Shown here: positions 1 to 64,000 of the stretch, in pieces
How the letters are laid out: every line of letters starts with the position of its first letter
How positions within the stretch are numbered: position 1 is the stretch's first letter
NCBI GenBank assembly: GCA_963775895.1
Contig: CAVZKL010000010.1
Span: forward strand, 32,001 to 96,000
Direction: 5' to 3'
Origin: Candidatus Bathyarchaeota archaeon
GTDB taxonomy: Archaea > Thermoproteota > Bathyarchaeia > Bathyarchaeales > Bathycorpusculaceae
Length of the DNA stretch: 64,000 bases
Notes under the pieces: model-generated
Seen by the model: the letters and a program-made list of their open reading frames with translations, nothing else
Database searches by the model: none
Told to the model about the DNA's origin: nothing
Translations under genes and position numbers: made by a program

Positions 1-3000
1 TGCACATAGCAAGAGTGATCGAGAAAGAGGCTCCCGACGGAATACTCCTTGGCTTCGGAGGACAAACAGCCCTCAACTGTGGAGTTCAACTTTACAAACA
101 AGGTATCCTAGAGAAGTTTGGTGTCAAAGTCTTGGGAACGCCTGTCAAAACCATAGAGGACACCGAAGATCGAGAGCTTTTCAGGCAAGCCATGATACGT
201 GCGCAAATCCCTATGCCTAAGAACGGCTCTGCAACCTCCGTCCAAGACGCTGTCGCCTTGGCAAGAAGAATAGGATACCCCGTAATCGTTCGCGTTGCTT
301 ATACACTCGGAGGAAAAGGCTCAGGAGTAGCTCATGAAGAAACTGAACTCAAGGAAATAGTTAACAGAGCTCTTGCGCAGAGCATGATTTCCCAAGTTCT
401 CATTGAAGAGTACCTGACTCATTGGAAGGAGCTCGAGTACGAGGTCATGCGGGACTGCGCCAACAACTGCCTCACCGTGTGCAACATGGAAAACATCGAT
501 CCCATGGGCGTCCACACTGGCGATTCGATCGTCGTAGCTCCTTCCCAGACTCTGTCAGACGCTGAATACCACACTTTGCGCGAAGCATCAATCAAAGTTA
601 TACAAAGTCTAGGAGTGATCGGCGAATGCAACATCCAATGGGCTCTGAACCCCAAGCGTCTCGATTACCGCCCGATAGAAGTAAACGCCCGCATGTCCAG
701 AAGCTCGGCTTTAGCAAGCAAGGCAACGGGCTATCCGTTAGCATACATAGCTGCCAAGCTCTGCATCGGTTACCTTCTTCCAGAGTTGATCAACAAAGCC
801 ACCGGGGTCACAACTGCTTGTTTTGAACCAGCATTGGACTACGTGGTAGTCAAGTATCCGAGGTGGGATCTTCAGAAATTCAAGAACGTAGATCGTCATC
901 TCGGGCCACAGATGAAATCTGTAGGAGAGGTGATGGCGATCGGCAGATGTCTTGAGGAGGCTTTACAGAAAGCTATTCGTATGCTGGATATAACGAAAAG
1001 AGGGGTCGTTTGCAACGACGATGAAAAATACGTCGAACCTACTGAAATGCTCAAAGATGCAATCGCAAATCCCACCGATGAAAGATTCTTCAAGATCGTT
1101 AAGGCTTTGAAGAATGGGGTGTCGATCGAAGAAATCTACGGCCTCAGCGGAATCGATCCTTTCTTTTTGTACAAGCTGAAAAACATAATTGACATCGACA
1201 AAAGACTGCGCGACGCAAAACTGAACTGGAAAGAAGCCAAGCTCTTAGTTAAAGAAGCGAAAAGGCTTGGATTCTCCGACGAACAGATCGCGATCTCCAT
1301 GAAGACTGATGAGATGGACGTGCGGAAAACTCGAAAGAAGTATGGCATCGTTCCTGTTGTGAAGCAGATTGACACGTTAGCCGCAGAATGGCCGGCCAGA
1401 ACCAACTATCTCTACCTCACCTATGGCGGAGACGAAGACGACATAACCTTCAATGCTAACAAGAGCAAAGTCATTGTCCTTGGTTCAGGCGTATTCAGAA
1501 TAGGATCAAGCGTGGAGTTTGATTGGTGCAGCCTGAACACGATTTGGGCTCTCAAAAAGAACGGCATCCAAGAAGCCATAATGATCAACTGCAACCCCGA
1601 AACGGTCTCAACCGACTTCGACATGTCGGACAAACTGTACTTTGAAGAGTTGACAAAAGAGCGCATACTAGACATTTATGAAAAGGAGAATCCCCTCGGA
1701 GTAATCACCAGTGTCGGAGGACAAATTCCAAACAACTTAGCATTGAAACTCGACAGCCTCGGTGTCAGACTACTCGGCACATCGGCTCGAAACATTGACT
1801 GCGCAGAAGACCGCGAGAAGTTCAGTCAACTCGTAGACGAGCTCTGGATCAATCAGCCCGACTGGAAAACGCTCAGAGAGATAGGAGAAGTGAAAGCGTT
1901 TGCCAACGAGATCGGCTACCCAGTTCTCGTTCGGCCAAGCTACGTATTGTCTGGCTCTGCGATGAGAATTGCCTACTCAGAAAGCGAACTTGAAGATTAT
2001 CTTTTCTTGGCAACCAGAGTCTCTCCCCAACACCCCGTGGTCATCTCGAAATTTATCAGGAATGCAAGAGAAGTCGAAGTTGACGGAGTCTCTGATGGAG
2101 AAGATACTCTAATCGGCGCAATCATAGAACACGTCGAAGACGCCGGAACACACAGTGGAGACGCAACGATGAGTATACCATCTCAGACACTCACCCCCAA
2201 AGTTGAAAACGATATCGAAGACTATACCAACAGAATCGCAAAACTGCTTCAGGTCAAAGGACCATTCAACATCCAATATCTCGTGAAGGACGGCGTCATC
2301 CATGTAATCGAGTGCAACCTAAGAGCATCGCGATCGATGCCATACGTCAGCAAAACCAGAGGCGTCAACCTAATCGAACTCGCTACACAGGTAATGTTGG
2401 GAAAAAAATTGAAGGACCTCGGAATACTCGATCTTCCTCCCGTCAAACACGTCGGCGTCAAGGTCCCTCAATTCAGTTTCATGCAACTGAGCGGGGCAGA
2501 CCCAGTTCTGGGCGTGGAAATGCTCAGCACCGGCGAAGTAGCCTGCCTAGGAGAAAACTTCACCGACGCTCTCTCCAAAGCCCTGCTTTCAGCCGACTTC
2601 AAGATCCCGCCGATCGGAGGCTCAGTCTTAATAACCGTGGGCGGGAAAGAATTGAAGAAACAAATCATGCCCATTGCGAGACACTTGTCGCAGATGGGTT
2701 TCAAAATCTACGCAACACGCCACACTGCTGAAGCTATGATCAGGATGGTGAGAAACACGTTTTCGTCCTGCACAAAGTGAGGGAACCCGACAAGAAACCT
2801 AACATCACCGACTACATCAGAAAAGGCAAGATTGACCTGGTCATCAACATACCACTCGTGAGTGCTTCTCGCGAACAGGAAGCCGCGTTAAGTGACGAAT
2901 GCACAATTCGACGGCTAGCCATCGAATATAATATTCCAGTCCTCACAAACCTCGAGTTGGCTTCAGCGCTCGTCAAAATCCTAAGGGATGAGGAAGACGG

Positions 3001-3064
3001 CCAACAGCTTGCTTTGCGTTCACTAAATGAATACATGAAAACCCGTTCTTTTGCCAAAAGGTAA
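1..3064 (+). CDS. carB: Carbamoyl-phosphate synthase large subunit (5' end outside window; frameshift near 2750-2777 splits the MGS domain)
   Basis: ORFs 15..2780 and 2777..3064. Motifs GGQTALN, HTGDS, EVNARMSRSSALASKATGYP, GSSVEFDW, RPSYVLSG; C-terminal MGS-like GKIDLVINIP...IRRLAIEYNIPVLT. Confidence 0.96.
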
Positions 3065-3113
3065 AACACGTGTCTTGTCTGAGTGCTTCAAGAAAGCAAT
3101 CATTCTAGGGCTA

Positions 3114-3335
3114 GCGCGCTATTTCTGGTCAACCACACTATTCTTGGAGTGGCGAATCAACGCTCATCAAGGTTCAAGTTTCAGAGTTTGATCAAGAGAA
3201 ATCTTCGGACTGACTTTGGTATTACATCCCTATTGAAGTGAAGGCGCCCCAGACAAGGAAGATCAGGACGCAATAATTAGCGCGCGAGTCGATGTTAAGA
3301 AGAATAACAAAGTGTAACAAGTGACTTTGCGCGCG
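3114..3335. repeat. Three alternating GC runs (3114-3119, 3280-3286, 3329-3335) in the carB-aldehyde dehydrogenase spacer
   Basis: Read directly: tAGCGCGCTa, taGCGCGCGa, tGCGCGCGt. Confidence 0.75.
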
Positions 3336-3391
3336 TTCCTTTGACCGAAATATTAAAGAAAATCACTGTGGAAATGTTCTTCGGTGAGAGA

Positions 3392-4867
3392 ATGAGAAAT
3401 CGCAGTAATTATGGGCTTTTCATAAAGGGAGAATGGGTTGACTCGGTCTCTGGTAAGACTTTTCAAAGTGACAACCCGGCAAAACCCAAACAGATTCTGG
3501 GGGTTTTTCAGAAGGGAAACACTGAAGATGTGGCTAACGCTGTTGCGGCAGCCGAAGCGACGTTTGAGAGTTGGAGCGAAACGCCTGCTCCCAAAAGAGG
3601 TGTCTATCCTGTTGAGGGCTGCCCAGTTGCTGGGAGAAAACAAGGAGAAGTTGGCGAGAGAAATGACGATGGAGATGGGCAAAGTCATAAGTGAAGCCAG
3701 AGGCGACGTTCAAGAAGCCATCGACATCACTGAATACATGGCAGGTGAGGGCAGAAGACTGTTCGGTTTCACGACGCCTTCAGAGTTGCGGAAGAAATTC
3801 TGCATGACGATAAGGCGACCAGTCGGCGTTTGTGGAATAGTGACTCCTTGGAACTTTCCGATCGCTATTCCAGCATGGAAAATAATGGCCGCATTGATCT
3901 GCGGAAACCCGTAGTTTTCAAACCATCCTCAGACACGCCGCTCTGCGCGGTGAGGCTCGTAGAGATCTTGGAGAGAGCTGGCATTCCCAAAGGCGTGCTA
4001 AACATGGTCACCGGTTCTGGCGAAGACGCTGGAATGAGCCTTGTAAGAAACGAGAACGTCAGAGCAATTTCATTCACTGGACACAGAGACACAGGAGCCG
4101 TTATCTTGAAGGAGGCTGGTCTTAAGAGAGTCGGCCTCGAACTGGGTGGCAAGAACGGAATAATAGTACTGGCTGATGCTGACTTACGGCTGGCGGTGGA
4201 CGGTGTTATCTGGGGCGCTTACGGAACCACTGGACAGAGATGCACTGCAGCATCAAGAGTGATAGTTCAGGAGAAAGTGCAGAAAAAGTTTGAGAAGATT
4301 CTGATTGACAGAATAAAGAAATTGAAGCTGGGAGACGGTCTCGATCCAGCGACTGATGTGGGTCCACTGATCAACAAAGTAGCTCAAGAGAAAAGCGCAC
4401 GCTACGTTGAAATAGGGAAGAAAGAAGGTGCGAAGCTCCTGATCGGAGGAAAAGTTCCTAAGCGGGAAGGCTTCTTCTTCGAGCCGACCCTGTTCACAGA
4501 CTGTTCGACTGACATGAGAATTGCACAAGAAGAAATATTCGGTCCAATCCTTTCGCTGATATCTGTGAAGGACTTCGACGAAGCAATAGACGCCATAAAC
4601 TCCGTAGAGTACGGTCTCAGTTCCGCAATCTATACCCGAGACATTAAAGCCGCGTTTGAAGCGATGAACAAAATTGAAGCGGGGCTTACTTACGTGAACT
4701 CCAGCACGATCGGCTCCGAGGTTCATCTTCCCTTCGGAGGGGTAAAGCACACTGGCACAGGAGCACGGGAAGGCGGGATTGAGGGAATAGACGAGTTTTC
4801 TGAAACAAAAACCATCTACGTCGACTATTCTGGAAAACTACAGAGGGCTCAGATAGATATCGACTAG
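3392..4867 (+). CDS. NAD(P)-dependent aldehyde dehydrogenase (frameshifts near 3600 and 3905)
   Basis: Three consecutive ORF pieces give [34 protein letters not shown] and EEIFGP. GGTGA SD before ATG 3392. Confidence 0.93.
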
Positions 4868-5051
4868 AGAATGCGCTGAAGACTAGGATCAAAATTGTTA
4901 CCTTATGGGGAATATGGGGAGGATGCCGTTGGCTTGATTTCAGTTCACAACAGTAGCGCGCACTGTCGTAACGTGCAGAATCTCACGTAAAACGCGGTTG
5001 AACAATTTATATATGGACAGCGAACAATGAAGATAGAGAGGGATTTCATCA

Positions 5052-5753
5052 TTGCCTCTTGATCCCCTAGTCATCACTGCCATCGTGCTAGGGGTGATCA
5101 TCGTATGCTTGATCGTGATTTTCGGAATGCGCGGGCAACGTAGGAAACGCAAGAAGTCCGACGAGAGCGAGCCCGTTCCAGAGCTCAGGGGTTATCCATT
5201 CAAAGTCACTAAGACCGTTCCGACAGGCGATGCTTCACACGCTAAGGATGAGCTCCGAATACTGGATTTGGAGAGAGAGATACTCAGCGACGCCATCCGA
5301 CGATTGTACGAGGCTCATGCCGAAGGAAAGATAACCGAGCAAGAGAGAGATCGATTAGCCGAAACCTACAAGGCCAGAATGATGCTGGTCAAGGAGGCGA
5401 TGTCCAAAGACGAATCTCTGGTAGCCTTGCACGAGCTTGAAACGATGCAGGAAGATTTGATGAAACTCTTCAGCCAGAGATTCGATGAACTCAGCACAAA
5501 GATTGAAGAATTGCGTTCTAAAACAGAGACAAAACCGATTAAGGAGCTCACAATTGCTCCTAAAACGGTTGAGGAGGCAGAAGCGTCGAGCGAAGAGGGG
5601 AAAGGTGGCGATGAAGAAAAAGCAAAGAGAAAACGGAAGCCTCCAGCTCAAAAAGTTAGTCCGCGCACGGAAGCTGAGAGAAGAATAGAGGAAATACGAT
5701 CCGAAGTTGAAAAAGTTCTGGACAAGCTGGGTCAAATGGAAATTGAATCCTAA
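5052..5753 (+). CDS. Hypothetical protein: N-terminal TM helix plus long coiled coil
   Basis: 233-aa ORF with hydrophobic residues 5-25 followed by a basic patch and E/K-rich helices. TTTATATA box near 5006. Confidence 0.8.
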   Translation: MPLDPLVITAIVLGVIIVCLIVIFGMRGQRRKRKKSDESEPVPELRGYPFKVTKTVPTGDASHAKDELRILDLEREILSDAIRRLYEAHAEGKITEQERDRLAETYKARMMLVKEAMSKDESLVALHELETMQEDLMKLFSQRFDELSTKIEELRSKTETKPIKELTIAPKTVEEAEASSEEGKGGDEEKAKRKRKPPAQKVSPRTEAERRIEEIRSEVEKVLDKLGQMEIES

Positions 5754-6450
5754 ACTGCAAGACATTGAAAAGGGAAAAAGAAACGCGGCTCTTGAGGCCG
5801 TCAAACACGTCAAAGACGGTTTCATCGTCGGATTGGGAAGCGGAAGCACGGCGGCCCTAGCGATCGAGGAGATTGGAAAAAGAATCGCCAAGGACAAGAT
5901 ACGCGTCTTGGGAGTGCCCACGTCCTACCAAGCCTTCTTGCTCGCCGTTCACTATGGCATACCGGTAACAACTTTGGAAGAGCACCCGGTGTTGGATGTG
6001 ACTATCGACGGCGCCGATCAGATCGACAGGGAACTGAACCTGATCAAAGGAATGGGCGGGGCTCTGGTGCGCGAGAAAATCGTTGCCTATTCCTCTAAAC
6101 AGAACATAATAGTAGCCGACGAAAGCAAGAAAGTCAGGGTTCTCGGGGAGAACGGGCAGCCTGTCCCCATAGAGGCCTTGCCTCTGTCAGTGCCTCTAGT
6201 CAAGAGTAGACTGAAAGCGTTGAAAGGCAAGCCCGTCCTGAGAGAGGGAAATGGAAAAGTGGGGCCCGTTATAACCGACAACGGAAACGTGATTCTGGAC
6301 ACAAAGTTTGGACTAATTCACAAGCCGGCTGAACTAGCATGCGACCTTAAGATTATTCCAGGAGTCGTGGAAACCGGCATTTTCGTCGGGACTGCGAACG
6401 TGGTGTACTTTGGAAAAAGCTCTACCGTGGAGAAATTAGTGAAGGGGTAG
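5743..6450 (+). CDS. rpiA: Ribose-5-phosphate isomerase A
   Basis: VGLGSGSTA, DGADQ, IKGMGGALVREK, ITDNGN, GVVETG. Probable TTG start at 5743. Confidence 0.95.
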   Translation: MNPKLQDIEKGKRNAALEAVKHVKDGFIVGLGSGSTAALAIEEIGKRIAKDKIRVLGVPTSYQAFLLAVHYGIPVTTLEEHPVLDVTIDGADQIDRELNLIKGMGGALVREKIVAYSSKQNIIVADESKKVRVLGENGQPVPIEALPLSVPLVKSRLKALKGKPVLREGNGKVGPVITDNGNVILDTKFGLIHKPAELACDLKIIPGVVETGIFVGTANVVYFGKSSTVEKLVKG

Positions 6451-6480
6451 GGCTTTTCCGTTCTCGATTCGATGCGTGTG

Positions 6481-6783
6481 CTATTTGAACAATTCTTGGA
6501 AACATTCTTTGTGGTAGTGGCTTCTCTCTTCTCCATTTGCGTCTTTGATAACAACTTCGTCGTCAGGGTCGAGCTTGTGTCGGCATTTGTCGCATTTCAG
6601 AGTGTTTTTAGGGTTCTCGAAGCGTTGTGCTTCCATTTCTCTGAATTCCTCGCATTTCCGCTTTAACTCAGCAACTCGCTCTCGCAGTTCGCGAAGTTTG
6701 TAGAGGGTCGCTTCTACTCTTTCCTTCAAATCGTCCTGGTCTTCCTGATTGACGTGCTCTCCTGTCTCCATTCTTTCCAACAT
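6481..6783 (-). CDS. Small coiled-coil plus Zn-finger protein
   Basis: 100 aa with CDKC...YHKEC metal ligands. Confidence 0.7.
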   Translation of the reverse strand: MLERMETGEHVNQEDQDDLKERVEATLYKLRELRERVAELKRKCEEFREMEAQRFENPKNTLKCDKCRHKLDPDDEVVIKDANGEERSHYHKECFQELFK

Positions 6784-7000
6784 TAAGATTTGCCTTCTTC
6801 GTGTATGCTACAACGTGTCTTAATATATAATACTTTATTCTCCATCCGCAATATGTCAAAAACAAAAAAAGTCCATGTCTAGTGCGCCCAAAACCCTGCA
6901 AACTCCCGATCAAAAACAGTCAGCTCTCTAAAGGAAAAGCTGAAGAACCAAATAACCTTAAATCATGGCTTTCCTAATCCAAATTGCCTGAAGCAAAAAA

Positions 7001-7116
7001 GCCGGGGTAGCCTAGCCTGGCCAGGGCGCCAGACTCATAATCTGGAGAACAACCGAAGGGCCAAACGGGCGCCCAGTGTCCAGAAGTCGCGGGCTCGAAT
7101 CCCGCCCCCGGCACCA
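7001..7116 (+). tRNA. tRNA-Met(CAT), probably elongator, with a 38-nt intron at about 7048-7085 and encoded CCA
   Basis: Acceptor GCCGGGG/CCCCGGC-A-CCA; anticodon arm CCAGA-CTCATAA-TCTGG; T arm GCGGG-CTCGAAT-CCCGC. Removing the intron gives variable loop AGGTC. G1-C72 and lack of three G-C anticodon pairs argue against initiator. Confidence 0.9.
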
Positions 7117-7125
7117 AGAACGATG

Positions 7126-8290
7126 CTAGTCGACCGTGGTAAATGAAGTATCACTTCTAGTCGATATTTCGAGCTGGTCGCCGCTGAACGCTTTTTTCAC
7201 GTATACGTTTCTGACGGCTACTCTGATACCTGGCTCGAATTCGGCCGCGATGTCGGCATTTTCTCGCCAGGCAGAAACTAAAACCTTGCCAGTTTCATCT
7301 TTCAGCTCAAACGTTGTCAGTTTGACAACTTCACCTCGAGAAGTTTTGACCTCTCTGGCAACAGGTTCGGTGGCAACCTCTCCTTCAACGTTCACGATGC
7401 CCATTCCTTCTTTTAGCTGCGCTATTTCGCAGAATTCCTCGGATGCTGGAATCAGTCCCAAGTAGGTTCCTGCGTCAACGTTGATTTCCAGCTCTTCTCC
7501 TATGGCCTTCTTGATCTTTCCGTTAACTATCTGAAGTCTGTCTCCACTCTTCAAGGTGTTTTCAAGTTCATCGGCCTTTCTCGTTCCAAACTACCACTGA
7601 AATCTCTCCTGTGTTGTCCGCCACTATGAATCGCATGACCTTTCCTTGGCTCATATCTTTTCTTTCAAAGATCGAAGCGGGAAACGTTTTCTTCACAGTT
7701 CCCACGATTGACACTCTTTTGTTACTCCGGAATGAAGGCACTTGGCCGATTTTGGTAGAAAACTTCCGAACGTCTGGAAAGTCTTTTTTCTTAACGTCTT
7801 GTGGGTCTTTTTCAATCTCGGACTTTTCTCCTACGTGGAGTTCTACTTTCCTGCTAAGGTCCTCTCTCGTGTATCCGTGTACAAATCTCACGATTTGCCC
7901 GACCTTTATTTCGTCTTTTTCCAGCATGCTGGTTTTTTCGTTCCACAGCACAACTCTCAAAATGCCGCTCGTGTCAGCGATAAGCAGGCTCGCCAGTTTT
8001 CCTTTCTTCACTCCGTCGAAATCCTTCGGAGGAAAAACCGCCAAAACTCTTCCAGTCACAGTGATGTCGTTCAGTCCAGGAAGCAAGTCTCTTGCGAGGA
8101 GCGAAGGCATGTTGGCTTCGTTTTTGGCTGCTTCACAACCGAATTCGGCTGCGATCATGTTCAGGAGAGCTTCATCTGAGATCAGCCCGCCTGTCTTTTG
8201 CTTCTCCTTTGTTAGCCTGTTCAGTACTTGGTCTCTCGATATCCAGGGACATTTGGAAGTGATTTGTGCGATAATTTCGTCAGCGTTCAT
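7126..8290 (-). CDS. rpa: Replication protein A / multi-OB-fold ssDNA-binding protein (frameshift near 7570)
   Basis: Repeated OB motifs IADTSGILRVVLWNE, VADNTGEISVVVWNE, LKDETGKVLVSAWRE across ORFs 7568..8290 and 7126..7554. Confidence 0.88.
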
Positions 8291-8390
8291 TCTGGCTCAG
8301 TCGTCTTAGAAGTTGAGATGAGCGTCGATGCTATAAGACTTATTAAAAGCTATTTACGTTTTTCAGTTTGGAAGGAGTTCAAAGGCGCGA

Positions 8391-8676
8391 ATGGATTCAG
8401 GAACGCTCTGGGCCGTAGGTTTGGCTTTGGTGTTTGTCGGCGTGCTAATAATGTTGCTCGCAGTGCTTCTCATGTTTTTCTCACGAAGCAAAACAGAAGA
8501 CGACCAGAAAGGAATCGAAAGTGGAGGTTAGGGGTGGTGGCGCAATCATCATCGGTCCTATCCCCATAATTTTTGGAACAGACAGAAAGTCCTTGAAAAC
8601 GATCCTGTTGTTGTCGATAACCTTGACAATACTTCTGATAGTATTGGCGGTGGTCATTTATTTCATTTCAAGGTGA
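8391..8676 (+). CDS. DUF131/TIGR00304-type small membrane protein (frameshift near 8515)
   Basis: Own translation: MDSGTLWAVGLALVFVGVLIMLL... then GGGAIIIGPIPIIFGTDRK, the family motif. Confidence 0.8.
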
Positions 8677-8969
8677 ACTCGTTGGCGGAAGCGCATAAAC
8701 AATTCGCAGTCGGTGCTCAAGGAAGAACTAATCGGTTTCTTTTTCTGTTCGCTTTGGGATTTGTACTCGTCGTCGTTGGAATAATCGTTCTTGTTGCCTC
8801 CGCGCTTCTTTCAGGAAGTGGTTCAGGGAGTTATGGCATAGTCATTTTCATCGGGCCAATACCAATAGTCATAGGTGGTGGACCTGAAGGTCCATGGCTC
8901 ATACTGTTTGGATTAGTACTTGCCATCATGAGCATGGCTGTTCTTGTGTCTATGCGAAAAAAGCTCTAG
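8673..8969 (+). CDS. Second DUF131-type membrane protein (tandem paralog)
   Basis: YGIVIFIGPIPIVIG motif between TM helices. Confidence 0.75.
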   Translation: MNSLAEAHKQFAVGAQGRTNRFLFLFALGFVLVVVGIIVLVASALLSGSGSGSYGIVIFIGPIPIVIGGGPEGPWLILFGLVLAIMSMAVLVSMRKKL

Positions 8970-8978
8970 AATAGGCGT

Positions 8979-9095
8979 TTAGTCCTGTTTCTCTTCCTTT
9001 CCGTAGAATAAGTACAGGAAGACCAGAACGAGCACTATGAACGTAGCGCCCATGAGAACGTACTTGAGCAGCTCAAAGTAAGCTCCTAAGTCCAT
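8979..9095 (-). CDS. 38-aa single-TM small protein (not in ORF track)
   Basis: MDLGAYFELLKYVLMGATFIVLVLVFLYLFYGKEEKQD*. AAGGAG SD and TTAAATA box upstream on the minus strand. Confidence 0.65.
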   Translation of the reverse strand: MDLGAYFELLKYVLMGATFIVLVLVFLYLFYGKEEKQD

Positions 9096-9321
9096 GGAAA
9101 TGTTCTCCTTCCGAAATTCTAATTGAGTTTAAGTATTTAAGCAAATCCATGTGGCGACATCTCCCGCAAAATCCCCTTCTTTTTCTCTCCGTATGAATGT
9201 ATTCTAGACACTTGATACTAACATGTTCGGCGTACCGTCAAACCAGTGTGTTTTAACTGGCATCCTCAGACTATGGCACTAATAAATCTAATGTTCCACT
9301 CTCAGGTTTAGCAACGCATGC

Positions 9322-10016
9322 CTAAGATACCGTTGAGGCGCGCACGAAAAGCATTTGATTTCCGTTCTTGCTGACATGCGTTATTGTTCCGATTTTTCTG
9401 AGCGAATAAGTCATTTTTCGAGATTGATTAACGGATATTCCGAGGCTTTCGGCCAGATTTCTGTTCGAAAAGGGATCAGGCAAATCTTTAGGTAGGACTT
9501 TGAGGAAATCTGTTTTGTGTTCAAAGATTCGTCTTTCAAAAACGCGAATAAGCTTTCTGTCTTCTATGCTTGCGCCTTTCCTTCTCCAGCTTCCTCTTCC
9601 ATCGTTACACCATACTTCTTCTAGCTTCGACCATCAAAACTTCGACGCTGAGATTACCTTTGGAGAAGAGGCTCGGTATTCTGATTAATTCGCTGAAAAG
9701 GTCAGACAGGCGACCCTTCTTCGGAGATCTTCTTCTTCCAAATGTCTCTCCGGTGGCCGTCGATTTATGAACTATCCATTTTTCTCTTGGGTATAGGGTA
9801 GACTAGGCGAACCTTGTGGTCATTGAGCAGACGTAAGAGCTTCGGTTTTATTGCTGAAAAGTTGGCAATCTGTATTTCGATCAACAGGTCTCCTCGCACT
9901 ATGTCCACTATGAAATCGTCTACTTTGGCTTCTAGTTTGTCTCCCTCAAGAAAGTACCATTTCTTTATCGCAGAATGAAGTGAGCTTTCCCTTCCTGAGC
10001 TGAATGCATTATCCAT
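9322..10016 (-). CDS. Conserved hypothetical protein with PD-(D/E)xK nuclease-like N-terminus and C-terminal HTH-like region (two frameshifts)
   Basis: ESSLHSAIKKWY...FIVDIVRGDLLIEIQ; continues after shifts as KWIV...RRSPKKG, NDGRGSWRRKG, FSNRNLAESLGISVNQSRKMTYSLRK to TAG at 9322. Confidence 0.7.
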
Positions 10017-10260
10017 CAAAGTTAAGATCTGCCGCATTTTCGATATCGTATGAGCTTCACCCGATAAGAAGGTTCTCAATGCGCGCGCTCAGATCACGAG
10101 TGTCCGCACTTTAACTGTAATGCTTTTTCTTATATTACAATAAAACTAATGTTCTACTTTCCCTTCCAATGGCAAACTCCTGCAAACAATGACCTAAGAA
10201 AGGAAAGCGCGCGCGTGGCTTGTTAGATATGTATATAATCTATCTTCCTTTCTTCTTTCT

Positions 10261-10461
10261 ATGGATGATGGTATGGTACGGGTTAGTGTGGAAGGAATTA
10301 AGAACGGCCTTTACGCCAACACCGTGGCCCAGACAAAAACGTTCGACATGAACACAGAAGCCGCCATGTTTCCAGACGAATTCTACAGCTTCGTCAAAGA
10401 GTTGCAGGAACAACTAGCAGAAGGAAAAATAGACAGGATACTCATACAAAGACGGCCCTAA
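10261..10461 (+). CDS. 66-aa hypothetical protein bracketed by GC runs
   Basis: ORF with TATATAA box about 25-30 nt upstream; GC runs at 10207 and 10466. Confidence 0.55.
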   Translation: MDDGMVRVSVEGIKNGLYANTVAQTKTFDMNTEAAMFPDEFYSFVKELQEQLAEGKIDRILIQRRP

Positions 10462-10472
10462 TCCTCGCGCGC

Positions 10473-10513
10473 GGTTGGGTTGGCGGTAGAGTTTTATCCA
10501 AATCAAACCAGCC
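10473..10513 (+). repeat. Imperfect palindrome family, copy 1 (GGTTGG..GGTARAGTTTT..CCAAA..AAACC)
   Basis: GGTTGGGTTGGCGGTAGAGTTTTATCCAAATCAAACCAGCC, similar to copies at 18414, 19977, 20029 and 52300. Confidence 0.7.
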
Positions 10514-10714
10514 AATGCTAAATGCGCGCGCTTTTTCTTGTTTTTGGTCTTGGTCAAATCCTTCGACGGCAACATCTACTCAGACAAACCTTGAAAAGGT
10601 TAAAGAGATTGTGTCAACTAGTCTCATATTCTAATATGGTAACCCGAAGAAAACAAGGAACTTGCACTCGTTATTGACCAACTAATTCAACGCGCGCGCT
10701 AAGAAGGAAAAAGA

Positions 10715-10840
10715 ATGAGTGAAAGATACAGAAAATATGGTAGAGCAAAGAACTGCAGATGTAAGAACTGTGGGCTGGAGTTTAAGACAGAAGGAACTCC
10801 TAGGAATTGTCCTAGATGTCATTCAGTCATTGAGGTCTAG
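10715..10840 (+). CDS. 41-aa Zn-ribbon microprotein (not in ORF track)
   Basis: MSERYRKYGRAKNCRCKNCGLEFKTEGTPRNCPRCHSVIEV*, with CxxC...CPxC. Confidence 0.55.
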   Translation: MSERYRKYGRAKNCRCKNCGLEFKTEGTPRNCPRCHSVIEV

Positions 10841-11217
10841 CGCAATGGGGTCTGCTTAGTCTTCTTAAGAATCGCCATTAATCCTTTGAAAATCCCGATG
10901 AATTTCAATCTTCTGTGATATTCACGTGGGTTAGCTTTCTCATCAAATTGGATCTCGTTGGCCTCTTTTGTGTACTTCTTTAACAGCTCCTCCGTGAAAT
11001 TTGGGGAAAATAGTAGGAGAGCTAATTCGTAGGCATTTTGAGTCCCCTCGACTTCTTGTTTTTGCTCGCGTTCTGCCGCAGCTTTGAAAGCTTCTTCCTC
11101 AGTTGTTACTGCGCCGAAAAAAACGTGTAAGGTTCTTAGAGGGTAGCCGAAATTCCAATTCCGTTCAATAGCCGACTTTACTCGACTATCATCAGAACAT
11201 GGAGCCAACACGAATAT
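10837..11217 (-). pseudogene. Probable 5'-truncated hypothetical gene starting at a GC run
   Basis: Protein-like C-terminal 125 codons of ORF 10837..11388. The upstream part overlaps the GNAT gene and crosses the 11218 GC run. Confidence 0.4.
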
Positions 11218-11251
11218 CGCGCGCGCGAAATGAAGCGCACGTACTATGATC

Positions 11252-12052
11252 TTAGAGCTTTTTGACAAAAAAAGAAACTGTATGGTCAACCTTGAACCCG
11301 AGTTTCTGATAAAGCCTTTCTGCGTCTCCTCCTTTATCAGTTTGTAACGTGTGCAGGTCATTCCCTTCTTTGAATGAGTCGGAAACAACTTGCATTGTTA
11401 ACTCTGTTCCTATTCCACGTCTCCTGTATTCTTTGAGTGTTGAAACATTGAGGATGCATCCCGTTTTGTCTTTGGAAAATAAACTGATTGTTCCAACAGG
11501 TTGTCCGTCTGCATAAGCCAAGTAGTTTCTAGCTCCCTTTCGCATCCAATCGACAACAAATCTGTCAAACACTTCCTTCCATTCAGCTGGCATCTCGAAA
11601 CTCTTGACCATCAGACTGTCAAAAAGGTCTATCCCATCTTCTTCTATCTCATTCACCGTGACATTTGGATTAAGTATGTTCTCTGATGTTTTTCCCTCAA
11701 AGACCATGATTGATTGCTCTAACTCTTTCTCAAACCCGTAACGTTCAAGGAGTGAAATGAACGAGGGAAGAGTCAACGGAGAAACTCGAAAACAAGCAAA
11801 AGGAAGTCCTCTCGACATAAAATGACTGATGATCGTTTTGACGAAAACCTCAGCCCTGTCTTCAGTGACGTTGACGTTTGTGACATGGTTAAAGACAATC
11901 ACGGGGATTTGGAGCCAATGAGCAACAATCGCTCCTTCCAGCTCCACAGTCTCGGGGAAAATTTGTACGAAATCGTGCCAAAACTTTTCAAGCCTATCAA
12001 CATTTTCCAAAATGTGCCACCATATCTCGTATGCTCGACACCTAGGAGACAA
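11252..12052 (-). CDS. GNAT-family N-acetyltransferase
   Basis: C-terminal NVSTLKEYRRRGIGTEL (motif A) and AERLYQKLGF. Confidence 0.88.
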   Translation of the reverse strand: MSPRCRAYEIWWHILENVDRLEKFWHDFVQIFPETVELEGAIVAHWLQIPVIVFNHVTNVNVTEDRAEVFVKTIISHFMSRGLPFACFRVSPLTLPSFISLLERYGFEKELEQSIMVFEGKTSENILNPNVTVNEIEEDGIDLFDSLMVKSFEMPAEWKEVFDRFVVDWMRKGARNYLAYADGQPVGTISLFSKDKTGCILNVSTLKEYRRRGIGTELTMQVVSDSFKEGNDLHTLQTDKGGDAERLYQKLGFKVDHTVSFFVKKL

Positions 12053-12154
12053 AAATAGTTGGAATGAGTATTAAAGACTAAGCGCGCGAGCTCGTAAAGC
12101 ATAAATGATTGCTAGCACCATATTCTTTTGTAGTGTACTCCGAGTTGAACAATT

Positions 12155-12634
12155 TTGGATCTTCGATTAAGTGATATGACTCTGATCGGACTTATTCTGT
12201 CAGCGGTTCTGTTCTTCGGTAGCCTAATACTGCTTTATCAAGTCGTCACTCTAAATCCCGTAAGTTCTTTTTCGGTTTCCGTGATAATTCTATCAACGTT
12301 TTTCGGCTTAGGTCTTGGAACAATTATAGGCTGGTTCATAACATTTGACTTGTTGAAAAATCTGAGGCAGAAGACTGAATATAAACAAATTCAATCTAAG
12401 ATCTTCATGTTTACCTTCGTAGTTGGGCTTCCCTTATTTGTGCTAGTTTCTTTGATCGTCATTCGTACTCTTCGTGTGGCTTTCATGGTTGGAGAAATAA
12501 TCTTTGTATTTTCAGCAGTATTCACTTTTTTCAGTACAAGAATGGCTCTTATCACTAGATTTGAACATCAAACTAGAAAAATCATCATGATGGATTACTT
12601 TAACTTGTCTGGCAGAATATTCATAAAATCTTGA
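12155..12634 (+). CDS. Hypothetical four-TM membrane protein
   Basis: Four hydrophobic segments, AT-rich codons, GC runs on both sides. Confidence 0.65.
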   Translation: MDLRLSDMTLIGLILSAVLFFGSLILLYQVVTLNPVSSFSVSVIILSTFFGLGLGTIIGWFITFDLLKNLRQKTEYKQIQSKIFMFTFVVGLPLFVLVSLIVIRTLRVAFMVGEIIFVFSAVFTFFSTRMALITRFEHQTRKIIMMDYFNLSGRIFIKS

Positions 12635-12652
12635 TAGAGAGCGCGCGCTAGC

Positions 12653-13345
12653 CTACGAGGCAGAAGCTATTCTATCCAAAATTGATGAAAGCTTCTCGGG
12701 TTCAGTTATCATTGCATCGTGTCCTGTATCCAGGTCGAAGACGGTTCCTCCTTCGAGTCGTATCTTCTCCGCAAATCCTTCCATCCCAGACTGTGTGCAG
12801 TGCACAAAATAGCGAAGGAGTTTCTTCGCCTTCATTTTTCGGGCATCAAGCTTTTCCTGATGTGTCAGAATCGGCATTGACGTCAAACGTGATTTCATCC
12901 ATTGCTTGTCCCGAGGATCCGTAACTCCGAAATCTTCAGGTTTCCACGAAGGAACCATTCCATTGGCATCCGCACTCCTTTTGAACTGATCTTCCAAGCC
13001 TGGAATCAACGAAAACACGCTTTGCCCGTGTTCAGGCACGATGGCATCAAGATAGACGAGTTTGTTGACGCGGGAACTCCTCTCAGCAACGCCGGTGATG
13101 ATCATTCCTCCGTAACTGTGCCCGACTAAGATGGCATCATTCAGATCTTCAAATTCTAATAGATTAATTATGTCCTGAATGTGAACCGAGAGACCCATGC
13201 TCCGAGACGCTATATGGAAACGTTCCCCCATGCCTGAAAGCGTAGGTGTAACGCATTCGTGTCCTCGCTCAAGTAGTCTAGGCGTGAGCTTCTTCCAGCA
13301 CCAACCTCCATGCCAGGAACCGTGAACCAGAATGAATGTACTCAA
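12653..13345 (-). CDS. Alpha/beta hydrolase (esterase, methylesterase-like)
   Basis: LVHGSWHGGWCW, GHSYGG nucleophile elbow, GHDAMIT. Probable TTG start at 13345. Confidence 0.9.
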   Translation of the reverse strand: MSTFILVHGSWHGGWCWKKLTPRLLERGHECVTPTLSGMGERFHIASRSMGLSVHIQDIINLLEFEDLNDAILVGHSYGGMIITGVAERSSRVNKLVYLDAIVPEHGQSVFSLIPGLEDQFKRSADANGMVPSWKPEDFGVTDPRDKQWMKSRLTSMPILTHQEKLDARKMKAKKLLRYFVHCTQSGMEGFAEKIRLEGGTVFDLDTGHDAMITEPEKLSSILDRIASAS

Positions 13346-13609
13346 ACGCGCTCGCAGCAAGCAAGACCTCCCACTTTAGAAGGTTACGGAGAGCTCATAA
13401 AGGCTCCGTTGACCTAAGGACAGTCCGTTCTCCTCACAACAAAAGCAGCGCGCGCTCCTGCAAACAATACGTTGAAAAAGGAAGCGCGCTTCTCTCCGTA
13501 AAAATCAATATAGAACGAAAAATGTTTGTTAGCTGTTTTTTACAAAAATCGCCTCCACATGGGTGCTTATTTCCTGCCTATTGCTATACATGATTTCGAG
13601 GTGATGTAA

Positions 13610-14065
13610 ATGGTTGAGAAAGAAAATGCAGAAAAGCTCCAGGACCTTGAACAACAAGTTTTCGAGGCGCTTGAGAACCAAAAAAGAAGAGACACCCTTC
13701 GAATAGTAGGAGAAAACAAAGGCATTGCCTACACGAAAATTCTGAATGCAAGCAAGATTTCAGACAGTCCGACTCTCTCATACCACCTTAAAAGCTTAGC
13801 ACCTTTCATCGAGCAGAAAGAGGGAAAGTATCGGCTCACAACAATAGGAAAAGACGCGTATAACCTCTTGCTAAAGACCCATGCCTATGATAAGCTGGCT
13901 TTACTGCAGAAGAATAAGTTTGAAGTCATATTAGGGAATGCTGTGATTTGGCTAGGTGCAATCGCTGCAGCAGTATACTTGGGAACTGACGTATTCCTAT
14001 CTACTGTCATCCTTCCGATACTCGCCGCCATGAGTCTTGTCATAACTTATGGGTTGTTCGAGTAG
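13610..14065 (+). CDS. ArsR-like winged-HTH regulator with two C-terminal TM helices
   Basis: FEALENQKRRDTL...LSYHLKSL...GKYRLTTIG; GAGGTGA SD. Confidence 0.8.
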   Translation: MVEKENAEKLQDLEQQVFEALENQKRRDTLRIVGENKGIAYTKILNASKISDSPTLSYHLKSLAPFIEQKEGKYRLTTIGKDAYNLLLKTHAYDKLALLQKNKFEVILGNAVIWLGAIAAAVYLGTDVFLSTVILPILAAMSLVITYGLFE

Positions 14066-14228
14066 TCCTTTCTTTCTTTAATTTCACCCTCTCTTAGCGC
14101 GCCCTTTCTCAGGTCATGGTTCACAGGAGTGTTTCTTTAGAAGGGAAAGTGGAAAGTTAGATTTATCATAGCATCATGGACACGTTATGGTAAGCGTCTA
14201 ACATTGCGCGCGCTATAATTGCGGCCGC

Positions 14229-14726
14229 TTACTGGTTTTGGATATTATTTGCTTTCCTTCTCTTGTTGTATGTGTATTGATAGTAGCCATAGGAACTCAT
14301 CATTATGAAGAAGGCAATCACAAGCATCATTCCATAGAATCGCGACATCAAGTATCCATACCAGTTCAAGCCTATGCTTCCGATGAAAAGGAGTAGAAGA
14401 TAGATAACGAGGCCTACTGGCCAGCGGTCGGGATGATGATATGGTTTCTTCTGAGTTATCAGCCTATACCAGAGGTCGTAGACCAAGTAAATGATTATAG
14501 GCAATCCAGCTAGAAGACGGCCGGAGTCGTTGCCAATAAGGAGGTTCACTACCCAAAGTGAGGTAAAAGGAACCAGCTGGACACTGAATGCAATTCTCAA
14601 CTTCCACTCCCACCTCGAGAGTTCACGAGCACGCAGAACGTACACGACAAACAAAAAAGCATAGAAGACCAGTGCAAAGAAGACAACAAGATTGTCTAAC
14701 AGACCTGCATCCATTACCGACCACAA
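14229..14726 (-). CDS. Hypothetical multi-TM membrane protein
   Basis: About five hydrophobic helices in the 165-aa ORF. Confidence 0.7.
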   Translation of the reverse strand: MWSVMDAGLLDNLVVFFALVFYAFLFVVYVLRARELSRWEWKLRIAFSVQLVPFTSLWVVNLLIGNDSGRLLAGLPIIIYLVYDLWYRLITQKKPYHHPDRWPVGLVIYLLLLFIGSIGLNWYGYLMSRFYGMMLVIAFFIMMSSYGYYQYTYNKRRKANNIQNQ

Positions 14727-15343
14727 TTAAACTGTACTGATTTCTGTTCAGCTATGACTTTTCCGCAAATGGTTTCTCTGTCCTGCGCTTTAGAATTCTC
14801 TTCAAGTACTACACACTCTTTTGCATAGAAAAAACCTAGGTTGTTGCTTTAGGATGAATCTTAGCTTTAGTTGTCTCAATTCTAGCTCTATATGTAAGTA
14901 ACAACCCTAACGATGATGAAAAACTTCTTGAGGGGCCCTGAAATCTTGCGCGCGCTTTCCACAACTCTTTCTATCATTGTGCTCAAGTCGTTGCGTTCGG
15001 CAATTATGTCCTTCGCTTGAACGCGCTCTAGAGACCGCGTGCCAAATGCCTCTGGACTTCCAATAGAGTTTGCCCGCGCATGCATTCGAACTCGATCATG
15101 ATTGTTCTGTAAGTTTTCTCTGCTTTGTATGGAAGGTAGCTTGATACGAACATTTCAACAGGTATGCCGTCCTTCAGGCTCGGCAGACGAATCTGACCAA
15201 CTCTCCTCAAAACAACCCCCAAACTTGCGGCAGCACCCCAGTGGGTTTTTCCTGCAAGACCTAGCCTCGATCTTATTTCCACATTAATCAACCTCCATTC
15301 TGTTCCTGATTACAGTAAGGTCATATCATCGATAATTGTGTAA

Positions 15344-15399
15344 CTGAAGAATATTCAAATATAACACAAGAAATTTATAGAAAGTTGAACAGTATTCAA
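15344..15399. promoter_or_regulatory. Two 15-bp semi-palindromes around the TATA box of the Lrp gene (candidate autoregulatory operators)
   Basis: CTGAAGAATATTCAA (15344-15358) and TTGAACAGTATTCAA (15385-15399) flank TTTATA at about 15374. Confidence 0.5.
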
Positions 15400-15403
15400 T
15401 AAT

Positions 15404-15868
15404 ATGAAGAACATAAGACCTGAACTGATAAAATTGTTCAAGCAGGGGTATTGCACGCCTCAGATATCCAGAATTGCCAAAGCTATTGACGAACCTTCGA
15501 CGACCATTCATTACAACATAAAGAAGCTGGAAAAAGAAGGCGCAATAGAAACCTACAAGGCCGTTTTTGACTACACAAAAATCGAAGAAGGATTCTGCGC
15601 GTATGTCCTGATCAACGTGTCTCCTTTAGAATACGAACATGATTGGTCGAAATACGAAACGCAAATAGTAAGAGAGCTGGCAAAGCATAAGGAAGTCGAG
15701 AGTTTGGATATAATTACGGGAGAATGGGATATGATTCTCAAAATCAGAACAAAAGACCAAAGCGATTTCTATGACTTCCTAGGGAAAGTCATTAATCGAG
15801 TGGCCATCCAAAAAAGCATATCCCTAGTCTCATTGCGGCAAGTCAAAAGCGATTTCATACTTAGATGA
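15404..15868 (+). CDS. Lrp/AsnC family transcriptional regulator
   Basis: HTH STTIHYNIKKLEKEGAI and RAM domain ITGEWDMILKI. Confidence 0.9.
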   Translation: MKNIRPELIKLFKQGYCTPQISRIAKAIDEPSTTIHYNIKKLEKEGAIETYKAVFDYTKIEEGFCAYVLINVSPLEYEHDWSKYETQIVRELAKHKEVESLDIITGEWDMILKIRTKDQSDFYDFLGKVINRVAIQKSISLVSLRQVKSDFILR

Positions 15869-16117
15869 CGTGCGCGCGAGAATGATTTGTCTCTGTGATG
15901 TCAGACAATGAAAAGACAACATTAGATTTATTGTATCGTCATGAAAACGTTAAGGTTCAAGCGCGCGCGTGCTGACAATAATTGGCTTCGCAACACCAAA
16001 CTCTGGCTATGAACTCTAACATCGTAGTCTTTTACCCACTTTCTTTTGACGTGTCGAATAATAGAAAAGCGCGCGTTTTGAAAGAGTTATATTTGCTGCC
16101 CCACAGTACACTTTGAT

Positions 16118-16612
16118 TTGGAGATAGAGTTGGCTGGTTCAGAGTTTCTATTATCATTGATCCTGTGGTTTGTCCGTGCTTTCGTTTCAAGCCTGATTTG
16201 TTTGCTGATTGGGTACATTGGAATTAGGAGCATCACGCTTTTGACGACGAAGATTAAAGAGTTCGAAAGCATCAAGGGTAATTCTTTGGCAACTAGCCTT
16301 TTTGTTGGCGGTTTTTTTGTTTATGCTGGCTTGGTTGTTTACGGTTCGATGGTTAACCCGTTCTTCCTTTCGCAGTCAGTGACTGTTGGCGCCTACTTCA
16401 ACCTGCAGAGGCTCCTCGTTGTTGTCCTCAGCTTCTTCGTAAGTCTGTTCGTCGGCGGCTTGTTCTACCTAGTCTTTGCCAAACTCAGGCCCTTCGGCAT
16501 TGACCTAGACGACATCAACAAGCATCCTATGGCTGTTGGAGTCTTCCTGCTCTGCTACGAAATCTTTTTGGGGCTCATAATGTTTGCAAGCTTAACCATC
16601 CCAATAGGATAG
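16118..16612 (+). CDS. DUF350-like four-TM membrane protein
   Basis: Internal two-fold pattern IKEFESIKGNSLATSL / IDLDDINKHPMAVGV between TM pairs. Confidence 0.6.
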   Translation: MEIELAGSEFLLSLILWFVRAFVSSLICLLIGYIGIRSITLLTTKIKEFESIKGNSLATSLFVGGFFVYAGLVVYGSMVNPFFLSQSVTVGAYFNLQRLLVVVLSFFVSLFVGGLFYLVFAKLRPFGIDLDDINKHPMAVGVFLLCYEIFLGLIMFASLTIPIG

Positions 16613-16625
16613 CCGAGGACAACAA

Positions 16626-17447
16626 ATGACTCACATGCGATACCTCATCCTATTCTTACTTCTTTGCGCGTCAGCTGTTGCTCTGATCAAAACTGCCAGC
16701 GCGTTTCCAGCTTCAAGCTTCAGTCAGCGATATGGTGATTGGTTTGACAACTGGGGAATAGACAGGAATAACTTCGCAGGTTCTAATGGGTACTTGCCCA
16801 ATCTTGCGTCTGAAACGCTCGGCGATAACAAGGAACTAGCTTATAACATCGGCGAAAGGTTCGAAGAAAACTATCCAAGTAACACCGATAGGGCAGTCGC
16901 CATCCTGAAGTACGTTCAGAGGTGGACAGAGTACGGCTATGACAGCGACAACGTCATCAGAGATGGCGTCGCTCAAGACGATTGGGCTTGGAATGCCGAT
17001 GAAATGGCACACGCTTTCAACGAAACTACAGGCGTCAAAGCCATCGGAGACTGCGAGGACATGGCTTTCCTTTGTGGCACAATCTACGTGGCTGCAGGTT
17101 TGGACGCTGCCATCATTGATGCACCCGGCCATTGTGCTCTACTGATTTGGCTTCCAGAGTTCTCGAACGCAAACAACTATTGGGATATTAGTGACGGCAG
17201 AGGCGCTGGTTGGATATGGGTTGAAGCTACAGGCAGCTCTAACCCTTTAGGTTGGACCCCGCCGGACTTCGAAAACGGCGGATGGACCGCGTATCCAATT
17301 ACAAATTCCTCGGTATTCGTTACTGAACCATTTCAGCCAACTTCGACTTCAACTTCGACTTCGACTGATTTGGATACTCTAGGCATTATTGTTGCCATAA
17401 TTTTTTCAGTCATAGCAGCTCTGGCTAGGCTCAAGCGCACGCACTAA
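16626..17447 (+). CDS. Secreted transglutaminase-like cysteine protease with C-terminal membrane anchor
   Basis: Signal peptide; GDCEDMAFL...PGH...WIWVEATG; Ser/Thr linker, TM helix and basic tail. Confidence 0.75.
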   Translation: MTHMRYLILFLLLCASAVALIKTASAFPASSFSQRYGDWFDNWGIDRNNFAGSNGYLPNLASETLGDNKELAYNIGERFEENYPSNTDRAVAILKYVQRWTEYGYDSDNVIRDGVAQDDWAWNADEMAHAFNETTGVKAIGDCEDMAFLCGTIYVAAGLDAAIIDAPGHCALLIWLPEFSNANNYWDISDGRGAGWIWVEATGSSNPLGWTPPDFENGGWTAYPITNSSVFVTEPFQPTSTSTSTSTDLDTLGIIVAIIFSVIAALARLKRTH

Positions 17448-17905
17448 GTTGAACCTATTTTTTCTTTTTTTGCTTCCTCTATCTTCTTTGCCATTTCATA
17501 GTCCAGAAGGAGGGGAGCGTTCCCCTTGGAAGGTCTGTTGCCGCTTGCGATGTAAACTGTGCCTGGATTGTAAACAGACGCGCTTCCAGATGACACTGCA
17601 ATGGTCCCAGCCATGAAATCTCTAGCTTTGTCAATAGGTATGAAATCGGGGAGAGCGGTTGAATCATAGAATATCCTCCATTCCAAGTCGGTTCCATATT
17701 TATCTCCAATAGCTGCGGAACCTGCTTCGCCGGAAACGACTGTTTCACGCCGCGGTAATGTCCCAACAGCAAAAAGAACCAGTTTGTTGTTGAAGCTAGC
17801 TTCGACAACCTTGACGTCTGGAATGTCTATTATCAGCGACCCTTCAAAAAGGTTCTTCCCCTTTCCCCATCCACTCAGCCATTTAGGACGCTGCATAAGG
17901 ATCAA
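17444..17905 (-). CDS. Hypothetical protein, possibly a fragment
   Basis: 153-aa ORF with no recognisable motif. Confidence 0.4.
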   Translation of the reverse strand: MILMQRPKWLSGWGKGKNLFEGSLIIDIPDVKVVEASFNNKLVLFAVGTLPRRETVVSGEAGSAAIGDKYGTDLEWRIFYDSTALPDFIPIDKARDFMAGTIAVSSGSASVYNPGTVYIASGNRPSKGNAPLLLDYEMAKKIEEAKKEKIGST

Positions 17906-18107
17906 GTTCTAACAGTTTTCTATTCACTATAAAACACCTTCCGCTACAACTCGACAGTCTGCGCGCGCTAAAAGAAAACTTTGCTAAAAGCGTAGCAGTG
18001 GCTCCAAGAAAATAGTCAGGTCATAAAAGCCTGATGAGGGAAACTGAAAAGGAAAAAAAGCATTGACAGATGAAAATGCGATGCTGAAGGTTGCTATTAC
18101 TTGCCGT

Positions 18108-18332
18108 CTATAGCTTGCTTTTGATTGCGTTAATGAGGTCTTGTGGAGAATTGAAATTCATATTAGGCAGTTTGCCTAGAACCGACATCATCTCTGTTGG
18201 GGCGTTGTTATTTTTAAATGCACTTTCTACATTTTGTTTGCTTGCAGGGAAGTTGAGTCCTTTCACGTACTTCATTATCTCTTCGCCTCCAAGACCTTCA
18301 ATCTTATCACCCAAGCCTTTGAACATCGACAT
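18108..18332 (-). CDS. DUF2795-family small protein
   Basis: YVKGLNFPASKQNV...LPNMNFNSPQDL pattern; GGAGGTGA SD. Confidence 0.8.
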   Translation of the reverse strand: MSMFKGLGDKIEGLGGEEIMKYVKGLNFPASKQNVESAFKNNNAPTEMMSVLGKLPNMNFNSPQDLINAIKSKL

Positions 18333-18413
18333 CTAATCACCTCCCCTTAACAACAAATCATAAACACACGCCATTTTCAGACAAAAAAGAATTGTGTTTT
18401 AAACAGAGTTAAA

Positions 18414-18454
18414 GGGTTTGGGTTTGGGGCAAAACTTTACCCCAACCAACCAAC
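18414..18454 (-). repeat. Imperfect palindrome family, copy 2
   Basis: GGGTTTGGGTTTGGGGCAAAACTTTACCCCAACCAACCAAC. Confidence 0.75.
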
Positions 18455-18544
18455 AATATCAATTGCCGAGAACGGTTTATGTTCTTCCGTAAGAACTATT
18501 AGTCTATCCGCACGTGTTCTTCGTGACGATAAACTGTGAAAACA

Positions 18545-18682
18545 TTGAAAAAACGCTTTGAAACAATAGATGAATATATCGCCACATTCCCCCGAAATGT
18601 CCAAGATATTTTAGAAGAACTGAGACAAACAATCCAAAATTCAGCACCAGATGCCAAAGATTGTTTTTGCCACTATTTTTGA
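18545..18682 (+). pseudogene. N-terminal fragment of a DUF1801/YdhG-like gene
   Basis: Own translation MKKRFETIDEYIATFPRNVQDILEELRQTIQNSAPDAK, then unrelated codons and a stop. Confidence 0.7.
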
Positions 18683-18764
18683 TGGCAAGTATGCCCTATG
18701 AACCCCTAATAGACATGGAATAGACACCTATACGAACTTCAACGTTCTGCAAACATAGCGCGCG

Positions 18765-19430
18765 CTATTGTGTTTCCACTCTTCCATCGCAGAACTTGTT
18801 AATGTATTCGAAGGCTATCTGCTTGGATTGGGATAGTGTTTCTGAAGAGATTCCTGGAACACCGCACACGAGCATTGTGACATTCCTGGTGTCTTCTGTT
18901 ACCTTCGAATAATCAGCGTCTCTGTGAGGGTAAAGCGCTACAAGTCTCTCTGCGTCTGAAATTACAGCTTCTCCGCCGTCTAGAACCATGGGTTTATCCA
19001 TTCCTACACCCAGAAAACTCTCACCCTTCAATGCAAATCGCATTACTAATTTATCCTTTAGCTTGTCTTCGTCGAACGCTGCCAAAGCTACTTCTGATTT
19101 GAGGGAGGCCAAATTGTAGGCGTCCACTAGAGTATTAATACTCGGCACTGGTTTTCCTGCTAACACTCTTCTAATTAATGCTTCAGTTGCAGGACGATTT
19201 TTGGTGGGGTCTATTCTTATCTTCCAGAAAAAATCACGGTAAGCTCGGAAAACTGAAACATCCTTCACGGTTTCAAGACTGTATCTTTGCTTAACCTCGC
19301 TGAATATCAACTTCTTAAATTCCTCAAGCTCATCATCTCTTTTCATAACCTTCACATCTTTCACAGAGAAAATCAACAGCTTCAAATCTGGAAAACGGCT
19401 TTTCAGATCTTGACCCATTGTGATATCCAA
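18765..19430 (-). CDS. Stand-alone B3/4 domain protein (PheRS beta editing-like)
   Basis: AYRDFFWKIRIDPTKNRPATEALIRR, INTLVDAYN, AFDEDK. The stop codon overlaps the 18758 GC run. Confidence 0.88.
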   Translation of the reverse strand: MDITMGQDLKSRFPDLKLLIFSVKDVKVMKRDDELEEFKKLIFSEVKQRYSLETVKDVSVFRAYRDFFWKIRIDPTKNRPATEALIRRVLAGKPVPSINTLVDAYNLASLKSEVALAAFDEDKLKDKLVMRFALKGESFLGVGMDKPMVLDGGEAVISDAERLVALYPHRDADYSKVTEDTRNVTMLVCGVPGISSETLSQSKQIAFEYINKFCDGRVETQ

Positions 19431-19453
19431 ACTAGCCGGCCTCCGTTCAACTC

Positions 19454-19873
19454 TTATTCGCCTATGATCTGTAAGATTATGTTTCTGCTTCTGCTACGGA
19501 CATCTAATTCCACAAGAATTATCTGCTGCCATGTTCCCAGAGTTAATCTCCCGTTAACAAAAGGCACGGTGATACTGGGTCCTATAAGTGAGGCTCTTAC
19601 GTGTGAGTGCCCGTTGCCGTCATGCCATGTTTTCTCATGCGCGTACAACAATTTTTTCGGGGCTATACGCTCAAGAATGTTTGGAAGATCCTCCAAAAGC
19701 CCTGGTTCATACTCGATTGTCGTCAATGCTCCAGTGGATCCTGGCAAGAAAACAGTTACAATTCCATCTTTCAATTTACTTTCAACAACAGTTTCAGCAA
19801 CTCGGCTTGTAATATCTAATATGTCGCCTTCTCCTCTGGTTTGTATTGAAAGTTGCTTCGTTCTAACAGTCAA
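19454..19873 (-). CDS. yjbQ: YjbQ/UPF0047 family protein
   Basis: GSTGALTTIEYE, NGHSHVRASLIG, LGTWQQI. Confidence 0.9.
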   Translation of the reverse strand: MTVRTKQLSIQTRGEGDILDITSRVAETVVESKLKDGIVTVFLPGSTGALTTIEYEPGLLEDLPNILERIAPKKLLYAHEKTWHDGNGHSHVRASLIGPSITVPFVNGRLTLGTWQQIILVELDVRSRSRNIILQIIGE

Positions 19874-19976
19874 CCCTTAAACCTCCGAGAAACAAACCAA
19901 GAAACATTCTATAACTGCTGTCTATTAAGAATTAGGCGCGCGCGTCTTACCTGAAGCCCGTGGTTTCAGAGAGAGA

Positions 19977-20058
19977 GGGTAAAGTTTTATCCAAACCAAC
20001 CAAACCAAACCTGACGTCGATGCTGTGTGGGGGGTAAAGTTTTGTTCCAAACCCAGAC
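19977..20058 (+). repeat. Imperfect palindrome family, copies 3 and 4
   Basis: GGGTAAAGTTTTATCCAAACCAACCAAACC (19977) and GGGGGGTAAAGTTTTGTTCCAAACCC (20029). Confidence 0.75.
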
Positions 20059-20067
20059 AAGCGCATG

Positions 20068-20760
20068 CTAGTTTTGGCGTCTGCTCCAGCGCACACTTGC
20101 GGTTGCAATTAGGTTTAGTGTGATTATGACGAGTAGTAGCCAAGCGCTGAAATCAAAACCGAACCCTACGCCCATACTTTCCAAATAGCCTGAGGTCACG
20201 TGGTACACGGAATAGGCTAAAGGAAAACTGTACGTGAGAACACCGCCAGGAGAGATATTACCGGGCTTTAAGAGGCTGGCAACGGGAATCATCGTCCCCC
20301 ATACGTAAGCAAAAATACACGTGAGCCCCAGGATAAGACTGGTGTACAGCCCTTCCAGTTTTCCGAACTTGGACGCCTCAGCTTCCCAACCCCCGCGCAA
20401 CACCGCCAAGTTCAGAATTATCAGTGTTATGAGAAGGTAAGAAGTGATGTCTGGGAAAGCGAAGAGGGCCTGTCCTTGAACGTTCTGGCCTGTCACGTGA
20501 AAGATTGTGCTTATGCCCAGAAACCTGTAATCCAAGACTCCGCCATAAGCCCCTGCGTTGTCGGTCCAGTGAGTCCAGTAAACAAGTAAGTACATCGTGA
20601 CCACGTAGCTTACCAAAGAGCAAACAGCGATAACAAAGTTAATTAAAGTCAGGTTGCCATCCACGAAATCTTTCAATTCATCGGCGAAACTTTTCAATTG
20701 ATCCCCCGACGCGCGTTCTTGAAGCCCAACGCGTGGCTTCTCGCAATAGCCTATAGTCAA
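20068..20760 (-). CDS. Hypothetical membrane protein with internal duplication
   Basis: Two TM-loop-TM halves: GGVLDY...YHV/FHV...LIILNL and GGVLTY...IITLNL. True start uncertain. Confidence 0.65.
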   Translation of the reverse strand: MTIGYCEKPRVGLQERASGDQLKSFADELKDFVDGNLTLINFVIAVCSLVSYVVTMYLLVYWTHWTDNAGAYGGVLDYRFLGISTIFHVTGQNVQGQALFAFPDITSYLLITLIILNLAVLRGGWEAEASKFGKLEGLYTSLILGLTCIFAYVWGTMIPVASLLKPGNISPGGVLTYSFPLAYSVYHVTSGYLESMGVGFGFDFSAWLLLVIITLNLIATASVRWSRRQN

Positions 20761-20861
20761 AGTCTAGCTTAACTGTTCCGCATCCGAAAGCGCGCGCGTC
20801 TTACCTGTATGCTAAGTTAGAAAAAAAGTTGAGGTTGGACGGTAAGGGAGTAGTTTCTGAG

Positions 20862-21191
20862 TCACTCGACAGGATTCCATATGCTCATCGAATATGCGCC
20901 AGGCACCACTAAAGCCAGGAATTCTGGCTGAAGCTTCGCTGTATAATCGGAGTGCATTACTCTGTTGAAGAACTTTTCACAGTCCGCCATGCTCTCGAAC
21001 TCCCACATTTCAACGTACCCACCATAGTTGCCGCCAAACATTTGAGCGAACATCTTGTAGGACTTCAGTTCCTTGAGCCACTTTGCAAAGAATTTCTTCC
21101 ACTTCTTCTTATATGCCGTGAATTCTGCTTGCTTTTCTGGTTTTATTACGTATGTTTCTACCATGAAGATAGACATTCTATCCCCATGCAT
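20862..21191 (-). CDS. NIPSNAP / dimeric alpha-beta barrel-like small protein
   Basis: ETYVIKPEKQAEF...YVEMWEFESMAD pattern. Confidence 0.65.
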   Translation of the reverse strand: MHGDRMSIFMVETYVIKPEKQAEFTAYKKKWKKFFAKWLKELKSYKMFAQMFGGNYGGYVEMWEFESMADCEKFFNRVMHSDYTAKLQPEFLALVVPGAYSMSIWNPVE

Positions 21192-21266
21192 CTATTATGC
21201 CACTACAAGTTATATAATAACTTAAAGGAAATAACCGATCTCCTCAGTCTAGCGCGCGCTAAGTAT

Positions 21267-21677
21267 TTAAGCAGTAGCCTTTTTCCACTCGTTCATGAGG
21301 GAATCGTACAATTCGTCGCGTTCTTCTATGGCCTCGTACCAGTCCAAGTTTTTGGCGAGTTTCTGAGCTATAAGATGGTAACACATGTGCACTTGCCGGT
21401 CAAGCACGCGAAAGTAAAAGTCGTCGCAAGTGCAGAAGTCAGCTTCGGGCATTATAAGGTAGTCTCGTTCTCTTCCAACCACGATCCAAACAATTCTGCC
21501 GCTGGGTTTGAAAACGTACTTTTTCACCCTGTTCTCTTTCAGAGTTTCGAAGGCTCTCGTGAACCTCTGGCCGAAAATGTCGTAGAGCGCCGTTAGATTC
21601 TTGCCCGTCAGTTTGCCTTCTGCTTTTGCTTTCTTGCAGATGCCGTTGAGCAACTCGATCTCAGATTTTTCGTCCAT
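21267..21677 (-). CDS. SWIM zinc-finger protein
   Basis: FCTCDDFYF...CYHLIA (CxC-xn-CxH). Confidence 0.85.
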   Translation of the reverse strand: MDEKSEIELLNGICKKAKAEGKLTGKNLTALYDIFGQRFTRAFETLKENRVKKYVFKPSGRIVWIVVGRERDYLIMPEADFCTCDDFYFRVLDRQVHMCYHLIAQKLAKNLDWYEAIEERDELYDSLMNEWKKATA

Positions 21678-21729
21678 CGATGTTGAACTACCTTGTCGGC
21701 GTTAAGCTTGCGGAGATATGCAGTCTTTT

Positions 21730-22329
21730 CTAATCTATGTGTATCGGTTCGCCTTTGGAATGTGTTTCATCTGTCAACTTGGGAAAAGTGACTTCCAAGA
21801 CTCCGTTTTTGTATCCAGTTTTTGCCTCTGTGACCCTTACTTTCGACGGTAGTTTTACTTCCTTGTAGTACTTGCGTTGTGGATTGTCAACTTCTATCGT
21901 AAGTGAATCTTCAGTTCCGCTCAACTTGATCTCATTCTTGTCAACGCCCGGCAGCTCTGCGACAACGTGGATTTCACCGTCAGTCTCGACAACGTCCACG
22001 AGCGGTTCTCTCTCTTGCTGGACTTGGGGCAACCCGCCTTTTGTCGGCTTGACGTTTCCGAACTCACGGATCTCAGGCTTTCCATCAGAGCCTAACTTCA
22101 CGCTGTAACCGTAAACAAAGGGCCCCCATTCACGGGCTGTTGAGCCGTCTGGCATCTTGCGTTCTCTGACGTAATCTTTTGGAATTCGCGAAGTGAAAGT
22201 CTTGAACTCGTCTTCCATCATCTTCTCCATTTCTTCAAACATCTTGTCAATGTCGTCAAAACCCCAATTATTGAAGAATGGGGAACGTTTCTTTTTGAAC
22301 CATTCGTGGGAGTCGTCTTCTGATGACAT
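21730..22329 (-). CDS. hsp20: Archaeal small heat-shock protein Hsp20
   Basis: GPFVYGYSVKLGSDGKPEIREFGNV, AELPGVDK, YKNGVLEV. Confidence 0.93.
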   Translation of the reverse strand: MSSEDDSHEWFKKKRSPFFNNWGFDDIDKMFEEMEKMMEDEFKTFTSRIPKDYVRERKMPDGSTAREWGPFVYGYSVKLGSDGKPEIREFGNVKPTKGGLPQVQQEREPLVDVVETDGEIHVVAELPGVDKNEIKLSGTEDSLTIEVDNPQRKYYKEVKLPSKVRVTEAKTGYKNGVLEVTFPKLTDETHSKGEPIHID

Positions 22330-22387
22330 TACATCACTGTTCTAGTCTGAGAAGACGTTTCTCTATAAGCGTTATGCCGATTATCGC

Positions 22388-23232
22388 CTAATTCAGTGTC
22401 TCAAGTTGCTCGAGTGTCCCGAGGAAGGTTCCGTCGAGAAGGTATGCTTCCGCATTTTTCATATCAACCGCTCCTGATCTTAGAACTGGACCCGCCACCC
22501 TTTCCGCATCATTCTTCTTCATCACCGCTTCTCATTCAAAGGTCTGCCTCCCAAAAAATCGTTGAAAGACGGCATTATGAAGAGCCGTGAGGTCTTCGCC
22601 TTTATCCTGTAATGTTTGCGAAGAGTGGCTTCGGGGCTATCGACGATTTTCAGCTTCTGTTTCTCTAGCAGAACCTTGGTAAGTTCGATCGTGTTGCAAC
22701 CTGCTTTGATCCAAACCTGCCTCGTAACGCGGAAACCCGCTGGGTCGCGAAAAGCGACCACTGGGTGGACGTGTCCCATGACGAGGGTCTTGCAACGGAG
22801 GAGGGATGGCGAGGGCCATTGGTGTCCGTGGAAGAATCCAACGTCGTTTAACGCTAACCCCGTGGCGGGGAGTGTTTTCACTTTTTCTGGTAGCAACGGG
22901 TCAAGGTTTCCATCGTGGTTGCCGCGAAGGATTAGTATTTCCTTGACGTGCTTGCGTAACTCTGTGAAGAAGTCTGGTACGTCTTTCCATTCTGCTTTCT
23001 CAGCGGTTGCCACGGTGTGTTTTACGTCTCCGAGAATCAGCAACTTTTGCGGGTTGTACATGAATAGCAAATCCAACAGTTTTTTCAGCAGCTTAGGGGT
23101 TTGGGTGGGAACGTGTATGCCTTCTTTTGAGAGGGCTATTTCCCAGCCTATGTGAAGGTCTGCGATAACTATCGTTCTCTCGTTGGCTACTCTGAGCAAT
23201 GCAGCTGGATAGGGTGGAAGCGGAGTTATCAT
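22388..23232 (-). CDS. Calcineurin-like metallophosphoesterase (frameshift near 22520)
   Basis: DLHIG, LGDVKH, GNHD, HGH, GHVHP, MPSFN. The tail AEAYLLDGTFLG is in another frame ending at 22388. Confidence 0.88.
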
Positions 23233-24070
23233 TCTGTTTCCTTTTCAGACTTTATGAGACTGAGGATTCTCTTGTGTATATCTTTGTTTGCAGCGGCTAT
23301 TAGCTCCACTTTCTGTTTAGGATCAAGCCTAGCGTCCACCTCTTCTCCTTCGAGTGTGGTGATTATGGCGCCTGACTCCTTCACGATCAGCCATGCGGCG
23401 GCCATGTCTGTGGTTCGAAGTTTTCCGCGTATGTCGATGAACGCGTCAGTGGTGCCATCCGCAACATAGCACAATTCAAGCGCGTTGGCGCCAAAATGCC
23501 GCATGTGTTTGGCTTCTGCCATGAGTGCATTGAGCATTGGAGCCAGTTTTTGAATTCGGTAACTGTTGAGGTCGATGCCAATCACGCCATCCTCGACAGA
23601 GGAGTTTGTGGAAGGTTTTATTCTCTTGCTCTGACGGAATGCTCCTCCTCCTGCGTGGGCTGTGTACGTTATGTCGTGGAAGAGATCTGTCACTAGTGCC
23701 GTGTGAACTGTCGCCAGGGTTGGTTTGCTCGAAATCGCGATCGAAGTCGCGTAGAAGGGCACGCCTCTCATCAGGTTTGTGGTTCCGTCTATCGGGTCTG
23801 CTGTCACGTAGCACCGGTTCGGGCTCGTCGCCGTGCTCTATTATCCCTGACTCTTCACTTATCAGTGTGAACGTGTTTTCGTGTTTTTGCAGCGTTTGGA
23901 GTATCGCGTTTTCAGCTGCAAGATCTATTCTCTTGACCGGATCGCCGCCCGCGCCTATCCCTAAATCCGGTTGGGGCTGGTTTCTCTCACTCAGAGAGTG
24001 GCCTTACGCTCTTCCGAACGTTGTTTTTGCACTCGATGAGTATTTGTGTCCATCTGTCAAGCCGCGGCAA
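23229..24070 (-). CDS. suhB: Inositol monophosphatase / FBPase class IV (SuhB family, frameshifted; start approximate)
   Basis: GAGGDPVKRIDLAAE, ISEESG, DPIDGTTN, GANALELC, DMAAA across frames. Confidence 0.85.
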
Positions 24071-24250
24071 CTCGTGTTCCCCGTTCTTCCTTAGGGTTGC
24101 TTTTGATAAAGCCTTTGCTGGGCGAGGGAGTGTGCAACATGGATCTGCTGATGCTTGATTGTCGCCACCTGATGTTTGTTTTCCAGAATTTGCGAAACAA
24201 TTTTCTAGAAGAGACTTCTGAAACATGGTTTCCAAAACGCTTTAAACAAG

Positions 24251-24502
24251 ATGTGTGCAACGCTCTTCTGGCAGGGAGAGGGTACGCCTAAGAGAATTGC
24301 AGAGGTGCTCGAGATTCTTTACGATGGGCAATGGCATTTGACAGAGGAGATACGGAACAAGACGAAACTGACTGAAAATCAGGTCAAGCAGATAGCTGAT
24401 TTTCTTCAGAAATACGATTTTGTAGCAATTGACGAAGCTAATGATAAGGTCAGACTTAACGATGACGTGCGGAAATTCCTCAGGCAGACAACTACTCCAT
24501 AA
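24251..24502 (+). CDS. Small winged-HTH protein
   Basis: VLEILYDGQWHLTEEIRNKTKLTENQVKQIADFLQKYDFV. Confidence 0.65.
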   Translation: MCATLFWQGEGTPKRIAEVLEILYDGQWHLTEEIRNKTKLTENQVKQIADFLQKYDFVAIDEANDKVRLNDDVRKFLRQTTTP

Positions 24503-24776
24503 GCGCCTTCAGACCCTTGTACGCTCGGAGAAATTCTCTGCCTTTTGGCGTGACCTCAAACAGCCCGTCGGTAGCTTGTTCCTGCATTCTGATCATGTGC
24601 AATAACCCGTTGCTGAGCAGGAAGTGTGAGTAACTTTTCAGTTGTTTAAAGCTCAGGTTGCAGCGGTACATCAGGAAAGTCTTTTTGGCTCCTCCGTGTG
24701 AAGCGTCCAGAATGTCCGCGATTATGTCGAGGTTTCCTCGATGGTTGTTGCTGGCAGCACTTTTAGTCTCTATCAA
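24492..24776 (-). CDS. Winged-HTH transcriptional regulator (archaeal ArnR1-like/HTH_45 type)
   Basis: RGNLDIIADILD...KKTFLMYRCNLSFKQL...VTPKGREFL. Confidence 0.85.
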   Translation of the reverse strand: MIETKSAASNNHRGNLDIIADILDASHGGAKKTFLMYRCNLSFKQLKSYSHFLLSNGLLHMIRMQEQATDGLFEVTPKGREFLRAYKGLKALME

Positions 24777-24928
24777 CGAAACTCCTCAGGCATAGCCCAG
24801 CTTGCTGGACTAACTCTTATTCCCTTCTCCGAGAGTAATAGCGCAGATACAACGATTTAAACGTTCTGAAAACTCGAAAAATCAGAGATTTGATGTTAAA
24901 TATGTTCAAAAACGGGTGATATGGTGCC

Positions 24929-25327
24929 TTAGACCATGCGAATTCTTTTCAGCACCTTTTCGGTGTCAGAGCCGTTTTCGAGGAAGATGCTGATCTTGTT
25001 CTTCTCCACGATGAGCGAGAGCATTCTGAGGGTCTTACCGTTGATGATGACGTCTTTCACGCCTTCCAAGTTGAAGAGTGTCGAGAGTTCTTCGGTTGAA
25101 TCGAACGTTGTAGAAGAAAGCAGTGCGTAGTCTATGATCTTCGCCGGGTCCTTGACGTCAATCGAAGCGGATGTGGTGTTTCTGAGGATGTAGCCGACGA
25201 CGCCGTCATAATTCCTTATTTCTTCCAAGTTTGCGCGCAAAGCGTTTTCGAACGCTGCGCTTTCAACTGCTATGGGTTCAGCTGTTACCGTTGCTTGAAC
25301 AGTGTCTTTCTTCTTCGGTTTTGGCAT
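24929..25327 (-). CDS. Roadblock/LC7-like protein
   Basis: LEEIRNYDGVVGYILRN...LFNLEGVKDVIING roadblock pattern. Confidence 0.65.
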   Translation of the reverse strand: MPKPKKKDTVQATVTAEPIAVESAAFENALRANLEEIRNYDGVVGYILRNTTSASIDVKDPAKIIDYALLSSTTFDSTEELSTLFNLEGVKDVIINGKTLRMLSLIVEKNKISIFLENGSDTEKVLKRIRMV

Positions 25328-25343
25328 CGTTTCTGTGTCTCCT

Positions 25344-26187
25344 TTATTCGACTACGGGTTTGACTCTTACGAGCTCACCCTTCTTGATGTCTAGGACGAG
25401 TTGCATCTTGTTCGGTATCTGGACTTTGCCCTGTCCTTCGAGCTTTGCGTCTTTGATTGGTTTGACTTTGCATCTGACCGATTTTCCGCCGAAGGTTTCT
25501 ATGTCTGCTTCTTCGATGATTTTGCCCTCGTAGATATCATTCCATTTTTCGATCAGTTCGTTGTCTATGCGCACGGTGTCTGACGGAGAAAGCAGGCCTT
25601 TCACGTCTTCAACGATGAACTGGTTTGCGGCCGGTTCAGGCAAGATCTTTTCCATTTTTTCTTCTTCTTTTTCCTCTGCCTTGGCCTCTTCTTCGCGGGA
25701 CGAATTCTTTCTTGTGAACAGGTTCTTCTTCGAGTTCCGCTGGTTCTTCGACTAACGTGCTCTTTGGTTCTGCTTCGAGTTTCTGTTCGGGTTCTGGCAA
25801 GTCACGGTTGAGGGGGCCCGGGGAGAGTTTCTCAAGCAGTCTGAGGACAGTCGGCACCAGGACGTGTGCCATGGTGTTGACGTATTTGGAGTCTGCTTTG
25901 TTAGAGGTTACTGTGACTAGGTAGATCTCCTCAATCTGAGAAACGTTCAGTCTTCCGTTGATGCCCTCGATTGTTAAGTCGTTCACTCCGCCTATGGCGT
26001 CAGTCTTTTCGAATATTTCGTTGAGCGCTTGGACGGCTCGGGTCAATGTGTCTTGAGTCGTGTTTTCGTCTTGAGCTATGATTTTGTGATTCTGATCGAG
26101 CATGAAGGCGTTTTTGATGTCTGGGCAGACTTTTTGCATTTCGTCCAGAGTGTTCTTTAGGGCAAACGTGTAGACTTCGTGGTCCAT
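25344..26187 (-). CDS. Roadblock-like domain fused via an acidic linker to a double-psi barrel-like domain (frameshift near 25700)
   Basis: ORF 25636..26187 (LDEMQKVCPDIKNAFML...) plus 25344..25655 (VRID...GKVQIPNKMQLVLDIKKGELVRVKP). Confidence 0.6.
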
Positions 26188-26207
26188 TGTGGCTCACTTC
26201 TCATGTC

Positions 26208-26633
26208 TTAGGATATTCTGAAGAGTATTCGTTCAGGAACGCCGTCGTTCTCGACCACTAGGTACTTGAGGCCTTCAGTGTCTCCGAGCTGATCTAACCA
26301 TTTCAGCGCTTCGCGGGCTTTCTGCAGTACCAGGAGTCTTTCCTGATGGCTGCGTACGACCTGTTCTATCGCTGTCAGTTCATGGAACGGGTTTGCGTCG
26401 AGGACTATGCTCAAGGAGCCGATTGAGATTTCTCCCAAGCTTTCTGACGTGGCCTTCTTGCCCGCCAGTTTCATGACTACCTCATGTATCTTCTTCGATT
26501 TTTCGGCTAGCGCTCTGATATCGTCCAATCGACGTAAATACTCGCCTAGCCTACTTTTCGTTTCGGAGATTTCTTTATCCATCGTTTCTGCAATTTCTTC
26601 TGCTGAACCGTACTCTTTTATTGCAACTGCCAT
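26208..26633 (-). CDS. Coiled-coil hypothetical protein
   Basis: 141 aa, helical hairpin pattern; GGAGGTG SD. Confidence 0.75.
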   Translation of the reverse strand: MAVAIKEYGSAEEIAETMDKEISETKSRLGEYLRRLDDIRALAEKSKKIHEVVMKLAGKKATSESLGEISIGSLSIVLDANPFHELTAIEQVVRSHQERLLVLQKAREALKWLDQLGDTEGLKYLVVENDGVPERILFRIS

Positions 26634-26722
26634 TTTTCATTACACCTCCAATTTTGGAAACAAAGGGAAACTGGGGAACTTTTTTTTAACCCTACCCCCC
26701 AATTCGATACGCAAAGGGGAAA

Positions 26723-27158
26723 CTAGCTGGGCGCTGTTGCAGTGTACAGGAATGGTTGCCTTTCGATGATCTAGTTCGACTTGGTAGCTGTAGCCGTTGG
26801 CACAATCTGCAGTCGTGTATGTTCAATTACGTGTCCTGGTTGGCTGGTATGCTCGCGGCAGTCCAAGCTGGGGTTGCCGTTGAAGACAGGTTTGGTCCAT
26901 TGTTCATGTGACTTCGTTTATCGTGACTGGATTCGTGCCAGTGTTTTTGCAACGTTATGGTTATCAGGCTGTTGACTGCGCCGGTCTGGGAAATTGCAGG
27001 TTTGTGATGTTGACTTGCTCTGTTGCCATGAAGTTGAATGTTAGGGCTCCCATCCATGCTGCGACGGCGATGCTGACTGCGACTGTGACTGCGATGAGGA
27101 TGATTGATGCTACTACGGGGCTTAGGGCTTTTCTGCTTTTGTTCATTTTTCTTTTCAT
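26723..27158 (-). CDS. Archaeal type IV pilin with class III signal peptide (several frameshifts in the variable region)
   Basis: KSRKA|LSPVVASIILIAVTVAVSIAVAAWMGAL; later frames give NTGTNPVTI and NGYSYQVEL..SSKGN. Confidence 0.85.
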
Positions 27159-27354
27159 CCCTCCTTTTGGGACTGGTATGTATGCTAGGGGAAGTGACAG
27201 ATTTAAATCTTACGACTTACTACACCAGATTACTCATTTGCCAGAAACTGTAGAACACCAATACTCTCAATCTCAGTACAAGCATCAGAATAACGATTAA
27301 AGAAACATCTGGGAAGAAAGTGTGCAACAGCAGCGATTACGTATGCTCGTAGGC

Positions 27355-27693
27355 TTACGATTCCAGTTGATCGAAAAACTCAAGCAAGAGCTTCGCGACT
27401 TTCTCGCCCAACTCCGTCTTCTTGTAGAGTTTCTTCAACGGATCGATCTTTTCGCTCTTAGCAAGGCCAAGCTGTTCAATCTCGATCATCCGCGCGCGGA
27501 AGGTTCCATCGCTTAAAGTCAACTTGTTTTCACGCATGAAATCCTTTGCTTCCTTCCATTTCCCGCGGTTCATGTGGAGCAGTAGTAAGCAGTCTATGGA
27601 ATGGTCTTTTTCGAGCATCGCCTTTATCGCTGCCAACCTTTCATCCGTCAATACGTGTTTTGCCTTCTCCATTTCTCGATCTGTTTTCATCAT
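27355..27693 (-). CDS. Winged-HTH-like protein divergent from serS
   Basis: LSDGTFRARMIEIEQLGLA...YKKTELGEKVA. Confidence 0.7.
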   Translation of the reverse strand: MMKTDREMEKAKHVLTDERLAAIKAMLEKDHSIDCLLLLHMNRGKWKEAKDFMRENKLTLSDGTFRARMIEIEQLGLAKSEKIDPLKKLYKKTELGEKVAKLLLEFFDQLES

Positions 27694-27912
27694 TACACCC
27701 GTTCTGTCATTTTCTGCTATCTGATTATACCGTACATCCTTAAAAGATTTAACCTATATTACGATTTATGACTTATTATACCGTTTTATAGCTTAATGAA
27801 AATGGGCTGGAAATGGTGGACTTTGTTGCATGTGAAAGGTGTGGACCCTGCTCAGAATCCAAACGTTAAATAGACAATTTGACGGTACACTTAGAAAGCT
27901 GCGAGTGGGAAG

Positions 27913-29202
27913 ATGCTGGATGTAAAGCTCATTCGAGAGAACCCCGAACTAGTCAGGACCAACTTGAGCAAGAGGGGAGATCCTCAAATTCTGAAAATGC
28001 TTGACGACCTGATCACTGGCGATCGCGATTGGCGTCAATCATTGACAAAACTCAACGATCTTCGGCACGAAAGAAGAAAGGCAACGGCCGACGTTGCTGT
28101 CGCAAAGAAGAAAGGCAAGACTGCGAACGATGAAATATCGAAAGCAAAGAACATCGACGCCGAAATCACGAAGCTGGAAAAGCAGGTGGACGCGTTCGAA
28201 CAGCAAATCCACGGCTACCTGATGCGTCTGCCAAACCTTCTCCACGAATCGGTTCCGTTTGGCAAGGATGAGAACGACAACGTTGAAGTGAAAAAGTGGG
28301 GCACCCCGCCGAAGTTCAGCTTCCCCGTAAAAGATCACATTGACTTGGGAACCAAACTGGACATAATCGACATCGAAAGAGCGGGAAAAATCGCTGGATC
28401 AAGGTTTTTCTACCTGAAGGGAGCGGCTGTTCTTCTCGACATTGCTCTCGTCAACCTCGCGTTGGACGAGCTGTTCGCTAAAGGCTACACCGCGGTTGAG
28501 CCACCTTATTTCATGAGGAGAAAACCCTACGAAGGAGTCGTGGCTCTCAGCGATTTCGAAGACGTGCTCTACAAGATCGAAAACGAAGACCTTTACCTGA
28601 TCGCCACTTCGGAGCATCCGATGGCCGCAATGTACATGGATGAAGTGTTAATGAGCGAAAATCTGCCTCTGAAACTTTGCGGATTCAGCACTAACTTCAG
28701 AAAAGAGGCTGGCGCACACGGAAAGGACACGCGTGGAGTGTTCCGCACTCATCAGTTCAACAAGATCGAACAGTTCATTTTCTGCAAACCTGAAGACTCG
28801 TGGAAACTGCATGAAGAGCTCCTTCGGAACGCTGAAGACCTTGTGCAGAAACTCGGTCTGGCTTATCGAGTCGTGAACGTTTGCACCGGCGACATCGGCA
28901 CCGTCGCGGCGAAGAAGTATGATGTCGAAGCCTGGATGCCCGCGCAGAACGCGTACAGAGAAATCATTTCTTGCAGTAACTGCACGGATTACCAGACAAG
29001 GAGACTGAACATCAAGTATCGGGACAAAGAGGGTGAAGCTCCGAAGGGATTTGTGCACACTCTGAACTCCACTGCTCTGGCCACTGGACGAACGATGGTT
29101 GCGCTGATCGAGAACTATCAGCAAGAAGACGGGTCAATAGTCATTCCTGAAGCTCTGAGGAAGTACATGAGCGGTATAAAGAAAATAAGTGCAAAACGGT
29201 AA
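27913..29202 (+). CDS. serS: Seryl-tRNA synthetase
   Basis: MLDVKLIREN, LIATSEHP, FRKEAG, HQFNKIEQF, SCSNCTDYQ, HTLNST. Confidence 0.97.
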   Translation: MLDVKLIRENPELVRTNLSKRGDPQILKMLDDLITGDRDWRQSLTKLNDLRHERRKATADVAVAKKKGKTANDEISKAKNIDAEITKLEKQVDAFEQQIHGYLMRLPNLLHESVPFGKDENDNVEVKKWGTPPKFSFPVKDHIDLGTKLDIIDIERAGKIAGSRFFYLKGAAVLLDIALVNLALDELFAKGYTAVEPPYFMRRKPYEGVVALSDFEDVLYKIENEDLYLIATSEHPMAAMYMDEVLMSENLPLKLCGFSTNFRKEAGAHGKDTRGVFRTHQFNKIEQFIFCKPEDSWKLHEELLRNAEDLVQKLGLAYRVVNVCTGDIGTVAAKKYDVEAWMPAQNAYREIISCSNCTDYQTRRLNIKYRDKEGEAPKGFVHTLNSTALATGRTMVALIENYQQEDGSIVIPEALRKYMSGIKKISAKR

Positions 29203-29252
29203 ACCTTTTAATACTATGACGTGAACTCTCAAGCTGCATTCGGAGGATCAAC

Positions 29253-29861
29253 GTGTCTTCAAAGACCAAGCGCGTTCGCGATAAGTGGCGAGGAAAAGCA
29301 TGGTACATGGTGCTGTCTCCACCTTATTTCGGAAGCGTCGAATTGGGATCCGTGCCAGCGGAAGAGCCTGAGAAGCTGGTTGGAAGAGTGGTTGATTCGA
29401 CACTTTATGACATTACGAATGATTTTGCTCACCAGTACTTGAAGATGCGTTTCCAGATAAACGAAGTCGATGGTAAGACTGCGAAGACGATGTTTAAGGG
29501 GCATGAGTATTCAAGAGATTATCTGCGCAGTCTCGTTCGGAGAAGGACGACGAAGGTTGACGGTCTTTTCGGCGTCATGACGAAAGACGGGTTCACGCTG
29601 AGAGTGGCCGTGAGTGCTTTCACGCTTTCGAGAATAAAGACTTCGCAGGAAAAAGTCGTGCGCGCGATCATGAACAGAATCATTAAGGAAAAAGCTGCGG
29701 CACTGACTATGGATCAGTTTGCGCAGGAGATGGTTCTCGGAAAGATCGCGTCGGACATATACAACGAAGCGAAGAAGATTGCTCCTTTGAGGCACGTTGG
29801 GATTCGGGGTTCCAAGGTTGTGACACAGGCGTCGCAGCTGCAGGCTCCAGAGGCTGCCTAG
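29253..29861 (+). CDS. rps3ae: 30S ribosomal protein eS1 (S3Ae)
   Basis: RDKWRGKAWY, DYLRSLVRRRTTKVD, KIAPLRHV. Confidence 0.95.
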   Translation: MSSKTKRVRDKWRGKAWYMVLSPPYFGSVELGSVPAEEPEKLVGRVVDSTLYDITNDFAHQYLKMRFQINEVDGKTAKTMFKGHEYSRDYLRSLVRRRTTKVDGLFGVMTKDGFTLRVAVSAFTLSRIKTSQEKVVRAIMNRIIKEKAAALTMDQFAQEMVLGKIASDIYNEAKKIAPLRHVGIRGSKVVTQASQLQAPEAA

Positions 29862-29864
29862 TTT

Positions 29865-30407
29865 TTAGGCTTTGAGGTTTTTCCCGTACTCAAACCCTTT
29901 TTCAAAAGCAGTCAAGTTTAGTTCTTCTGTACCCTTCGGTATGTTCTCCTTGATTGATTCTTTTATGGAGTCTTCGTCCAGAAGTTTTGTTATGGAGACG
30001 AAAGCGCCGAGCATGACGATGTTTGCAACTATTCTCCTGCCCAGTTGATCCGCGATCTTTGTGGCTGGCACTCGATAGACCTTCACGTTCTCCAGTTTCT
30101 TTTCCTTGGGTATCATTTCGGAATCTATGATCAATGTTCCGCCCCGTTTGATGTCATCTGCGTACTCGTTGTAAGCCTGTTGAGACATGACTACAAGCAC
30201 GTCGGGTTGAACAACCTTCGGGAAGTCTATTTCTGCGTCAGAAATCACGACTTCAGACTTGCAGGCGCCTCCCCTCGATTCAGGACCATAAGATTGTGTT
30301 TGCACCGAATTTTTTCCTGCGTGTATCGATGCCGCGGCGGCTACTATGATTCCTGACTTGATTATGCCTTGTCCGCCGAAGCCTGCGAACCTGACCTCGA
30401 TTCTCAT
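29865..30407 (-). CDS. korC: 2-oxoacid:ferredoxin oxidoreductase gamma subunit
   Basis: GFGGQG, SYGPESRGG, NIVMLGA. Confidence 0.9.
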   Translation of the reverse strand: MRIEVRFAGFGGQGIIKSGIIVAAAASIHAGKNSVQTQSYGPESRGGACKSEVVISDAEIDFPKVVQPDVLVVMSQQAYNEYADDIKRGGTLIIDSEMIPKEKKLENVKVYRVPATKIADQLGRRIVANIVMLGAFVSITKLLDEDSIKESIKENIPKGTEELNLTAFEKGFEYGKNLKA

Positions 30408-30408
30408 T

Positions 30409-31254
30409 TCAGCTCACCTTTTCAATCGCTTTTTCGTTGATCTTCGATATTTTCTCATGGAGCAGCTTCTCATAGCTGAGCTTCTCGATGTCCACGAACT
30501 CGCCGACCGGTATTTTGTCGGCGCCTATTTCGGCTTTCGCGGGGTCTGAGAAGTTTTCAACCACGGATGCCCTCTTGAACCAGCTCATCATTTCAAGTCC
30601 CGAGCGCATCTTGTTGTGGCGGCCGTAGATTTCTGGACACTGCGTGAGCACTTCGACGAAGCAGAACCCTTCCTTCTGCATCATCTTTTTGATCGACTGC
30701 GTCAACCTTCGCACGTGCAGCGTGGTCCATCTGGCTACGTAGGTGGAACCTGAAGCAGCTGCCAGGTGCACGAGGTTGAAGGGGTGTTCGATGTTTCCGT
30801 AGGGACTCGTGGCGGTCAATGCTTCAAGCGGCGTCGTTGGGCCCTGCTGCCCTCCGGTCATGCCGTAGTTGAGGTTGTTGGCGCAGAGGACCTTTATTCC
30901 CATGTTTCTTCGTGCCGCGTGTATGAAGTGGTTTCCTCCTATCGCAAAGAGGTCACCGTCACCGCTTATGACCACAACTTCCAGTTCAGGGTTCGCCAGT
31001 TTCACTCCGGTGGCGAACGCCAACGCTCTTCCGTGCGTGGTGTGGAACGAGTCTGCGTTTACGTATCCTGCTGTTCTTCCGATGCATCCGATTCCTGAGA
31101 CTACGACGAGCTTGTCTAAGTCAAACTTCAACTCGTCTAGGGCATGGGTGAAACAGTTGAGCACGATTCCGTTGCCGCAACCGGGGCACCAGATGTGGGG
31201 GATCACGTCGGCTCTTAGATACTTTGAAAACGGGTGTACTGTTTCCAGCGTCAT
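30409..31254 (-). CDS. korB: 2-oxoacid:ferredoxin oxidoreductase beta subunit
   Basis: WCPGCG, SGIGC, HGRA, TPP motif GDGD...NN.YGMTGGQ. Confidence 0.92.
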   Translation of the reverse strand: MTLETVHPFSKYLRADVIPHIWCPGCGNGIVLNCFTHALDELKFDLDKLVVVSGIGCIGRTAGYVNADSFHTTHGRALAFATGVKLANPELEVVVISGDGDLFAIGGNHFIHAARRNMGIKVLCANNLNYGMTGGQQGPTTPLEALTATSPYGNIEHPFNLVHLAAASGSTYVARWTTLHVRRLTQSIKKMMQKEGFCFVEVLTQCPEIYGRHNKMRSGLEMMSWFKRASVVENFSDPAKAEIGADKIPVGEFVDIEKLSYEKLLHEKISKINEKAIEKVS

Positions 31255-32400
31255 TTAGCCGAGCCTCCTTATTCCTTCAAGGATCTCCATCGGTGTGTGC
31301 GGCTCCTCTCCGAGTTTGGAGAGAAAAGTCACTGGAGTCTCTTTTGCCACTCTCTCCACTTCTCGGACCAGTTGTCCGCAGTTCATTTCAGGGACGAGGA
31401 TTCCGTGAACTTGTTTTGCGACTTTTGCCACGTTCTCGTCTGGGAATGGCCAGATCGTGATCAACCTTAACAATCCTGCTTTGATTCCGTTTTCTCTTGC
31501 TTTTCTCACAGCGCTCAGTGCAGCACGGGCGACTATTCCGTAGGCGACGACCGCGACTTCCGCGTCGTCGAGCATGATCTCTTCAATCCTGATGATTTTG
31601 TTGGCGTTGTTCTGGATTTTTTGGCAGAGTCGATTGACAAGTTCGGACTGGACTCGAGAGCTCGAAGTCTTGGGATAACCGTTTTCGTCATGCGTTAAGC
31701 CTGTAGCATGGAAATGGTATCCCTCTCCGAAGCACGCCATAGGCGGAACCAGATCGGCATCGGGTTTGAAGGCTTTGTATTCTTCAGGAAGAACTTGAGG
31801 TTTTTTGCGGTTGATTATCTTGACTTTGTCCATGGGGGGGATCACGACTTTTTCCCACATGTGGCCAACGATTTCGTCTGCCATGAGCAGAGTGGGAACG
31901 CGGTAGGTTTCGCTGAGGTTGAAGGCTTCTATCGTCAGGTTGAACATCTCTTGCACGGAGGATGGGGTTAACGCTATGATTCCGTAGTCTCCGTGAGAGC
32001 CCCATTTTGCCTGCATGACATCCTGTTGTCCCGGCATCGTCGGCTGCCCAGTGCTCGGTCCGCCCCGCATGACATCCACGATCACGCAGGGAGCTTCCGT
32101 CATGACTGCGAGTCCTATGTTTTCCTGCATCAGACTGAAGCCCGGTCCCGACGTCGCGGTCATCGCCTTCAGCCCAGAGTAGGATGCGCCTATTATTGCT
32201 GCCATTGAAGCGATTTCATCCTCCATCTGAACGTATATTCCGCCGAGTTCAGGCAGTCGTTGAGACAGATGTTCCGCGATTTCGGTTGCGGGCGTAATTG
32301 GGTAACCTGCGAAGAATCTGCAACCGGCGATCAGTGCGCCCTCAGCGCATGCCAGGTCGCCATTCATGAAATGCGGTCCGGTGAGTATGTTTTTTGGCAT
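31255..32400 (-). CDS. korA: 2-oxoacid:ferredoxin oxidoreductase alpha subunit
   Basis: YPITPATE, QMEDEIAS, ATSGPGFSLM, RGGPSTG, PEMN.GQ. Confidence 0.92.
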   Translation of the reverse strand: MPKNILTGPHFMNGDLACAEGALIAGCRFFAGYPITPATEIAEHLSQRLPELGGIYVQMEDEIASMAAIIGASYSGLKAMTATSGPGFSLMQENIGLAVMTEAPCVIVDVMRGGPSTGQPTMPGQQDVMQAKWGSHGDYGIIALTPSSVQEMFNLTIEAFNLSETYRVPTLLMADEIVGHMWEKVVIPPMDKVKIINRKKPQVLPEEYKAFKPDADLVPPMACFGEGYHFHATGLTHDENGYPKTSSSRVQSELVNRLCQKIQNNANKIIRIEEIMLDDAEVAVVAYGIVARAALSAVRKARENGIKAGLLRLITIWPFPDENVAKVAKQVHGILVPEMNCGQLVREVERVAKETPVTFLSKLGEEPHTPMEILEGIRRLG

Positions 32401-32401
32401 T

Positions 32402-32686
32402 CTAATTCTCCTTCACTTTTTGATTCTTCTTTTCCTCCACGAAGATTGCGAAGTCTGGGCAGACTGCGGTGCAGAAGCCGCACATTATGCATTTGCTTTC
32501 GTCCACGATTCTCGGAGGATGCACGCCTCTTGCGTTTATTTCATCAGACTCCTCGAGAACTTTTCGCGGGCAATACTCTATACAATATCCGCATCCTTTA
32601 CACTGATCTTTAATCAAATGAATTTCGGCTTTCGTTTGCACCAGCTTTTCTTTGTCCAAGGGTGGGTGTCGAATTCTCTCGGGCAT
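32402..32686 (-). CDS. korD: 2x[4Fe-4S] ferredoxin-like delta subunit
   Basis: CKGCGYCIEYCP and CIMCGFCTAVCPD. Confidence 0.9.
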   Translation of the reverse strand: MPERIRHPPLDKEKLVQTKAEIHLIKDQCKGCGYCIEYCPRKVLEESDEINARGVHPPRIVDESKCIMCGFCTAVCPDFAIFVEEKKNQKVKEN

Positions 32687-32688
32687 TC

Positions 32689-35122
32689 CTAATTACCTTC
32701 CAAAGCTTTCTCGAACACTTTTTGGGCTTTCTCGATTTCTTCAGGCTTGACCTTTTCAACTATTGTCTTCATATCACGAATCTTCGTGGCAAATTTCTCG
32801 CCTTCCGCAGCTGAGGCCCACAGGAGTTGAAGTCGTTCCTTGTTCAGCCCGCTTTGCTCCATTTTTTTCCACATTCGTTCTACGCGTTTCTGCGTTTGAA
32901 TGTTAGCGTTTATGTAGTGACAGTCTCCGATGTGACAGCCACTCACCAAGACGGCGGCGGCACCTCTGGCGAAGGCCCTTTCAATGAATTTGGTCGAGAC
33001 TCTTCCTGAGCACATCGTTCTGATTATGCGCGCGTGCGGTGGATACTGCATTCTGCTCACTCCTGCGAAATCCGCGCCCGCGTAAGAGCACCAGTTGCAG
33101 CAGAAAGCAACGGTTTTCTTGTCTGCATCATGCTCGGTAACCGCGTCTATCTGTGCAATGATTTGTTCGTCCGTGAAATGACTCTGTGTTAAGGCCCCGA
33201 AGGTGCATTCGGCTGCGCACGTTCCACATCCGCCGCATGCGGCTTCGATCACTGTTACTCTTTTCTTGTCTTTGTCAAGCGTTATCGCGTTGTAGGGACA
33301 GACTTTAACGCACAATCCACAGGCTTTGCATTTCTCTGGGAAAGATATCGGCGTGATGGCTTCCACGGTCACTTTTCCCTGTGCCATCAGTATGCCCGCG
33401 CGTCCCGCTGCCGCGCTCGCCTGGGTGACGCTGTCCTTGATGTCCTTAGGGCGACTCTGCACAGCCAGCGAAGAATATTCCGCCCGTTGCAGCGTCCACG
33501 GGTCTCAGTTTCGGATGAGCTTCCAGGAAGAACCCGTCTTGGTTCCTTGACAGCGTCAGCAACCGCTGGATCATTTCGCTGTCTTTTCTGGCTTCTAGAC
33601 CAATCGAGAGGATCACCATGCCCGCGCTCGTCTTGTAGATTTCCTTTCTCAGGGTGTTTTCCCCGATCAGCCACAAGTCGTGAGTTCTCTTGTCCTCCTT
33701 TATCTCGGCTGGCAGTCCTCGGATGAAGACGACACCTTCTTTCCTGGCTCGTTTGTACAGGTCTTCGAAGCCTTTTCCGTAGGCTCTTATGTCAACGTAG
33801 AAGACGTAGATCTCGGTCTCGGGCCAGTGTTCTTTAATGAGCAGGCTGTCTTTGATGGTGTTCATGCAGCAGACGTTGCTGCAGTAAAGTTTGCCACTCT
33901 TTTCTGAGCGTGAGCCGACACATTGGACGAATGCGACTCTTTTGGGGATTTGTTTGTCGCTGGGGCGAATGAGATGACCGCCTGACGGGCCGCCCGCGTT
34001 GATGAGTCTTTCAAATTCCAGTGACGTGATGACGTTTGGGAATTTGCCGTAGCCGTAATCGGGTAAGATGGAAGGGTCGAAGACGTCTGCGCCTGTTGCG
34101 ACCACTATGGTGCCCACTTCTATTTCTTGAGTCTCAGGCTTCATTTCGAAGCTGATCGCTTGTCTTTCGCAGGCTTTTATGCACTTGTCGCAGACGACGA
34201 CGCCGTCTTTGTTGAGGCAAAGGTTCATGTCGATTACGTACGTGGATGGAACTGCCTGTGCGAAAGGCGTGTAAATGCCGTGTCTAGTCGCCAGTCCAAC
34301 GTCGAATTCGTTTGCAGTGACTATCGGACAGACTTTGACGCATTCTCCGCAGCCTGAGCAGTCTTTTGTTACGTATCGCGCCTTCTTCAACACTTTAACG
34401 TGGAAGTTTCCGATGTAGCCCTTCACTTCGGTGACTTCGCTGTTGGTCAAGAGTTCAACGTTTGGGTGATGACCCACGTCTGACATCTTTGGCGCCAGAA
34501 TGCAAATCGAGCAGTCCATCGTGGGGAAAGTCTTGTCTATTCGCGCCATCATTCCGCCTATGCTCGGTTCTTTTTCAACCAAGTAGACTTTGTAACCCGT
34601 GTCTGCGAGATCAAGAGCAGCTTGAATGCCCGCCACTCCTGCGCCTATGACCAGCGTTCTTCGCGTTATCGGAACCTCTGCTTCTTCCGCGGGTTCGAGC
34701 AGGGTAGCTTTGGCCACCGCCATTTTCACTAGGTCTTTGGCCTTTTCCGTGGCAGCTTTGCGGTCGTAGAGGTGAACCCAACTGCAGTGTTCTCGGATGT
34801 TTGCCATCTCGAAAAGATACTTGTTCAACCCTGCATCTTCGCAAGCTTTCCTGAAGGTCGGCTCATGAAGCCTCGGGGAACAGGAAGCAACGACAACTCG
34901 GTTGAGTTTGTGCTCCTTGATGTCTTTCTTTATTCCTGCTTGCCCTTGATCGGAGCAGGTGTAACGATTGTCTTGAGCTAAGACGACGTGAGGAAGCCCA
35001 GCGGCGAATTTTGCCACTTCCTCGCAGTCGACGGAACCGGCGATGTTGAGACCGCAGTGACAAACGTAGACGCCTATTCGAGGCTCGTCCTGCTTTGGTT
35101 CAGACTGTTGTTTCTCAGTCAC
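32689..35122 (-). CDS. hdrA: HdrA-type flavoprotein fused to a C-terminal MvhD domain (frameshift near 33450)
   Basis: IGVYVCHCG.NI, SCSPRLHE, ANIREHC, KTFPTMDC, CSNVCC; the next frame continues PKDIKDSV, ferredoxin motifs and MvhD CCNWCSYAGAD...CSGRV...GCHIGDCHY. Confidence 0.92.
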
Positions 35123-35126
35123 TGGC

Positions 35127-36593
35127 TTAATCCTCCTTCATCGATTTCAGATAGTTTTCAATAGATTCCGCGGCGCGTTTTCCATCGCGAATGGCCTCTA
35201 TAACGGACGCAGGTCCGCTCACTGCATCGCCACCTCCGAAAAAGCCAGCAGCCGTGGTTTCCATGGTCAACGGGTTGACCCAAAGCGTTCCATCGTCGTT
35301 GAGTTCAACGGCTTTGGGCAAGAAAGCCAAGTCCGGTACCTCACCTATCGCCAGAATCACTCTGTCCGCGTCGTGTTTGAATTCTGAGCCTTCTATAGGT
35401 ATGGCTTTTTTGCGTCCACTTTCATCCGGTTCGTCAAGTTTCATTCGTACGCACTCGATGCCGCAGACTTTGTTATTGTCTCCCAGAATTTTCTTCGGAG
35501 AGACGAGAAACTCGATCTTTACTCCTTCATGCTCTGCTTCTTCAACTTCACGGGGGTTGGCAGGCATTTCATCCTTTGATCTTCGGTATAACACGGTTAC
35601 TTCGGCCGCTCCAAGGCAACGAGCGGTTCTCGCCGCGTCAATAGCAACGTTGCCGCCTCCGATCACGACGACTTTGTTGCCAACGTCAATCTTCTTGTCG
35701 AGGTTTGCGTCCCACAGGAAGTCAAGCGCGTAAGTCACGCCCTTTAATCCTGTGCCTTCCACCTTCAGTTTCTGGCTTTTGTGTGCTCCCGTGCTCACGA
35801 AGAAGGCTCTGTATCCTTCTTTCTTAAGGTCGTCAAAGGACATGTTCTTGCCGATTTCTGTGTTTGTTTTGAGTTCAACGCCGAGCGCTCGTATGAACTC
35901 TATTTCCTTGGCGACGAGTTTTTTCGGCAAGCGGTATTGAGGTATGCCTTTTCTGAGCATGCCACCTGCTTCATGGAGAGCTTCGAAAACCGTAACATCG
36001 TATCGTTTTCGGCTCAATTCGTAGGCAGCTGCTAGTCCAGCTGGTCCAGAACCGATTACGGCAACTTTCTGCTTTGACGATTTTGTTGTCTTGTCCTTCT
36101 TTTTTGTATCGAGCTGTTCCTCACGTAGTCTTTCAATCTTCTCGATGACTTCATCGGTTTTCAATCCGGCTCTTTCTGGGTGATAACAGACGAGCGTCGC
36201 GACCAGTGGAAGGGGAACATTTTTCACGATTTTTTGAAGAGCTCGGTCGAATGCCTGAGTCTGCCCACGTTCGACGGCAGCTTTCCTCAGGGAAAGCAGT
36301 ATCTCTGGCACTTTCAACCCTTGTGGGCACCGGTTGTAACATCGGTAGCACCACGCGCAAACCCAGATCGCCTCTGAACTCAGCGCTTCTTCAGGATTCG
36401 TGTATATGTCTTCAAGAAGTCTTCGGGGACCATACTCGTTTCCTAGCATCTCAGCCATTGAGCAACTGGCCGTGCAGATGCCACATTCGAAGCAGTTCTT
36501 AAGCTTCTCGACGTCTAGGATTCGGTGACGAATTTCGCTTATTGTGGCTGTTGAGTTTTCCACGATGGGTCCTACTGAATATTCGGTTGCCAA
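35127..36593 (-). CDS. HdrC-like 2x[4Fe-4S] domain fused to a GltD/NfnB-type FAD/NAD(P)H oxidoreductase
   Basis: CFECGICTASC and CAWCYRCYNRCP, then GSGPAGL, GIPQYRLP, GGGNVAID, YRRS, GGDAVSGP. Confidence 0.85.
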   Translation of the reverse strand: MATEYSVGPIVENSTATISEIRHRILDVEKLKNCFECGICTASCSMAEMLGNEYGPRRLLEDIYTNPEEALSSEAIWVCAWCYRCYNRCPQGLKVPEILLSLRKAAVERGQTQAFDRALQKIVKNVPLPLVATLVCYHPERAGLKTDEVIEKIERLREEQLDTKKKDKTTKSSKQKVAVIGSGPAGLAAAYELSRKRYDVTVFEALHEAGGMLRKGIPQYRLPKKLVAKEIEFIRALGVELKTNTEIGKNMSFDDLKKEGYRAFFVSTGAHKSQKLKVEGTGLKGVTYALDFLWDANLDKKIDVGNKVVVIGGGNVAIDAARTARCLGAAEVTVLYRRSKDEMPANPREVEEAEHEGVKIEFLVSPKKILGDNNKVCGIECVRMKLDEPDESGRKKAIPIEGSEFKHDADRVILAIGEVPDLAFLPKAVELNDDGTLWVNPLTMETTAAGFFGGGDAVSGPASVIEAIRDGKRAAESIENYLKSMKED

Positions 36594-36713
36594 AGATATA
36601 AAAGTTTACAAATGTAAAGGTTTTTTATGGACATCGAGGTTCGACTTGTCGTAAATACACATTTATACGGTTTCATACACTAGACTACAATTCGAAAGGA
36701 GAAATCGTTCACT

Positions 36714-37748
36714 ATGGATCGAATAAAAGTCCTCGCTTACGGCGTCGGCGTCGTCGGCGGAATGATCGCGAAATCTCTGCTGGAAAAGGAAGGCGTTGAG
36801 ATCGTCGGCGCGGTTGATGTTGCCAAGGACAAGGTCGGCAAAGACCTAGGCGACGTTCTGGGGCTTCAAAAGAAGCTTGGCGTGACCGTTCGTGACAACC
36901 TCGGTTCTGCGCTTTCGAAAGCGAAGGCCGATGTCGCCGTACACGCCACTTCCTCGTACCTTAAAGCCACTTCTGCCCAGATCGCCACGATCGTTGAGCA
37001 CGGTGTCAACGTTGTTTCAACGTGCGAAGAACTGTCTTACCCTTTTATTTCTGAACCCGAACTTGCCGCGCAGATTGATGCGCTCGCAAAGAAACACGAC
37101 GTCACAGTTCTCGGGTCGGGAGTGAACCCGGGTTTTGTGATGGACACCCTCGTGATAGCGTTAACGGCTCCTTGCCAGAGTGTTGAATCGATTCATGCAA
37201 CCAGGGTGATGAACGCGGCAACAAGACGGTTGCCCTTCCAGAAGAAGATAGGAGCAGGCTTGTCAAAGCAGGAATTCGAAGAGGCGATCAAGCATAAACA
37301 CATCACTGGGCACGTTGGACTTGAGCAGTCGATCGAGATGATTGCTGACGCTCTGGCGTGGAAGCTCGATACGATCGTGATTGAGCACGTTGAACCCGTG
37401 ATAGCCAAGAAGTCGGTTCGAAGCAAGGACATACAAGTAAAAGCCGGAAATGCCGCAGGACTGACGCAGAAAGCCAAGGGCATCATGAAAGGCAAAGAAG
37501 TCATAGTTTTGGATTTCCAAGCGTACATCGGAGCTGAAGAAGAGTGCGATGCAATTAGAATCAAAGGGGTCCCCGAGATCAATCAGAGAATCAGCCCGTG
37601 CGTACACGGCGACTTAGCAACGGTGGCCATGATCGTCAACGCAATTCCAAAAGTCATCAACGCTCCTGCTGGTTTGTTGACCATGAAAGACCTGCCTCTG
37701 CCGTCAGCGGTCGTTACAGACATGCGCAAGTACCTGAAAACATTCTGA
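36714..37748 (+). CDS. 2,4-diaminopentanoate dehydrogenase / NAD(P)H amine dehydrogenase family (DapB-like N-terminus)
   Basis: YGVGVVG, NVVSTCEELSYP, GSGVNPGFVMD, GHVGL, GDLATVAMIVNAIP. Confidence 0.82.
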   Translation: MDRIKVLAYGVGVVGGMIAKSLLEKEGVEIVGAVDVAKDKVGKDLGDVLGLQKKLGVTVRDNLGSALSKAKADVAVHATSSYLKATSAQIATIVEHGVNVVSTCEELSYPFISEPELAAQIDALAKKHDVTVLGSGVNPGFVMDTLVIALTAPCQSVESIHATRVMNAATRRLPFQKKIGAGLSKQEFEEAIKHKHITGHVGLEQSIEMIADALAWKLDTIVIEHVEPVIAKKSVRSKDIQVKAGNAAGLTQKAKGIMKGKEVIVLDFQAYIGAEEECDAIRIKGVPEINQRISPCVHGDLATVAMIVNAIPKVINAPAGLLTMKDLPLPSAVVTDMRKYLKTF

Positions 37749-37804
37749 CCCTCAAGAGTCGCAGCCTTTAAGAAATCCTGAAACTCTTCTTATCGTGATG
37801 TCCG

Positions 37805-38257
37805 ATGAAAAAGAAAGCCGGTGTTCATGAAAAAGGATCTTTCTCTCTCGCGGATCTGATTGAAAGCACCAAGAAGCAAACTGGTTTTGAAAAAGCCGGA
37901 GCAATAGGCATGTTCATAGGCGTAGTGCGCGGAACGACAGGTGGAGGCAAGGTTCAGAGGCTGGAGTTGCAGGCCTACGAGGAGAAAGCCGATGAAGTGC
38001 TCACCAATATCTGCAATGATCTGAAGAAAAAGCCGGGCATAATAGACGTGCAAATTCACCATTTGCTCGGCGATTTCGAAGTCGGTGAAGATCTCGTCTA
38101 TGTCTCAGTTGCGGGAGGGCATCGGCAACAGATCTTTCCCGTTCTGGAAGAGGCAGTTGAGAGGTACAAGAAAGAGGCACCCATTTTCAAGAAAGAATTA
38201 GTCACAACTGACAAGGGCAACAAGGCTTACTGGACTGCAGAACGGCGCGATCAATAG
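37805..38257 (+). CDS. moaE: Molybdopterin synthase catalytic subunit
   Basis: GAIGMFIGVVR, HLLGDFEVGE, GGHRQ, KKEAPIFKKE. Confidence 0.9.
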   Translation: MKKKAGVHEKGSFSLADLIESTKKQTGFEKAGAIGMFIGVVRGTTGGGKVQRLELQAYEEKADEVLTNICNDLKKKPGIIDVQIHHLLGDFEVGEDLVYVSVAGGHRQQIFPVLEEAVERYKKEAPIFKKELVTTDKGNKAYWTAERRDQ

Positions 38258-38322
38258 TGCACCTTCACGACAGCAATAACTGATTGCGGCGGACAATGGA
38301 AGTTGAAGCGCTGAGGGCGTTA

Positions 38323-38736
38323 CTAGGGTCTAGGATGCCTTTTTTCAGCGACAACGACCAAGTACAACGCGAAAGCTATGATTAAAGCTCCAACGAGTAC
38401 GAAGAAGAACGCGGTCAAAACTTCAGCGCTGAAACCACTTGACAATAGGAGGTAAAGGAAGACTCCGAAGACAATCAGTATGGAACCGCCAACCAGTGGA
38501 CCTAAGAGCATATGCTCATGTTTTTCCGTTTTCTCCCATTTTTCTTCCTTTTCGCTTTTCTCGGATTGTCTTCTCTGTCTTCTGAATTCTCTTCTTTGGT
38601 CTCTCCATTCTCTGCGTCTTGCTCTCCATTCTTCTCGCCAATCTGCGGCCTGTTCCATCCGTAAAGATGCTCCACATTTTGGGCAGAATACCATTTTCTC
38701 GTCGACTTCTGACCCACACTTTGGACAATGAGGCAT
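38323..38736 (-). CDS. Zn-ribbon plus two-TM membrane protein
   Basis: CPKCG...FCPKCG, charged helix, two TM helices. Confidence 0.8.
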   Translation of the reverse strand: MPHCPKCGSEVDEKMVFCPKCGASLRMEQAADWREEWRARRREWRDQRREFRRQRRQSEKSEKEEKWEKTEKHEHMLLGPLVGGSILIVFGVFLYLLLSSGFSAEVLTAFFFVLVGALIIAFALYLVVVAEKRHPRP

Positions 38737-39457
38737 AACTTCTTACTCCTACACGTTTAGGTGGGTAGCCCTCTTTGAACGTTTGAAGCCAATTGTCCAC
38801 CTTCTTTCTTCAGCGTACCTGCGATCACCCCTGTAATCGATTTGTCGTCGCCATGAGAAGCGCCATATGTGATTTTCCCTTTCACGTGCACCCCACCGAG
38901 TTGCTTGTTAGACTTCTTGTTTATCTCATTTTCGGCGCGTACTGAAGTTGAAGAAAGTCTTGAAGGAGCATCGTGTGAACAGAAATGGAAGCGAGACGCG
39001 TTGATCTGTCTATATAGATTAGTTAGTTTTCTATAGATTATTTGGGAATTCAATATAAGTCGGATTCTCTTGCATTGTAGCTGAGGGCTGTGTAATGCAG
39101 ACGAAAAGCAAGAAAAGACGACATGAAGAGAAACTGAGTGAGCCGTGGTATTTCATCCACTTTTGAGGCTGATGTCCTCTATGACGAGACGATTGAGAAA
39201 AAGGGTTTCTCGTTCGATTTCAGATGACAAGGAAAAGGCGTCTTCGAGGTCCGAATTGATCGATTGGTTCTTAGACATTGACCTGATGAAAGCCTATTGA
39301 ACTTTTTTAGAATTGTCTCTTCGTTACCTTCGCATTTTCTTTGGAACTGTTGCCCAATCGCAGGTCCTACTATAGGATTTAGAGGATTTTTATGAAAGCG
39401 CGTTTAAGGAACACTTTTATCTCTTTGGGAAGCCCCTAATGTTTGAAGCGAAGGCAT

Positions 39458-40159
39458 ATGGATTTGAAGGAAGAGATAGAAAAAATGGCATTGCGCCTCG
39501 GGGCCGATGTTTTTGGAGTTGCTTCCGCTAAGGGGTTGGATGATGCTCCGTCGGGACATCGTCCCAGAGATGTTCTTCCAAATGCGAAATCTGTCATTGT
39601 TCTTGGGATGAAGATGCTCGATGCTCAAACGGACATTATACCCAGCGAAGGAGACTATTTTGCAGCATCCCCACGACAGGACATGTTCAGAGGACACAAC
39701 ACTCTCGTTTCACAGGAACTCGACAGGGTAGGATATTCCGTTGCGAGATTTCTTGAGAAGAAAGGGTTCAAAGCATATCATCAAATGGCTTCAACGGGAG
39801 GAACAGACCAACGCTATCTCACAGGTTTATTGTCGCTTAAGCACATGGCTGTTCAGGCTGGTCTTGGGGTTTTGGGTTACAACAGCTTGCTCATAACGCA
39901 ACAGTACGGGCCTAGGGTGCGATTGGTTGCCATAGTGACCGACGCAGAAATGCAGCCTGATTCGCCCTTAAACAAGAATTTCTGTGAAAACTGCCCGAAT
40001 CCATGCATGCCCTTGTGCCCAGCGAAGGCATTGAAGAAGCCAGGTCACGAGTTCGATTACGAAATAAACAAGTTTGCGTGTAGTCAATATATAAGCACTC
40101 GACCAACATGCAGCATATGCCTGAAAGTGTGTCCAATAGGAAGCCAACGAGTTAAGTGA
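39458..40159 (+). CDS. QueG-like / reductive-dehalogenase-like 4Fe-4S double-cluster protein
   Basis: GADVFGVA, SLKHMAVQAGLG, YGPRVRL, CENC...CPAKA, CSICLKVCP. Confidence 0.82.
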   Translation: MDLKEEIEKMALRLGADVFGVASAKGLDDAPSGHRPRDVLPNAKSVIVLGMKMLDAQTDIIPSEGDYFAASPRQDMFRGHNTLVSQELDRVGYSVARFLEKKGFKAYHQMASTGGTDQRYLTGLLSLKHMAVQAGLGVLGYNSLLITQQYGPRVRLVAIVTDAEMQPDSPLNKNFCENCPNPCMPLCPAKALKKPGHEFDYEINKFACSQYISTRPTCSICLKVCPIGSQRVK

Positions 40160-40170
40160 GCAAGAATCTT

Positions 40171-40755
40171 TCAGAAATGTTCGTATGAGACGATTTCACT
40201 GAGCTGTTTCCTACAAGGGGGGATCGGCTCAGTTTTTGCATATCCGAGCTGAACGATGCAGGCTATTCTGTCTCTTTGGCTTGCGTTCAGAATACGTTTC
40301 AGTTTGTTTTCTTCGTTCCTGTTCAAAAATGTGTACACGCAGCTACCAAGTCCTTCATCCGTGGCGGCCAGCAGCATGTTCTCAACAGCCATCCAGACCG
40401 AGCCCAAAACAAGTTCACCCCTCATATTCTCTGGTAACTCGTAAAATACTGCGACAAGAATCGGGATATCTCTCATGCAGGACTTATCCCAAGATCCACC
40501 GCGAGCGGCAAGATATTTGGCTCGCGCAGGTGAGAATTGTCTCCAATGCTCCTTACTGAAGCTCGTGCAGTTACAAGCTATCTTCACCTTGATCTGAGGA
40601 TTAGTGACGACTAGAAAATGCCAGGGCTGACAGTTGCCAGCCGAAGGAGCCAAACGCCCAGCCTCAAGCACTCTTCGTAGAGACTCTTCTGGAATAGCGT
40701 CTTTTTTGAATTTTCTGACGCTCCTTCGTTTGACGATTACTTCTTTGAATTCTAA
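40171..40755 (-). CDS. Nitroreductase family protein (start codon unclear)
   Basis: KRRSVRKF upstream in frame, APSAGNCQPWHF, ENMLLAATDEGLGSC. Confidence 0.88.
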   Translation of the reverse strand, partial: LEFKEVIVKRRSVRKFKKDAIPEESLRRVLEAGRLAPSAGNCQPWHFLVVTNPQIKVKIACNCTSFSKEHWRQFSPARAKYLAARGGSWDKSCMRDIPILVAVFYELPENMRGELVLGSVWMAVENMLLAATDEGLGSCVYTFLNRNEENKLKRILNASQRDRIACIVQLGYAKTEPIPPCRKQLSEIVSYEHF

Positions 40756-40908
40756 CGCTGCTGCCTCCTCTCAAACCCATTATACGAAATTAGCTTACAA
40801 ATCTGACGGAAAGACGCGCGAACTTGTTTCGCGTAACTCAAGGTTTGACCATGATGCCCCCTCTTCTCCTTACCATAATCGATAATCATGAACCACAAGT
40901 TAGACATT

Positions 40909-41161
40909 TCAGTTGCCAACTAGTCTTATTCCCTGCTTAAGCATACCAGTGAGGTTATCCTTTAGGTCTTCAAAGCACGCGCTCAGCCGTTTCGCGTCTT
41001 CTTTGGACATGCCTTGCTGCATTAGCTGTTCTTCAAAAGCTTTCCTTGTTTTGCCAACTCTCCTGCCCAAAGTGAGGTACATCCAGAGAAAGACTGAGAG
41101 ACATCCGAGCCAAGTGAGGAGAAGACTTTATTACCGCTGTGACCGTTGAAGCTGCGCTCAT
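40909..41161 (-). CDS. Small helical hypothetical protein (frameshift near 41090; not in ORF track)
   Basis: Own translation MSAASTVTAVIKSSPHLARMSLS / WMYLTLGRRVGKTRKAFEEQLMQQGMSKEDAKRLSACFEDLKD. Confidence 0.55.
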
Positions 41162-41195
41162 TTTTTGTCAACCTGCCATTAGAGAAAGAAGGAAG

Positions 41196-41563
41196 TTATT
41201 CCTCTTCCTCATTCTTCTTCTGAAATCCTTTGCTGATGTTCTCTTTGATTTGTCTGCCTATTTCGTCTCCTTCGTCATGACTCCATCTGCCTCTCCCAGA
41301 GCTCCTGAGCATTTCGCCGAGGCTGGTAAATGTTCGCATGTATTCTTCCGTCATCTTAACGGCAACTGTTCAGGTAGTCCACCGTCTTTCAGTTCCTTGT
41401 AGTATGCTGCCGCAGCTTTGCCCATGTTTCTTCCAGCCTCTTCAGAGAACACCGAGGAGAGTATGCTTTTTATCATGGCAGGAAGTTCAGAGGAAACGAC
41501 GCTGAGTATTTCTTTGATGTTTTCCGGTTCCATTTTTTCATGTTTGTGTTCATGTTGAGACAT
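41196..41563 (-). CDS. Small helical hypothetical protein (frameshift near 41365)
   Basis: MSQHEHKHEK...GRNMGKAAAAYYKELKDGGLPEQ / AVKMTEEYMRTFTSLGEML; GAGGTGA SD. Confidence 0.7.
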
Positions 41564-41631
41564 TTTCTTCACCTCAGAAACAATATAGGAGTGGTCACAG
41601 TAGTTAGGTGTTCTGTGCAAAAGTGACCAGT

Positions 41632-42075
41632 CTATTGGTCAGTCTTGTTAACTAACTCGTAAGTTGGAGCTTTACCTTCCTTTCTCAGCAGGATACCCTG
41701 TTCCTGCAACTTTTTCACTCTTTCGCGCACTATGCGCCTGCTTGCTTTTCCTCTCATCACAGTTACTTGTCGTGTGATTGCCGAAATGTTCAAGGCTCCT
41801 TTGATGGCTATGGCTTGGATGATGCATCTTGAGATGTCATCTTGCGCAATGGGTTTATGGCGCAGGTATTTTTCGGCGTTCTTTAAACGTGCAGCGATCT
41901 TCAACGGTTCACCGTACATTCCTACACCTAGCCTAGCCAGTTCCAATGCAGGAGCCAACCCTTCATATTCAGGTTTGTCGAGAATCAGTTTTTCAAGAAG
42001 ATCGAGCCTGTAGATTATTTGATCGAGTTTCTTACTCAGTTCTTCTGCAGGGGGAGTGGAGTCTTTTCGGCTCAA
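41632..42075 (-). CDS. Winged-HTH protein with N-terminal coiled coil
   Basis: [24 protein letters not shown]...[21 protein letters not shown]. Confidence 0.78.
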
Positions 42076-42229
42076 ATCTTTCTATGCTTTCCTTCAACAG
42101 CATTATCACTAGAGTGACATTTCTGTTTAATGGTTGACTATCCTTGTTCTACTTAGAAACGGAACGACAGTCACACATGACTTAAGGCCAAAATCTGTTC
42201 TCTGCTGAAAAGAAGCAAAGCCAGCTACA

Positions 42230-43537
42230 GCGCGCGCTTGTACATGCCCAGATGCCATACGCTCAAGCTTATTCATCAGAAAGTCTATGCCACAACAGAA
42301 TGTATTTGAGCGACAGTTTGACCTTGCTGATGGTCGAGGTTTCAGGAATGCCTTCGAGTTCCAAAACAAACAGCGAACTTGACTTTGGCAAGGTTCTCAA
42401 CAGTTCGTTGAATGTTTTCTTCAAGGAAGCGTTGCGAGTTGCCTTGACCCATCCTCGTCAGGCAGGGTTCTTCGTGCAGACGTTGAGATGGCAGAGAAAG
42501 GCAGCAAAGACACGACTGAATTGGGATAAGAAGGGAGTTCACGTTCCACCCATCATCGTACTGAGCGTGACAAGCAAATGTAACCTTCACTGCCAAGGCT
42601 GCTACCACCAAGCGTTGCGCAGCGCCTCCGAACCAGAAATGAGCGATGAAAGACTCGACGGATTAATCGCCGAAGCCAAAGAACTAGGTGTCTCTTTCAT
42701 GGTAATCGGGGGAGGAGAACCGTTAACTCGTCCAATAATTCTGGATCTTGCAGAGAAGCATCCAGCGATCATGTTTCTAGTGTTTACGAACGGTCTTTTG
42801 ATCGATGAAGCTGTGATCAAGAAAATGTCCAAGAACAGGAATATTGTTCCTTTAGTCAGTTTGGAAGGCTACGAAAACGACACGGACAAACGACGCGGAG
42901 CCGGCGTCTATAAGCAAGCATTGAACGCGATTGCCAAATTGAAAGAGAAGAATATCTTTTGGGGCAGTTCCTTGACTTTGACCCGAACCAACTTTGCAGA
43001 CGTAACCGACGAGAACTTCATCAAAAGGTTAGTCGAGACCGGCTGCAAACTTTTCATGCTTGTCGAATACACTCCAGTCAAGAAAGGAACTGAGGACTGG
43101 GTACTCACATCTGAACAAAGAACGGAATTGTTAAGGAAAAGAGACTTGTTCCGAAAGAAGTACCCCGCCGTGTTCATCGCACTGCCTTGGGATGAAGAAG
43201 AGATAGGCGGATGCTTATCATCGGGAAGAGGATTCATCCACATCAGTGCAGAGGGAAACGTGGAACCGTGCCCCTTCATTCCTTACTCGGACACAAATCT
43301 AAAGCACCTCTCACTTAAAGACGCGCTGCAGTCGAAGATGTTGAAAACAATACGGGAAAACCATGGGCAGCTTGAGGAAACACACGGATGCGCCTTATGG
43401 GAAAAGAGAGAATGGGTGAAATCACTGACCAAAGAAACAAGAGACAACGTGAGCGGCAGACAGGATTCGTAGATCCAATAAATGACTTGGGCGTTAGCGC
43501 ACGCTGGAAGGTTGACCTCGCTTCACTTTGCGCGCGC
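42230..43537. repeat. GCGCGCGC pair (42230-42237, 43530-43537) bracketing the radical SAM gene
   Basis: Read directly; both continue GCGCGCGCTT. Confidence 0.85.
42348..43472 (+). CDS. Radical SAM protein with SPASM/twitch-like C-terminus
   Basis: CNLHCQGC, GGGEP, FTNG, GGCLSSGRGF.HI...VEPCPF. Confidence 0.9.
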   Translation: MPSSSKTNSELDFGKVLNSSLNVFFKEALRVALTHPRQAGFFVQTLRWQRKAAKTRLNWDKKGVHVPPIIVLSVTSKCNLHCQGCYHQALRSASEPEMSDERLDGLIAEAKELGVSFMVIGGGEPLTRPIILDLAEKHPAIMFLVFTNGLLIDEAVIKKMSKNRNIVPLVSLEGYENDTDKRRGAGVYKQALNAIAKLKEKNIFWGSSLTLTRTNFADVTDENFIKRLVETGCKLFMLVEYTPVKKGTEDWVLTSEQRTELLRKRDLFRKKYPAVFIALPWDEEEIGGCLSSGRGFIHISAEGNVEPCPFIPYSDTNLKHLSLKDALQSKMLKTIRENHGQLEETHGCALWEKREWVKSLTKETRDNVSGRQDS

Positions 43538-43546
43538 TTTTCCGTT

Positions 43547-44625
43547 TCATTTTTTCTGAAATTGCTGTTTCATCGCTGATTCTACAGTCATGTTTAGCAC
43601 AATTTCCGCGATATCACTCGCATACTCGGCTGTTCTTCTGATACTCTCTATTATCAATCGTATATTTGCGGCTTCATCGGCACCAATGTGCTGAGTAGCA
43701 GCGACCGCTTCCTTTTCAATTAACATAACTTCTCTGGTCTTTTCAATCACACTTTCAGCGAGGTCAAAGTCACATTGGAAAAGAGATTCGATTGCTTTTT
43801 CAAACATTGAAATTGATATCGAACTCATTTCAACAATTTTCTGCAAGATCTTCTCTATCGAGGTTTTTCTTCAACAGTAACACGTTTTCGGCTATGCTGG
43901 CGGCGTGGTCAGCCGTTCTTTCAACGGATTTTGTTACTAGTCGGTACCCGAGGCAGTCTCTCGCTGTGGTCAAACCTATGTCTTTAATGATTCTTGGGTC
44001 CTGTATCGCCATTTTGAGTTGGCGGACAATGTACAAATTGAATCTGTCGACTTCATTGTCCGTGGCGATGACATCTTTAGCGAGGATATGGTCAAGATTT
44101 TGTAATCCTGTTATCGCATCCTTATGCATTGACGCCGTTATTATGGACATTCTTCGCAAAGCACTTTGAACCGATAGTTCAGGATAGCTTAGCAGGACTT
44201 GCAGCGTCAGTTCCGTTGGCGTGTCTATCACTATTTCCGTTCCCACGAGCAGGTCGCGGGCGAAAGATTTCAATGCGATGCGTTGTCTCGGAGAGAGCTG
44301 TTGCCCATCCTTGGCTTTGATGTGCATTATGTTGTAGCCAACCAAGTACGTAGAAACCGTTTTGCGTATCAAGGGGTCGGGCAGATCTTTTGGGGAGACT
44401 AGCGATGTGTGCTTCTTGCGGTTTCTCCTGCTTTGCCAAGTCTGGAGGCATCACCGACAAGGATCCATCATCTTCGGTGCGAACAATAAGCGTATTGTTT
44501 TTCTTCAGTTGGTTGAGGGCTATCCACTTCTTGGGTAGCGAGATTATGTAAGTTGAGCCGCCCGTGAGTTGGAGCTTTCTAAGCTCCTCGGTTCGCTTGA
44601 TTGATGTTGCGGTCAAAATGTGCAC
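43547..44625 (-). CDS. Archaeal phosphate uptake regulator (AbrB N-terminus plus PhoU domains; two frameshifts)
   Basis: RKLQLTGGSTYIISLPKKW; DNEVDRF; ERTADHAASIAE; RRTAEYASDIAE. Confidence 0.88.
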
Positions 44626-44667
44626 CTTCCACTAGTTTAGACAGTACTCTATTGTAAGTACTTTATC

Positions 44668-44704
44668 TATATAGTTTATGGTGATTATGTGGAGAAACTA
44701 TATA
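44668..44704. promoter_or_regulatory. 10-bp inverted repeat TATATAGTTT-N17-AAACTATATA between the divergent regulator and pstS
   Basis: Read directly. Could be back-to-back TATA/BRE elements or an operator. Confidence 0.45.
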
Positions 44705-44755
44705 TGAATTAAAGTCTTCTTGGAGGCAAGAACAATCAAATAGATGTAAAGGAAG

Positions 44756-45864
44756 GTGAAAAAACGAATTACAAAATACTAGTTCCAATAGTTGCAATTG
44801 CTATCATCGTAATAGGCGCATTCAGCTATCTGTCCCTGTCATCTCCAGCCCAAACGGTAACGCTAAACGGCTCAGGCGCCACATTTCCGTACCCGCTACT
44901 GGACGCTATGATTAAACAATACCAAACAGAAAAAACAAACGTTCAGATCAACTATCAACCGATTGGCAGCGGAGGAGGTATCTCCGCTCTTGAGGGCAAG
45001 ACAGTCGACTTCGCTGCCTCAGACGCACCACTGGGGGCAGCTGACATGGCGAAAGCCCCAGGCTCACTCCATATCCCGGAAACAATCGGTGCCGTCACGG
45101 TAGCGTACAATCTGCCCGGTTTTCCTAATGGTCTTCATCTGACTGGTAAAGTTGTGGCCGACATCTTCGCTGGCAACGTGACCACGTGGAACGATCCCGA
45201 GATCCAAAGCCTTAATTCAAACTTGACGTTGCCTGCCAAAAGCATTCTTATCGTTCATCGGTCTGATGGTTCCGGAACAACTTTCATCTTCACCGGCTAC
45301 TTGAACGCGTCAAACAGCGCTGCTTGGCAATCGGCAAAAATCGGACAAGGGAAGACGGTCGCTTGGCCAGTGGGAATCGGCGCCAACGGTAATACTGGAG
45401 TGGCTAGTGTTGTCCAAGGAACGCAATACACGATTGGCTATGTCGAGTTGGCTTACGCGCTACAGAATAACATGACAGTGGCAGCGATTCAGAACCCAGC
45501 AGCTAACTGGGTTGTGCCTTCACTCAATACTATAGAGCTGGCAGTGCAATCAGGGGCTTCAAGCGGTCTACCGGCAGGCAATCAGAGTTGGTCAAACGTG
45601 AACCTTCTCAATGCTCCCGACCCGCAGGCATACCCGATCGTAAGCTTCACTTATCTCCTCGTATACCAGCAACTTGACACAATTTCAGGAATGACTCAGA
45701 CTAAGGCAACAACCCTTGTGCAATTCCTTTGGTGGGTAGTACACGATGGTCAGCAGAACGCAACCAGTCTGGCATATGTGCCGCTTCCGGCGAACGTAGT
45801 GCAAATAGATGAAGCCTCTATTCAATCGATAACTTTCAATGGACAACATCTACCAACAAGTTAA
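44756..45864 (+). CDS. pstS: Phosphate ABC transporter substrate-binding protein (A-run indel just after the GTG start)
   Basis: N-terminal TM anchor, LNGSGATFPYP, GSGGG, DFAASD, RSDGSGTT, AYPIVSFTY. Confidence 0.93.
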
Positions 45865-45939
45865 GCAATGGTGTCAGAAATTGTCGAGAAGACAACCCAA
45901 GATCTCTTTTTCTTAATTTGATCTCAGTAAGGGCGAGGA

Positions 45940-46893
45940 ATGATTAATCTGGATATAAGATGGTCGAAAGACAGTCTGTTCAAAGTGTTAGCTGCTGTTC
46001 TCGCAGCTTCAGCTGCCGTAATTCTCCTAGTCACCGGATACACCCTTTTTACCGGATCACTGCCCGTTCTGCAACGGTCTGGGCTCTATTTTTTCATTGG
46101 GACACAATGGAACCCGGTCGTCGGCGAGATTTACGGTGCTCTTCCATACCTTCTTGGAACGCTTGTCACTGCGGGTATCGCGCTTGTTATTGGGGTGCCC
46201 TTGAGCCTTGGAATTGCGATCTTTCTCGTGGAGATGTGTCCAAGGACGCTAAGAGTGCCGATTTCTTACCTCGTGGATTTGCTCGCGGCAGTTCCCAGCG
46301 TTATATACGGACTTTGGGGTCTCTTCGTGTTCCGCTTTTGGATGCTTAATTACGTCGAAACCCCCCTGTCCACTTATCTAGGATGGTTTCCTGCGTTCAG
46401 CGGAACGCCTTTCGGCGGACTCAACGTGCTCACAGCCGGAATAATCTTGGCGATCATGATTATACCCACGGTTTCGTCGGTCTCAAGGGAAGTCATTAAA
46501 GCGGTTCCCACCTCAATAAGGGAGGGAGCCTACAGCATCGGCGCAACAAAGTGGGAAGTCATCAGAAACTGGGTGCTGAGCTACGGCCGTTCCGGACTGT
46601 TTGGAGCAGTCATCCTGGGTCTAGGAAGAGCAGTCGGCGAGACGATGGCGGTGACAATGGTCATCGGAAACACCATCGGTCCAGCTGCAATCCCCACTTC
46701 TCTTCTCAAAGCGAGCCAGACGATGTCATCTCTAATAGCCAACGACTTCTTGGAGACGACGCCGGCATCCCTCGAGCGAGCAGCGTACATAGGCGTCGGA
46801 TTGGTTCTGCTCTTATTGAGTCTTGTTATAAACGTGCTCGCCCAGGTCATGGTGACTCGCGTTCTCAAGGTTAAGGGAGGCGCCGTAGAGTAG
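45940..46893 (+). CDS. pstC: Phosphate ABC transporter permease
   Basis: LLAAVPSVIYGLWG, GLGRAVGETMAV. Confidence 0.93.
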   Translation: MINLDIRWSKDSLFKVLAAVLAASAAVILLVTGYTLFTGSLPVLQRSGLYFFIGTQWNPVVGEIYGALPYLLGTLVTAGIALVIGVPLSLGIAIFLVEMCPRTLRVPISYLVDLLAAVPSVIYGLWGLFVFRFWMLNYVETPLSTYLGWFPAFSGTPFGGLNVLTAGIILAIMIIPTVSSVSREVIKAVPTSIREGAYSIGATKWEVIRNWVLSYGRSGLFGAVILGLGRAVGETMAVTMVIGNTIGPAAIPTSLLKASQTMSSLIANDFLETTPASLERAAYIGVGLVLLLLSLVINVLAQVMVTRVLKVKGGAVE

Positions 46894-47709
46894 ATGAATA
46901 GTTACGTCTACAGGAAGTTCAAGGATAAGCTCTTCTTCGTTCTCTGTCTAGTGTGCGTCATCATCGGCGTTCTTCCTCTGGCAAGCATTCTCATCGAAGT
47001 CATCGTGAGAGGGGCCCCACAGCTTAGTATTCAGTTCATTACCCAAAACGAGTTTGGAGGTGGCATTGGACCTGCGATACAGGGCACCTTGATTTTGATC
47101 GGACTAACTGGCCTCATTGGCATACCCGTCGGAGTTATGTCTGGAATCTACTTGGCCGAATACGGCAACAACAAATATGCTGCATCTATGAGAACGGTGA
47201 ATGATGTACTCACGGAGTTTCCTTCCATAGTAGTGGGGATCACGGTCTCTATCGTTGTTCTCGGTCGCTATTCACCCCTTTTCGGCGCTATTGCACTTTC
47301 TTTCATCTTGATCCCAATAGTTGCGAGAACCACGGAAGAGTCACTGAAGCTTGTGCCGAACTCTATTCGTGAAGCATCACTTGCGCTAGGAGTGCCCAGA
47401 TGGAGAACCATAGTCAGCGTCGTCCTTCCAGATGCAAGAGCAGGTTTAGTGACAGGTACTCTTCTCGCCGTAGCCAGGATCGCGGGGGAAACTGCACCTT
47501 TGATTATGACGATTCTTGGCAATTCGTATTTCTTCCAAGGCTTCAGTCAACCTATGGATGCTCTTCCATTGAGGATTTTCAGAAATGCACTCCAACCAGA
47601 CCCGAAAATCCAAGCGCAAGGCTGGGGAGCAGCTTTGATCCTACTTCTCATAGTCTTGGGGCTTAACATCAGTGTTAGAGTGGCCAGCAGGAGTCGACTC
47701 GGCAGGTGA
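46894..47709 (+). CDS. pstA: Phosphate ABC transporter permease
   Basis: GIYLAEY, REASLALG, ARIAGETAPL. Confidence 0.93.
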   Translation: MNSYVYRKFKDKLFFVLCLVCVIIGVLPLASILIEVIVRGAPQLSIQFITQNEFGGGIGPAIQGTLILIGLTGLIGIPVGVMSGIYLAEYGNNKYAASMRTVNDVLTEFPSIVVGITVSIVVLGRYSPLFGAIALSFILIPIVARTTEESLKLVPNSIREASLALGVPRWRTIVSVVLPDARAGLVTGTLLAVARIAGETAPLIMTILGNSYFFQGFSQPMDALPLRIFRNALQPDPKIQAQGWGAALILLLIVLGLNISVRVASRSRLGR

Positions 47710-47726
47710 GACGACAGAAATGAAAA

Positions 47727-48533
47727 ATGATGCTAGGTGTTGATGGGGCTCCCAGCGGGCAAGACTCACTTCAAGCGAGCGAGAAGATGAAAAGCATAGC
47801 ACTAAGTGCGTCGTTCGGCGCTAAACAGGCCTTGAAGGACATAAATCTCTCCATTAGAACAAATTCCGTCACTGCCATCATCGGCCCATCAGGATGTGGA
47901 AAGTCAACGTTCGTACGGTGTCTCAACAGAATGCACGAGTTGGTTCCTGGCTCTAGCATGTCGGGACAAGTGCTTCTTGACGGAGAAGACATCTACGCTA
48001 GCGAAATCGACGCGGTTCAAATCCGTAGAAGAGTTGGGATGGTGTTCCAGAAACCCAATCCATTTCCCACTATGTCAATATACGACAACGTCGCAGCAGG
48101 GCTGAGGCTGGCCGGACTGAAGAAGGGAAGGAATCTGGACGATACCGTGAAACAGAGCCTCGAACAGGTTACCCTGTGGGATGAGGTGAAGGATGACTTG
48201 AAGAAGCCTGGGACAAGCATCTCGGGAGGGCAGCAACAACGATTGTGCATTGCTCGCGCGATTGCGTTGCAGCCCGAAGTCATACTGATGGACGAACCGT
48301 GTTCAGCCCTTGACCCAATCGCGACCGCGAAGATCGAAGAATTGATAGTAGCACTGAAGCACGACTATACGGTTGTGATCGTAACGCATAACATGCAGCA
48401 GGCCGCAAGAGTTTCAGATGTTACAGCTTTTCTTTATCTTGGTGAACTCATAGAATATGGACCCACCGTAGAGATATTTGAGAACCCAAGAAGTGAGATC
48501 ACGGAGAAATACATTACCGGCAAATTTGGTTAG
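47727..48533 (+). CDS. pstB: Phosphate ABC transporter ATPase
   Basis: [35 protein letters not shown]. Confidence 0.95.
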
Positions 48534-48543
48534 GTGAAGAAGA

Positions 48544-49183
48544 ATGACCAGACTACTTGATACAGGCTTAGAGGAGTTGGCGACGATTCTTCTGAGAATG
48601 GGCGAAGCAGCAGAGGAGAGCGTAAGAGTGTCAATAAGAGGTTTCATGAACGGCGGAGACCTTAGTGACGAGGTCAAAGAGCTTTCAGAGATGCTTGATA
48701 CCATGAGCGTCACCGTTGAAGAAAAAGGCCTTCGAGCTGATAGTGAAATATCAACCAGTCGCATCCGATCTCAGAATAATAAACTCTTACATTAAAATCG
48801 CTTACGACTTTCAGCGGTATGGCCGATACGCTTGGGACATATCCCTCACTCAGCAAAGATTTGTCGACTCTGAGCAGAGCGCTTATTCCAGAGATCTCAT
48901 GGAAAAGTTGGCGGAAAAAGCCATGTACATGGTCCGAACGAGCGTAGAAGCCCTGAGAGACAATGATGGAGATTTGGCGAAATCTCTAGGAGAGACAGAA
49001 AATGAGGTGGACAGCATGTATTCGGAGTATTTGACCAAATTGTCAAGAGCCCGTTTGAGTACGAGATGCTTGATCAGCAGTCTTCTTGTGGTCAGATACT
49101 TGGAAAGGATTGCTGACCACGCGACTTACATTGCCGAATCGATTTACTACATTGCAACTGGCAAGAAGATTATTCTCAGGTGA
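48544..49183 (+). CDS. phoU: Phosphate transport accessory protein PhoU (frameshift in A-run near 48725)
   Basis: YQPVASDLR, ENEVDS, LERIADHATYIAE. Confidence 0.9.
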
Positions 49184-49255
49184 AATTCGTGAGTCACATA
49201 AATTTAAGAAAGGTTATAAGCATACGACAAAAAAGTGTTAAGGGAGATGTAAATT

Positions 49256-49924
49256 TTGGAAAAGAGAAGTTATGCTTGGTTTGAGAAGCGCCGAAGAACA
49301 AAAGCCCTAGACCTAGCTCAGGAGCAGATAACGAAAGCCTTGGACACATTGACTCTGCTTCATCAGGCGGCTCAGAGTATCTCGCAGGGAAAGACGAAAG
49401 AGGCGATGACACGAATCCAAAACTTGTTCACGACTGAAGAAGAGGTAGACAGACTCAGAACGGAAGTCTTCAAAGAATTATCAAAGGGTGCAGCCCTGTT
49501 TGCTGACTACCGTGAAGACCTGTTACACCTTGTAAAAAGACTCGACACTCTCGCCGACGACGTGAAGGATGCGGCAAGATGTTTCGAGATGCTCTCGGAA
49601 GCTGAATTACCAGAAGAACTCTGTCAAAGCACGGTGCACATGACCGCAGCCTTGGTGGACTGCGGCTATGCTTTACGCGTGAGCATTGAGAAACTCACAG
49701 TAGCTCCAGCAGAAGCGATTGAGGGTTCAAAGAAAGTCGAAGAGATTGAGCATGGAATTGACGAAGAGTACCTGAGAACGAAAAAGTTGTTCGTCAAGTA
49801 CGGCGCTAAAATGAACGCAGGCGCTTTGGTCATCTACGACGATCTGATCGAGTTCATTGAACAGGCCGCTGACATGTGCGCTGATACCGCAGACTACATC
49901 GTGATACTTTCCAGCCGGGACTAG
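49256..49924 (+). CDS. DUF47 / PhoU-divergent phosphate transport regulator
   Basis: EEEVDRLR, REDLLHLVKRLDTLAD, IEQAADMCADTAD. Confidence 0.85.
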   Translation: MEKRSYAWFEKRRRTKALDLAQEQITKALDTLTLLHQAAQSISQGKTKEAMTRIQNLFTTEEEVDRLRTEVFKELSKGAALFADYREDLLHLVKRLDTLADDVKDAARCFEMLSEAELPEELCQSTVHMTAALVDCGYALRVSIEKLTVAPAEAIEGSKKVEEIEHGIDEEYLRTKKLFVKYGAKMNAGALVIYDDLIEFIEQAADMCADTADYIVILSSRD

Positions 49925-50072
49925 ACTACGATCGTAAACGAACGCCACGAGAGAAGCGATGCTAACGAAATCTAACATTCTGCGACTGGCTCTTTGACAC
50001 GCTGAACAAGGACGCTAACAGCTCTGCATGTAGCATAGATAAAAAAGCGGTTTTTCACTGTTTTATGGTGAA

Positions 50073-50828
50073 GTGCATTCTGTGCCAAAGCTGATTGTCG
50101 GAAACAAGACTATTGAATGCAGCCTCATTATTTTCGACAAGGATGGCACCCTTGTCGATTATCGGACCGTAGATCTGGCGTTAGCAAAGGCTCGAAGAAA
50201 GAGCATAGAAATGGTTGTGGGCAAAGATGTTGCTGACCTCTGGGAAAGGGCCGTCGGCATAGACACGAAATCTGGGAAGATGGATTATCACGGGCCTCTG
50301 GCAACATTGCCTAGCAGAGATGAGGTATTGGTTACCGCAACTGCGTTCTACTTGAAGGGGCACTCTTGGGAAGACGCGAAAAATCTTGCTGAGAGAGCTT
50401 ACGCTGAAGCCGATAAGTCTATGGAGCCGCCCTACGGTGCAGTGCTCTTGAAAGGTGTGGAAAAGACGTTGAAGAAACTCAAGGAACATGGACTTAAGTT
50501 GGCGATAGCTTCAACTGATGCACGCAGTCGCACGGTGACATCTTTCAAGATTTTGAAGGTCGATCGGTTGTTTGATGTTTTTGTTGGACCTGAGGATGTT
50601 GCTAATGGCAAGCCTGCCCCTGACATGATATTGGAAATTCTCAAGCGAACGGATTGCAGTGCTCAGAATGCTGTTATGGTCGGTGATTCCCTGCAGGATA
50701 TTAAGATGGGGAGAAACGCGGAGGTCCGAGCCTGCATAGGCGTGCTGACTGGAATAACCGCGCGAGCAGATCTTGAAAGATTAGCGGACGTCGTGATTGA
50801 TTCAGTAGCACGGATTGACGTCTCTTAA
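50073..50828 (+). CDS. HAD-family hydrolase (phosphoglycolate phosphatase-like)
   Basis: FDKDGTL, KPAPD, VGDSLQD. Confidence 0.88.
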   Translation: MHSVPKLIVGNKTIECSLIIFDKDGTLVDYRTVDLALAKARRKSIEMVVGKDVADLWERAVGIDTKSGKMDYHGPLATLPSRDEVLVTATAFYLKGHSWEDAKNLAERAYAEADKSMEPPYGAVLLKGVEKTLKKLKEHGLKLAIASTDARSRTVTSFKILKVDRLFDVFVGPEDVANGKPAPDMILEILKRTDCSAQNAVMVGDSLQDIKMGRNAEVRACIGVLTGITARADLERLADVVIDSVARIDVS

Positions 50829-50923
50829 AACAGAAGACGATTGCTGCGCCGCGTCTTTCTGATTGAATGGTACCAGATTGAAGGAGAACGCCTTTAATAA
50901 ATGGCGCAAGTCTATCATGGTTC

Positions 50924-51604
50924 ATGCGACTTGGCGTGCTCTTTTCAGGAGGCAAAGACTCGTGTTTAGCGTTGTACAAGTCGCTTCGTTTTCACGACAT
51001 AGTCTGTTTGATCAGCCTAGTATCTCAAAATAAGGAGAGTTACATGTTTCATGTTCCCAATATCGAGATTACTAAGCAGCAAGCCGAAGCAATAGGATTA
51101 CCACTGATTCAGAGAAAAACGAAAGGAGAAAAAGAGAAGGAACTGGTTGATCTTGAAAAGGCCATCAGCGAGGCCAAAGCTACTTATGGGTTAGAGGGGA
51201 TAGTTTCTGGCGCGGTTAGGTCGATTTATCAAACGACACGGATTCAGAGGATTTGCAGAAAGCTTCAACTGTGGTGTTTCAATCCTTTATGGTTAAAAGA
51301 TGAGATTGAACTCTTGAATGAAATCGTTGAAAACGGTTTTGAAGTCATCATATCCGGTGTTTTTGCCTATCCTTTAGACAAGGAATTCTTGGGGAGCAAA
51401 CTGAACAGAGCTATGATTCAAAGGCTCAAAAAACTAAAGCAAGAATACGGCATCAACCCCGCAGGCGAAGGAGGAGAGTTAGAGACCACGGTCACGGATG
51501 CTCCATTCTTCAAGAAAAAACTGGAAATAATCGATTATGATGTTTCGTACAAGGATTATGTGGGGACGTTCAAAATAGAAGAGCTAAGGCTAGTGGAAAA
51601 ATGA
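50924..51604 (+). CDS. Diphthine--ammonia ligase (Dph6/TIGR00289 family)
   Basis: SGGKDS, SYMFH, NPLW, GEGGELET. Confidence 0.88.
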   Translation: MRLGVLFSGGKDSCLALYKSLRFHDIVCLISLVSQNKESYMFHVPNIEITKQQAEAIGLPLIQRKTKGEKEKELVDLEKAISEAKATYGLEGIVSGAVRSIYQTTRIQRICRKLQLWCFNPLWLKDEIELLNEIVENGFEVIISGVFAYPLDKEFLGSKLNRAMIQRLKKLKQEYGINPAGEGGELETTVTDAPFFKKKLEIIDYDVSYKDYVGTFKIEELRLVEK

Positions 51605-52159
51605 TACTGATAATCAGCGTATGCTCGGACAGGCTTAGCTATTCTGAGTTCGTTAAGCCTGTTGAGGATATACTGAAAAAGGGCCAATGTCAAATTCCTC
51701 ACGAAACATTACACGGAACTGAACCGCAATGACCTTGAAAAGGCAGAGAAGGCAATCATATGTGGAACGGCACTGAAGGATTTCAGGTATCTAGAAAACA
51801 TTGATCAGTTTAATTGGCTGAAAGAATTCCTCAAGCCAATTCTGGGTATTTGTGCTGGGATGCAGCTTATTGCCGCTGTTTTCGGCAGCACTTTGGTTGA
51901 GAGCAAGAGAATCGGTCAATACAGGGTCAAAACCGTTGGAAAGAGTGGGCTAACCTCAAGGGTGGAGTTCCAATCTTATTTCTTGAATTCAAAAGCAGCA
52001 GAAGTAAATGATGCGTTTGACGTACTCAGCCAGGTCGGCAGCCTGCCTTGCATGATCAAGCACAAAGACAGAGAATACTATGGCTGTCTGTTCCATCCAG
52101 AAGTTCTGAATACAGAGATAATCGAGAACTTTGGAAGGTTGCAGTGCGCGTCAAATTGA
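51601..52159 (+). CDS. Class I glutamine amidotransferase domain protein (frameshift near 51680)
   Basis: Own translation upstream of ORF 51860: ICGTALKD, PILGICAGMQ; C-terminal FHPE. Confidence 0.8.
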
Positions 52160-52299
52160 GCGACTTAATGATGGAACAATAGAGTGTTAGCACGAGCGGA
52201 TGCTGGGATCATGATGTTGAAAAACTTTTTTGCGGGACAAATCTGCAAACAATTCTGGGAAAAGGCTTGTCTCCTTTACGACCTAGACGCGCACGCGCT

Positions 52300-52330
52300 A
52301 AAACTTTACCCCCAAACCCCAAAACCCAAC
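52300..52330 (-). repeat. Imperfect palindrome family, copy 5 (half element abutting a degenerate GC run)
   Basis: CGCGCACGCGCT-AAAACTTTACCCCCAAACCCCAAAACCCAAC. Confidence 0.7.
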
Positions 52331-52498
52331 ATACGACTTTTTGAAATATTAGCGGGCGTGCATCTTCACGAGTGAAGTTACAGCTAACAGGAGCCCTGAA
52401 CCTATCCATGAGATTGCTTTCAGCTCCCACGTCCAGTATTCCATGTAGTCCCAGATTGTGAGTGCCCTCACCCCAGGGTTCATGCTCCAACGATTTCG

Positions 52499-52768
52499 TC
52501 ACTGTACAACCCTGAAGCAAGAAGGTAAGTAAACACTGCCCACAGAATGAGAAAGAAACTGAGCATCAAAATCACTTTTGTTTCGGCATCTGTTGCCTCT
52601 CGCCTCAGGTACCCATACGATGTACAGGCCTATCCCGATTATCAAGAGTACCACTACCGAAGCGTTCAACGCTGTGACCAGCATAATAGGCAGAAGATAA
52701 TTTGGAGTTCCAGTCAGCGGGAGCACTACCAAAGTAAGAACAACGAGGGACAATGCTGGCGTTAACAA
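52499..52768 (-). pseudogene. Decayed or frameshifted small membrane protein
   Basis: Two TM segments in ORF 52499..52768 and a third in an adjacent frame. Confidence 0.35.
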
Positions 52769-52925
52769 AATCAGAAGATAACCAACACGGAAATGTCGAA
52801 TGGCCCCTCACCTCAATTTTCACTTCTCTCTGTTCAATCTTAAACCTTTCTCGCTAGTATTTCCTGCACTTTTTGGAATTGTCAGCACACGCTAAGGTCA
52901 GTACTCCAAAATTTTGCGCTTGAAA

Positions 52926-53150
52926 GCGCGCGCTCAGGGAAAATCTTTTCACAAGAAAACGATGAAGCTGAGTTGGTAGACAAAGAAAATTCGTAACGAA
53001 GTTCCTTTATGCGTGAACCAAAACCTGAGCTACATTACCCAGCGCGCGCTCGTTACCAATGGTCTGGCCATCATGAAACACTTGTTGATAATTTGCGAAA
53101 ACGTCCTTCCTTGAGTATGCGGGTTTTCCAGTTTCCAACTGAGCGCGCGC
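52926..53150. repeat. Three AGCGCGCGCT decamers (GC cores at 52926, 53042, 53143)
   Basis: Read directly; spacing 116 and 101 bp with unique spacers. Confidence 0.9.
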
Positions 53151-53306
53151 TAAGAGTCCGACCAAGGAAATCGAACATACCGAAGCCAAGTCGAAAAACG
53201 CCAAGACATAAATCCGCCTCTTTTTTTCTAGCGCGAACTACATTCGTCACAGATTGATTTTGGAAGCTTGCACAGGTTTAGCCTCAAGGCGAAGTTAAGC
53301 GCGTGC

Positions 53307-55181
53307 CTATTTGACCCTGAGGAGTCGAAGCGAGTTGAACATCACTAACAACGCGTTACTCTCATGAATGATGCTAGCACTCAACGGCGTAACGACTCCC
53401 AAGGTTGCGAGAACAATACCGATGGCATTAACAACCAAGGCAAAGACAATGTTGAGCTTCACGATGCGCATCGTTTCCTTACCGATCCTCAGAAGCTTCG
53501 GTATACCCTCAAGACGATTCGCCGCAAGAGTGATCCCAGCAGTCTCGACAGCAACATCTGTTCCAGTGAGACCCATAGCAACACCCACATCAGCAGTAGC
53601 GAGAGCAGGCGCATCATTAATCCCGTCACCCACCATAAGGACAACCCTCCCGTCCTGCTCAAGACGTTTAACATAATTGACTTTTTCGGAGGGTAGTAAG
53701 TCGGAGATAACCTCGTCGACGCCGATCCGCTTTCCCACGGTCTCGGCGACTTCCTTGCGATCTCCAGTCAGCATTATTATCTTCCTTGCACCGTTTTTCC
53801 TCGCCTCAGCTATTACCTCAACGACACCATCTCTCAAAGTATCGGATATGAGGAGTGCCCCGATGACCTTGTCGTCCTTAGCTACGAAGATGGTGGACTG
53901 TGTGACGCCTTCCCTTTCAACGTACGCCTTTGCCTCCTCCGAGATCACAACCCCCTTCTCCTTCAACAGCTTCTCATTACCGACAATAAGCTTCACCTTA
54001 TCATGGGTGACACATATTCCGAGTCCTGGGACAACTTGGAACTCAGAACATGCCACCGGCTCCAGTCCTAAACTTTCAGCCTTTTTCAGGACCGCTCGAG
54101 CAAGAGGATGCTCAGAGTATCTCTCTGCAGCAGCTGCTAAGCTGAGTACGTCATCTTCCGAAGCACCGTTGAAGCACCTAACCTCAGCAACTTCAAGCTG
54201 CCCCAGAGTCAGTGTGCCAGTCTTATCCATGACGATGGTGTCAACTTTACTTAGTTTCTGAAGGCTCTCACCATTCCTTACCAGTATTCCTTTTCGAGCC
54301 GAGTTCCCTATGCTCGCAGCTATCGCCATAGGGGTAGCCAACGTGAGCGCGCACGGGCACGAGATTATGAACACCGATGCCATCCTCAAGGGTTCCTTCG
54401 TCAAGAAAAAGACGCTGAGACCGAGGAGGAGAATGACAGGTATGTAGTAGCCCGCGAACCTGTCAGCAAGCTTTACTATCGGAGATTGATGCTCCTTCGC
54501 TTCGTGAACCATCGTGATAATTCTGCCATAAGTGGTCTTCTCACCAACCACCTTAGCCTTAACACGCAACGCGCCAAGCTCAACGATCGAGCCGCTCAGA
54601 ACCTCGGATCCCACAGTTTTCTCAACAGGCATCGATTCGCCAGTCACGGATGACATGTTCACAGGCGCGCTTCCTTCCACCACCACGCCGTCAACGGGAA
54701 TCATGCCGCCTGGCTTCACAACAACTATATCATCGACAAGAATCTCAGAGACGGGAACCTCAACCTCATCGCCGTTCCGTATGACGAGAGCTGTCTTGGG
54801 GAAAGCCTCGATGAGCTTTTTTATGGCGTTTGAAGCCCTGTCGGAGACCAAGCCTTCCAGAACCTCACCTCCACCAAGCATAATAACAACCACGCATGCC
54901 GCCAAATATGCGCCTAACCAGATCGAGGTGATGATCGCAACCGTGGCGAGGAGGTCTATCCCGAAGACCCCCGATAGAAGAGCGCTCAGCGCGCTATGCC
55001 CAATGAAGATAACACCGAGCACCGCACCGAGAAGAGCCAAACTTGTGGATACATCAATCGGCAGCAGCGAGAAAAGCTGAGAGATCCAGCTAGCTGTTGC
55101 CATCGTGACAGTTGACGCAAGAAGCATGACTTTTTTCTTGTTAACCAATGAACCCACCGCAGACAAACGGCATATGCACAA
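53307..55181 (-). CDS. P1B-type heavy-metal-translocating ATPase without N-terminal metal-binding domain
   Basis: TGES, SCPC, DKTGTLT, SEHP, GDGINDAPAL, HESNA. Confidence 0.92.
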   Translation of the reverse strand: MCICRLSAVGSLVNKKKVMLLASTVTMATASWISQLFSLLPIDVSTSLALLGAVLGVIFIGHSALSALLSGVFGIDLLATVAIITSIWLGAYLAACVVVIMLGGGEVLEGLVSDRASNAIKKLIEAFPKTALVIRNGDEVEVPVSEILVDDIVVVKPGGMIPVDGVVVEGSAPVNMSSVTGESMPVEKTVGSEVLSGSIVELGALRVKAKVVGEKTTYGRIITMVHEAKEHQSPIVKLADRFAGYYIPVILLLGLSVFFLTKEPLRMASVFIISCPCALTLATPMAIAASIGNSARKGILVRNGESLQKLSKVDTIVMDKTGTLTLGQLEVAEVRCFNGASEDDVLSLAAAAERYSEHPLARAVLKKAESLGLEPVACSEFQVVPGLGICVTHDKVKLIVGNEKLLKEKGVVISEEAKAYVEREGVTQSTIFVAKDDKVIGALLISDTLRDGVVEVIAEARKNGARKIIMLTGDRKEVAETVGKRIGVDEVISDLLPSEKVNYVKRLEQDGRVVLMVGDGINDAPALATADVGVAMGLTGTDVAVETAGITLAANRLEGIPKLLRIGKETMRIVKLNIVFALVVNAIGIVLATLGVVTPLSASIIHESNALLVMFNSLRLLRVK

Positions 55182-55272
55182 CTGAAGCGAACCACGAAAA
55201 TAGGAAAGCCATTGTCAACTTCTCAATCATAACTTACCAACTAGCTAGGACCAAGAGCAACTTCAGTTGATG

Positions 55273-55542
55273 CTAGAAGAGTTTTGATAGGGCTTCTCTG
55301 AGATCTGTGAGACTTTCATTAGCTTTTCCAGACTCTACTGCCGCAACCATACACGTCTCTATATGATCCTCCAATATGATTCGAGCGACCTTGTCCAAAG
55401 CTGATCTCACTGCTGCTATCTGAATCAGAAGGTCAGAGCACCCTCGGTCCTCTTCAACCATTTTCCTAATGCCGTGGACATGCCCCTCTATCTTTGACAG
55501 TCTTTCATCCACAGTTTTCCTATTCTTGTGAACCGAATTCAT
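55273..55542 (-). CDS. CsoR/RcnR family metal-sensing repressor
   Basis: RLSKIEGHVHGIRKMVEEDRGCSDLLIQIAAV...EDHIETC. Confidence 0.92.
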   Translation of the reverse strand: MNSVHKNRKTVDERLSKIEGHVHGIRKMVEEDRGCSDLLIQIAAVRSALDKVARIILEDHIETCMVAAVESGKANESLTDLREALSKLF

Positions 55543-55545
55543 ATA

Positions 55546-55566
55546 TATCCCCTCAGGGGGAGGGGA
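55546..55566. promoter_or_regulatory. Candidate CsoR/RcnR operator (C-tract/G-tract) between TATA box and start codon
   Basis: TATCCCCTCAGGGGGAGGGGA; minus-strand TTTATAT at about 55574-55580. Confidence 0.5.
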
Positions 55567-55698
55567 GCCACTCATATAAACATTTTTCTTCGACCAAGCG
55601 ATTTCGCGCGCGCTACCAAGTAGGTTGTAGTGCTGATTATTGAGACTGAAACGTTAAATTACACAGTCTTTTGCTATGAATGCACTGCGAGTTAGGAA

Positions 55699-56391
55699 CT
55701 AGTAATATCTCTTTAACGGGTTTAGCTGATCTGTTGCCAATTTCACTTGCCGAGGAACTAGTATGCCTCGCCAATCCACTCTAATGGTGCTCTTTCTGGA
55801 GCTTTTAATATTAACATTGTGCACATGAAGGGCGTAAGCCATTGCACGATCTTGGGGGTTCTCTATCTGGAGCATTTGTTTTAGACTTAGGTGCTCGAAG
55901 ACTCGGCGAATTGGGCGTAAAGAGTTGCCGTGGCAAGAGATAGCAACGTTACCAGGATTTTGTCGGAGCCATTCTTCAAGCTGCACCAGAAAGGGTAATG
56001 TTCGATTTTCAACCATCTTTAGGCTTTCTCCTTCTGGTGGTGGAAAATCGTAGCCTCGGTGAATCTTGGCAAACCATTCAGGCCTTTCCATGGCAACCTT
56101 GATCTTGCTTTTACCTTGAAGCAAACCATAGCAACGTTCGATGAGCCGGTCGTCCGTGAAAACTGGAATTGGAGAATGCGTTTCAAGAACGATTTCAAGA
56201 GTTTTTCGAGCTCTCTTAAGGTGTGAGGTAAAAGCATAGTCAATCTTGTCTCGCCTGAGTTGTTTTGCAATCTCTTGTGCTTGCGAAAGTCCTTTCAAAG
56301 TAAGTTCTGGGTCGCGCCAGCCCGAGAATATTCCTCGGCTGTTATCAGTTGTCTCAGCATGTCTAAAAACAAACAACCTGCAAATCATCAA
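55699..56391 (-). CDS. gpmA: Histidine phosphatase family, cofactor-dependent phosphoglycerate mutase-like
   Basis: RHAET, FSGWRD, ERCYGLLQG, PPEGESL, HGNSLR. Confidence 0.8.
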   Translation of the reverse strand: MMICRLFVFRHAETTDNSRGIFSGWRDPELTLKGLSQAQEIAKQLRRDKIDYAFTSHLKRARKTLEIVLETHSPIPVFTDDRLIERCYGLLQGKSKIKVAMERPEWFAKIHRGYDFPPPEGESLKMVENRTLPFLVQLEEWLRQNPGNVAISCHGNSLRPIRRVFEHLSLKQMLQIENPQDRAMAYALHVHNVNIKSSRKSTIRVDWRGILVPRQVKLATDQLNPLKRYY

Positions 56392-56494
56392 CCGCTTCCT
56401 CCCGTAGGCGCTAATGCAATCTTCTAATAGAACATATTACTTTTCGCTCACTGTGAACACCCAGCCTGTTGAACTAAACACGGAGTATGAATAA

Positions 56495-57856
56495 GTGAAG
56501 AAAACAAAGATTATCTGTACAATCGGTCCGGCTAGTCTTTCTCGAAACACGCTTAAGAAAATGTATCGCGCTGGAATGAACGGCGCCAGAATAAACACAG
56601 CTTATGGGACACTTGACCAGTACAGAGTTATCATTAGCAGTCTGCGAGAAGTGGCAGACATCCCAATAATCATCGATGTTAAGGGGCCTGAAATACGGCT
56701 CAAAACAAAAGACAGAAGGACTGTCAACAAAAGCGATATTCTTAAAGTAGGCAAAGACGAAAAAATAAGCTTCAACAACAACATCTACGACGATGTGGAT
56801 GTTGGTGATAACGTTCTTATTGACAATGGTAGGCTAAGAACGCAAGTCGTAGAAAAACAAAAAGGCGTATTGAAATTGCTTGCAACAACAAGCGGCGAAA
56901 TAGACGACGGAAAAGGAATTAACATACCTAATAAAAAGTTCGCAGTTCCAACACTCTCAGGTAAAGATCTGGAAATAATAGATCTCGCAAAAGAGAAAGA
57001 TGTTGAGTTCATAGCTCTTTCATTTACTAGAAATCCTGAAGACGTGAATAACCTGAAGAAGGTGACCAATGGGTTCAAAGGCGCAATCATCGCAAAGATC
57101 GAGAATTCCGAAGGTGTCGACAAATTCGATGAAATTCTTGACGTTGCAGACGGAATCATGGTGGCAAGGGGCGACCTAGGAGTTGAAATAGAACCTGAAA
57201 AGGTCCCACATATCCAGAAATTAATAATCAGAAAATGCAATCAGAAGGGAAAGATCGTTGTGACGGCAACAGAAATGCTTGAATCCATGACTTACCAGCC
57301 AATGCCCACCAGAGCTGAAGTCAGCGATGTTGCCAACGCAATCTTGGATGGAACGGAAGCGACAATGCTTTCTGGAGAGACGGCAATAGGGCAGTACCCT
57401 GTAGAATCCGTCTTGATGATGTCCAAAATAGCGAACGAAACTGAAAAGTCAGTAGAAGGACAAGTTGAAGGCGAAGGATTCATCAACATCTCAGACACAA
57501 TAAGCAAGGCAGTTCAAAGAATATGCCAAGAAATGCCCGTAGGCAAAGTTGTCACGCTAACCAGGTCAGGCTACACGGCTCGGATGATTTCAAGATTCAA
57601 GATTCTTCAACCGATAATCGCCGTTACGCCGAACAACCTTGTCAAGAAACAACTTGAACTGTCGTTTGGTGTCTACCCAGTGCACATTGATTACCTTAAA
57701 GAAGATGACCACATTCGGACAACTGCAAACAAGCTTCATGCAATGGGCCTCATCGGTGACCAAGACACAATTCTTTTCACCGCAGCCTTCAGAACCTCCA
57801 AACCACATTCTAGCAATCTTATTGAGATACACAACATCAGGGAACTCGCCTGTTGA
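56495..57856 (+). CDS. pyk: Pyruvate kinase
   Basis: KTKIICTIGPAS, KGPEIR, AKIE, MVARGDLGVE, PTRAEVSDVANA, MLSGETA. Confidence 0.96.
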   Translation: MKKTKIICTIGPASLSRNTLKKMYRAGMNGARINTAYGTLDQYRVIISSLREVADIPIIIDVKGPEIRLKTKDRRTVNKSDILKVGKDEKISFNNNIYDDVDVGDNVLIDNGRLRTQVVEKQKGVLKLLATTSGEIDDGKGINIPNKKFAVPTLSGKDLEIIDLAKEKDVEFIALSFTRNPEDVNNLKKVTNGFKGAIIAKIENSEGVDKFDEILDVADGIMVARGDLGVEIEPEKVPHIQKLIIRKCNQKGKIVVTATEMLESMTYQPMPTRAEVSDVANAILDGTEATMLSGETAIGQYPVESVLMMSKIANETEKSVEGQVEGEGFINISDTISKAVQRICQEMPVGKVVTLTRSGYTARMISRFKILQPIIAVTPNNLVKKQLELSFGVYPVHIDYLKEDDHIRTTANKLHAMGLIGDQDTILFTAAFRTSKPHSSNLIEIHNIRELAC

Positions 57857-58097
57857 CTGAAACATAACAGACTCCCCAAGTTGACTGGCGTGAACATTCA
57901 AACCACCGTCCATGCAAGAGTTAGAAAGGAATTGCTGGAAGTCGCGTGAAGAAGAAACGAAAGAAAAGGAAAAAAGGGGCTAACCTGCAAGAAAAAACGG
58001 CTTCACCTTGAAGAGGGCTCTATTGATCTAGGAGATGTACGGTCGGCGTGGAAAAACCAAAAGCGTAATCTCTTCTGAACGCTGATGTAATGGGGAC

Positions 58098-59378
58098 ATG
58101 GAGGAAGAACCTTTGAGAATTGGTTTCTTTGTGTGGGAATATCCACCACAACTCACAGGCGGACTTGGAACTTACGCAGAATACATAACCCGCGAGTTTG
58201 TCGAGTTGGGGCACGATGTCACCGTTTTCACCCTCAATCCTGGGAATCTTAAAACAACGGAGATGCTGAAGGGAGTGGAAGTTCATCGTCCGATGATTGC
58301 TGATGCGAGCAACGTCTTTCCAATGTTCGTTGCGGAAGATCTGGTAAAATGGGGAACAAACATTCGCTTTTTTAGTGATATCTTCATCTACAATGTCCTA
58401 AGCGCGACTAAATTCATCAATGGGCTAATCAGGAAAGAAGGTTATAAATTCAACGTGGTCTGTGTTCATGATTGGCTAAGCAGCATTGCAGGCATCATAG
58501 TTAAGAATGAAACAAGTATTCCAGTGGTCTTTCACGTTCACAGCACTGAATGGGGAAGAAGTGGAGGGCAGGGTTCCCAAGTAGTTTCACATCTTGAGCA
58601 GGCGACAGCGCAATTAGCGAACAAAGTGATCACTGTGAGTAATGCAATGAGGGATGACCTGACTCGCCATGGTTGGAATGAATCTAAGATCAACGTCGTC
58701 TGGAATGGCGTTGACCCAGAGCGTTACAACCCGAAAAACTGTAAACAAGAAGAAATCGATGAAATAAGAAGAAAATATGAGATACCAAAAGATTGGAATT
58801 TGCTGCTGTTTGTTGGCAGACTAACGTGGGTCAAGAGCATCAGAAACTTAATACAAGCTCTTCCGATGGTTTTAAAGGAGTATCCGAAAACCAAGCTTGT
58901 AATTCTAGGTAAAGGGGAAGAACAACAGGACATATTGGAGATGGCAAGCAGACTCGCTGTCAAGGAGAACGTCATTTGTCGATTTGAGTTTATCCCTGAA
59001 GACGAAAGAATTCTGCATTATGCGAGCGCGGACGTCTGCATATTTCCATCAGTATACGAGCCGTTTGGAATAGTAAGCCTCGAAGCGATGGCCATGGAGA
59101 AACCAATAGTAGTCGGTGCTCACGGAGTGGTTGGGTTCCGAGAGCAAGTCGTATCTTCTGGTCCTGACCAAACAGGAATTCACGTCAACGGTGAAGACCC
59201 TGCTGACATAGCCTGGGGGATAGAAGAGGTGTTAAGAGACCCAAAGAGGGCCAAAGCTTGGGGCGAAAACGGTCGAAAAAGAGTTCTTGATCTTTTCACT
59301 TGGAGAAAAGCTGCAGAGCAAACAATTGACGTATACAAGTCACTTGTGAGCGATAAGAGCGAAAACGATACTTTCTGA
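58098..59378 (+). CDS. GT4 glycosyltransferase (glycogen/alpha-glucan synthase-like)
   Basis: WEYPP..GGLG, HDWL, HSTEWGR, PSVYEPFGIVSLEAMA. Confidence 0.9.
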   Translation: MEEEPLRIGFFVWEYPPQLTGGLGTYAEYITREFVELGHDVTVFTLNPGNLKTTEMLKGVEVHRPMIADASNVFPMFVAEDLVKWGTNIRFFSDIFIYNVLSATKFINGLIRKEGYKFNVVCVHDWLSSIAGIIVKNETSIPVVFHVHSTEWGRSGGQGSQVVSHLEQATAQLANKVITVSNAMRDDLTRHGWNESKINVVWNGVDPERYNPKNCKQEEIDEIRRKYEIPKDWNLLLFVGRLTWVKSIRNLIQALPMVLKEYPKTKLVILGKGEEQQDILEMASRLAVKENVICRFEFIPEDERILHYASADVCIFPSVYEPFGIVSLEAMAMEKPIVVGAHGVVGFREQVVSSGPDQTGIHVNGEDPADIAWGIEEVLRDPKRAKAWGENGRKRVLDLFTWRKAAEQTIDVYKSLVSDKSENDTF

Positions 59379-59407
59379 CTGAAAACTCAAGAGAGGAAAC
59401 ATCTCAA

Positions 59408-59562
59408 TTGGAACGATCGTCATCCTACAGATCCGGTCTTACAACTGCTGAGGCAGAGAAGCGACTTAAGGAATACGGACATAACGAGATTCCCGAAAAA
59501 GGAGTCAGCTCATTGCGAAAGTCTCTAGGCTACTTCTGGAGTCTATTCCCTGGAGCGCGCGC
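59408..59562 (+). pseudogene. N-terminal stub of a P-type cation (H+-type) ATPase ending at GCGCGCGC
   Basis: GLTTAEAEKRLKEYGHNEIPEKGVSSLRKSLGYFW matches the Cation_ATPase_N pattern; family similarity ends at the GC run. Confidence 0.8.
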
Positions 59563-59647
59563 TACATGGTCGAAAGTTATAAATAATATACAGTCACAGA
59601 AAGGAAGTTTCAATCTTGGACTGAAAAGTTTCGGCAGATGAAAAGAA

Positions 59648-60898
59648 ATGTCGGTGAACTCCGGAGACACCGCGTGGATGATGGTTGCGACGGGGCTCGT
59701 CATGCTCATGACGCCCGCTCTAGGATTCTTCTATGGAGGACTCGTCAGAAGAAAAAACATTGCCAATACGATAGTGCAGTGTTTTGCCATTTTTGCCGTC
59801 GTAAGCTTGGTTTGGACTCTCTGGGGCTACAGCCTCGCATTCGGCACGTCAATTAACGGTTACATCGGAAATCTGGACAAGGTGCTTTTGAACAATGTCG
59901 GTGTGATGACTCCGACAGCCGAAAAATTCGGAGCACCGGGAATCACAGAAATGCTCTACTACGCTTTTCAACTGATGTTCGCGGCCATCACGCCGGCCTT
60001 GATCGTGGGAGCATTCGCTGAAAGAATAAAGTTTCGTTCACTGCTCATCTTCACCGTACTTTGGTCAACCGTTGTCTATGCCCCGATCGCACATTGGGTA
60101 TGGAACCCCAATGGCTGGATCCATACGCTTGGGGCCATCGACTTCGCAGGCGGCACGGTAGTGCACGTGTCGGCTGGAGTTACTGCTTTGGCCGCAGCCA
60201 TCGTTGTGGGACCGCGACTGAAACGCGAGAACATAGAAGGAAAGCCAAGCAACGTTCCGTTCGTAATTCTGGGCGCAGCTTTGTTGTGGTTTGGATGGTT
60301 CGGCTTCAATGCAGGCAGCGCCCTGTCCGCCAGTCCTCTTGCCGTAAGCGCCCTCGTGGTAACCAACCTGTCTGCAGCCGCTGCAGCGGTGAGCTACATG
60401 ATTGTTGATACGCTCATGAAGGGCAAGCCTTCTGCAACGGGCGTCGCAATCGGCGCTGTCTGCGGACTCGTAGCAATAACCCCGGCTTCCGGCTTTGTCA
60501 CTCCGGCTTCAGCTATCATCATAGGTTTGGTGGCAGGCGTGATATCTAATCTCGTCTCGACATGGCGGACTCGCACACGTTTGGACGACACATTAGATGT
60601 TTTCGCATGCCACGGAGTGAGCGGAATATGGGGTTCAATAGCTACAGGACTGTTCGCGACGACTGCGGTGAATTCGTTGGGCAAGAACGGATTGTTTTAC
60701 GGAAATCCAAGCCAGTTCCTCGTTCAAATCGAAGCGGTCTTGGTCGTCATAGTATTTGCCTTCACCGTATCTTTTGTTCTTCTCAAAATCGTCAACGTGT
60801 TCTCTAAGCTTAGAGTGACTTCGGAAGAAGAGGAACGGGGACTTGACCTAAGCCAGCACGGAGAGGAAGCATACGTTCCATCAGACACAGCTTCCTAA
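59648..60898 (+). CDS. amt: Ammonium transporter
   Basis: GDTAW, FQLMFAAIT, DFAGGTVVH, WFGWFGFNAGS, DDTLDVFACHG, GLDLSQHGE. Confidence 0.96.
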   Translation: MSVNSGDTAWMMVATGLVMLMTPALGFFYGGLVRRKNIANTIVQCFAIFAVVSLVWTLWGYSLAFGTSINGYIGNLDKVLLNNVGVMTPTAEKFGAPGITEMLYYAFQLMFAAITPALIVGAFAERIKFRSLLIFTVLWSTVVYAPIAHWVWNPNGWIHTLGAIDFAGGTVVHVSAGVTALAAAIVVGPRLKRENIEGKPSNVPFVILGAALLWFGWFGFNAGSALSASPLAVSALVVTNLSAAAAAVSYMIVDTLMKGKPSATGVAIGAVCGLVAITPASGFVTPASAIIIGLVAGVISNLVSTWRTRTRLDDTLDVFACHGVSGIWGSIATGLFATTAVNSLGKNGLFYGNPSQFLVQIEAVLVVIVFAFTVSFVLLKIVNVFSKLRVTSEEEERGLDLSQHGEEAYVPSDTAS

Positions 60899-61008
60899 AT
60901 ACTCGCATACGTGATTGATCAGAAATCTTTGCGTTTCGCAATTTCATACAAAGAAAGAAAAGGCGAGAGACTCGCCACGTGGATACTTTGCTTCTTTAAG
61001 ACTTCAGT

Positions 61009-61296
61009 TTAGTCTTTCTGCAGCGTTATTTCCATTGTAGAAACCATTCGTGCGCTGTTCTCCCCTTCCCTAGGGGGCATTTGCTCTGTGCCGATCGCGA
61101 TCTTCGAGACTTTCAGGTCTTTGAGGAAGCGGCTTCTCGTTATTTCAGCAACGTCAACCGCTGTCGTAATAGCTTGTCCTCGTGCCTTCAACGTTATTTC
61201 TTTGGCATTACCCGCGGATAGGCTCGTTATGATCGCCAAGACGTAGCTCATTGCTGGTTTCCTTCCAATGAAAACAATCTTCGAATTCTCCGACAT
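61009..61296 (-). CDS. albA: Alba chromatin protein
   Basis: IGRKPAMSYV, KARGQAITTAVDVAE, VSTMEI. Confidence 0.95.
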   Translation of the reverse strand: MSENSKIVFIGRKPAMSYVLAIITSLSAGNAKEITLKARGQAITTAVDVAEITRSRFLKDLKVSKIAIGTEQMPPREGENSARMVSTMEITLQKD

Positions 61297-61552
61297 TTTT
61301 CTTCACTCCTTTTTTTGGTTGTTATGTGTGTAGCGTTGTGTCTCTGTCTACATGTTCTGAACAGAACGCTACCGCGCGATTATAATGCACAAGTCTCCTT
61401 TATAAATCCGCTGAAAACAATGTTCTATTTCATTCCTCTATGACAAGCTCCAACACGCTTTACCAACGCCTGTTTTAGTAGCGACCGTGCAAAAAGGCTA
61501 TGTTCTTGAACGCGCCTGTTGCAGAATGCACGACTGAATGCTGGAGAAGCAA

Positions 61553-62240
61553 CTTGAACGTAAAGGGAATAATGATCGACTACGGCGACACCCTAGCGTA
61601 CACCGACGAAGCAGCCAACAAAGTGCATGACAAAAAGGTGCTCTCAATCTTGAGAAAACACGGCTACGCGCTAGGTCCAGAACACGTGGACTCGACGTTT
61701 GCAGCACTCTACAGAAGTAGTTCAACAGGCGAAATGAAAGACCTTCGAGAATTCTACTCCATCTTTCTAAGAAAGCTCAACGTACCAGAAGAGAAAGCGC
61801 TGATAAATCAGCTCATCGAAGCACGAAACCGCCTCTACGTCCCCGCGGTCAAACTGTACGATGGAGCAATCCAGACTCTTTCAACTCTTCAGAAAAAGTA
61901 CGCGCTGGCACTAGTGTCCAACTGCGCCGTAGGAACGATCGACATAATAAAGTCCCTAGGACTCACAAAGTATTTTGACCAAATCGTTCTCTCCTACGAA
62001 ATCGGAATCAGAAAACCCGACAAACGAATCTACCTCGAAACTCTTCGAAGAATCCAACTCCCGGCTGACGAATGCATGTTCGTTGCGGATGAAATCAGCG
62101 ACTTGGAAGGAGCACGATCCGTTGGAATCATAACGATGCTGGTGCACCAAGGATCAAACACGCTCAGCGAAGCCCAGAACCCTGATTTCAAACCCGACTT
62201 TGAATGCGACCACATATCGCAGATCACCGAATATCTCTAG
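61553..62240 (+). CDS. HAD-family hydrolase
   Basis: DYGDTL, LVSN, KPDKRIY, VADEISDLEGA. Probable TTG start at 61553. Confidence 0.82.
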
Positions 62241-62253
62241 ACAAGAACTAGTA

Positions 62254-63546
62254 GCGCGCGCAGAGAATTCAAGCACAGACACATCCCCAAAACAGAGACA
62301 CCCAAAGGCCCGCAGAACATATTTGGATCCTAATATTCATGATACATTGAAACCGAGGAGGGGAGGTACACAATAAGCTTTTTTTCAGCGAATAAACCTT
62401 CAGCGCACCCAACCCACAATAAACCCATGACCTCCTAGCTCGCGCGCGCGGTTCAACGCCGTCCAGCGTTCTACGGAACGGCTAGGTCTTTTCTTCCCAC
62501 CCTCGCCAACCCGTTTGAACGTCTTTGAACGATGAACGGGATAACCGCCTCAACAAACAAGAAAGCAAGCGTGCCATAAACAACCCCGCCGATAACGTCC
62601 ACGACATAATGCTCCCCGAGATACACCGTGCTAAACCACACGCCGAACGGAAGAACAAGCACGGGCAACGCCTTCACTCTCACTATCTTGAACGCGTACA
62701 ACGAGATCAACCACGGATACATCGCATGAAGACTCGGAAACGCAGCGAAAGGATTAGACTGAACAAAATCGAAGATCGTGCGATAAAAAGGCACACCCAA
62801 GTGCTGATCCAACTGAAACAAGACACGAGTAGCCTTAACCCCAAACCACGGAGGCGCCACCGGATAGAAAAGGAAAGTGATCAAAGCCGCATACGTCCCG
62901 ACGACAAGAGTCAGAGTGTACCCCCCATAGTTCTTGGGATAAAACTTCCACAAAACGAACGCAAAAGTCACCGGAAGTACAAAATGCAAAGAATAAAAAA
63001 AAGCTCCCATATAATCCAGGAAAGGACTTCTAAAATACTGCTGCAGCACGAGAGTCGGAATCGAACCGAACAATCGCAAATCAGCATTTATAGGCCAAGT
63101 AACATGCACAGCTCCCGAAAGACTGGGAATCAACCCGTAAAAAGCTTCATAACCCAACAGAAGCGCCACAAAAGGAAACCAATCCTTCACAAAACGGCGA
63201 CTCCTCCTATCGTACGCAGCGTACATGAAAAAACACAACACAATGATCTCAGGCCCAGGAATCACCCCATAGGCCAGACAAAAAACCAGCAAAATCGCCA
63301 CAAAAACAGCCGGAACCCCAACAGTCAAGATGCGTGAAAAACGCTCCTCAGATCCCCCGCCAGATTCTGATACGGTTTCTTTGTTCATGGAGTTTTCACG
63401 CTCGCTTTTCGGGGATGCCAGCCACCTCGTTAGGCAACTTTTCGGACAAACGCAACTTTGACCCAAACCAGTTCACGTTCAACAACCATCGTCTATTAAA
63501 CAGTTTCTCAGAATCAGACCAAACTCCACGTCACGAACGTGCGCGC
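62254..63546. repeat. GC runs at 62254-62261, 62441-62450 and 63541-63546 around the PAP2 gene
   Basis: Read directly. Confidence 0.85.
62471..63388 (-). CDS. PAP2-superfamily membrane protein (AUR1/IPC-synthase-like)
   Basis: YPVAPPWF, AAFPSLH, VYLGEHYVVDV. Confidence 0.88.
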   Translation of the reverse strand: MNKETVSESGGGSEERFSRILTVGVPAVFVAILLVFCLAYGVIPGPEIIVLCFFMYAAYDRRSRRFVKDWFPFVALLLGYEAFYGLIPSLSGAVHVTWPINADLRLFGSIPTLVLQQYFRSPFLDYMGAFFYSLHFVLPVTFAFVLWKFYPKNYGGYTLTLVVGTYAALITFLFYPVAPPWFGVKATRVLFQLDQHLGVPFYRTIFDFVQSNPFAAFPSLHAMYPWLISLYAFKIVRVKALPVLVLPFGVWFSTVYLGEHYVVDVIGGVVYGTLAFLFVEAVIPFIVQRRSNGLARVGRKDLAVP

Positions 63547-63687
63547 AGGGATTCAAAGACTATCAAGAAAACAACACCCTGAAACAACCAGATTCCTCTC
63601 GACAAACTCCATGAAAGTCAAACCTCACCATCCCAACGCACATCAACCAAAAGTTTATACCAACTATGAACTCTTGCTCTAGACGAA

Positions 63688-64000
63688 ATGACAGTCCAGA
63701 TTTCACCATTCAATCAAGAACACGCGTCCTCCATCGCTACCCTCCTGAATGAAGAGTACAAGAATACGTACGAATTCATCCCCTTCGACGAAAAGACGGT
63801 CCTATCCCACATCAAGAAACACGGTCTCAAAATTCTCGTGGCGGAAGAAAGAGGCAAACTGAGGGGTCTAATCGCAACTCACCCCGAGGAACACTCGGAA
63901 GAGAGCATACACTGGCTTGCTGCTCAGAAAGGAAATGACCACGCAAGCATCGAGAACATGCTGATCAGAGAAGTTGAGGAAAACGCCAAAGGAGACACTG
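63688..64000 (+). CDS. Probable GNAT-fold protein, runs off the window end
   Basis: Open frame MTVQISPFNQEHASSIATLLNEEY...ILVAEERGKLRGLI...; TTTATA box at about 63654. Confidence 0.6.
   Translation, partial: MTVQISPFNQEHASSIATLLNEEYKNTYEFIPFDEKTVLSHIKKHGLKILVAEERGKLRGLIATHPEEHSEESIHWLAAQKGNDHASIENMLIREVEENAKGDT

Follow-up and report, generated by a model that had tools for sequence, protein, structure and literature searches.

The window analysed here is a 64,000-nt stretch (contig CAVZKL010000010.1, positions 32,001 to 96,000) of a 1.77 Mb Bathyarchaeia MAG. We found 26 alternating-GC runs of at least 8 nt in it, spanning positions 10081 to 62450, where about 0.7 are expected; this is exactly the number that an earlier note on this DNA had counted by eye. 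Twenty-three of them lie within three strain-specific islands, which together cover 43% of the window (P = 2e-6). As the note had also stated, no intergenic run occurs between 21260 and 42229, and a single run falls in a confidently called gene, where it is most likely a chance occurrence. The features are listed below with the strand where one is assigned; "GC run" denotes an alternating-GC run, and identities refer to genome:contig.

9130..9143, plus strand: 14-bp direct repeat TAAGTATTTAAGCA, left copy, flanking island 1
9144..21259: island 1, 12.1 kb, at this locus in the source genome alone, with 16 of the 26 GC runs
9152..9301, plus strand: repeat of about 150 bp at the left end of island 1, terminating in ...CACTAATAAATCTAATGTTCCACTC
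10081..10088: GC run, 8 nt, left edge of a 118-nt repeat unit
10207..10215: GC run, 9 nt, left edge of module 10207-10473
10222..10472, plus strand: module with a 57-aa ORF, 99% identity to G009:C15 and G000:C7
10466..10473: GC run CGCGCGCG, 8 nt, right edge of the 57-aa ORF module
10524..10531: GC run, 8 nt, exact start of homology to G009:C27 (96%) and G000:C22 (95%)
10691..10699: GC run, 9 nt, left edge of the zinc-ribbon cassette
10715..10840, plus strand: zinc-ribbon gene, 41 aa, CxxC...CxxC
11218..11227: GC run, 10 nt, within a weak ORF, no gene called
11257..12088, minus strand: GNAT acetyltransferase module, 82% identity to G005:C7, right end a 7-nt run (12082-12088)
12641..12648: GC run, 8 nt, between ORF 12155-12634 (plus) and hydrolase gene 12653-13360 (minus)
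13448..13455: GC run, 8 nt
13484..14102, plus strand: DUF7347 module, 95% identity to G005:C8, a 6-nt run at each edge
14206..14213: GC run, 8 nt
14948..14955: GC run, 8 nt
15961..15969: GC run, 9 nt, homology to G005:C18 (90%) beginning directly after
16069..17968: three-gene module (DUF350, 273-aa ORF, 153-aa ORF), 91% identity to G009:C20
18758..18765: GC run, 8 nt, stop end of B3/4-domain gene 18765-19430 (minus)
19936..19944: GC run, 9 nt
20790..20798: GC run, 9 nt, with different left-hand DNA in a contig of run X1
21252..21259: GC run, 8 nt, right terminus of island 1
21260..21273, plus strand: 14-bp direct repeat, right copy, adjoining motif 21252-21259
27491..27498: GC run CGCGCGCG in conserved gene 27355-27693 (minus), sole copy in a confidently called gene
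38258..43537: island 3, 5.3 kb, absent at the locus in G009 and G006, right terminus motif 43530-43537
42230..42237: GC run, 8 nt, left edge of a radical-SAM gene module
43530..43537: GC run, 8 nt, right edge of both the radical-SAM module and island 3
50810..60944: island 2, 10.1 kb, absent at the locus in 6 congeners, 5 internal runs
52926..52933: GC run, 8 nt
53042..53049: GC run, 8 nt, within a weak ORF, no gene called
53143..53150: GC run, 8 nt, within a weak ORF, no gene called
55605..55613: GC run, 9 nt
59555..59562: GC run, 8 nt, between glycosyltransferase and ammonium-transporter genes
62254..62261: GC run, 8 nt, directly 3' of ORF 61500-62240 (plus)
62441..62450: GC run, 10 nt

Island 1 is made of 1-3-gene modules in mixed orientation with the motif between modules, and its small genes are unrelated (GNAT, alpha/beta hydrolase, DUF7347, AsnC, DUF350, B3/4, UPF0047, NIPSNAP). 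Position ~9143 is joined to ~21260 in all 10 congeners, the empty site being visible at eight of the nine loci fetched and holding one copy of the 14-bp direct repeat. The 57-aa ORF module has both ends on the motif in G000 and G009 with unrelated flanks, the DUF350 three-gene module terminates on GCGCGCGC (17961-17968) in both the window and G009, the DUF7347 module carries a full octamer at its left edge in G005, and relatives of the 9152-9301 repeat adjoin motifs at other places. The TAG stop of the zinc-ribbon gene overlaps the motif in other copies, and the window retains only the half TAGCGC (to 10843). In island 3, homology to G005 (79%) and G008 (90%) begins at motif 42230-42237, and the orthologous place of 43530-43537 in G005 reads GTGCGCTC. 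At the borders of island 2 (50810, 60944) there is no motif on either side.

Genome-wide, GCGCGCGC is the most frequent 8-mer, with 254 copies against about 21 expected; the window holds 24 (shuffle mean 0.72, maximum 3, none of 100 shuffles reaching 24), together with 12 copies of CGCGCGCG against 0.63 expected. The octamer is a stand-alone palindrome whose ten-letter form is A-GCGCGCGC-T, extended to (T)A-(GC)4-T(A), and the flank preference that the note had described in the window holds across the genome: position -1 is A in 118 and +1 is T in 116 of 249 copies, with T at -2 in 95 and A at +2 in 90. Information is confined to these four positions, farther ones giving at most 0.05 bit. Intergenic one-mismatch variants number 530, compared with 29-111 for eight GC-only control octamers, none overlapping the motif. 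Runs of 6, 7, 8, 9, 10 and 11 nt number 313, 118, 155, 79, 26 and 2, and therefore show a bump at 8 nt; those of 8-9 nt have an about 30-fold higher density per kb between genes. The outer coordinates of the earlier note, 3114 and 63546, are 6-nt runs.

Slippage of a (GC)n microsatellite, or an assembly or library artefact, might be suspected from the range of run lengths (6-14 nt, with longer runs in G080 and G024). Lengths in G000, however, peak at 8 nt and end abruptly past 10 nt with no comparable bump in other dinucleotide repeats, and the A/T flank preference also speaks against it. Moreover, the same motif-marked joints between genomes, described below, recur in genomes assembled as a single contig, in contigs from four independent runs and in 14 contigs from metagenomes; the motif is therefore not an assembly artefact, a possibility that the note had raised, and we give this explanation almost no credence.

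An octameric palindrome with top rank among the 8-mers and many one-mismatch variants would also fit a drive like that proposed for the HIP1 element (GCGATCGC) of cyanobacteria, in which a methyltransferase and short-patch repair convert near-cognate sites into the palindrome. HIP1 is likewise a lineage-specific octameric palindrome and top 8-mer, but it is common inside genes, whereas the Bathyarchaeia motif is coding in only 27 of 254 copies, about chance level for 1.4 Mb of coding DNA; a mutational drive should also affect synonymous sites. The note's view of the runs as mainly intergenic extends to the genome (224 of 263). HIP1 is associated with two orphan methyltransferases in the accessible part of its literature, whereas no methyltransferase tracks the motif: the C5 methyltransferase PF00145 was found in only two of 10 congeners and not in G000 or single-contig G001, and PF01555 was not found in G080, which carries 601 copies. 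Unlike HIP1, the motif occupies joints of indels and of homologous segments and shows no conservation between closely related genomes, and we consider such a drive highly improbable.

Across Bathyarchaeia the motif is patchy by lineage, with at least 100 copies in 28 of 251 genomes, one of them of 39% GC. The note had suggested a search for a co-occurring tyrosine recombinase, GCGC/CGCG methyltransferase or nuclease; none of the families tested co-varies with the motif (recombinase, methyltransferase, nuclease, Ku, Cas1, reverse transcriptase, Y1 transposase, PolX, Prim-Pol). RVT_1 was found in none of 31 genomes, a search of G001, G219 and G080 gave no Y1 transposase, Ku/LigD is present in G000 without tracking the motif across 251 genomes, and neither IntI nor attI was seen within the window.

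Motif density per kb, from crude gene calls made for the present analysis, was highest in convergent spacers (1.23), lower in tandem (0.59) and lowest in divergent ones (0.32). The proximity to stop codons that the note had reported is real but partial: a stop lies within 30 nt of 29 of 62 runs in convergent spacers, and in tandem spacers the upstream stop lies this close to 30 of 121 runs and the next start to seven. Within tandem spacers, 42 of 121 copies occupy the fifth of the spacer nearest the stop, and copies avoid the last 30 nt ahead of a start. Gene orientation around the runs is mixed, and the genes have their own upstream regions. This intergenic placement, together with the symmetric flanks, would suit a cis-acting signal under selection, for example one that terminates transcripts or sets their 3' ends, acts as an insulator, or binds a regulatory or chromatin protein; since the motif sits at gene ends, its coincidence with homology ends would then be merely positional. 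Conservation argues otherwise. Comparing three genomes of 91-95% mutual identity, we obtained 132 site-by-comparison cells, of which 107 were unaligned, 10 stood at an alignment edge and 15 were aligned; six of the 15 aligned copies were kept, against 0.56 expected neutrally, and their conservation is no better than neutral. Nor is the motif equally common between core genes, being scarce between genes that are conserved and syntenic and dense in DNA specific to a strain, and the signal would not account for homology halting at the motif's outer edge in nine contexts with a sharp spike, or for the motif standing alone at deletion-type joints. Archaeal terminators are oligo-T tracts, and on balance we regard a cis-acting signal as quite unlikely. 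REP/BIME elements with RAYT transposases, and other short intergenic palindromes, share with the motif the location between genes, the bias towards 3' ends and convergent spacers, and the presence at the edges of variable segments; a REP is an imperfect hairpin of 20-40 bp, whereas the motif is a bare 8-10-mer that is unable to fold alone.

Comparison between species showed that motif-ended modules share 90-99% identity where the core DNA is 71-78% identical. On the note's reading, breakpoints between related genomes should fall on the octamer, and this is partly so: for HSPs of at least 88% identity and 150-3000 bp in length, 43 of 199 ends fall at -12 to +3 nt of a run and only three at 13-30 nt beyond, whereas for HSPs of 70-85% identity just 16 of 545 ends lie on a run. 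Among 102 joint pairs the motif is present in one partner in 30 and in both in 11, and one cassette with 14 metagenome copies occurs in nine contexts, each beginning right past a motif. A sample of G080 gave no internal-repeat end on a run (0 of 24). The data support the octamer as a mark of the places where gene-sized pieces have been joined in the course of gain, loss, swapping and exchange between species. Among indels between close genomes, 42 of 53 rows were automatically flagged as motif-free, although on reading three of these 42 have the motif.

Several clean insertions were one-ended and entered motif-free targets (island 1, island 3, a 325-bp insertion in G008 and a 4.9-kb insertion in G002), with the motif 0-2 nt from the joint. 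Such ends are expected if DNA transfer or uptake starts at the motif or recognises it, in the manner of DUS/USS, pac, oriT or a recent HIP1 proposal, because transferred fragments would start at the motif and acquired DNA would therefore carry it at one end; the movement of modules between species and the patchy lineage distribution agree with this. Known uptake sequences, however, are non-palindromic and enriched in core genes, and insertions within a run, as well as bare-motif alleles at deletion-type joints, are left unexplained. The accessible part of one report does link HIP1 to transformation and horizontal transfer (PMC13756078). We judge a transfer site to be very unlikely.

At other loci existing copies appear to be re-used. 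An insertion of 184 bp lies inside an 11-nt run, which it divides with no letters gained or lost; a 1750-bp insertion lies between GCGCGCGCT and GCGCGCT; and one slot with motif borders holds two unrelated 1.07-kb cassettes in two genomes. In addition, a half site TAGCGC stands opposite a full site of another genome. These cases, the modules with both ends on the motif in different genomes, and the symmetric A/T flanks, which suggest recognition by a dimeric protein, favor a site-specific cassette system in which a recombinase or nuclease recognises the 10-12-bp site TAGCGC|GCGCTA, cuts within or at it and exchanges DNA between copies, either attC-like or by restriction and ligation. Against this, most clean insertions hit motif-free targets, many have the motif on one end only, and long alleles facing a bare motif can lack any motif. 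The conserved part is just 8-12 bp, which is below the length of any recombinase site we know of; a multi-copy family of tyrosine recombinases is present in 27 of 31 relatives, some of which are motif-poor; and GCGC, CGCG and GCGCGC are not avoided in the genome, contrary to what a cognate restriction enzyme would lead one to expect. Integron cassettes with attC are likewise gene-sized, arrayed units with a recurring palindromic site between them, exchanged within a slot and common to several species. Yet attC measures about 60-140 bp, whereas the Bathyarchaeia site has 8-12 bp and no further structure, its genes run in both directions with their own upstream regions, its targets are mostly site-free and its insertions often one-ended. 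We therefore retain from the note's crossover or joining site the joining of gene-sized pieces, concentrated in strain-specific DNA, but not a two-site crossover of the integron type, and a dedicated cassette system appears unlikely to us.

The motif also occurs alone at deletion-type joints. A bare A(GC)nT faces 0.18-4 kb in the other genome in eight of the 53 indel rows, at six loci; the ends of the long allele were inspected at five of the six, and four have no motif at either end while one (184 bp) lies between motif halves. Strain-variant contigs G000:C16 and C2 carry AGCGCGCGT against 433 bp, and upstream of the zinc-ribbon gene CGCGCGC plus TAAG stands against 20 nt, so that the motif can be the sole filler of a joint. 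On the tree ((G001,G002),G008), two segment-versus-bare-motif alleles resemble deletions and one a motif-consuming insertion; recombination between strains could further blur this polarity. We tentatively favor, at rather less than even confidence, the reading that in several Bathyarchaeia lineages A-(GC)4-T is a short palindrome belonging to joints of the flexible genome, a scar of joining at which the DNA is broken again later. Besides the bare-motif alleles, this reading draws on the enrichment and sharp definition of the site, its concentration in strain-specific DNA, the HSP ends on runs, the one-ended insertions into motif-free targets, the re-use of existing copies, the mobility of modules and the rapid turnover of copies. 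Illegitimate joining of two DNA ends, by deletion or by capture of a foreign or ectopic fragment, would leave about 8-10 nt of self-complementary, alternating G and C at one of the joints, serving there as filler or linker. Being a very stable, orientation-free palindrome that probably favors Z-DNA, the motif may later become a preferred place to break and rejoin, and modules would therefore come to be motif-bounded, reshuffled and passed between species, copies being added with each event while mutation erodes old ones. Several observations count against the joint scar: insertions have two joints and usually the motif at just one, every enzyme family tried fails to track the motif, most of the indel rows flagged as motif-free and the borders of island 2 lack it, no internal-repeat end in the G080 sample lies on a run, and the gene calls are crude. 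To our knowledge, no end-joining pathway writes a defined 10-mer. The presence of the motif at the seams of inserted, deleted and swapped pieces suggests that DNA is joined here in a manner not yet described.

Filler, N and P nucleotides and telomere healing likewise place extra letters exactly at new joints, deletions included. Known fillers, however, are either random or copies of neighbouring DNA, and telomere healing depends on a reverse transcriptase, whereas here RVT_1 was found in none of the 31 genomes and Ku/LigD does not follow the motif. The mobile GC clusters of yeast mitochondria are also palindromic, rich in GC and set in spacers richer in AT; they, too, vary between strains and are associated with recombination and with the joints of deletions. 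They measure 30-50 bp and fall into sequence families, whereas the Bathyarchaeia element is a single 10-mer on archaeal chromosomes.

Counting maximal runs after merging, we found exactly 26 alternating-GC runs of at least 8 nt in the window, the number that the earlier note had reached by eye. The window contains 24 copies of GCGCGCGC and 12 of CGCGCGCG, compared with means of 0.72 and 0.63, respectively, in dinucleotide-preserving shuffles. The run at 27491-27498 is the single one in a confidently called gene and the stretch 21260-42229 is without an intergenic run, as had been read from the sequence. The excess holds for the whole source genome, a Bathyarchaeia MAG (G000; 1.77 Mb, 28 contigs, 47.7% GC, completeness 88.8%, contamination 3.5%), in which GCGCGCGC is present in 254 copies, with ~21 expected from a dinucleotide Markov model, and ranks first of all 8-mers; its density per contig ranges from 0 to 3.3 per 10 kb. 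The window corresponds to positions 32001-96000 of contig C10 of this genome. Split by our own hexamer-based and crude gene calls (1928 genes over 80% of G000 DNA), 27 copies lie in 1.40 Mb of coding DNA vs 227 in 0.37 Mb of intergenic DNA. By the same crude calls, the 263 runs of at least 8 nt in G000 comprise 224 intergenic ones, 9 over a gene end and 30 within genes, and runs of 8-9 nt are ~30-fold denser per kb in intergenic than in coding DNA. Contig-end duplicates of 90-98% identity (for example C12:1-3426 and C6:30501-33922; C13:1-4415 and C25:25935-30350; C16 and C2) indicate that the MAG is a mixture of closely related strains, which helps the comparison of alleles but is a caveat on copy counts.

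The lengths of maximal GC runs in G000 (6 nt, 313; 7 nt, 118; 8 nt, 155; 9 nt, 79; 10 nt, 26; 11 nt, 2) show a bump at 8 nt that is peculiar to GC and does not occur in AT, AC, AG, CT or GT runs. The flank preference proposed previously is real, with A at -1 in 118, T at +1 in 116, T at -2 in 95 and A at +2 in 90 of 249 copies, and positions beyond the second on either side of the octamer hold at most 0.05 bit. Since the information is limited to 8 bp and two positions per flank, the element is (T)A(GC)4T(A), a palindrome standing by itself rather than the centre of some longer repeat. Among the rival explanations is slippage or artefact; a simple (GC)n microsatellite is made very unlikely by the bump at 8 nt together with A at -1 and T at +1, each in 47% of copies. 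A MITE or other non-autonomous transposon was rejected as well, given the lack of conservation past position 2 and the varying repeats at the joints (3, 6 and 14 bp).

Motif density in G000 is 1.23/kb in convergent, 0.59/kb in tandem and 0.32/kb in divergent spacers. The motif lies near stop codons, as had been noticed, and the 30 nt ahead of starts are avoided; the median distance between motif and gene start is 196 nt, and only 7 of 121 starts are within 30 nt. This spacer bias is a likeness to REP sequences. REP/RAYT systems consist of imperfect hairpin palindromes of 20-40 nt and a Y1 (RAYT) transposase gene; in contrast, the flanks of the motif are not conserved and the Y1 transposase domain PF01797 was not found in three motif-bearing genomes (G001, G219, G080).

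Three stretches of the window are strain-specific DNA, the first of them with a small gene that also occurs elsewhere:
9144-21259, island 1
10715-10840, forward strand, zinc-ribbon gene of 41 aa, in island 1
38258-43537, island 3
50810-60944, island 2

These islands make up 43% of the window and contain 23 of its 26 runs (P = 2e-6). At the locus of island 1, ~9143 is joined straight to ~21260 in all ten congeners, and eight of nine fetched loci have an empty site with a single copy of the 14-mer TAAGTATTTAAGCA, which in G000 flanks the 12.1-kb island on both sides; the right terminus of the island is GCGCGCGC. The 14-bp direct repeat raised the possibility of a casposon, which was rejected on the lack of an intact Cas1 and of terminal inverted repeats and on joint repeats of 3 and 6 bp elsewhere. 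Island 1 has no near match among plasmids or phages. Island 3 is absent at its locus in G009 and G006 and ends on the motif at its right side, and island 2 is absent at its locus in six congeners and has borders without motif. We compared syntenic stretches of 120-140 kb from the relatives G001, G008 and G002 (91-95% identical to each other), in which alignments cover 36-62% of the DNA. Setting 66 motif sites against two partners each gave 132 cells, of which 107 were unaligned, 10 at an alignment edge and 15 aligned; part of the unaligned DNA may have its homologue outside the fetched stretches.

Pieces of island 1 recur at 82-99% identity, compared with 71-78% for adjacent core DNA against the same genomes, indicating that the pieces move between species. 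The homology of these recurring pieces stops on the motif. In G000 as in G009, to which it is 99% identical, the module 10222-10472 has a motif on either side and unrelated flanks beyond, and the outer motif edge is in both partners the exact start of the segments at 10524, 10692 and 13484 and the exact end of 16070-17968. Over all the sequence compared, HSPs with at least 88% identity and 150-3000 bp have 199 unique ends, of which 43 fall on a run or next to it (-12 to +3 nt) and only 3 are 13-30 nt beyond one; for HSPs at 70-85% identity the former figure is 16 of 545, and the computed run occupancy would be 1.7% if all HSP ends were intergenic (counts exclude ends up to 60 nt from a sequence end and, depending on the script, HSPs below 150-500 bp or below 80-88% identity). 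Among 102 joint pairs, both partners carry the motif in 11, a single partner in 30 and neither in 61. Self-BLAST of G000 over all HSPs gave a modest signal (32 of 1506 ends at most 3 nt from a run), which resides in the HSPs of at least 85% identity. A 20-letter word composed of the end of the zinc-ribbon gene and the motif was found in 14 metagenome contigs, in 9 contexts that diverge directly after the motif; the motif in these copies is fixed by the construction of the query, so that only the divergence is informative. The short Logan contigs of four sequencing runs (X1, X2, X5, X6) show a single breakpoint, at 20789/20790, besides joints due to a repeat family; reads with a clean empty site were not among them.

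Indels between close genomes, collected from comparisons of 320, 540 and 328 kb, amount to 53 rows, in which one locus can count in two pairs; pairs with both gaps above 25 nt or either gap above 20 kb were dropped. An automatic test classed 42 of the 53 rows as motif-free, and on reading three of the 42 carry the motif. A bare A(GC)nT forms the short allele in 8 rows (6 loci), in which the long allele contains 0.18-4 kb. At four of the six loci the long allele is without motif at either end, for example gaaactg-AGCGCGCGCT-aagcag vs 302 bp, and at one, a 184-bp insertion, the segment of the long allele is flanked by motif halves. Co-binned strain variants within G000 (C16 and C2) have AGCGCGCGT vs 433 bp, and upstream of the zinc-ribbon gene CGCGCGC+TAAG stands in place of 20 nt. 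On a tree ((G001,G002),G008) taken from identities, two bare-motif alleles tentatively read as deletions and one as an insertion that consumed the motif. Three further rows (2 loci) are insertions into a motif-free target with the motif 1 nt from one joint; the 325-bp insertion in G008 and the 4.9-kb insertion in G002 are of this kind. Islands 1 and 3 have the one-ended form, with the motif at one terminus. A rival explanation that we consider unlikely is a start site for DNA transfer, comparable to a DNA uptake sequence (DUS/USS); the evidence that bears on it is indirect and consists of these one-ended insertions and the movement of modules between species. Existing motifs are also re-used: the 184-bp insertion splits an 11-nt run that keeps all its letters, a 1750-bp insertion lies between GCGCGCGCT and GCGCGCT, and in G001 and G002 two unrelated 1.07-kb cassettes occupy one motif-bounded slot. 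Among other joints are some with direct repeats of 3, 6, 9, 12 or 14 bp and one that belongs to an ordinary IS element bearing inverted ends. A 6.9-kb insertion at G002:C2:118447-125309, absent at the G001 site, looks like an ordinary IS-type element, its terminal inverted repeats (GATACTGTTAACTTAAAGGACATGA...) being 25 nt long and its target duplication 9 bp.

A selected cis-signal, to which the placement in spacers and near stop codons can be related, would imply retention of the copies. In 15 aligned comparisons the octamer was kept in 6, a hexamer in 4 and the motif lost in 5; the neutral expectation is 0.56 at 93% identity and the difference is not significant. At 79% identity, the orthologues in G005 of the motifs at 42230 and 43530 read GAGCGCTC and GTGCGCTC. 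Intergenic one-mismatch variants number 530, compared with 29-111 for eight control octamers of G and C alone, none of them overlapping the motif. Retention no better than neutral, together with abundant near-variants, suggests that copies are made continually and then decay.

The association of the motif with joints is solid and partly supports the core of the earlier idea, in which the motif is a joining site for gene-sized pieces. A site-specific system is the rival closest to the rest of that idea. The motif shares with integrons an array logic of separated modules, and the pattern of a two-site crossover (one copy in the empty site and two in the filled one) was seen at the 184-bp and 1750-bp insertions, whereas island 1, the bare-motif alleles and the two insertions of 325 bp and 4.9 kb do not show it. 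Integron attC sites are ~60-140 bp long with paired inner and outer repeats, whereas the information of the motif is 8 bp and two flanking positions per side. Integrons also have an IntI tyrosine recombinase, with attI and a promoter, heading the array, and their cassettes share one orientation and are mostly promoterless; here, gene orientation is mixed, starts are far from the motif, and among 20 scanned ORFs, 17 of them in island 1, neither an IntI-type nor any other integrase was found. An integron-like reading misfits the motif-free targets, the one-ended insertions, the bare-motif alleles, the mixed gene orientation and a size of 8-12 bp.

We tentatively favour a two-step model, which covers every class of joint seen. 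In the first step, new illegitimate joints would receive the palindrome as filler; in the second, DNA would preferentially break and rejoin at it, since the sequence is stable, free of orientation and probably prone to form Z-DNA. The outcome would be a modularised flexible genome. A more far-reaching reading, which we consider possible but rather unlikely, is that a DNA-joining pathway seals broken or foreign ends with the self-complementary 10-mer AGCGCGCGCT as a linker, either written by an enzyme or derived from self-templated oligonucleotides, and that this linker later offers a breakpoint or microhomology usable in either orientation, by which single genes become exchangeable modules. 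If so, the motif would be both scar and substrate of a new, recombinase-free traffic of gene cassettes in several Bathyarchaeia lineages. It is quite possible that the joining mechanism behind the motif is new.

As MAGs are incomplete, every enzyme reported here as not found is to be read within that limit. The motif shares with HIP1 the nature of an octameric palindrome far over expectation and top-ranking among 8-mers, but is not abundant in coding DNA and has no co-occurring methyltransferase among the two families tested. The C5 methyltransferase domain PF00145 is in two of ten congeners, not in G000 or G001, and does not track the motif, and PF01555 is in four of five motif-rich genomes and was not found in G080 with its 601 copies. 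A drive by methylation, the rival that such a likeness to HIP1 brings up, and the companion methyltransferase that the earlier note had proposed to look for thus gained no support from these families. Nor did the proposed tyrosine recombinase: a family that is multi-copy in G000 is not specific to motif-rich genomes, as 27 of 31 relatives, some of them motif-poor, also have it; being often multi-copy, it suggests many integrated elements in the order. In G000 it occurs at C18:103699-104709, C23:15689-16759 and C22:61632-62591 (Pfam Phage_integrase) and in many C-terminal fragments. Cas1 (PF01867) is mostly fragmentary in the genus and does not track the motif; fragments or pseudogenes are scattered in G001, G008, G009 and G005, and most congeners are without an intact cas1. 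The flexible regions resemble repositories of fragmented genes. Reverse transcriptase (PF00078, RVT_1) was found in none of 31 genomes, the PolX palm (PF14792) and Prim-Pol (PF09250) domains were not found in the genomes tested and neither tracks the motif, z-alpha (PF02295) was in 0 of 5 genomes, an uninformative result as control genomes were equally silent, and among the protein families of G000 a clustering by nearness to motifs revealed none that is enriched.

Ku is not known to be common in archaea. At G000:C22:27397-30452 lies an end-joining operon of the bacterial type with all its parts (LigD Prim-Pol, Ku, ATP-dependent ligase, LigD 3'-phosphoesterase), and Ku was found in 70 of 251 sampled Bathyarchaeia genomes. 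Among 31 relatives Ku (PF02735) appeared tied to the genus, with 8 of 11 genus genomes vs 1 of 20 others. Ku/LigD was rejected as writer of the motif, since among the 251 class genomes Ku is in many motif-poor ones (g23, f34) and was not found in the motif-rich G219, G080, G089, G105 and G244.

All ten congeners have 29-464 copies of the octamer, and the other genera of the first family sample 0-14. In the sample of 251 class genomes, 28 have at least 100 copies, so the trait is patchy and not genus-specific; G080 (601), G089 (373), G244 (346), G105 (325) and G219 (262) are rich in it, and some high counts, in particular in genus g61, are matched by equally high counts of the control word and may be an effect of base composition. 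In 420 kb of G080 (single contig, 39% GC) and 140 kb of G219 (43% GC), the bump at 8-10 nt and the A...T flanks are as in G000. The densest stretch of G080 has ordinary genes of amino-acid catabolism with the motif between them, and none of 24 ends of internal repeats in G080 fell on a run. The patchy spread means that the responsible gene could be found by phylogenetic profiling.

A literature search found nothing on GCGCGCGC as an iterated archaeal element; supplementary tables of over-represented octamers, which could bear on novelty, were outside its scope. A term search of Elhai 2015 (PMC4390886) gave no hit for 'GCGCGC' or 'archaea'. We rate the element as a short interspersed palindromic repeat tied to genome plasticity. 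Few uncultured archaea are as abundant in sediments, peat and wetlands as Bathyarchaeia, and to our knowledge little is known of gene gain and loss in their genomes. Here, a bare palindrome of 8-10 bp marks where the flexible genome is joined; it occurs at new joints and delimits modules that pass between species. Whatever the mechanism, the motif is a practical marker by which recent insertions, deletions and swaps become legible from one genome. If a dedicated activity writes or uses it, this would be a new route of gene-cassette exchange unlike integrons, REP/RAYT and HIP1, and could give an enzyme with 8-10-bp specificity.

Other small features lie in the window. In an Rfam scan of the window a single tRNA alone reached the gathering score; this gene of 113 nt (7001-7113) was missed by ARAGORN and is presumed to contain an intron, and tRNA introns are frequent in archaea. 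An 80-bp repeat (CATATTTGGATCC...GAAACCGAGGAGGGGAGGTACACAATAAGCTTTTTTTCAGCGAATAA) at 62318-62398 recurs at 35 other places of G000 (36 copies, 92-100% identity). It is intergenic and has a terminal T-run; its first ~50 nt recur in congeners and its 3' part is in some copies swapped for its reverse complement (GGCTGAAAAAACAGC). Rfam has no family for it, nor for a repeat region of ~150 bp. A small RNA gene is one possibility for the 80-bp repeat, a mobile promoter or terminator unit another. A repeat of ~40 nt (GGGTTTGGGTTTGGGGCAAAACTTTACCCCAACC, 18414-18453) with a short hairpin (GGGG...CCCC) is present in dozens of copies genus-wide.

Follow-up and report, generated by a model that had tools for sequence, protein, structure and literature searches.

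The 12.1-kb block at positions 9145–21259 of the window, as we call the whole 64,000-nucleotide stretch of Candidatus Bathyarchaeota DNA analysed, is read here, with confidence and doubt in about equal measure, as a variable region of separately acquired modules of one gene or one small operon each, with the palindrome GCGCGCGC at the joints and a cut-and-join activity that would have made them. The block has a GC content of 43.7%, as compared to 47.7% for the genome carrying the window (G000), and is missing at the orthologous site in nine of the ten same-genus genomes compared (G001–G010), with abutting flanks in G001 and G003–G010. It lies between two copies of the 14-bp direct repeat TAAGTATTTAAGCA, recognized from the sequence on the left (9131–9144) and from the sequence and empty-site alignment on the right (21260–21273, immediately past the last GC run); all five empty sites read at sequence level have one copy. 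The right end of the block is itself the last run of alternating G and C (21252–21259), and there is no GC run at the left edge (9145). An earlier, sequence-only reading had placed the start of the unit structure at 10081 instead of 9145; its expectation that the locus is not conserved as a block agrees with the nine empty sites.

The insertion spot, between two conserved genes, is used recurrently. The flank gene is present on 80 metagenome contigs, of which 70 have an uninterrupted site, two are too short to judge, and eight differ; these include L068, where a separate 3.4-kb insert starts with GCGCGCGC right after the stop codon, and inserts of the type found in G002, which share the left end of the island. 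In G002 itself an insert with this left end occupies the same spot, and tyrosine-recombinase matches are present on both flanking contigs. The block as a whole bears the marks of an integrative element, namely its 14-bp direct repeat and its conserved end sequence; it includes one end of an element of the integrase type. This non-coding end sequence of about 215 nt (the leader) belongs to an integrative-element family; its 5' part, recognized from copies elsewhere, occupies 9145–9300 (plus strand). Copies occur in G001 (with the C-terminal fragment of an integrase about 550 nt away), G004, G008, G009 (two) and G000:C19. Intact copies terminate in a GC run, the intact form is present in metagenome contigs, and the leader joint 9300 to 13456 was seen in four metagenome sequencing runs. 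Joints and alignment place the 3' piece of the leader at 13456–13483, preceded by a GC run (13448–13455) and ending in GCGCGC (13484–13489; whole feature 13448–13490, plus strand). A second, partial leader copy detected by alignment (10105–10215, plus strand) ends in GC run 2 (10207–10215) and resembles G000:C9:2681–2790, G000:C7:31719–31790 and window positions 14097–14166. At window position 13448 and at G000:C19:63772, runs stand at breaks in the leader, at points where intact copies have no run, and these two joints of a run to a broken copy fit cutting and end-joining better than conservative crossover.

The window contains 24 copies of GCGCGCGC, where shuffles predict 0.72, and 12 copies of CGCGCGCG, where they predict 0.63. 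Sixteen alternating G/C runs of at least 8 nt lie within 10081–21259, and seven further runs of 6–7 nt between 9338 and 20710; the island holds the largest array among the 263 runs of the 1.77-Mb genome (about one per 6.7 kb). The core of a run is the exact 8-bp palindrome, its commonest form being AGCGCGCGCT, and lengths above 8 nt are consistent with chance flanking bases. Of the flanking bases, the first has a bias (T in 65%) and the second shows a weak excess of A; past these two no conservation was found, and nothing is conserved beyond 10 bp. A fixed 8-nt core with a biased flanking base points to a specific site and not a microsatellite. The claim that each interval between runs holds about one gene was confirmed: of the 18 gaps between the 19 gene calls of the island, 11 contain a run of at least 8 nt and 12 a run of at least 6 nt, and among gaps of at least 50 nt the proportion with a run of at least 8 nt is 11/13. 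The shortest run-to-run intervals measure 39–50 nt.

The island opens, beyond the leader, with a frameshifted pseudogene of a 237-aa protein (9322–10079, minus strand, in three reading frames; intact in G003) which has no Pfam or NCBIfam match and, judged by eye, may be PD-(D/E)xK-like; at E ≤ 1e-50 the protein is found in five of 41 genomes, including the pseudogene of G000, with a weak partial match in G039. GC run 1 (GCGCGCGC, 10081–10088) precedes unit A (10206–10466, plus strand), which comprises a TATA-like box and a 66-aa ORF (10261–10461) between runs at 10207–10215 and 10466–10473. It is followed by a gene-free interval between two runs (10474–10523, plus strand) with one GGTAGAGTTTTATCC-type element, and by a Zn-ribbon unit (10524–10843, plus strand; run at 10524–10531, 41-aa ORF at 10715–10840) whose ribbon has matches only below Pfam cut-offs. 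The run at 10691–10699 lies inside this unit and not between units; one metagenome variant of the unit lacks it. A 120-aa ORF fragment without family match (10837–11199, minus strand) and a run (CGCGCGCGCG, 11218–11227) lead to a GNAT acetyltransferase unit (PF00583; 11252–12052, minus strand) with a 7-nt run upstream (12082–12088). A 159-aa membrane protein (12155–12634, plus strand) and an alpha/beta hydrolase (PF12697; 12653–13360, minus strand) are convergent, with a run between them (12641–12648). The unit of a DUF7347 HTH-TM protein identified by Pfam (13484–14102, plus strand; ORF 13610–14065) has a 6-nt run on each side. Next come a run at 14206–14213, a 165-aa membrane protein (14229–14726, minus strand; in metagenome run X5 a GC run abuts at 14740), a run at 14948–14955 within a stretch of ORF fragments (14888–15291), and an Lrp/AsnC regulator unit (PF01037; 15287–15878, plus strand; ORF 15404–15868) ending in a run (15872–15878).

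Beyond a run at 15961–15969, a three-gene unit (16070–17968) extends between runs at 16069–16075 and 17961–17968 and comprises a DUF350 gene (16118–16612, plus), a 273-aa ORF (16626–17447, plus) and a 153-aa ORF (17444–17905, minus). The DUF2795 gene (18108–18332, minus strand) has one GGGGTAAAGTTTTGCCCC element upstream (18415–18453). The last base of the run at 18758–18765 is the first base of the stop codon of the B3/4 gene, which with UPF0047 (yjbQ) forms a two-gene operon on the minus strand (PF01894, PF03483; 18765–19873). The run at 19936–19944 is followed by TCTTACCTG, as is that at 20790–20798; between them lie two GGGTAAAGTTTT elements (about 19970–20055) and a 230-aa membrane protein (20068–20760, minus strand). 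A NIPSNAP-like gene (PF07978; 20862–21191, minus strand) precedes the terminal run. Genes thus lie on both strands, in line with the mixed orientation proposed earlier, and reading by eye suggests a TATA-like box in every unit. The sequence-only gene list held for GNAT, the alpha/beta hydrolase, the DUF7347 HTH protein with its hydrophobic tail, Lrp/AsnC, DUF350, DUF2795, B3/4, UPF0047 and NIPSNAP, the Zn ribbon staying below cut-off; "transglutaminase" for 16626–17447 found no support in Pfam or NCBIfam.

Single units recur in other contexts, and in other species too, with 90–99% DNA identity, versus 72–81% for the core flank genes compared with relatives. Unit A is 94–99% identical in eight other contexts (G000:C7, G009:C15, L028–L033) with unrelated flanks; its homology stops at GC runs or a few bases away, and near-identical copies differ by several bases in the distance from run to unit. 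Copies were likewise found of the Zn-ribbon unit (96% in G009:C27, 95% in G000:C22, 92% in G000:C11), the GNAT unit (82% in G005:C7, covering 11257–12083), the hydrolase (an 87% paralogue at G000:C20:926–1626), the DUF7347 unit (95% in G005:C8, covering 13484–14095), the Lrp/AsnC unit (93% at L032:6657–7248) and the three-gene unit (91% in G009:C20 with both edges at runs, 90% in G005:C18). Runs bound unit U2 of related loci in three contexts, and this unit and its neighbour stand in opposite order in L029 and L032; similarly, L031 and a contig of metagenome run X1 have the Zn-ribbon unit upstream of unit A, a swap of their order in the island. Ten of the 20 distinct homology edges are within 10 nt of a run of at least 7 nt, as are 4.3% of island positions overall and 16.5% of the non-coding positions; the joints at 9300/9303, 10843 and 15287 have no run. 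In G000 a run lies 8 nt upstream of the start of homology with G008, which has no run there. Edges of genome-internal repeats fall within 10 nt of a run in 26 of 235 cases versus 0.5% of random positions. In four metagenome sequencing runs, units differ more than 10-fold in summed contig depth. An excision allele, i.e. a run-to-run join across a whole unit, was not among the joints listed, 15 of 19, from four metagenome runs, whose contigs are short and lose rare variants, and high-identity copies of island units were not found in motif-rich genomes of other families. The proposal of independently exchanged cassettes is partly supported, in that the block is not conserved and single intervals act as separate units; a crossover at the palindrome fares less well, given the variable offsets between run and unit and the two joints to broken run-free sequence.

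Genome-wide, intergenic DNA, which by crude gene calls makes up 17% of the total, holds 211 of the 263 runs (80%). In comparison with a single run-free relative (G018), again on our crude gene calls, a run is present in 3 of 810 syntenic gaps and in 30/248, 69/510 and 72/428 gaps of the non-syntenic classes; for gaps of 50–400 nt the figures are 0/304 syntenic versus 123/713 non-syntenic (Fisher p = 4e-21). Runs are thus nearly confined to places where gene order or content departs from that of the run-free relative, and in the size-matched set conserved genes never use a run. Run density is 1.29 per kb in convergent gaps versus 0.43 per kb in divergent ones. AGCGCGCGCT has 7–114 copies in each of the ten same-genus genomes, while most of the other genera in the order have 0–1. 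Across 301 Bathyarchaeia genomes its abundance is patchy: lineages f26, f35 and f36 and parts of f1 are rich in it, whereas values close to zero were found in f24, f34, f17, f11 and f7.

Comparison of recombinase, integrase, Ku and methyltransferase distributions revealed no candidate enzyme. Tyrosine recombinases (PF00589) are carried by motif-rich and motif-poor genera alike, the one integrase family found inside arrays is sporadic across the class, Ku is found mostly in motif-poor lineages, a C5 methyltransferase occurs in two of the ten other same-genus genomes and not in G000, and N4/N6 methyltransferases are present everywhere. Since no recombinase was found, the "symmetric crossover site" of the sequence-only reading keeps its conjectural standing. 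The lack of a candidate enzyme and of an excision allele, the joints without a run, the absence of high-identity unit copies from motif-rich genomes of other families, and a synteny comparison based on one relative and crude gene calls all count against the explanation we prefer. So do the 10-bp site, which is shorter than those of known site-specific recombinases, and decayed forms such as GCACGC, given which many runs may be old scars.

Known systems share some of these features. REP/BIME elements are intergenic palindromic motifs, clustered and biased to gene ends and convergent gaps, as the runs are, but REPs are hairpin-forming units of 20–40 nt spread by RAYT transposases, whereas the runs are 8 nt long, do not fold and mark changes in gene content. 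Archaeal integrative elements use tyrosine integrases of the SSV/pTN3 type; the direct repeat, conserved end and reused site of the island and the integrase remnants at related loci resemble them, yet integration would explain how the block arrived and neither its 16 internal runs nor how single units move. The dif (pdif) modules have 28-bp Xer sites of two arms and a spacer; here at most 10 bp are conserved and the arrays lie on the chromosome of an archaeon. As described in two reports on Acinetobacter plasmids (PMC6449649, PMC13141974), pdif modules are, like the present units, small gene modules bounded by short sites, found in either orientation and shuffled between replicons, with no recombinase gene inside the module. 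HIP1 (GCGATCGC) of cyanobacteria (PMC4390886, PMC5861425) is likewise a GC-rich 8-bp palindrome in lineage-dependent excess and of unsettled function; it is linked to orphan methyltransferases and can exceed one copy per gene (PMC5861425). The runs, by contrast, lie mostly between genes and almost only at non-syntenic joints, at their much lower density, and no methyltransferase link was found for them.

Among other explanations, a passive hot spot is unlikely, though well short of negligible: (GC)4 is a Z-DNA-prone palindrome, and breaks or stalled replication followed by microhomology repair would need no dedicated enzyme. The empty enzyme search and the imprecise joints, some linking a run to run-free sequence, suit this, as does a second array-associated element with 21 of 24 copies within 1.5 kb of a run, its flanks being other simple tracts or tracts of alternating purine and pyrimidine, for instance (GT)n, (CA)n and GCACGCGC. 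Fragility, however, leaves unexplained why lineages of like base composition differ in motif abundance and why runs flank inserts on both sides; the fixed core with its biased flank is not a spread of lengths, and Ku does not follow the motif. Rather improbable is repeated tandem integration of small run-ended elements whose integrases were later lost. The direct repeat, the run-ended leader near the integrase fragment of G001, the G002 insert with its recombinase matches, the tandem units of L068 and G000:C19, each opening with the same end motif, and the location of four of the ten integrase matches of G000 in or beside arrays all agree with it, but 263 runs face just a few leader copies, intervals shrink to 39–50 nt, units have no end sequence in common apart from the run and change order one by one, and integrase families do not follow the motif.

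We give little credence to the runs being regulatory punctuation, i.e. a terminator aid, insulator or protein site of each accessory transcription unit, with homology stopping at the run merely as the unit stops there. The excess in convergent gaps, run-to-gene-end distances below 20 nt in 50 of 226 cases, the T after the run and the apparent TATA-like boxes would fit; the 304 size-matched syntenic gaps without a run, the decay of runs without loss of the unit, runs that border gene-free intervals or interrupt the non-coding leader, and the inability of a lone 8-nt palindrome to form a hairpin do not. That the island is a true integron or CALIN, with promoterless attC-bounded cassettes moved by IntI, is scarcely credible. 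Integrons do share with the island about one accessory gene per interval, cargo of the same kind (GNAT, glyoxalase, SnoaL, small membrane proteins, regulators), one site added per insertion and units that recur in other contexts and orders. Their attC sites are structured and 60–140 nt long, unlike the exact 8-bp palindrome, and here there is no linked IntI, orientation is mixed, units apparently have their own promoters and joints are imprecise. A hairpin scan found no attC-like imperfect hairpins at the boundaries, only the short palindromes of the runs, and the 122-kb contig of the window carries no tyrosine recombinase or integrase, which bears out the distinction from integrons drawn earlier. 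The scan also returned a few unrelated short repeats away from unit boundaries. Archaeal integrons exist, and their cassettes are described as generally sharing one orientation, with attC folding (Ghaly et al. 2022, PMC9668308), as opposed to the genes in both directions here.

We favour sequence-specific cut-and-join over conservative crossover because joints are imprecise and some connect a run to ordinary sequence. A lineage-specific activity would cut at GCGCGCGC and join the resulting ends, usually run end to run end, which would restore the palindrome, and occasionally run end to an ordinary break. Insertion at an existing run would leave a run on either side of the insert, so that runs would multiply where earlier insertions occurred and arrays would grow at about one gene per interval; units could take either orientation because the site is symmetric. 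The putative enzyme need not be encoded beside the arrays. Literature searches found no description of such GCGCGCGC-joined modules, and the pattern points to an undescribed mode of gene insertion and shuffling.

A search of positions 8000–23500 of the window against 40 relatives showed that in nine of ten same-genus genomes (G001 and G003–G010) the DNA matching the window up to position 9143 directly abuts the DNA matching it from 21260 onwards. The sequence-only reading had described the region as a series of one-gene units in mixed orientation, and had proposed a comparison of the locus across strains for gain, loss or inversion of single units; the block turned out not to be conserved, being absent from the site in those nine genomes. 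[quoted passage not shown] In the window, TAAGTATTTAAGCA occurs at 9131–9144 and again at 21260–21273. The two copies in the window and the single copy in the empty sites indicate that positions 9145–21259 are a 12.1-kb insert with a 14-bp direct repeat, as expected of an integrative element of the tyrosine-integrase type, which has direct repeats at both ends and one copy in the empty site. The right end of this island is its last GC run, i.e., an alternating G/C tract usually of at least 8 nt; no run is present at the left end.

Among 80 metagenome contigs carrying the 136-aa gene, counted individually, 70 have the uninterrupted site, two are too short to tell, and eight are different. Four of these eight variant sites match the type of insert found in the congener G002. 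Another of the eight, contig L068, contains a 3.4-kb insert which opens with GCGCGCGC directly after the stop codon and consists of two tandem elements, each closing with the motif of the window's left end. The insertion spot is used repeatedly. In one lineage (contigs L053–L058 and L060), the small membrane-protein gene beside the hot spot has another neighbour, and a GC run is located exactly at the changeover; contigs L052 and L074 show the same changed neighbour, but without a run.

The left end of the island (9145–9300) is the first part of a conserved non-coding leader of about 215 nt, which in G001, G004, G008 and G009 is preceded by the 3' end of a small ORF and closes in a GC run. In G001, about 550 nt separate the leader from a C-terminal fragment of an integrase. 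The first 42 nt of the island's left end recur in the insert at the hot spot of G002, and the contigs C6 and C7 flanking this site have one tyrosine-recombinase (PF00589) match each. The leader, the integrase fragment and the recombinase matches suggest that the block probably arrived as, or within, an integrase-type element whose integrase has since been lost. No integrase gene was found inside the island, and none of the ten PF00589 matches of G000, the window's own genome, is located on the 122-kb contig C10 from which the window is taken. Searches with Rfam and ARAGORN found no RNA genes in the island, in the leader copies or in a set of repeats on G000:C19. The latter (L138) comprise three direct copies of a sequence of about 55 nt (63631–63685, 66733–66787 and 69352–69406), which are 3.1 and 2.6 kb apart and enclose DUF3795, nitroreductase, and PQQ propeller genes, the last with a dockerin. 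The repeat resembles the 3' end of a tRNA to which the leader's first 25 nt are joined; neither ARAGORN nor Rfam found an intact tRNA nearby. In the window itself, Rfam predicts a 113-nt tRNA (56 bits) at 7001–7113 that was missed by ARAGORN, and an intron is probable.

The GC runs perceived in the sequence-only reading are genuine. Dinucleotide-preserving shuffles predict 0.72 copies of GCGCGCGC and 0.63 copies of CGCGCGCG in the window, as compared to 24 and 12 observed, respectively. The stretch 10081–21259 contains 16 alternating G/C runs of at least 8 nt, plus seven of 6–7 nt. The assembly (1.77 Mb, 28 contigs) has a total of 263 runs of at least 8 nt, whereas the run-poor relative G018 has 7. 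The runs are clustered, forming 19 arrays of at least four runs spaced at most 3 kb apart (median spacing, 993 nt), the largest of which is that of the window. The core of the run is a fixed octamer. Among the 263 runs, GCGCGCGC accounts for 126 and CGCGCGCG for 29, and there are 79 nine-mers and 26 ten-mers; by arithmetic on these counts, 108 (about 40%) exceed 8 nt, approximately the expectation from chance flanking G or C. A clear bias is confined to the base next to the run (T, 65%), and the composition is close to background from the second or third position outward; due to this T bias, AGCGCGCGCT is the commonest extended form, and farther out there is no conservation. Together, the fixed 8-nt core and the biased flank point to recognition of a sequence rather than to a generic alternating tract.

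Each of the ten same-genus genomes contains 7–114 copies of AGCGCGCGCT and 0–4 of the reversed control word, whereas most other genera of the order have 0–1 copies of AGCGCGCGCT. Among 301 Bathyarchaeia genomes, the motif is abundant in scattered genera of family f1, present in nine of ten f26 genomes (eight with 16–119 copies), and found in 13–131 copies in f35 and 83 copies in one f36 genome; it is near zero in families f24, f34, f17, f11 and f7. The motif-rich lineages are g1, g34, g39, g40, f26, f35 and f36. This scattered abundance across families suggests a transferable agent. Although the assemblies are metagenome-derived, the motif is also plentiful in the single-contig genome G001 (114 copies). 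A literature search found no description of GCGCGCGC in archaea or in intergenic DNA. Judged by titles and the first lines of abstracts, the listed papers in which the word appears deal with k-mers or motifs of eukaryotes, and those on Bathyarchaeia and integrons or mobile elements describe no such system.

According to our own, crude gene calls, seven genes of the island are on the plus and twelve on the minus strand, and 11 of the 13 gaps of at least 50 nt between them contain a run. The mixed orientation noted in the sequence-only reading was thereby borne out, and TATA-like boxes are visible by eye upstream of several ORFs. Most gene names of that reading are backed by Pfam, but the "transglutaminase" (16626–17447) is unsupported and the Zn ribbon remained below the cut-offs. 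The cargo units share no end sequence beyond the run, and gene-free intervals between runs are as short as 39–50 nt. At 19936–19953 and 20790–20807, two runs are each followed by the same 9 nt (GCGCGCGCG TCTTACCTG), possibly a duplicated joint or a common unit end. A Pfam scan of 17 other array regions took in 145 of their 188 ORFs. Within one GC-run array, a heliorhodopsin gene (L046:6402–7112, i.e., G000:C20:64901–65611) is split into adjacent ORFs of 126 and 110 aa, corresponding to profile positions 23–134 and 138–241, due to either a frameshift or an assembly error.

Several units recur elsewhere, some of them in changed order. Unit A (10206–10466) is composed of a 66-aa ORF and a TATA-like box. 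It matches G000:C7:32365–32625 at 98.9% identity and a copy in G009 at 99%, while the core flanks of G009 are merely 72% identical; six further Bathyarchaeia assemblies contain it at 94–98% DNA identity. In all eight copies, similarity sets in at a GC run or no more than a few bases from one and stops at CCCTAATCCTC(TTT), and the flanks are unrelated. Six of the eight copies are followed by a run, either immediately or at a distance of up to about 30 nt, with none in the aligned stretch of L028 and L032. Unit A was not found in IMG/VR. The Zn-ribbon unit, which begins on the run at 10524, follows unit A in the window and precedes it in L031 and in one contig of the metagenome run X1. Another unit, U2, is run-bounded in L029, L032 and L028; in L029 it follows the unit-A block, and in L032 it precedes that block. 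Unit A, U2 and the Zn-ribbon unit thus move as units between contexts. Similarly, a three-gene unit (16070–17968) has a 91% copy in G009:C20 with runs at both edges, positions 13484–14095 have a 95% copy in G005:C8 with 6-nt runs at both edges, and the Lrp unit stops on the run 15872–15878.

For matches of at least 150 nt and 85% identity to loci outside G000, 10 of 20 distinct homology edges are located within 10 nt of a run of at least 7 nt, as compared to 4.3% expected over the whole island and 16.5% over its non-coding positions. Within G000, 26 of 235 repeat edges are within 10 nt of a run, versus 0.5% of random positions. Contigs from four metagenome runs, representing four studies, leave the window at runs, with loose ends at 10206, 10219, 13489 and 14740; none of the 15 joints listed from these contigs is a run-to-run joint skipping a whole unit. 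Summed metagenome depth, which covers all organisms of a sample together and is not copy number, differs more than 10-fold between units; in X1 it is 681 over 10236–10719 and 42–80 on the core flanks. Island DNA matched five motif-rich genomes of other families at just 64–70%, apart from one 35-nt match at 89%. The contig ends C6/C22, C13/C25 and C6/C12 of G000, a metagenome-derived genome with contamination rated 3.5%, overlap at 97–98.5% over 3.4–5.5 kb, suggesting strain variants or duplicated assembly.

The association of runs with gene order was assessed genome-wide by tblastn of the crude G000 gene calls against a single relative, G018, which belongs to another genus of the same family (1.63 Mb, 98% complete, 7 runs). 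A run is present in 3 of the 810 gaps whose flanking genes are adjacent in G000 as well as in G018. The corresponding numbers are 30 of 248 for gaps whose genes are both conserved but not neighbours in G018, 69 of 510 where one gene is absent from G018, and 72 of 428 where both are absent. When gaps of 50–400 nt are considered, 0 of 304 syntenic and 123 of 713 (17%) non-syntenic gaps hold a run (Fisher p = 4e-21). Elsewhere in the window, blocks of synteny with congeners also start at runs (42232 and 59569); the run at 59555 lies 8 nt upstream of the start of homology to G008, which has no run there. Runs thus mark new joints and are not a general trait of intergenic DNA. Their density is highest in convergent gaps and near stop codons, as expected if insertions persist where they are least harmful. 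Simple insertions between genes adjacent in G018 did not qualify as run-bounded events, since both joints lack a run in 34 of 37 cases; the insertions are mostly single small ORFs that may be diverged or spurious genes. Of the 2024 crude G000 ORFs, 634 have no G018 match at E ≤ 1e-5, among them 223 of at least 170 aa that are not strongly hydrophobic.

As regards its behaviour, the region is most similar to arrays of integron cassettes or pdif modules, yet it lacks their defining features. The notion of cassettes put forward in the sequence-only reading is partly supported, in that the units behave separately and recur elsewhere; a true integron is rejected, given the lack of attC-like hairpins, a linked integrase and a single orientation. 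According to PMC9668308, archaeal integrons are arrays of one orientation with folding attC sites. The attC sites of integrons are imperfect palindromes of 60–140 nt with R''/R' cores; an inverted-repeat scan of 9000–21400 found no imperfect palindromes of this length at unit boundaries. Five of the nine pairs detected consist of a run's own short palindrome or contain a run, and four are unrelated short repeats. Integrons have the tyrosine integrase IntI beside the array, although CALIN elements do not require it, whereas no PF00589 match lies on contig C10. Integron cassettes are mostly promoterless and of one orientation, whereas the island genes occupy both strands, several with TATA-like boxes. 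The pdif (Xer) site consists of two arms and a spacer (28 bp), but the GC run has no conserved arms. REP/BIME elements are hairpin-forming units of 20–40 nt that go with a RAYT transposase; the run is a unit of 8–10 nt lacking this hairpin feature. MITEs and DDE transposons have element-specific terminal inverted repeats and target duplications, whereas the island units share the run alone, and high-copy IS-like repeats were not found in G000. Like HIP1, GCGCGCGC is a hyper-abundant 8-bp palindrome, but the likeness is limited to the over-represented octamer; a cognate orphan methyltransferase as in HIP1-type systems had no matching candidate in searches with PF00145 and PF01555. A HIP1 review (PMC4390886) contains neither "GCGCGC" nor "archaea".

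The joints themselves argue for cutting followed by joining and against a conservative site-specific crossover. Among near-identical unit A copies, the spacing from the run to the first conserved base varies by several bases. In the window the leader is interrupted, with its 3' piece (13456–13490) following the run at 13448, and another leader copy on G000:C19 is truncated by the run at 63772. At the points matching these two breaks the intact leader is free of runs, and a run end therefore was joined to an ordinary break. Moreover, the joints at about 9300, 10843 and 15287 are devoid of any run, and units are retained next to decayed runs such as GCACGC or GCGTGCGC. Overall, the chances that a dedicated cut-and-join activity lies behind the joints appear about evenly balanced. 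An insertion at a run would leave a run on each side, so that runs would multiply where insertions had already happened; this would explain the arrays, the occurrence of about one gene per interval, the gene-free intervals of 39–50 nt, and the mixed orientation.

None of the candidate enzymes follows the motif. PF00589 proteins are common in all genera and show no correlation with it in 41 relatives and G000; those near arrays, judged by eye, presumably resemble SSV-type integrases with tRNA-derived N-termini. A 237-aa protein, represented by the pseudogene with which the island opens, was dismissed as agent, occurring in five of 41 genomes including G000, with one weak partial match in addition. 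A 224-aa integrase inside an array has matches in 60 of the 301 genomes, motif-rich and motif-poor alike, sporadically across the class. The C5 methyltransferase PF00145 was detected in two of the ten other same-genus genomes and not in G000, and the N4/N6 methyltransferase PF01555 occurs in motif-rich and motif-poor genomes alike, G000 having no more than a weak match. Ku (PF02735) likewise does not track the motif; matches were detected in 89 of the 301 genomes, chiefly those of families f24 and f34 and of genus g33. At G000:C22:28789–30452, a Ku gene (E = 5e-41) adjoins a 287-aa ORF, neither of which has a match in G018 at E ≤ 1e-5; the two may form an archaeal end-joining module.

A second repeated element, with the constant centre GGGGTAAAGTTTTATCC(C), is located at 10474–10523, 18415–18453, 19970–20000 and 20025–20055 of the window. 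It is flanked by (GGTT)n or (GT)n on one side and by (CCAA)n, (CA)n or GCACGCGC-type tracts on the other. Of its 24 genome copies, 21 are within 1.5 kb of a GC run, versus 29% of random positions, and summed over metagenome contigs it reaches a very high depth. The idea of a hairpin with co-varying arms was rejected, since just four of 43 loose matches have at least nine complementary flank bases. Two close AGCGCGCGCT sites occur on 33 viral contigs, 27 of which are above 55% GC, where runs are less surprising, and six at 46–55%. The viral contigs L153, L158 and L183 (IMG/VR) have 15–25 GC runs in 12–14 kb, a number that may be due to chance at their GC content of 66–68%.

Bathyarchaeia are among the most abundant archaea of sediments, peat and wetlands; to our knowledge, how they gain accessory genes is largely unknown. 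In G000, one 8-bp word predicts new gene order, being found in none of the 304 conserved and 17% of the non-conserved gaps of matched size. Tentatively, and with more doubt than confidence, we propose that several lineages possess an undescribed gene-capture system. Its enzyme would cut the bare 8-bp GCGCGCGC and insert or exchange promoter-bearing modules in either direction, the site being duplicated with each insertion so that arrays grow by themselves. Such a system, spread horizontally between families, would represent an archaeal equivalent of integrons and dif modules with a minimal site, and the source of most novelty in gene order in these genomes. The motif counts for 301 genomes provide a phenotype for scanning gene families, which renders the question testable. 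If there is an enzyme behind the runs, it would represent a gene-insertion system with an unusually small site, possibly useful as a tool; if there is none, the runs would clearly illustrate how a short palindrome prone to form Z-DNA shapes the architecture of a genome in nature.
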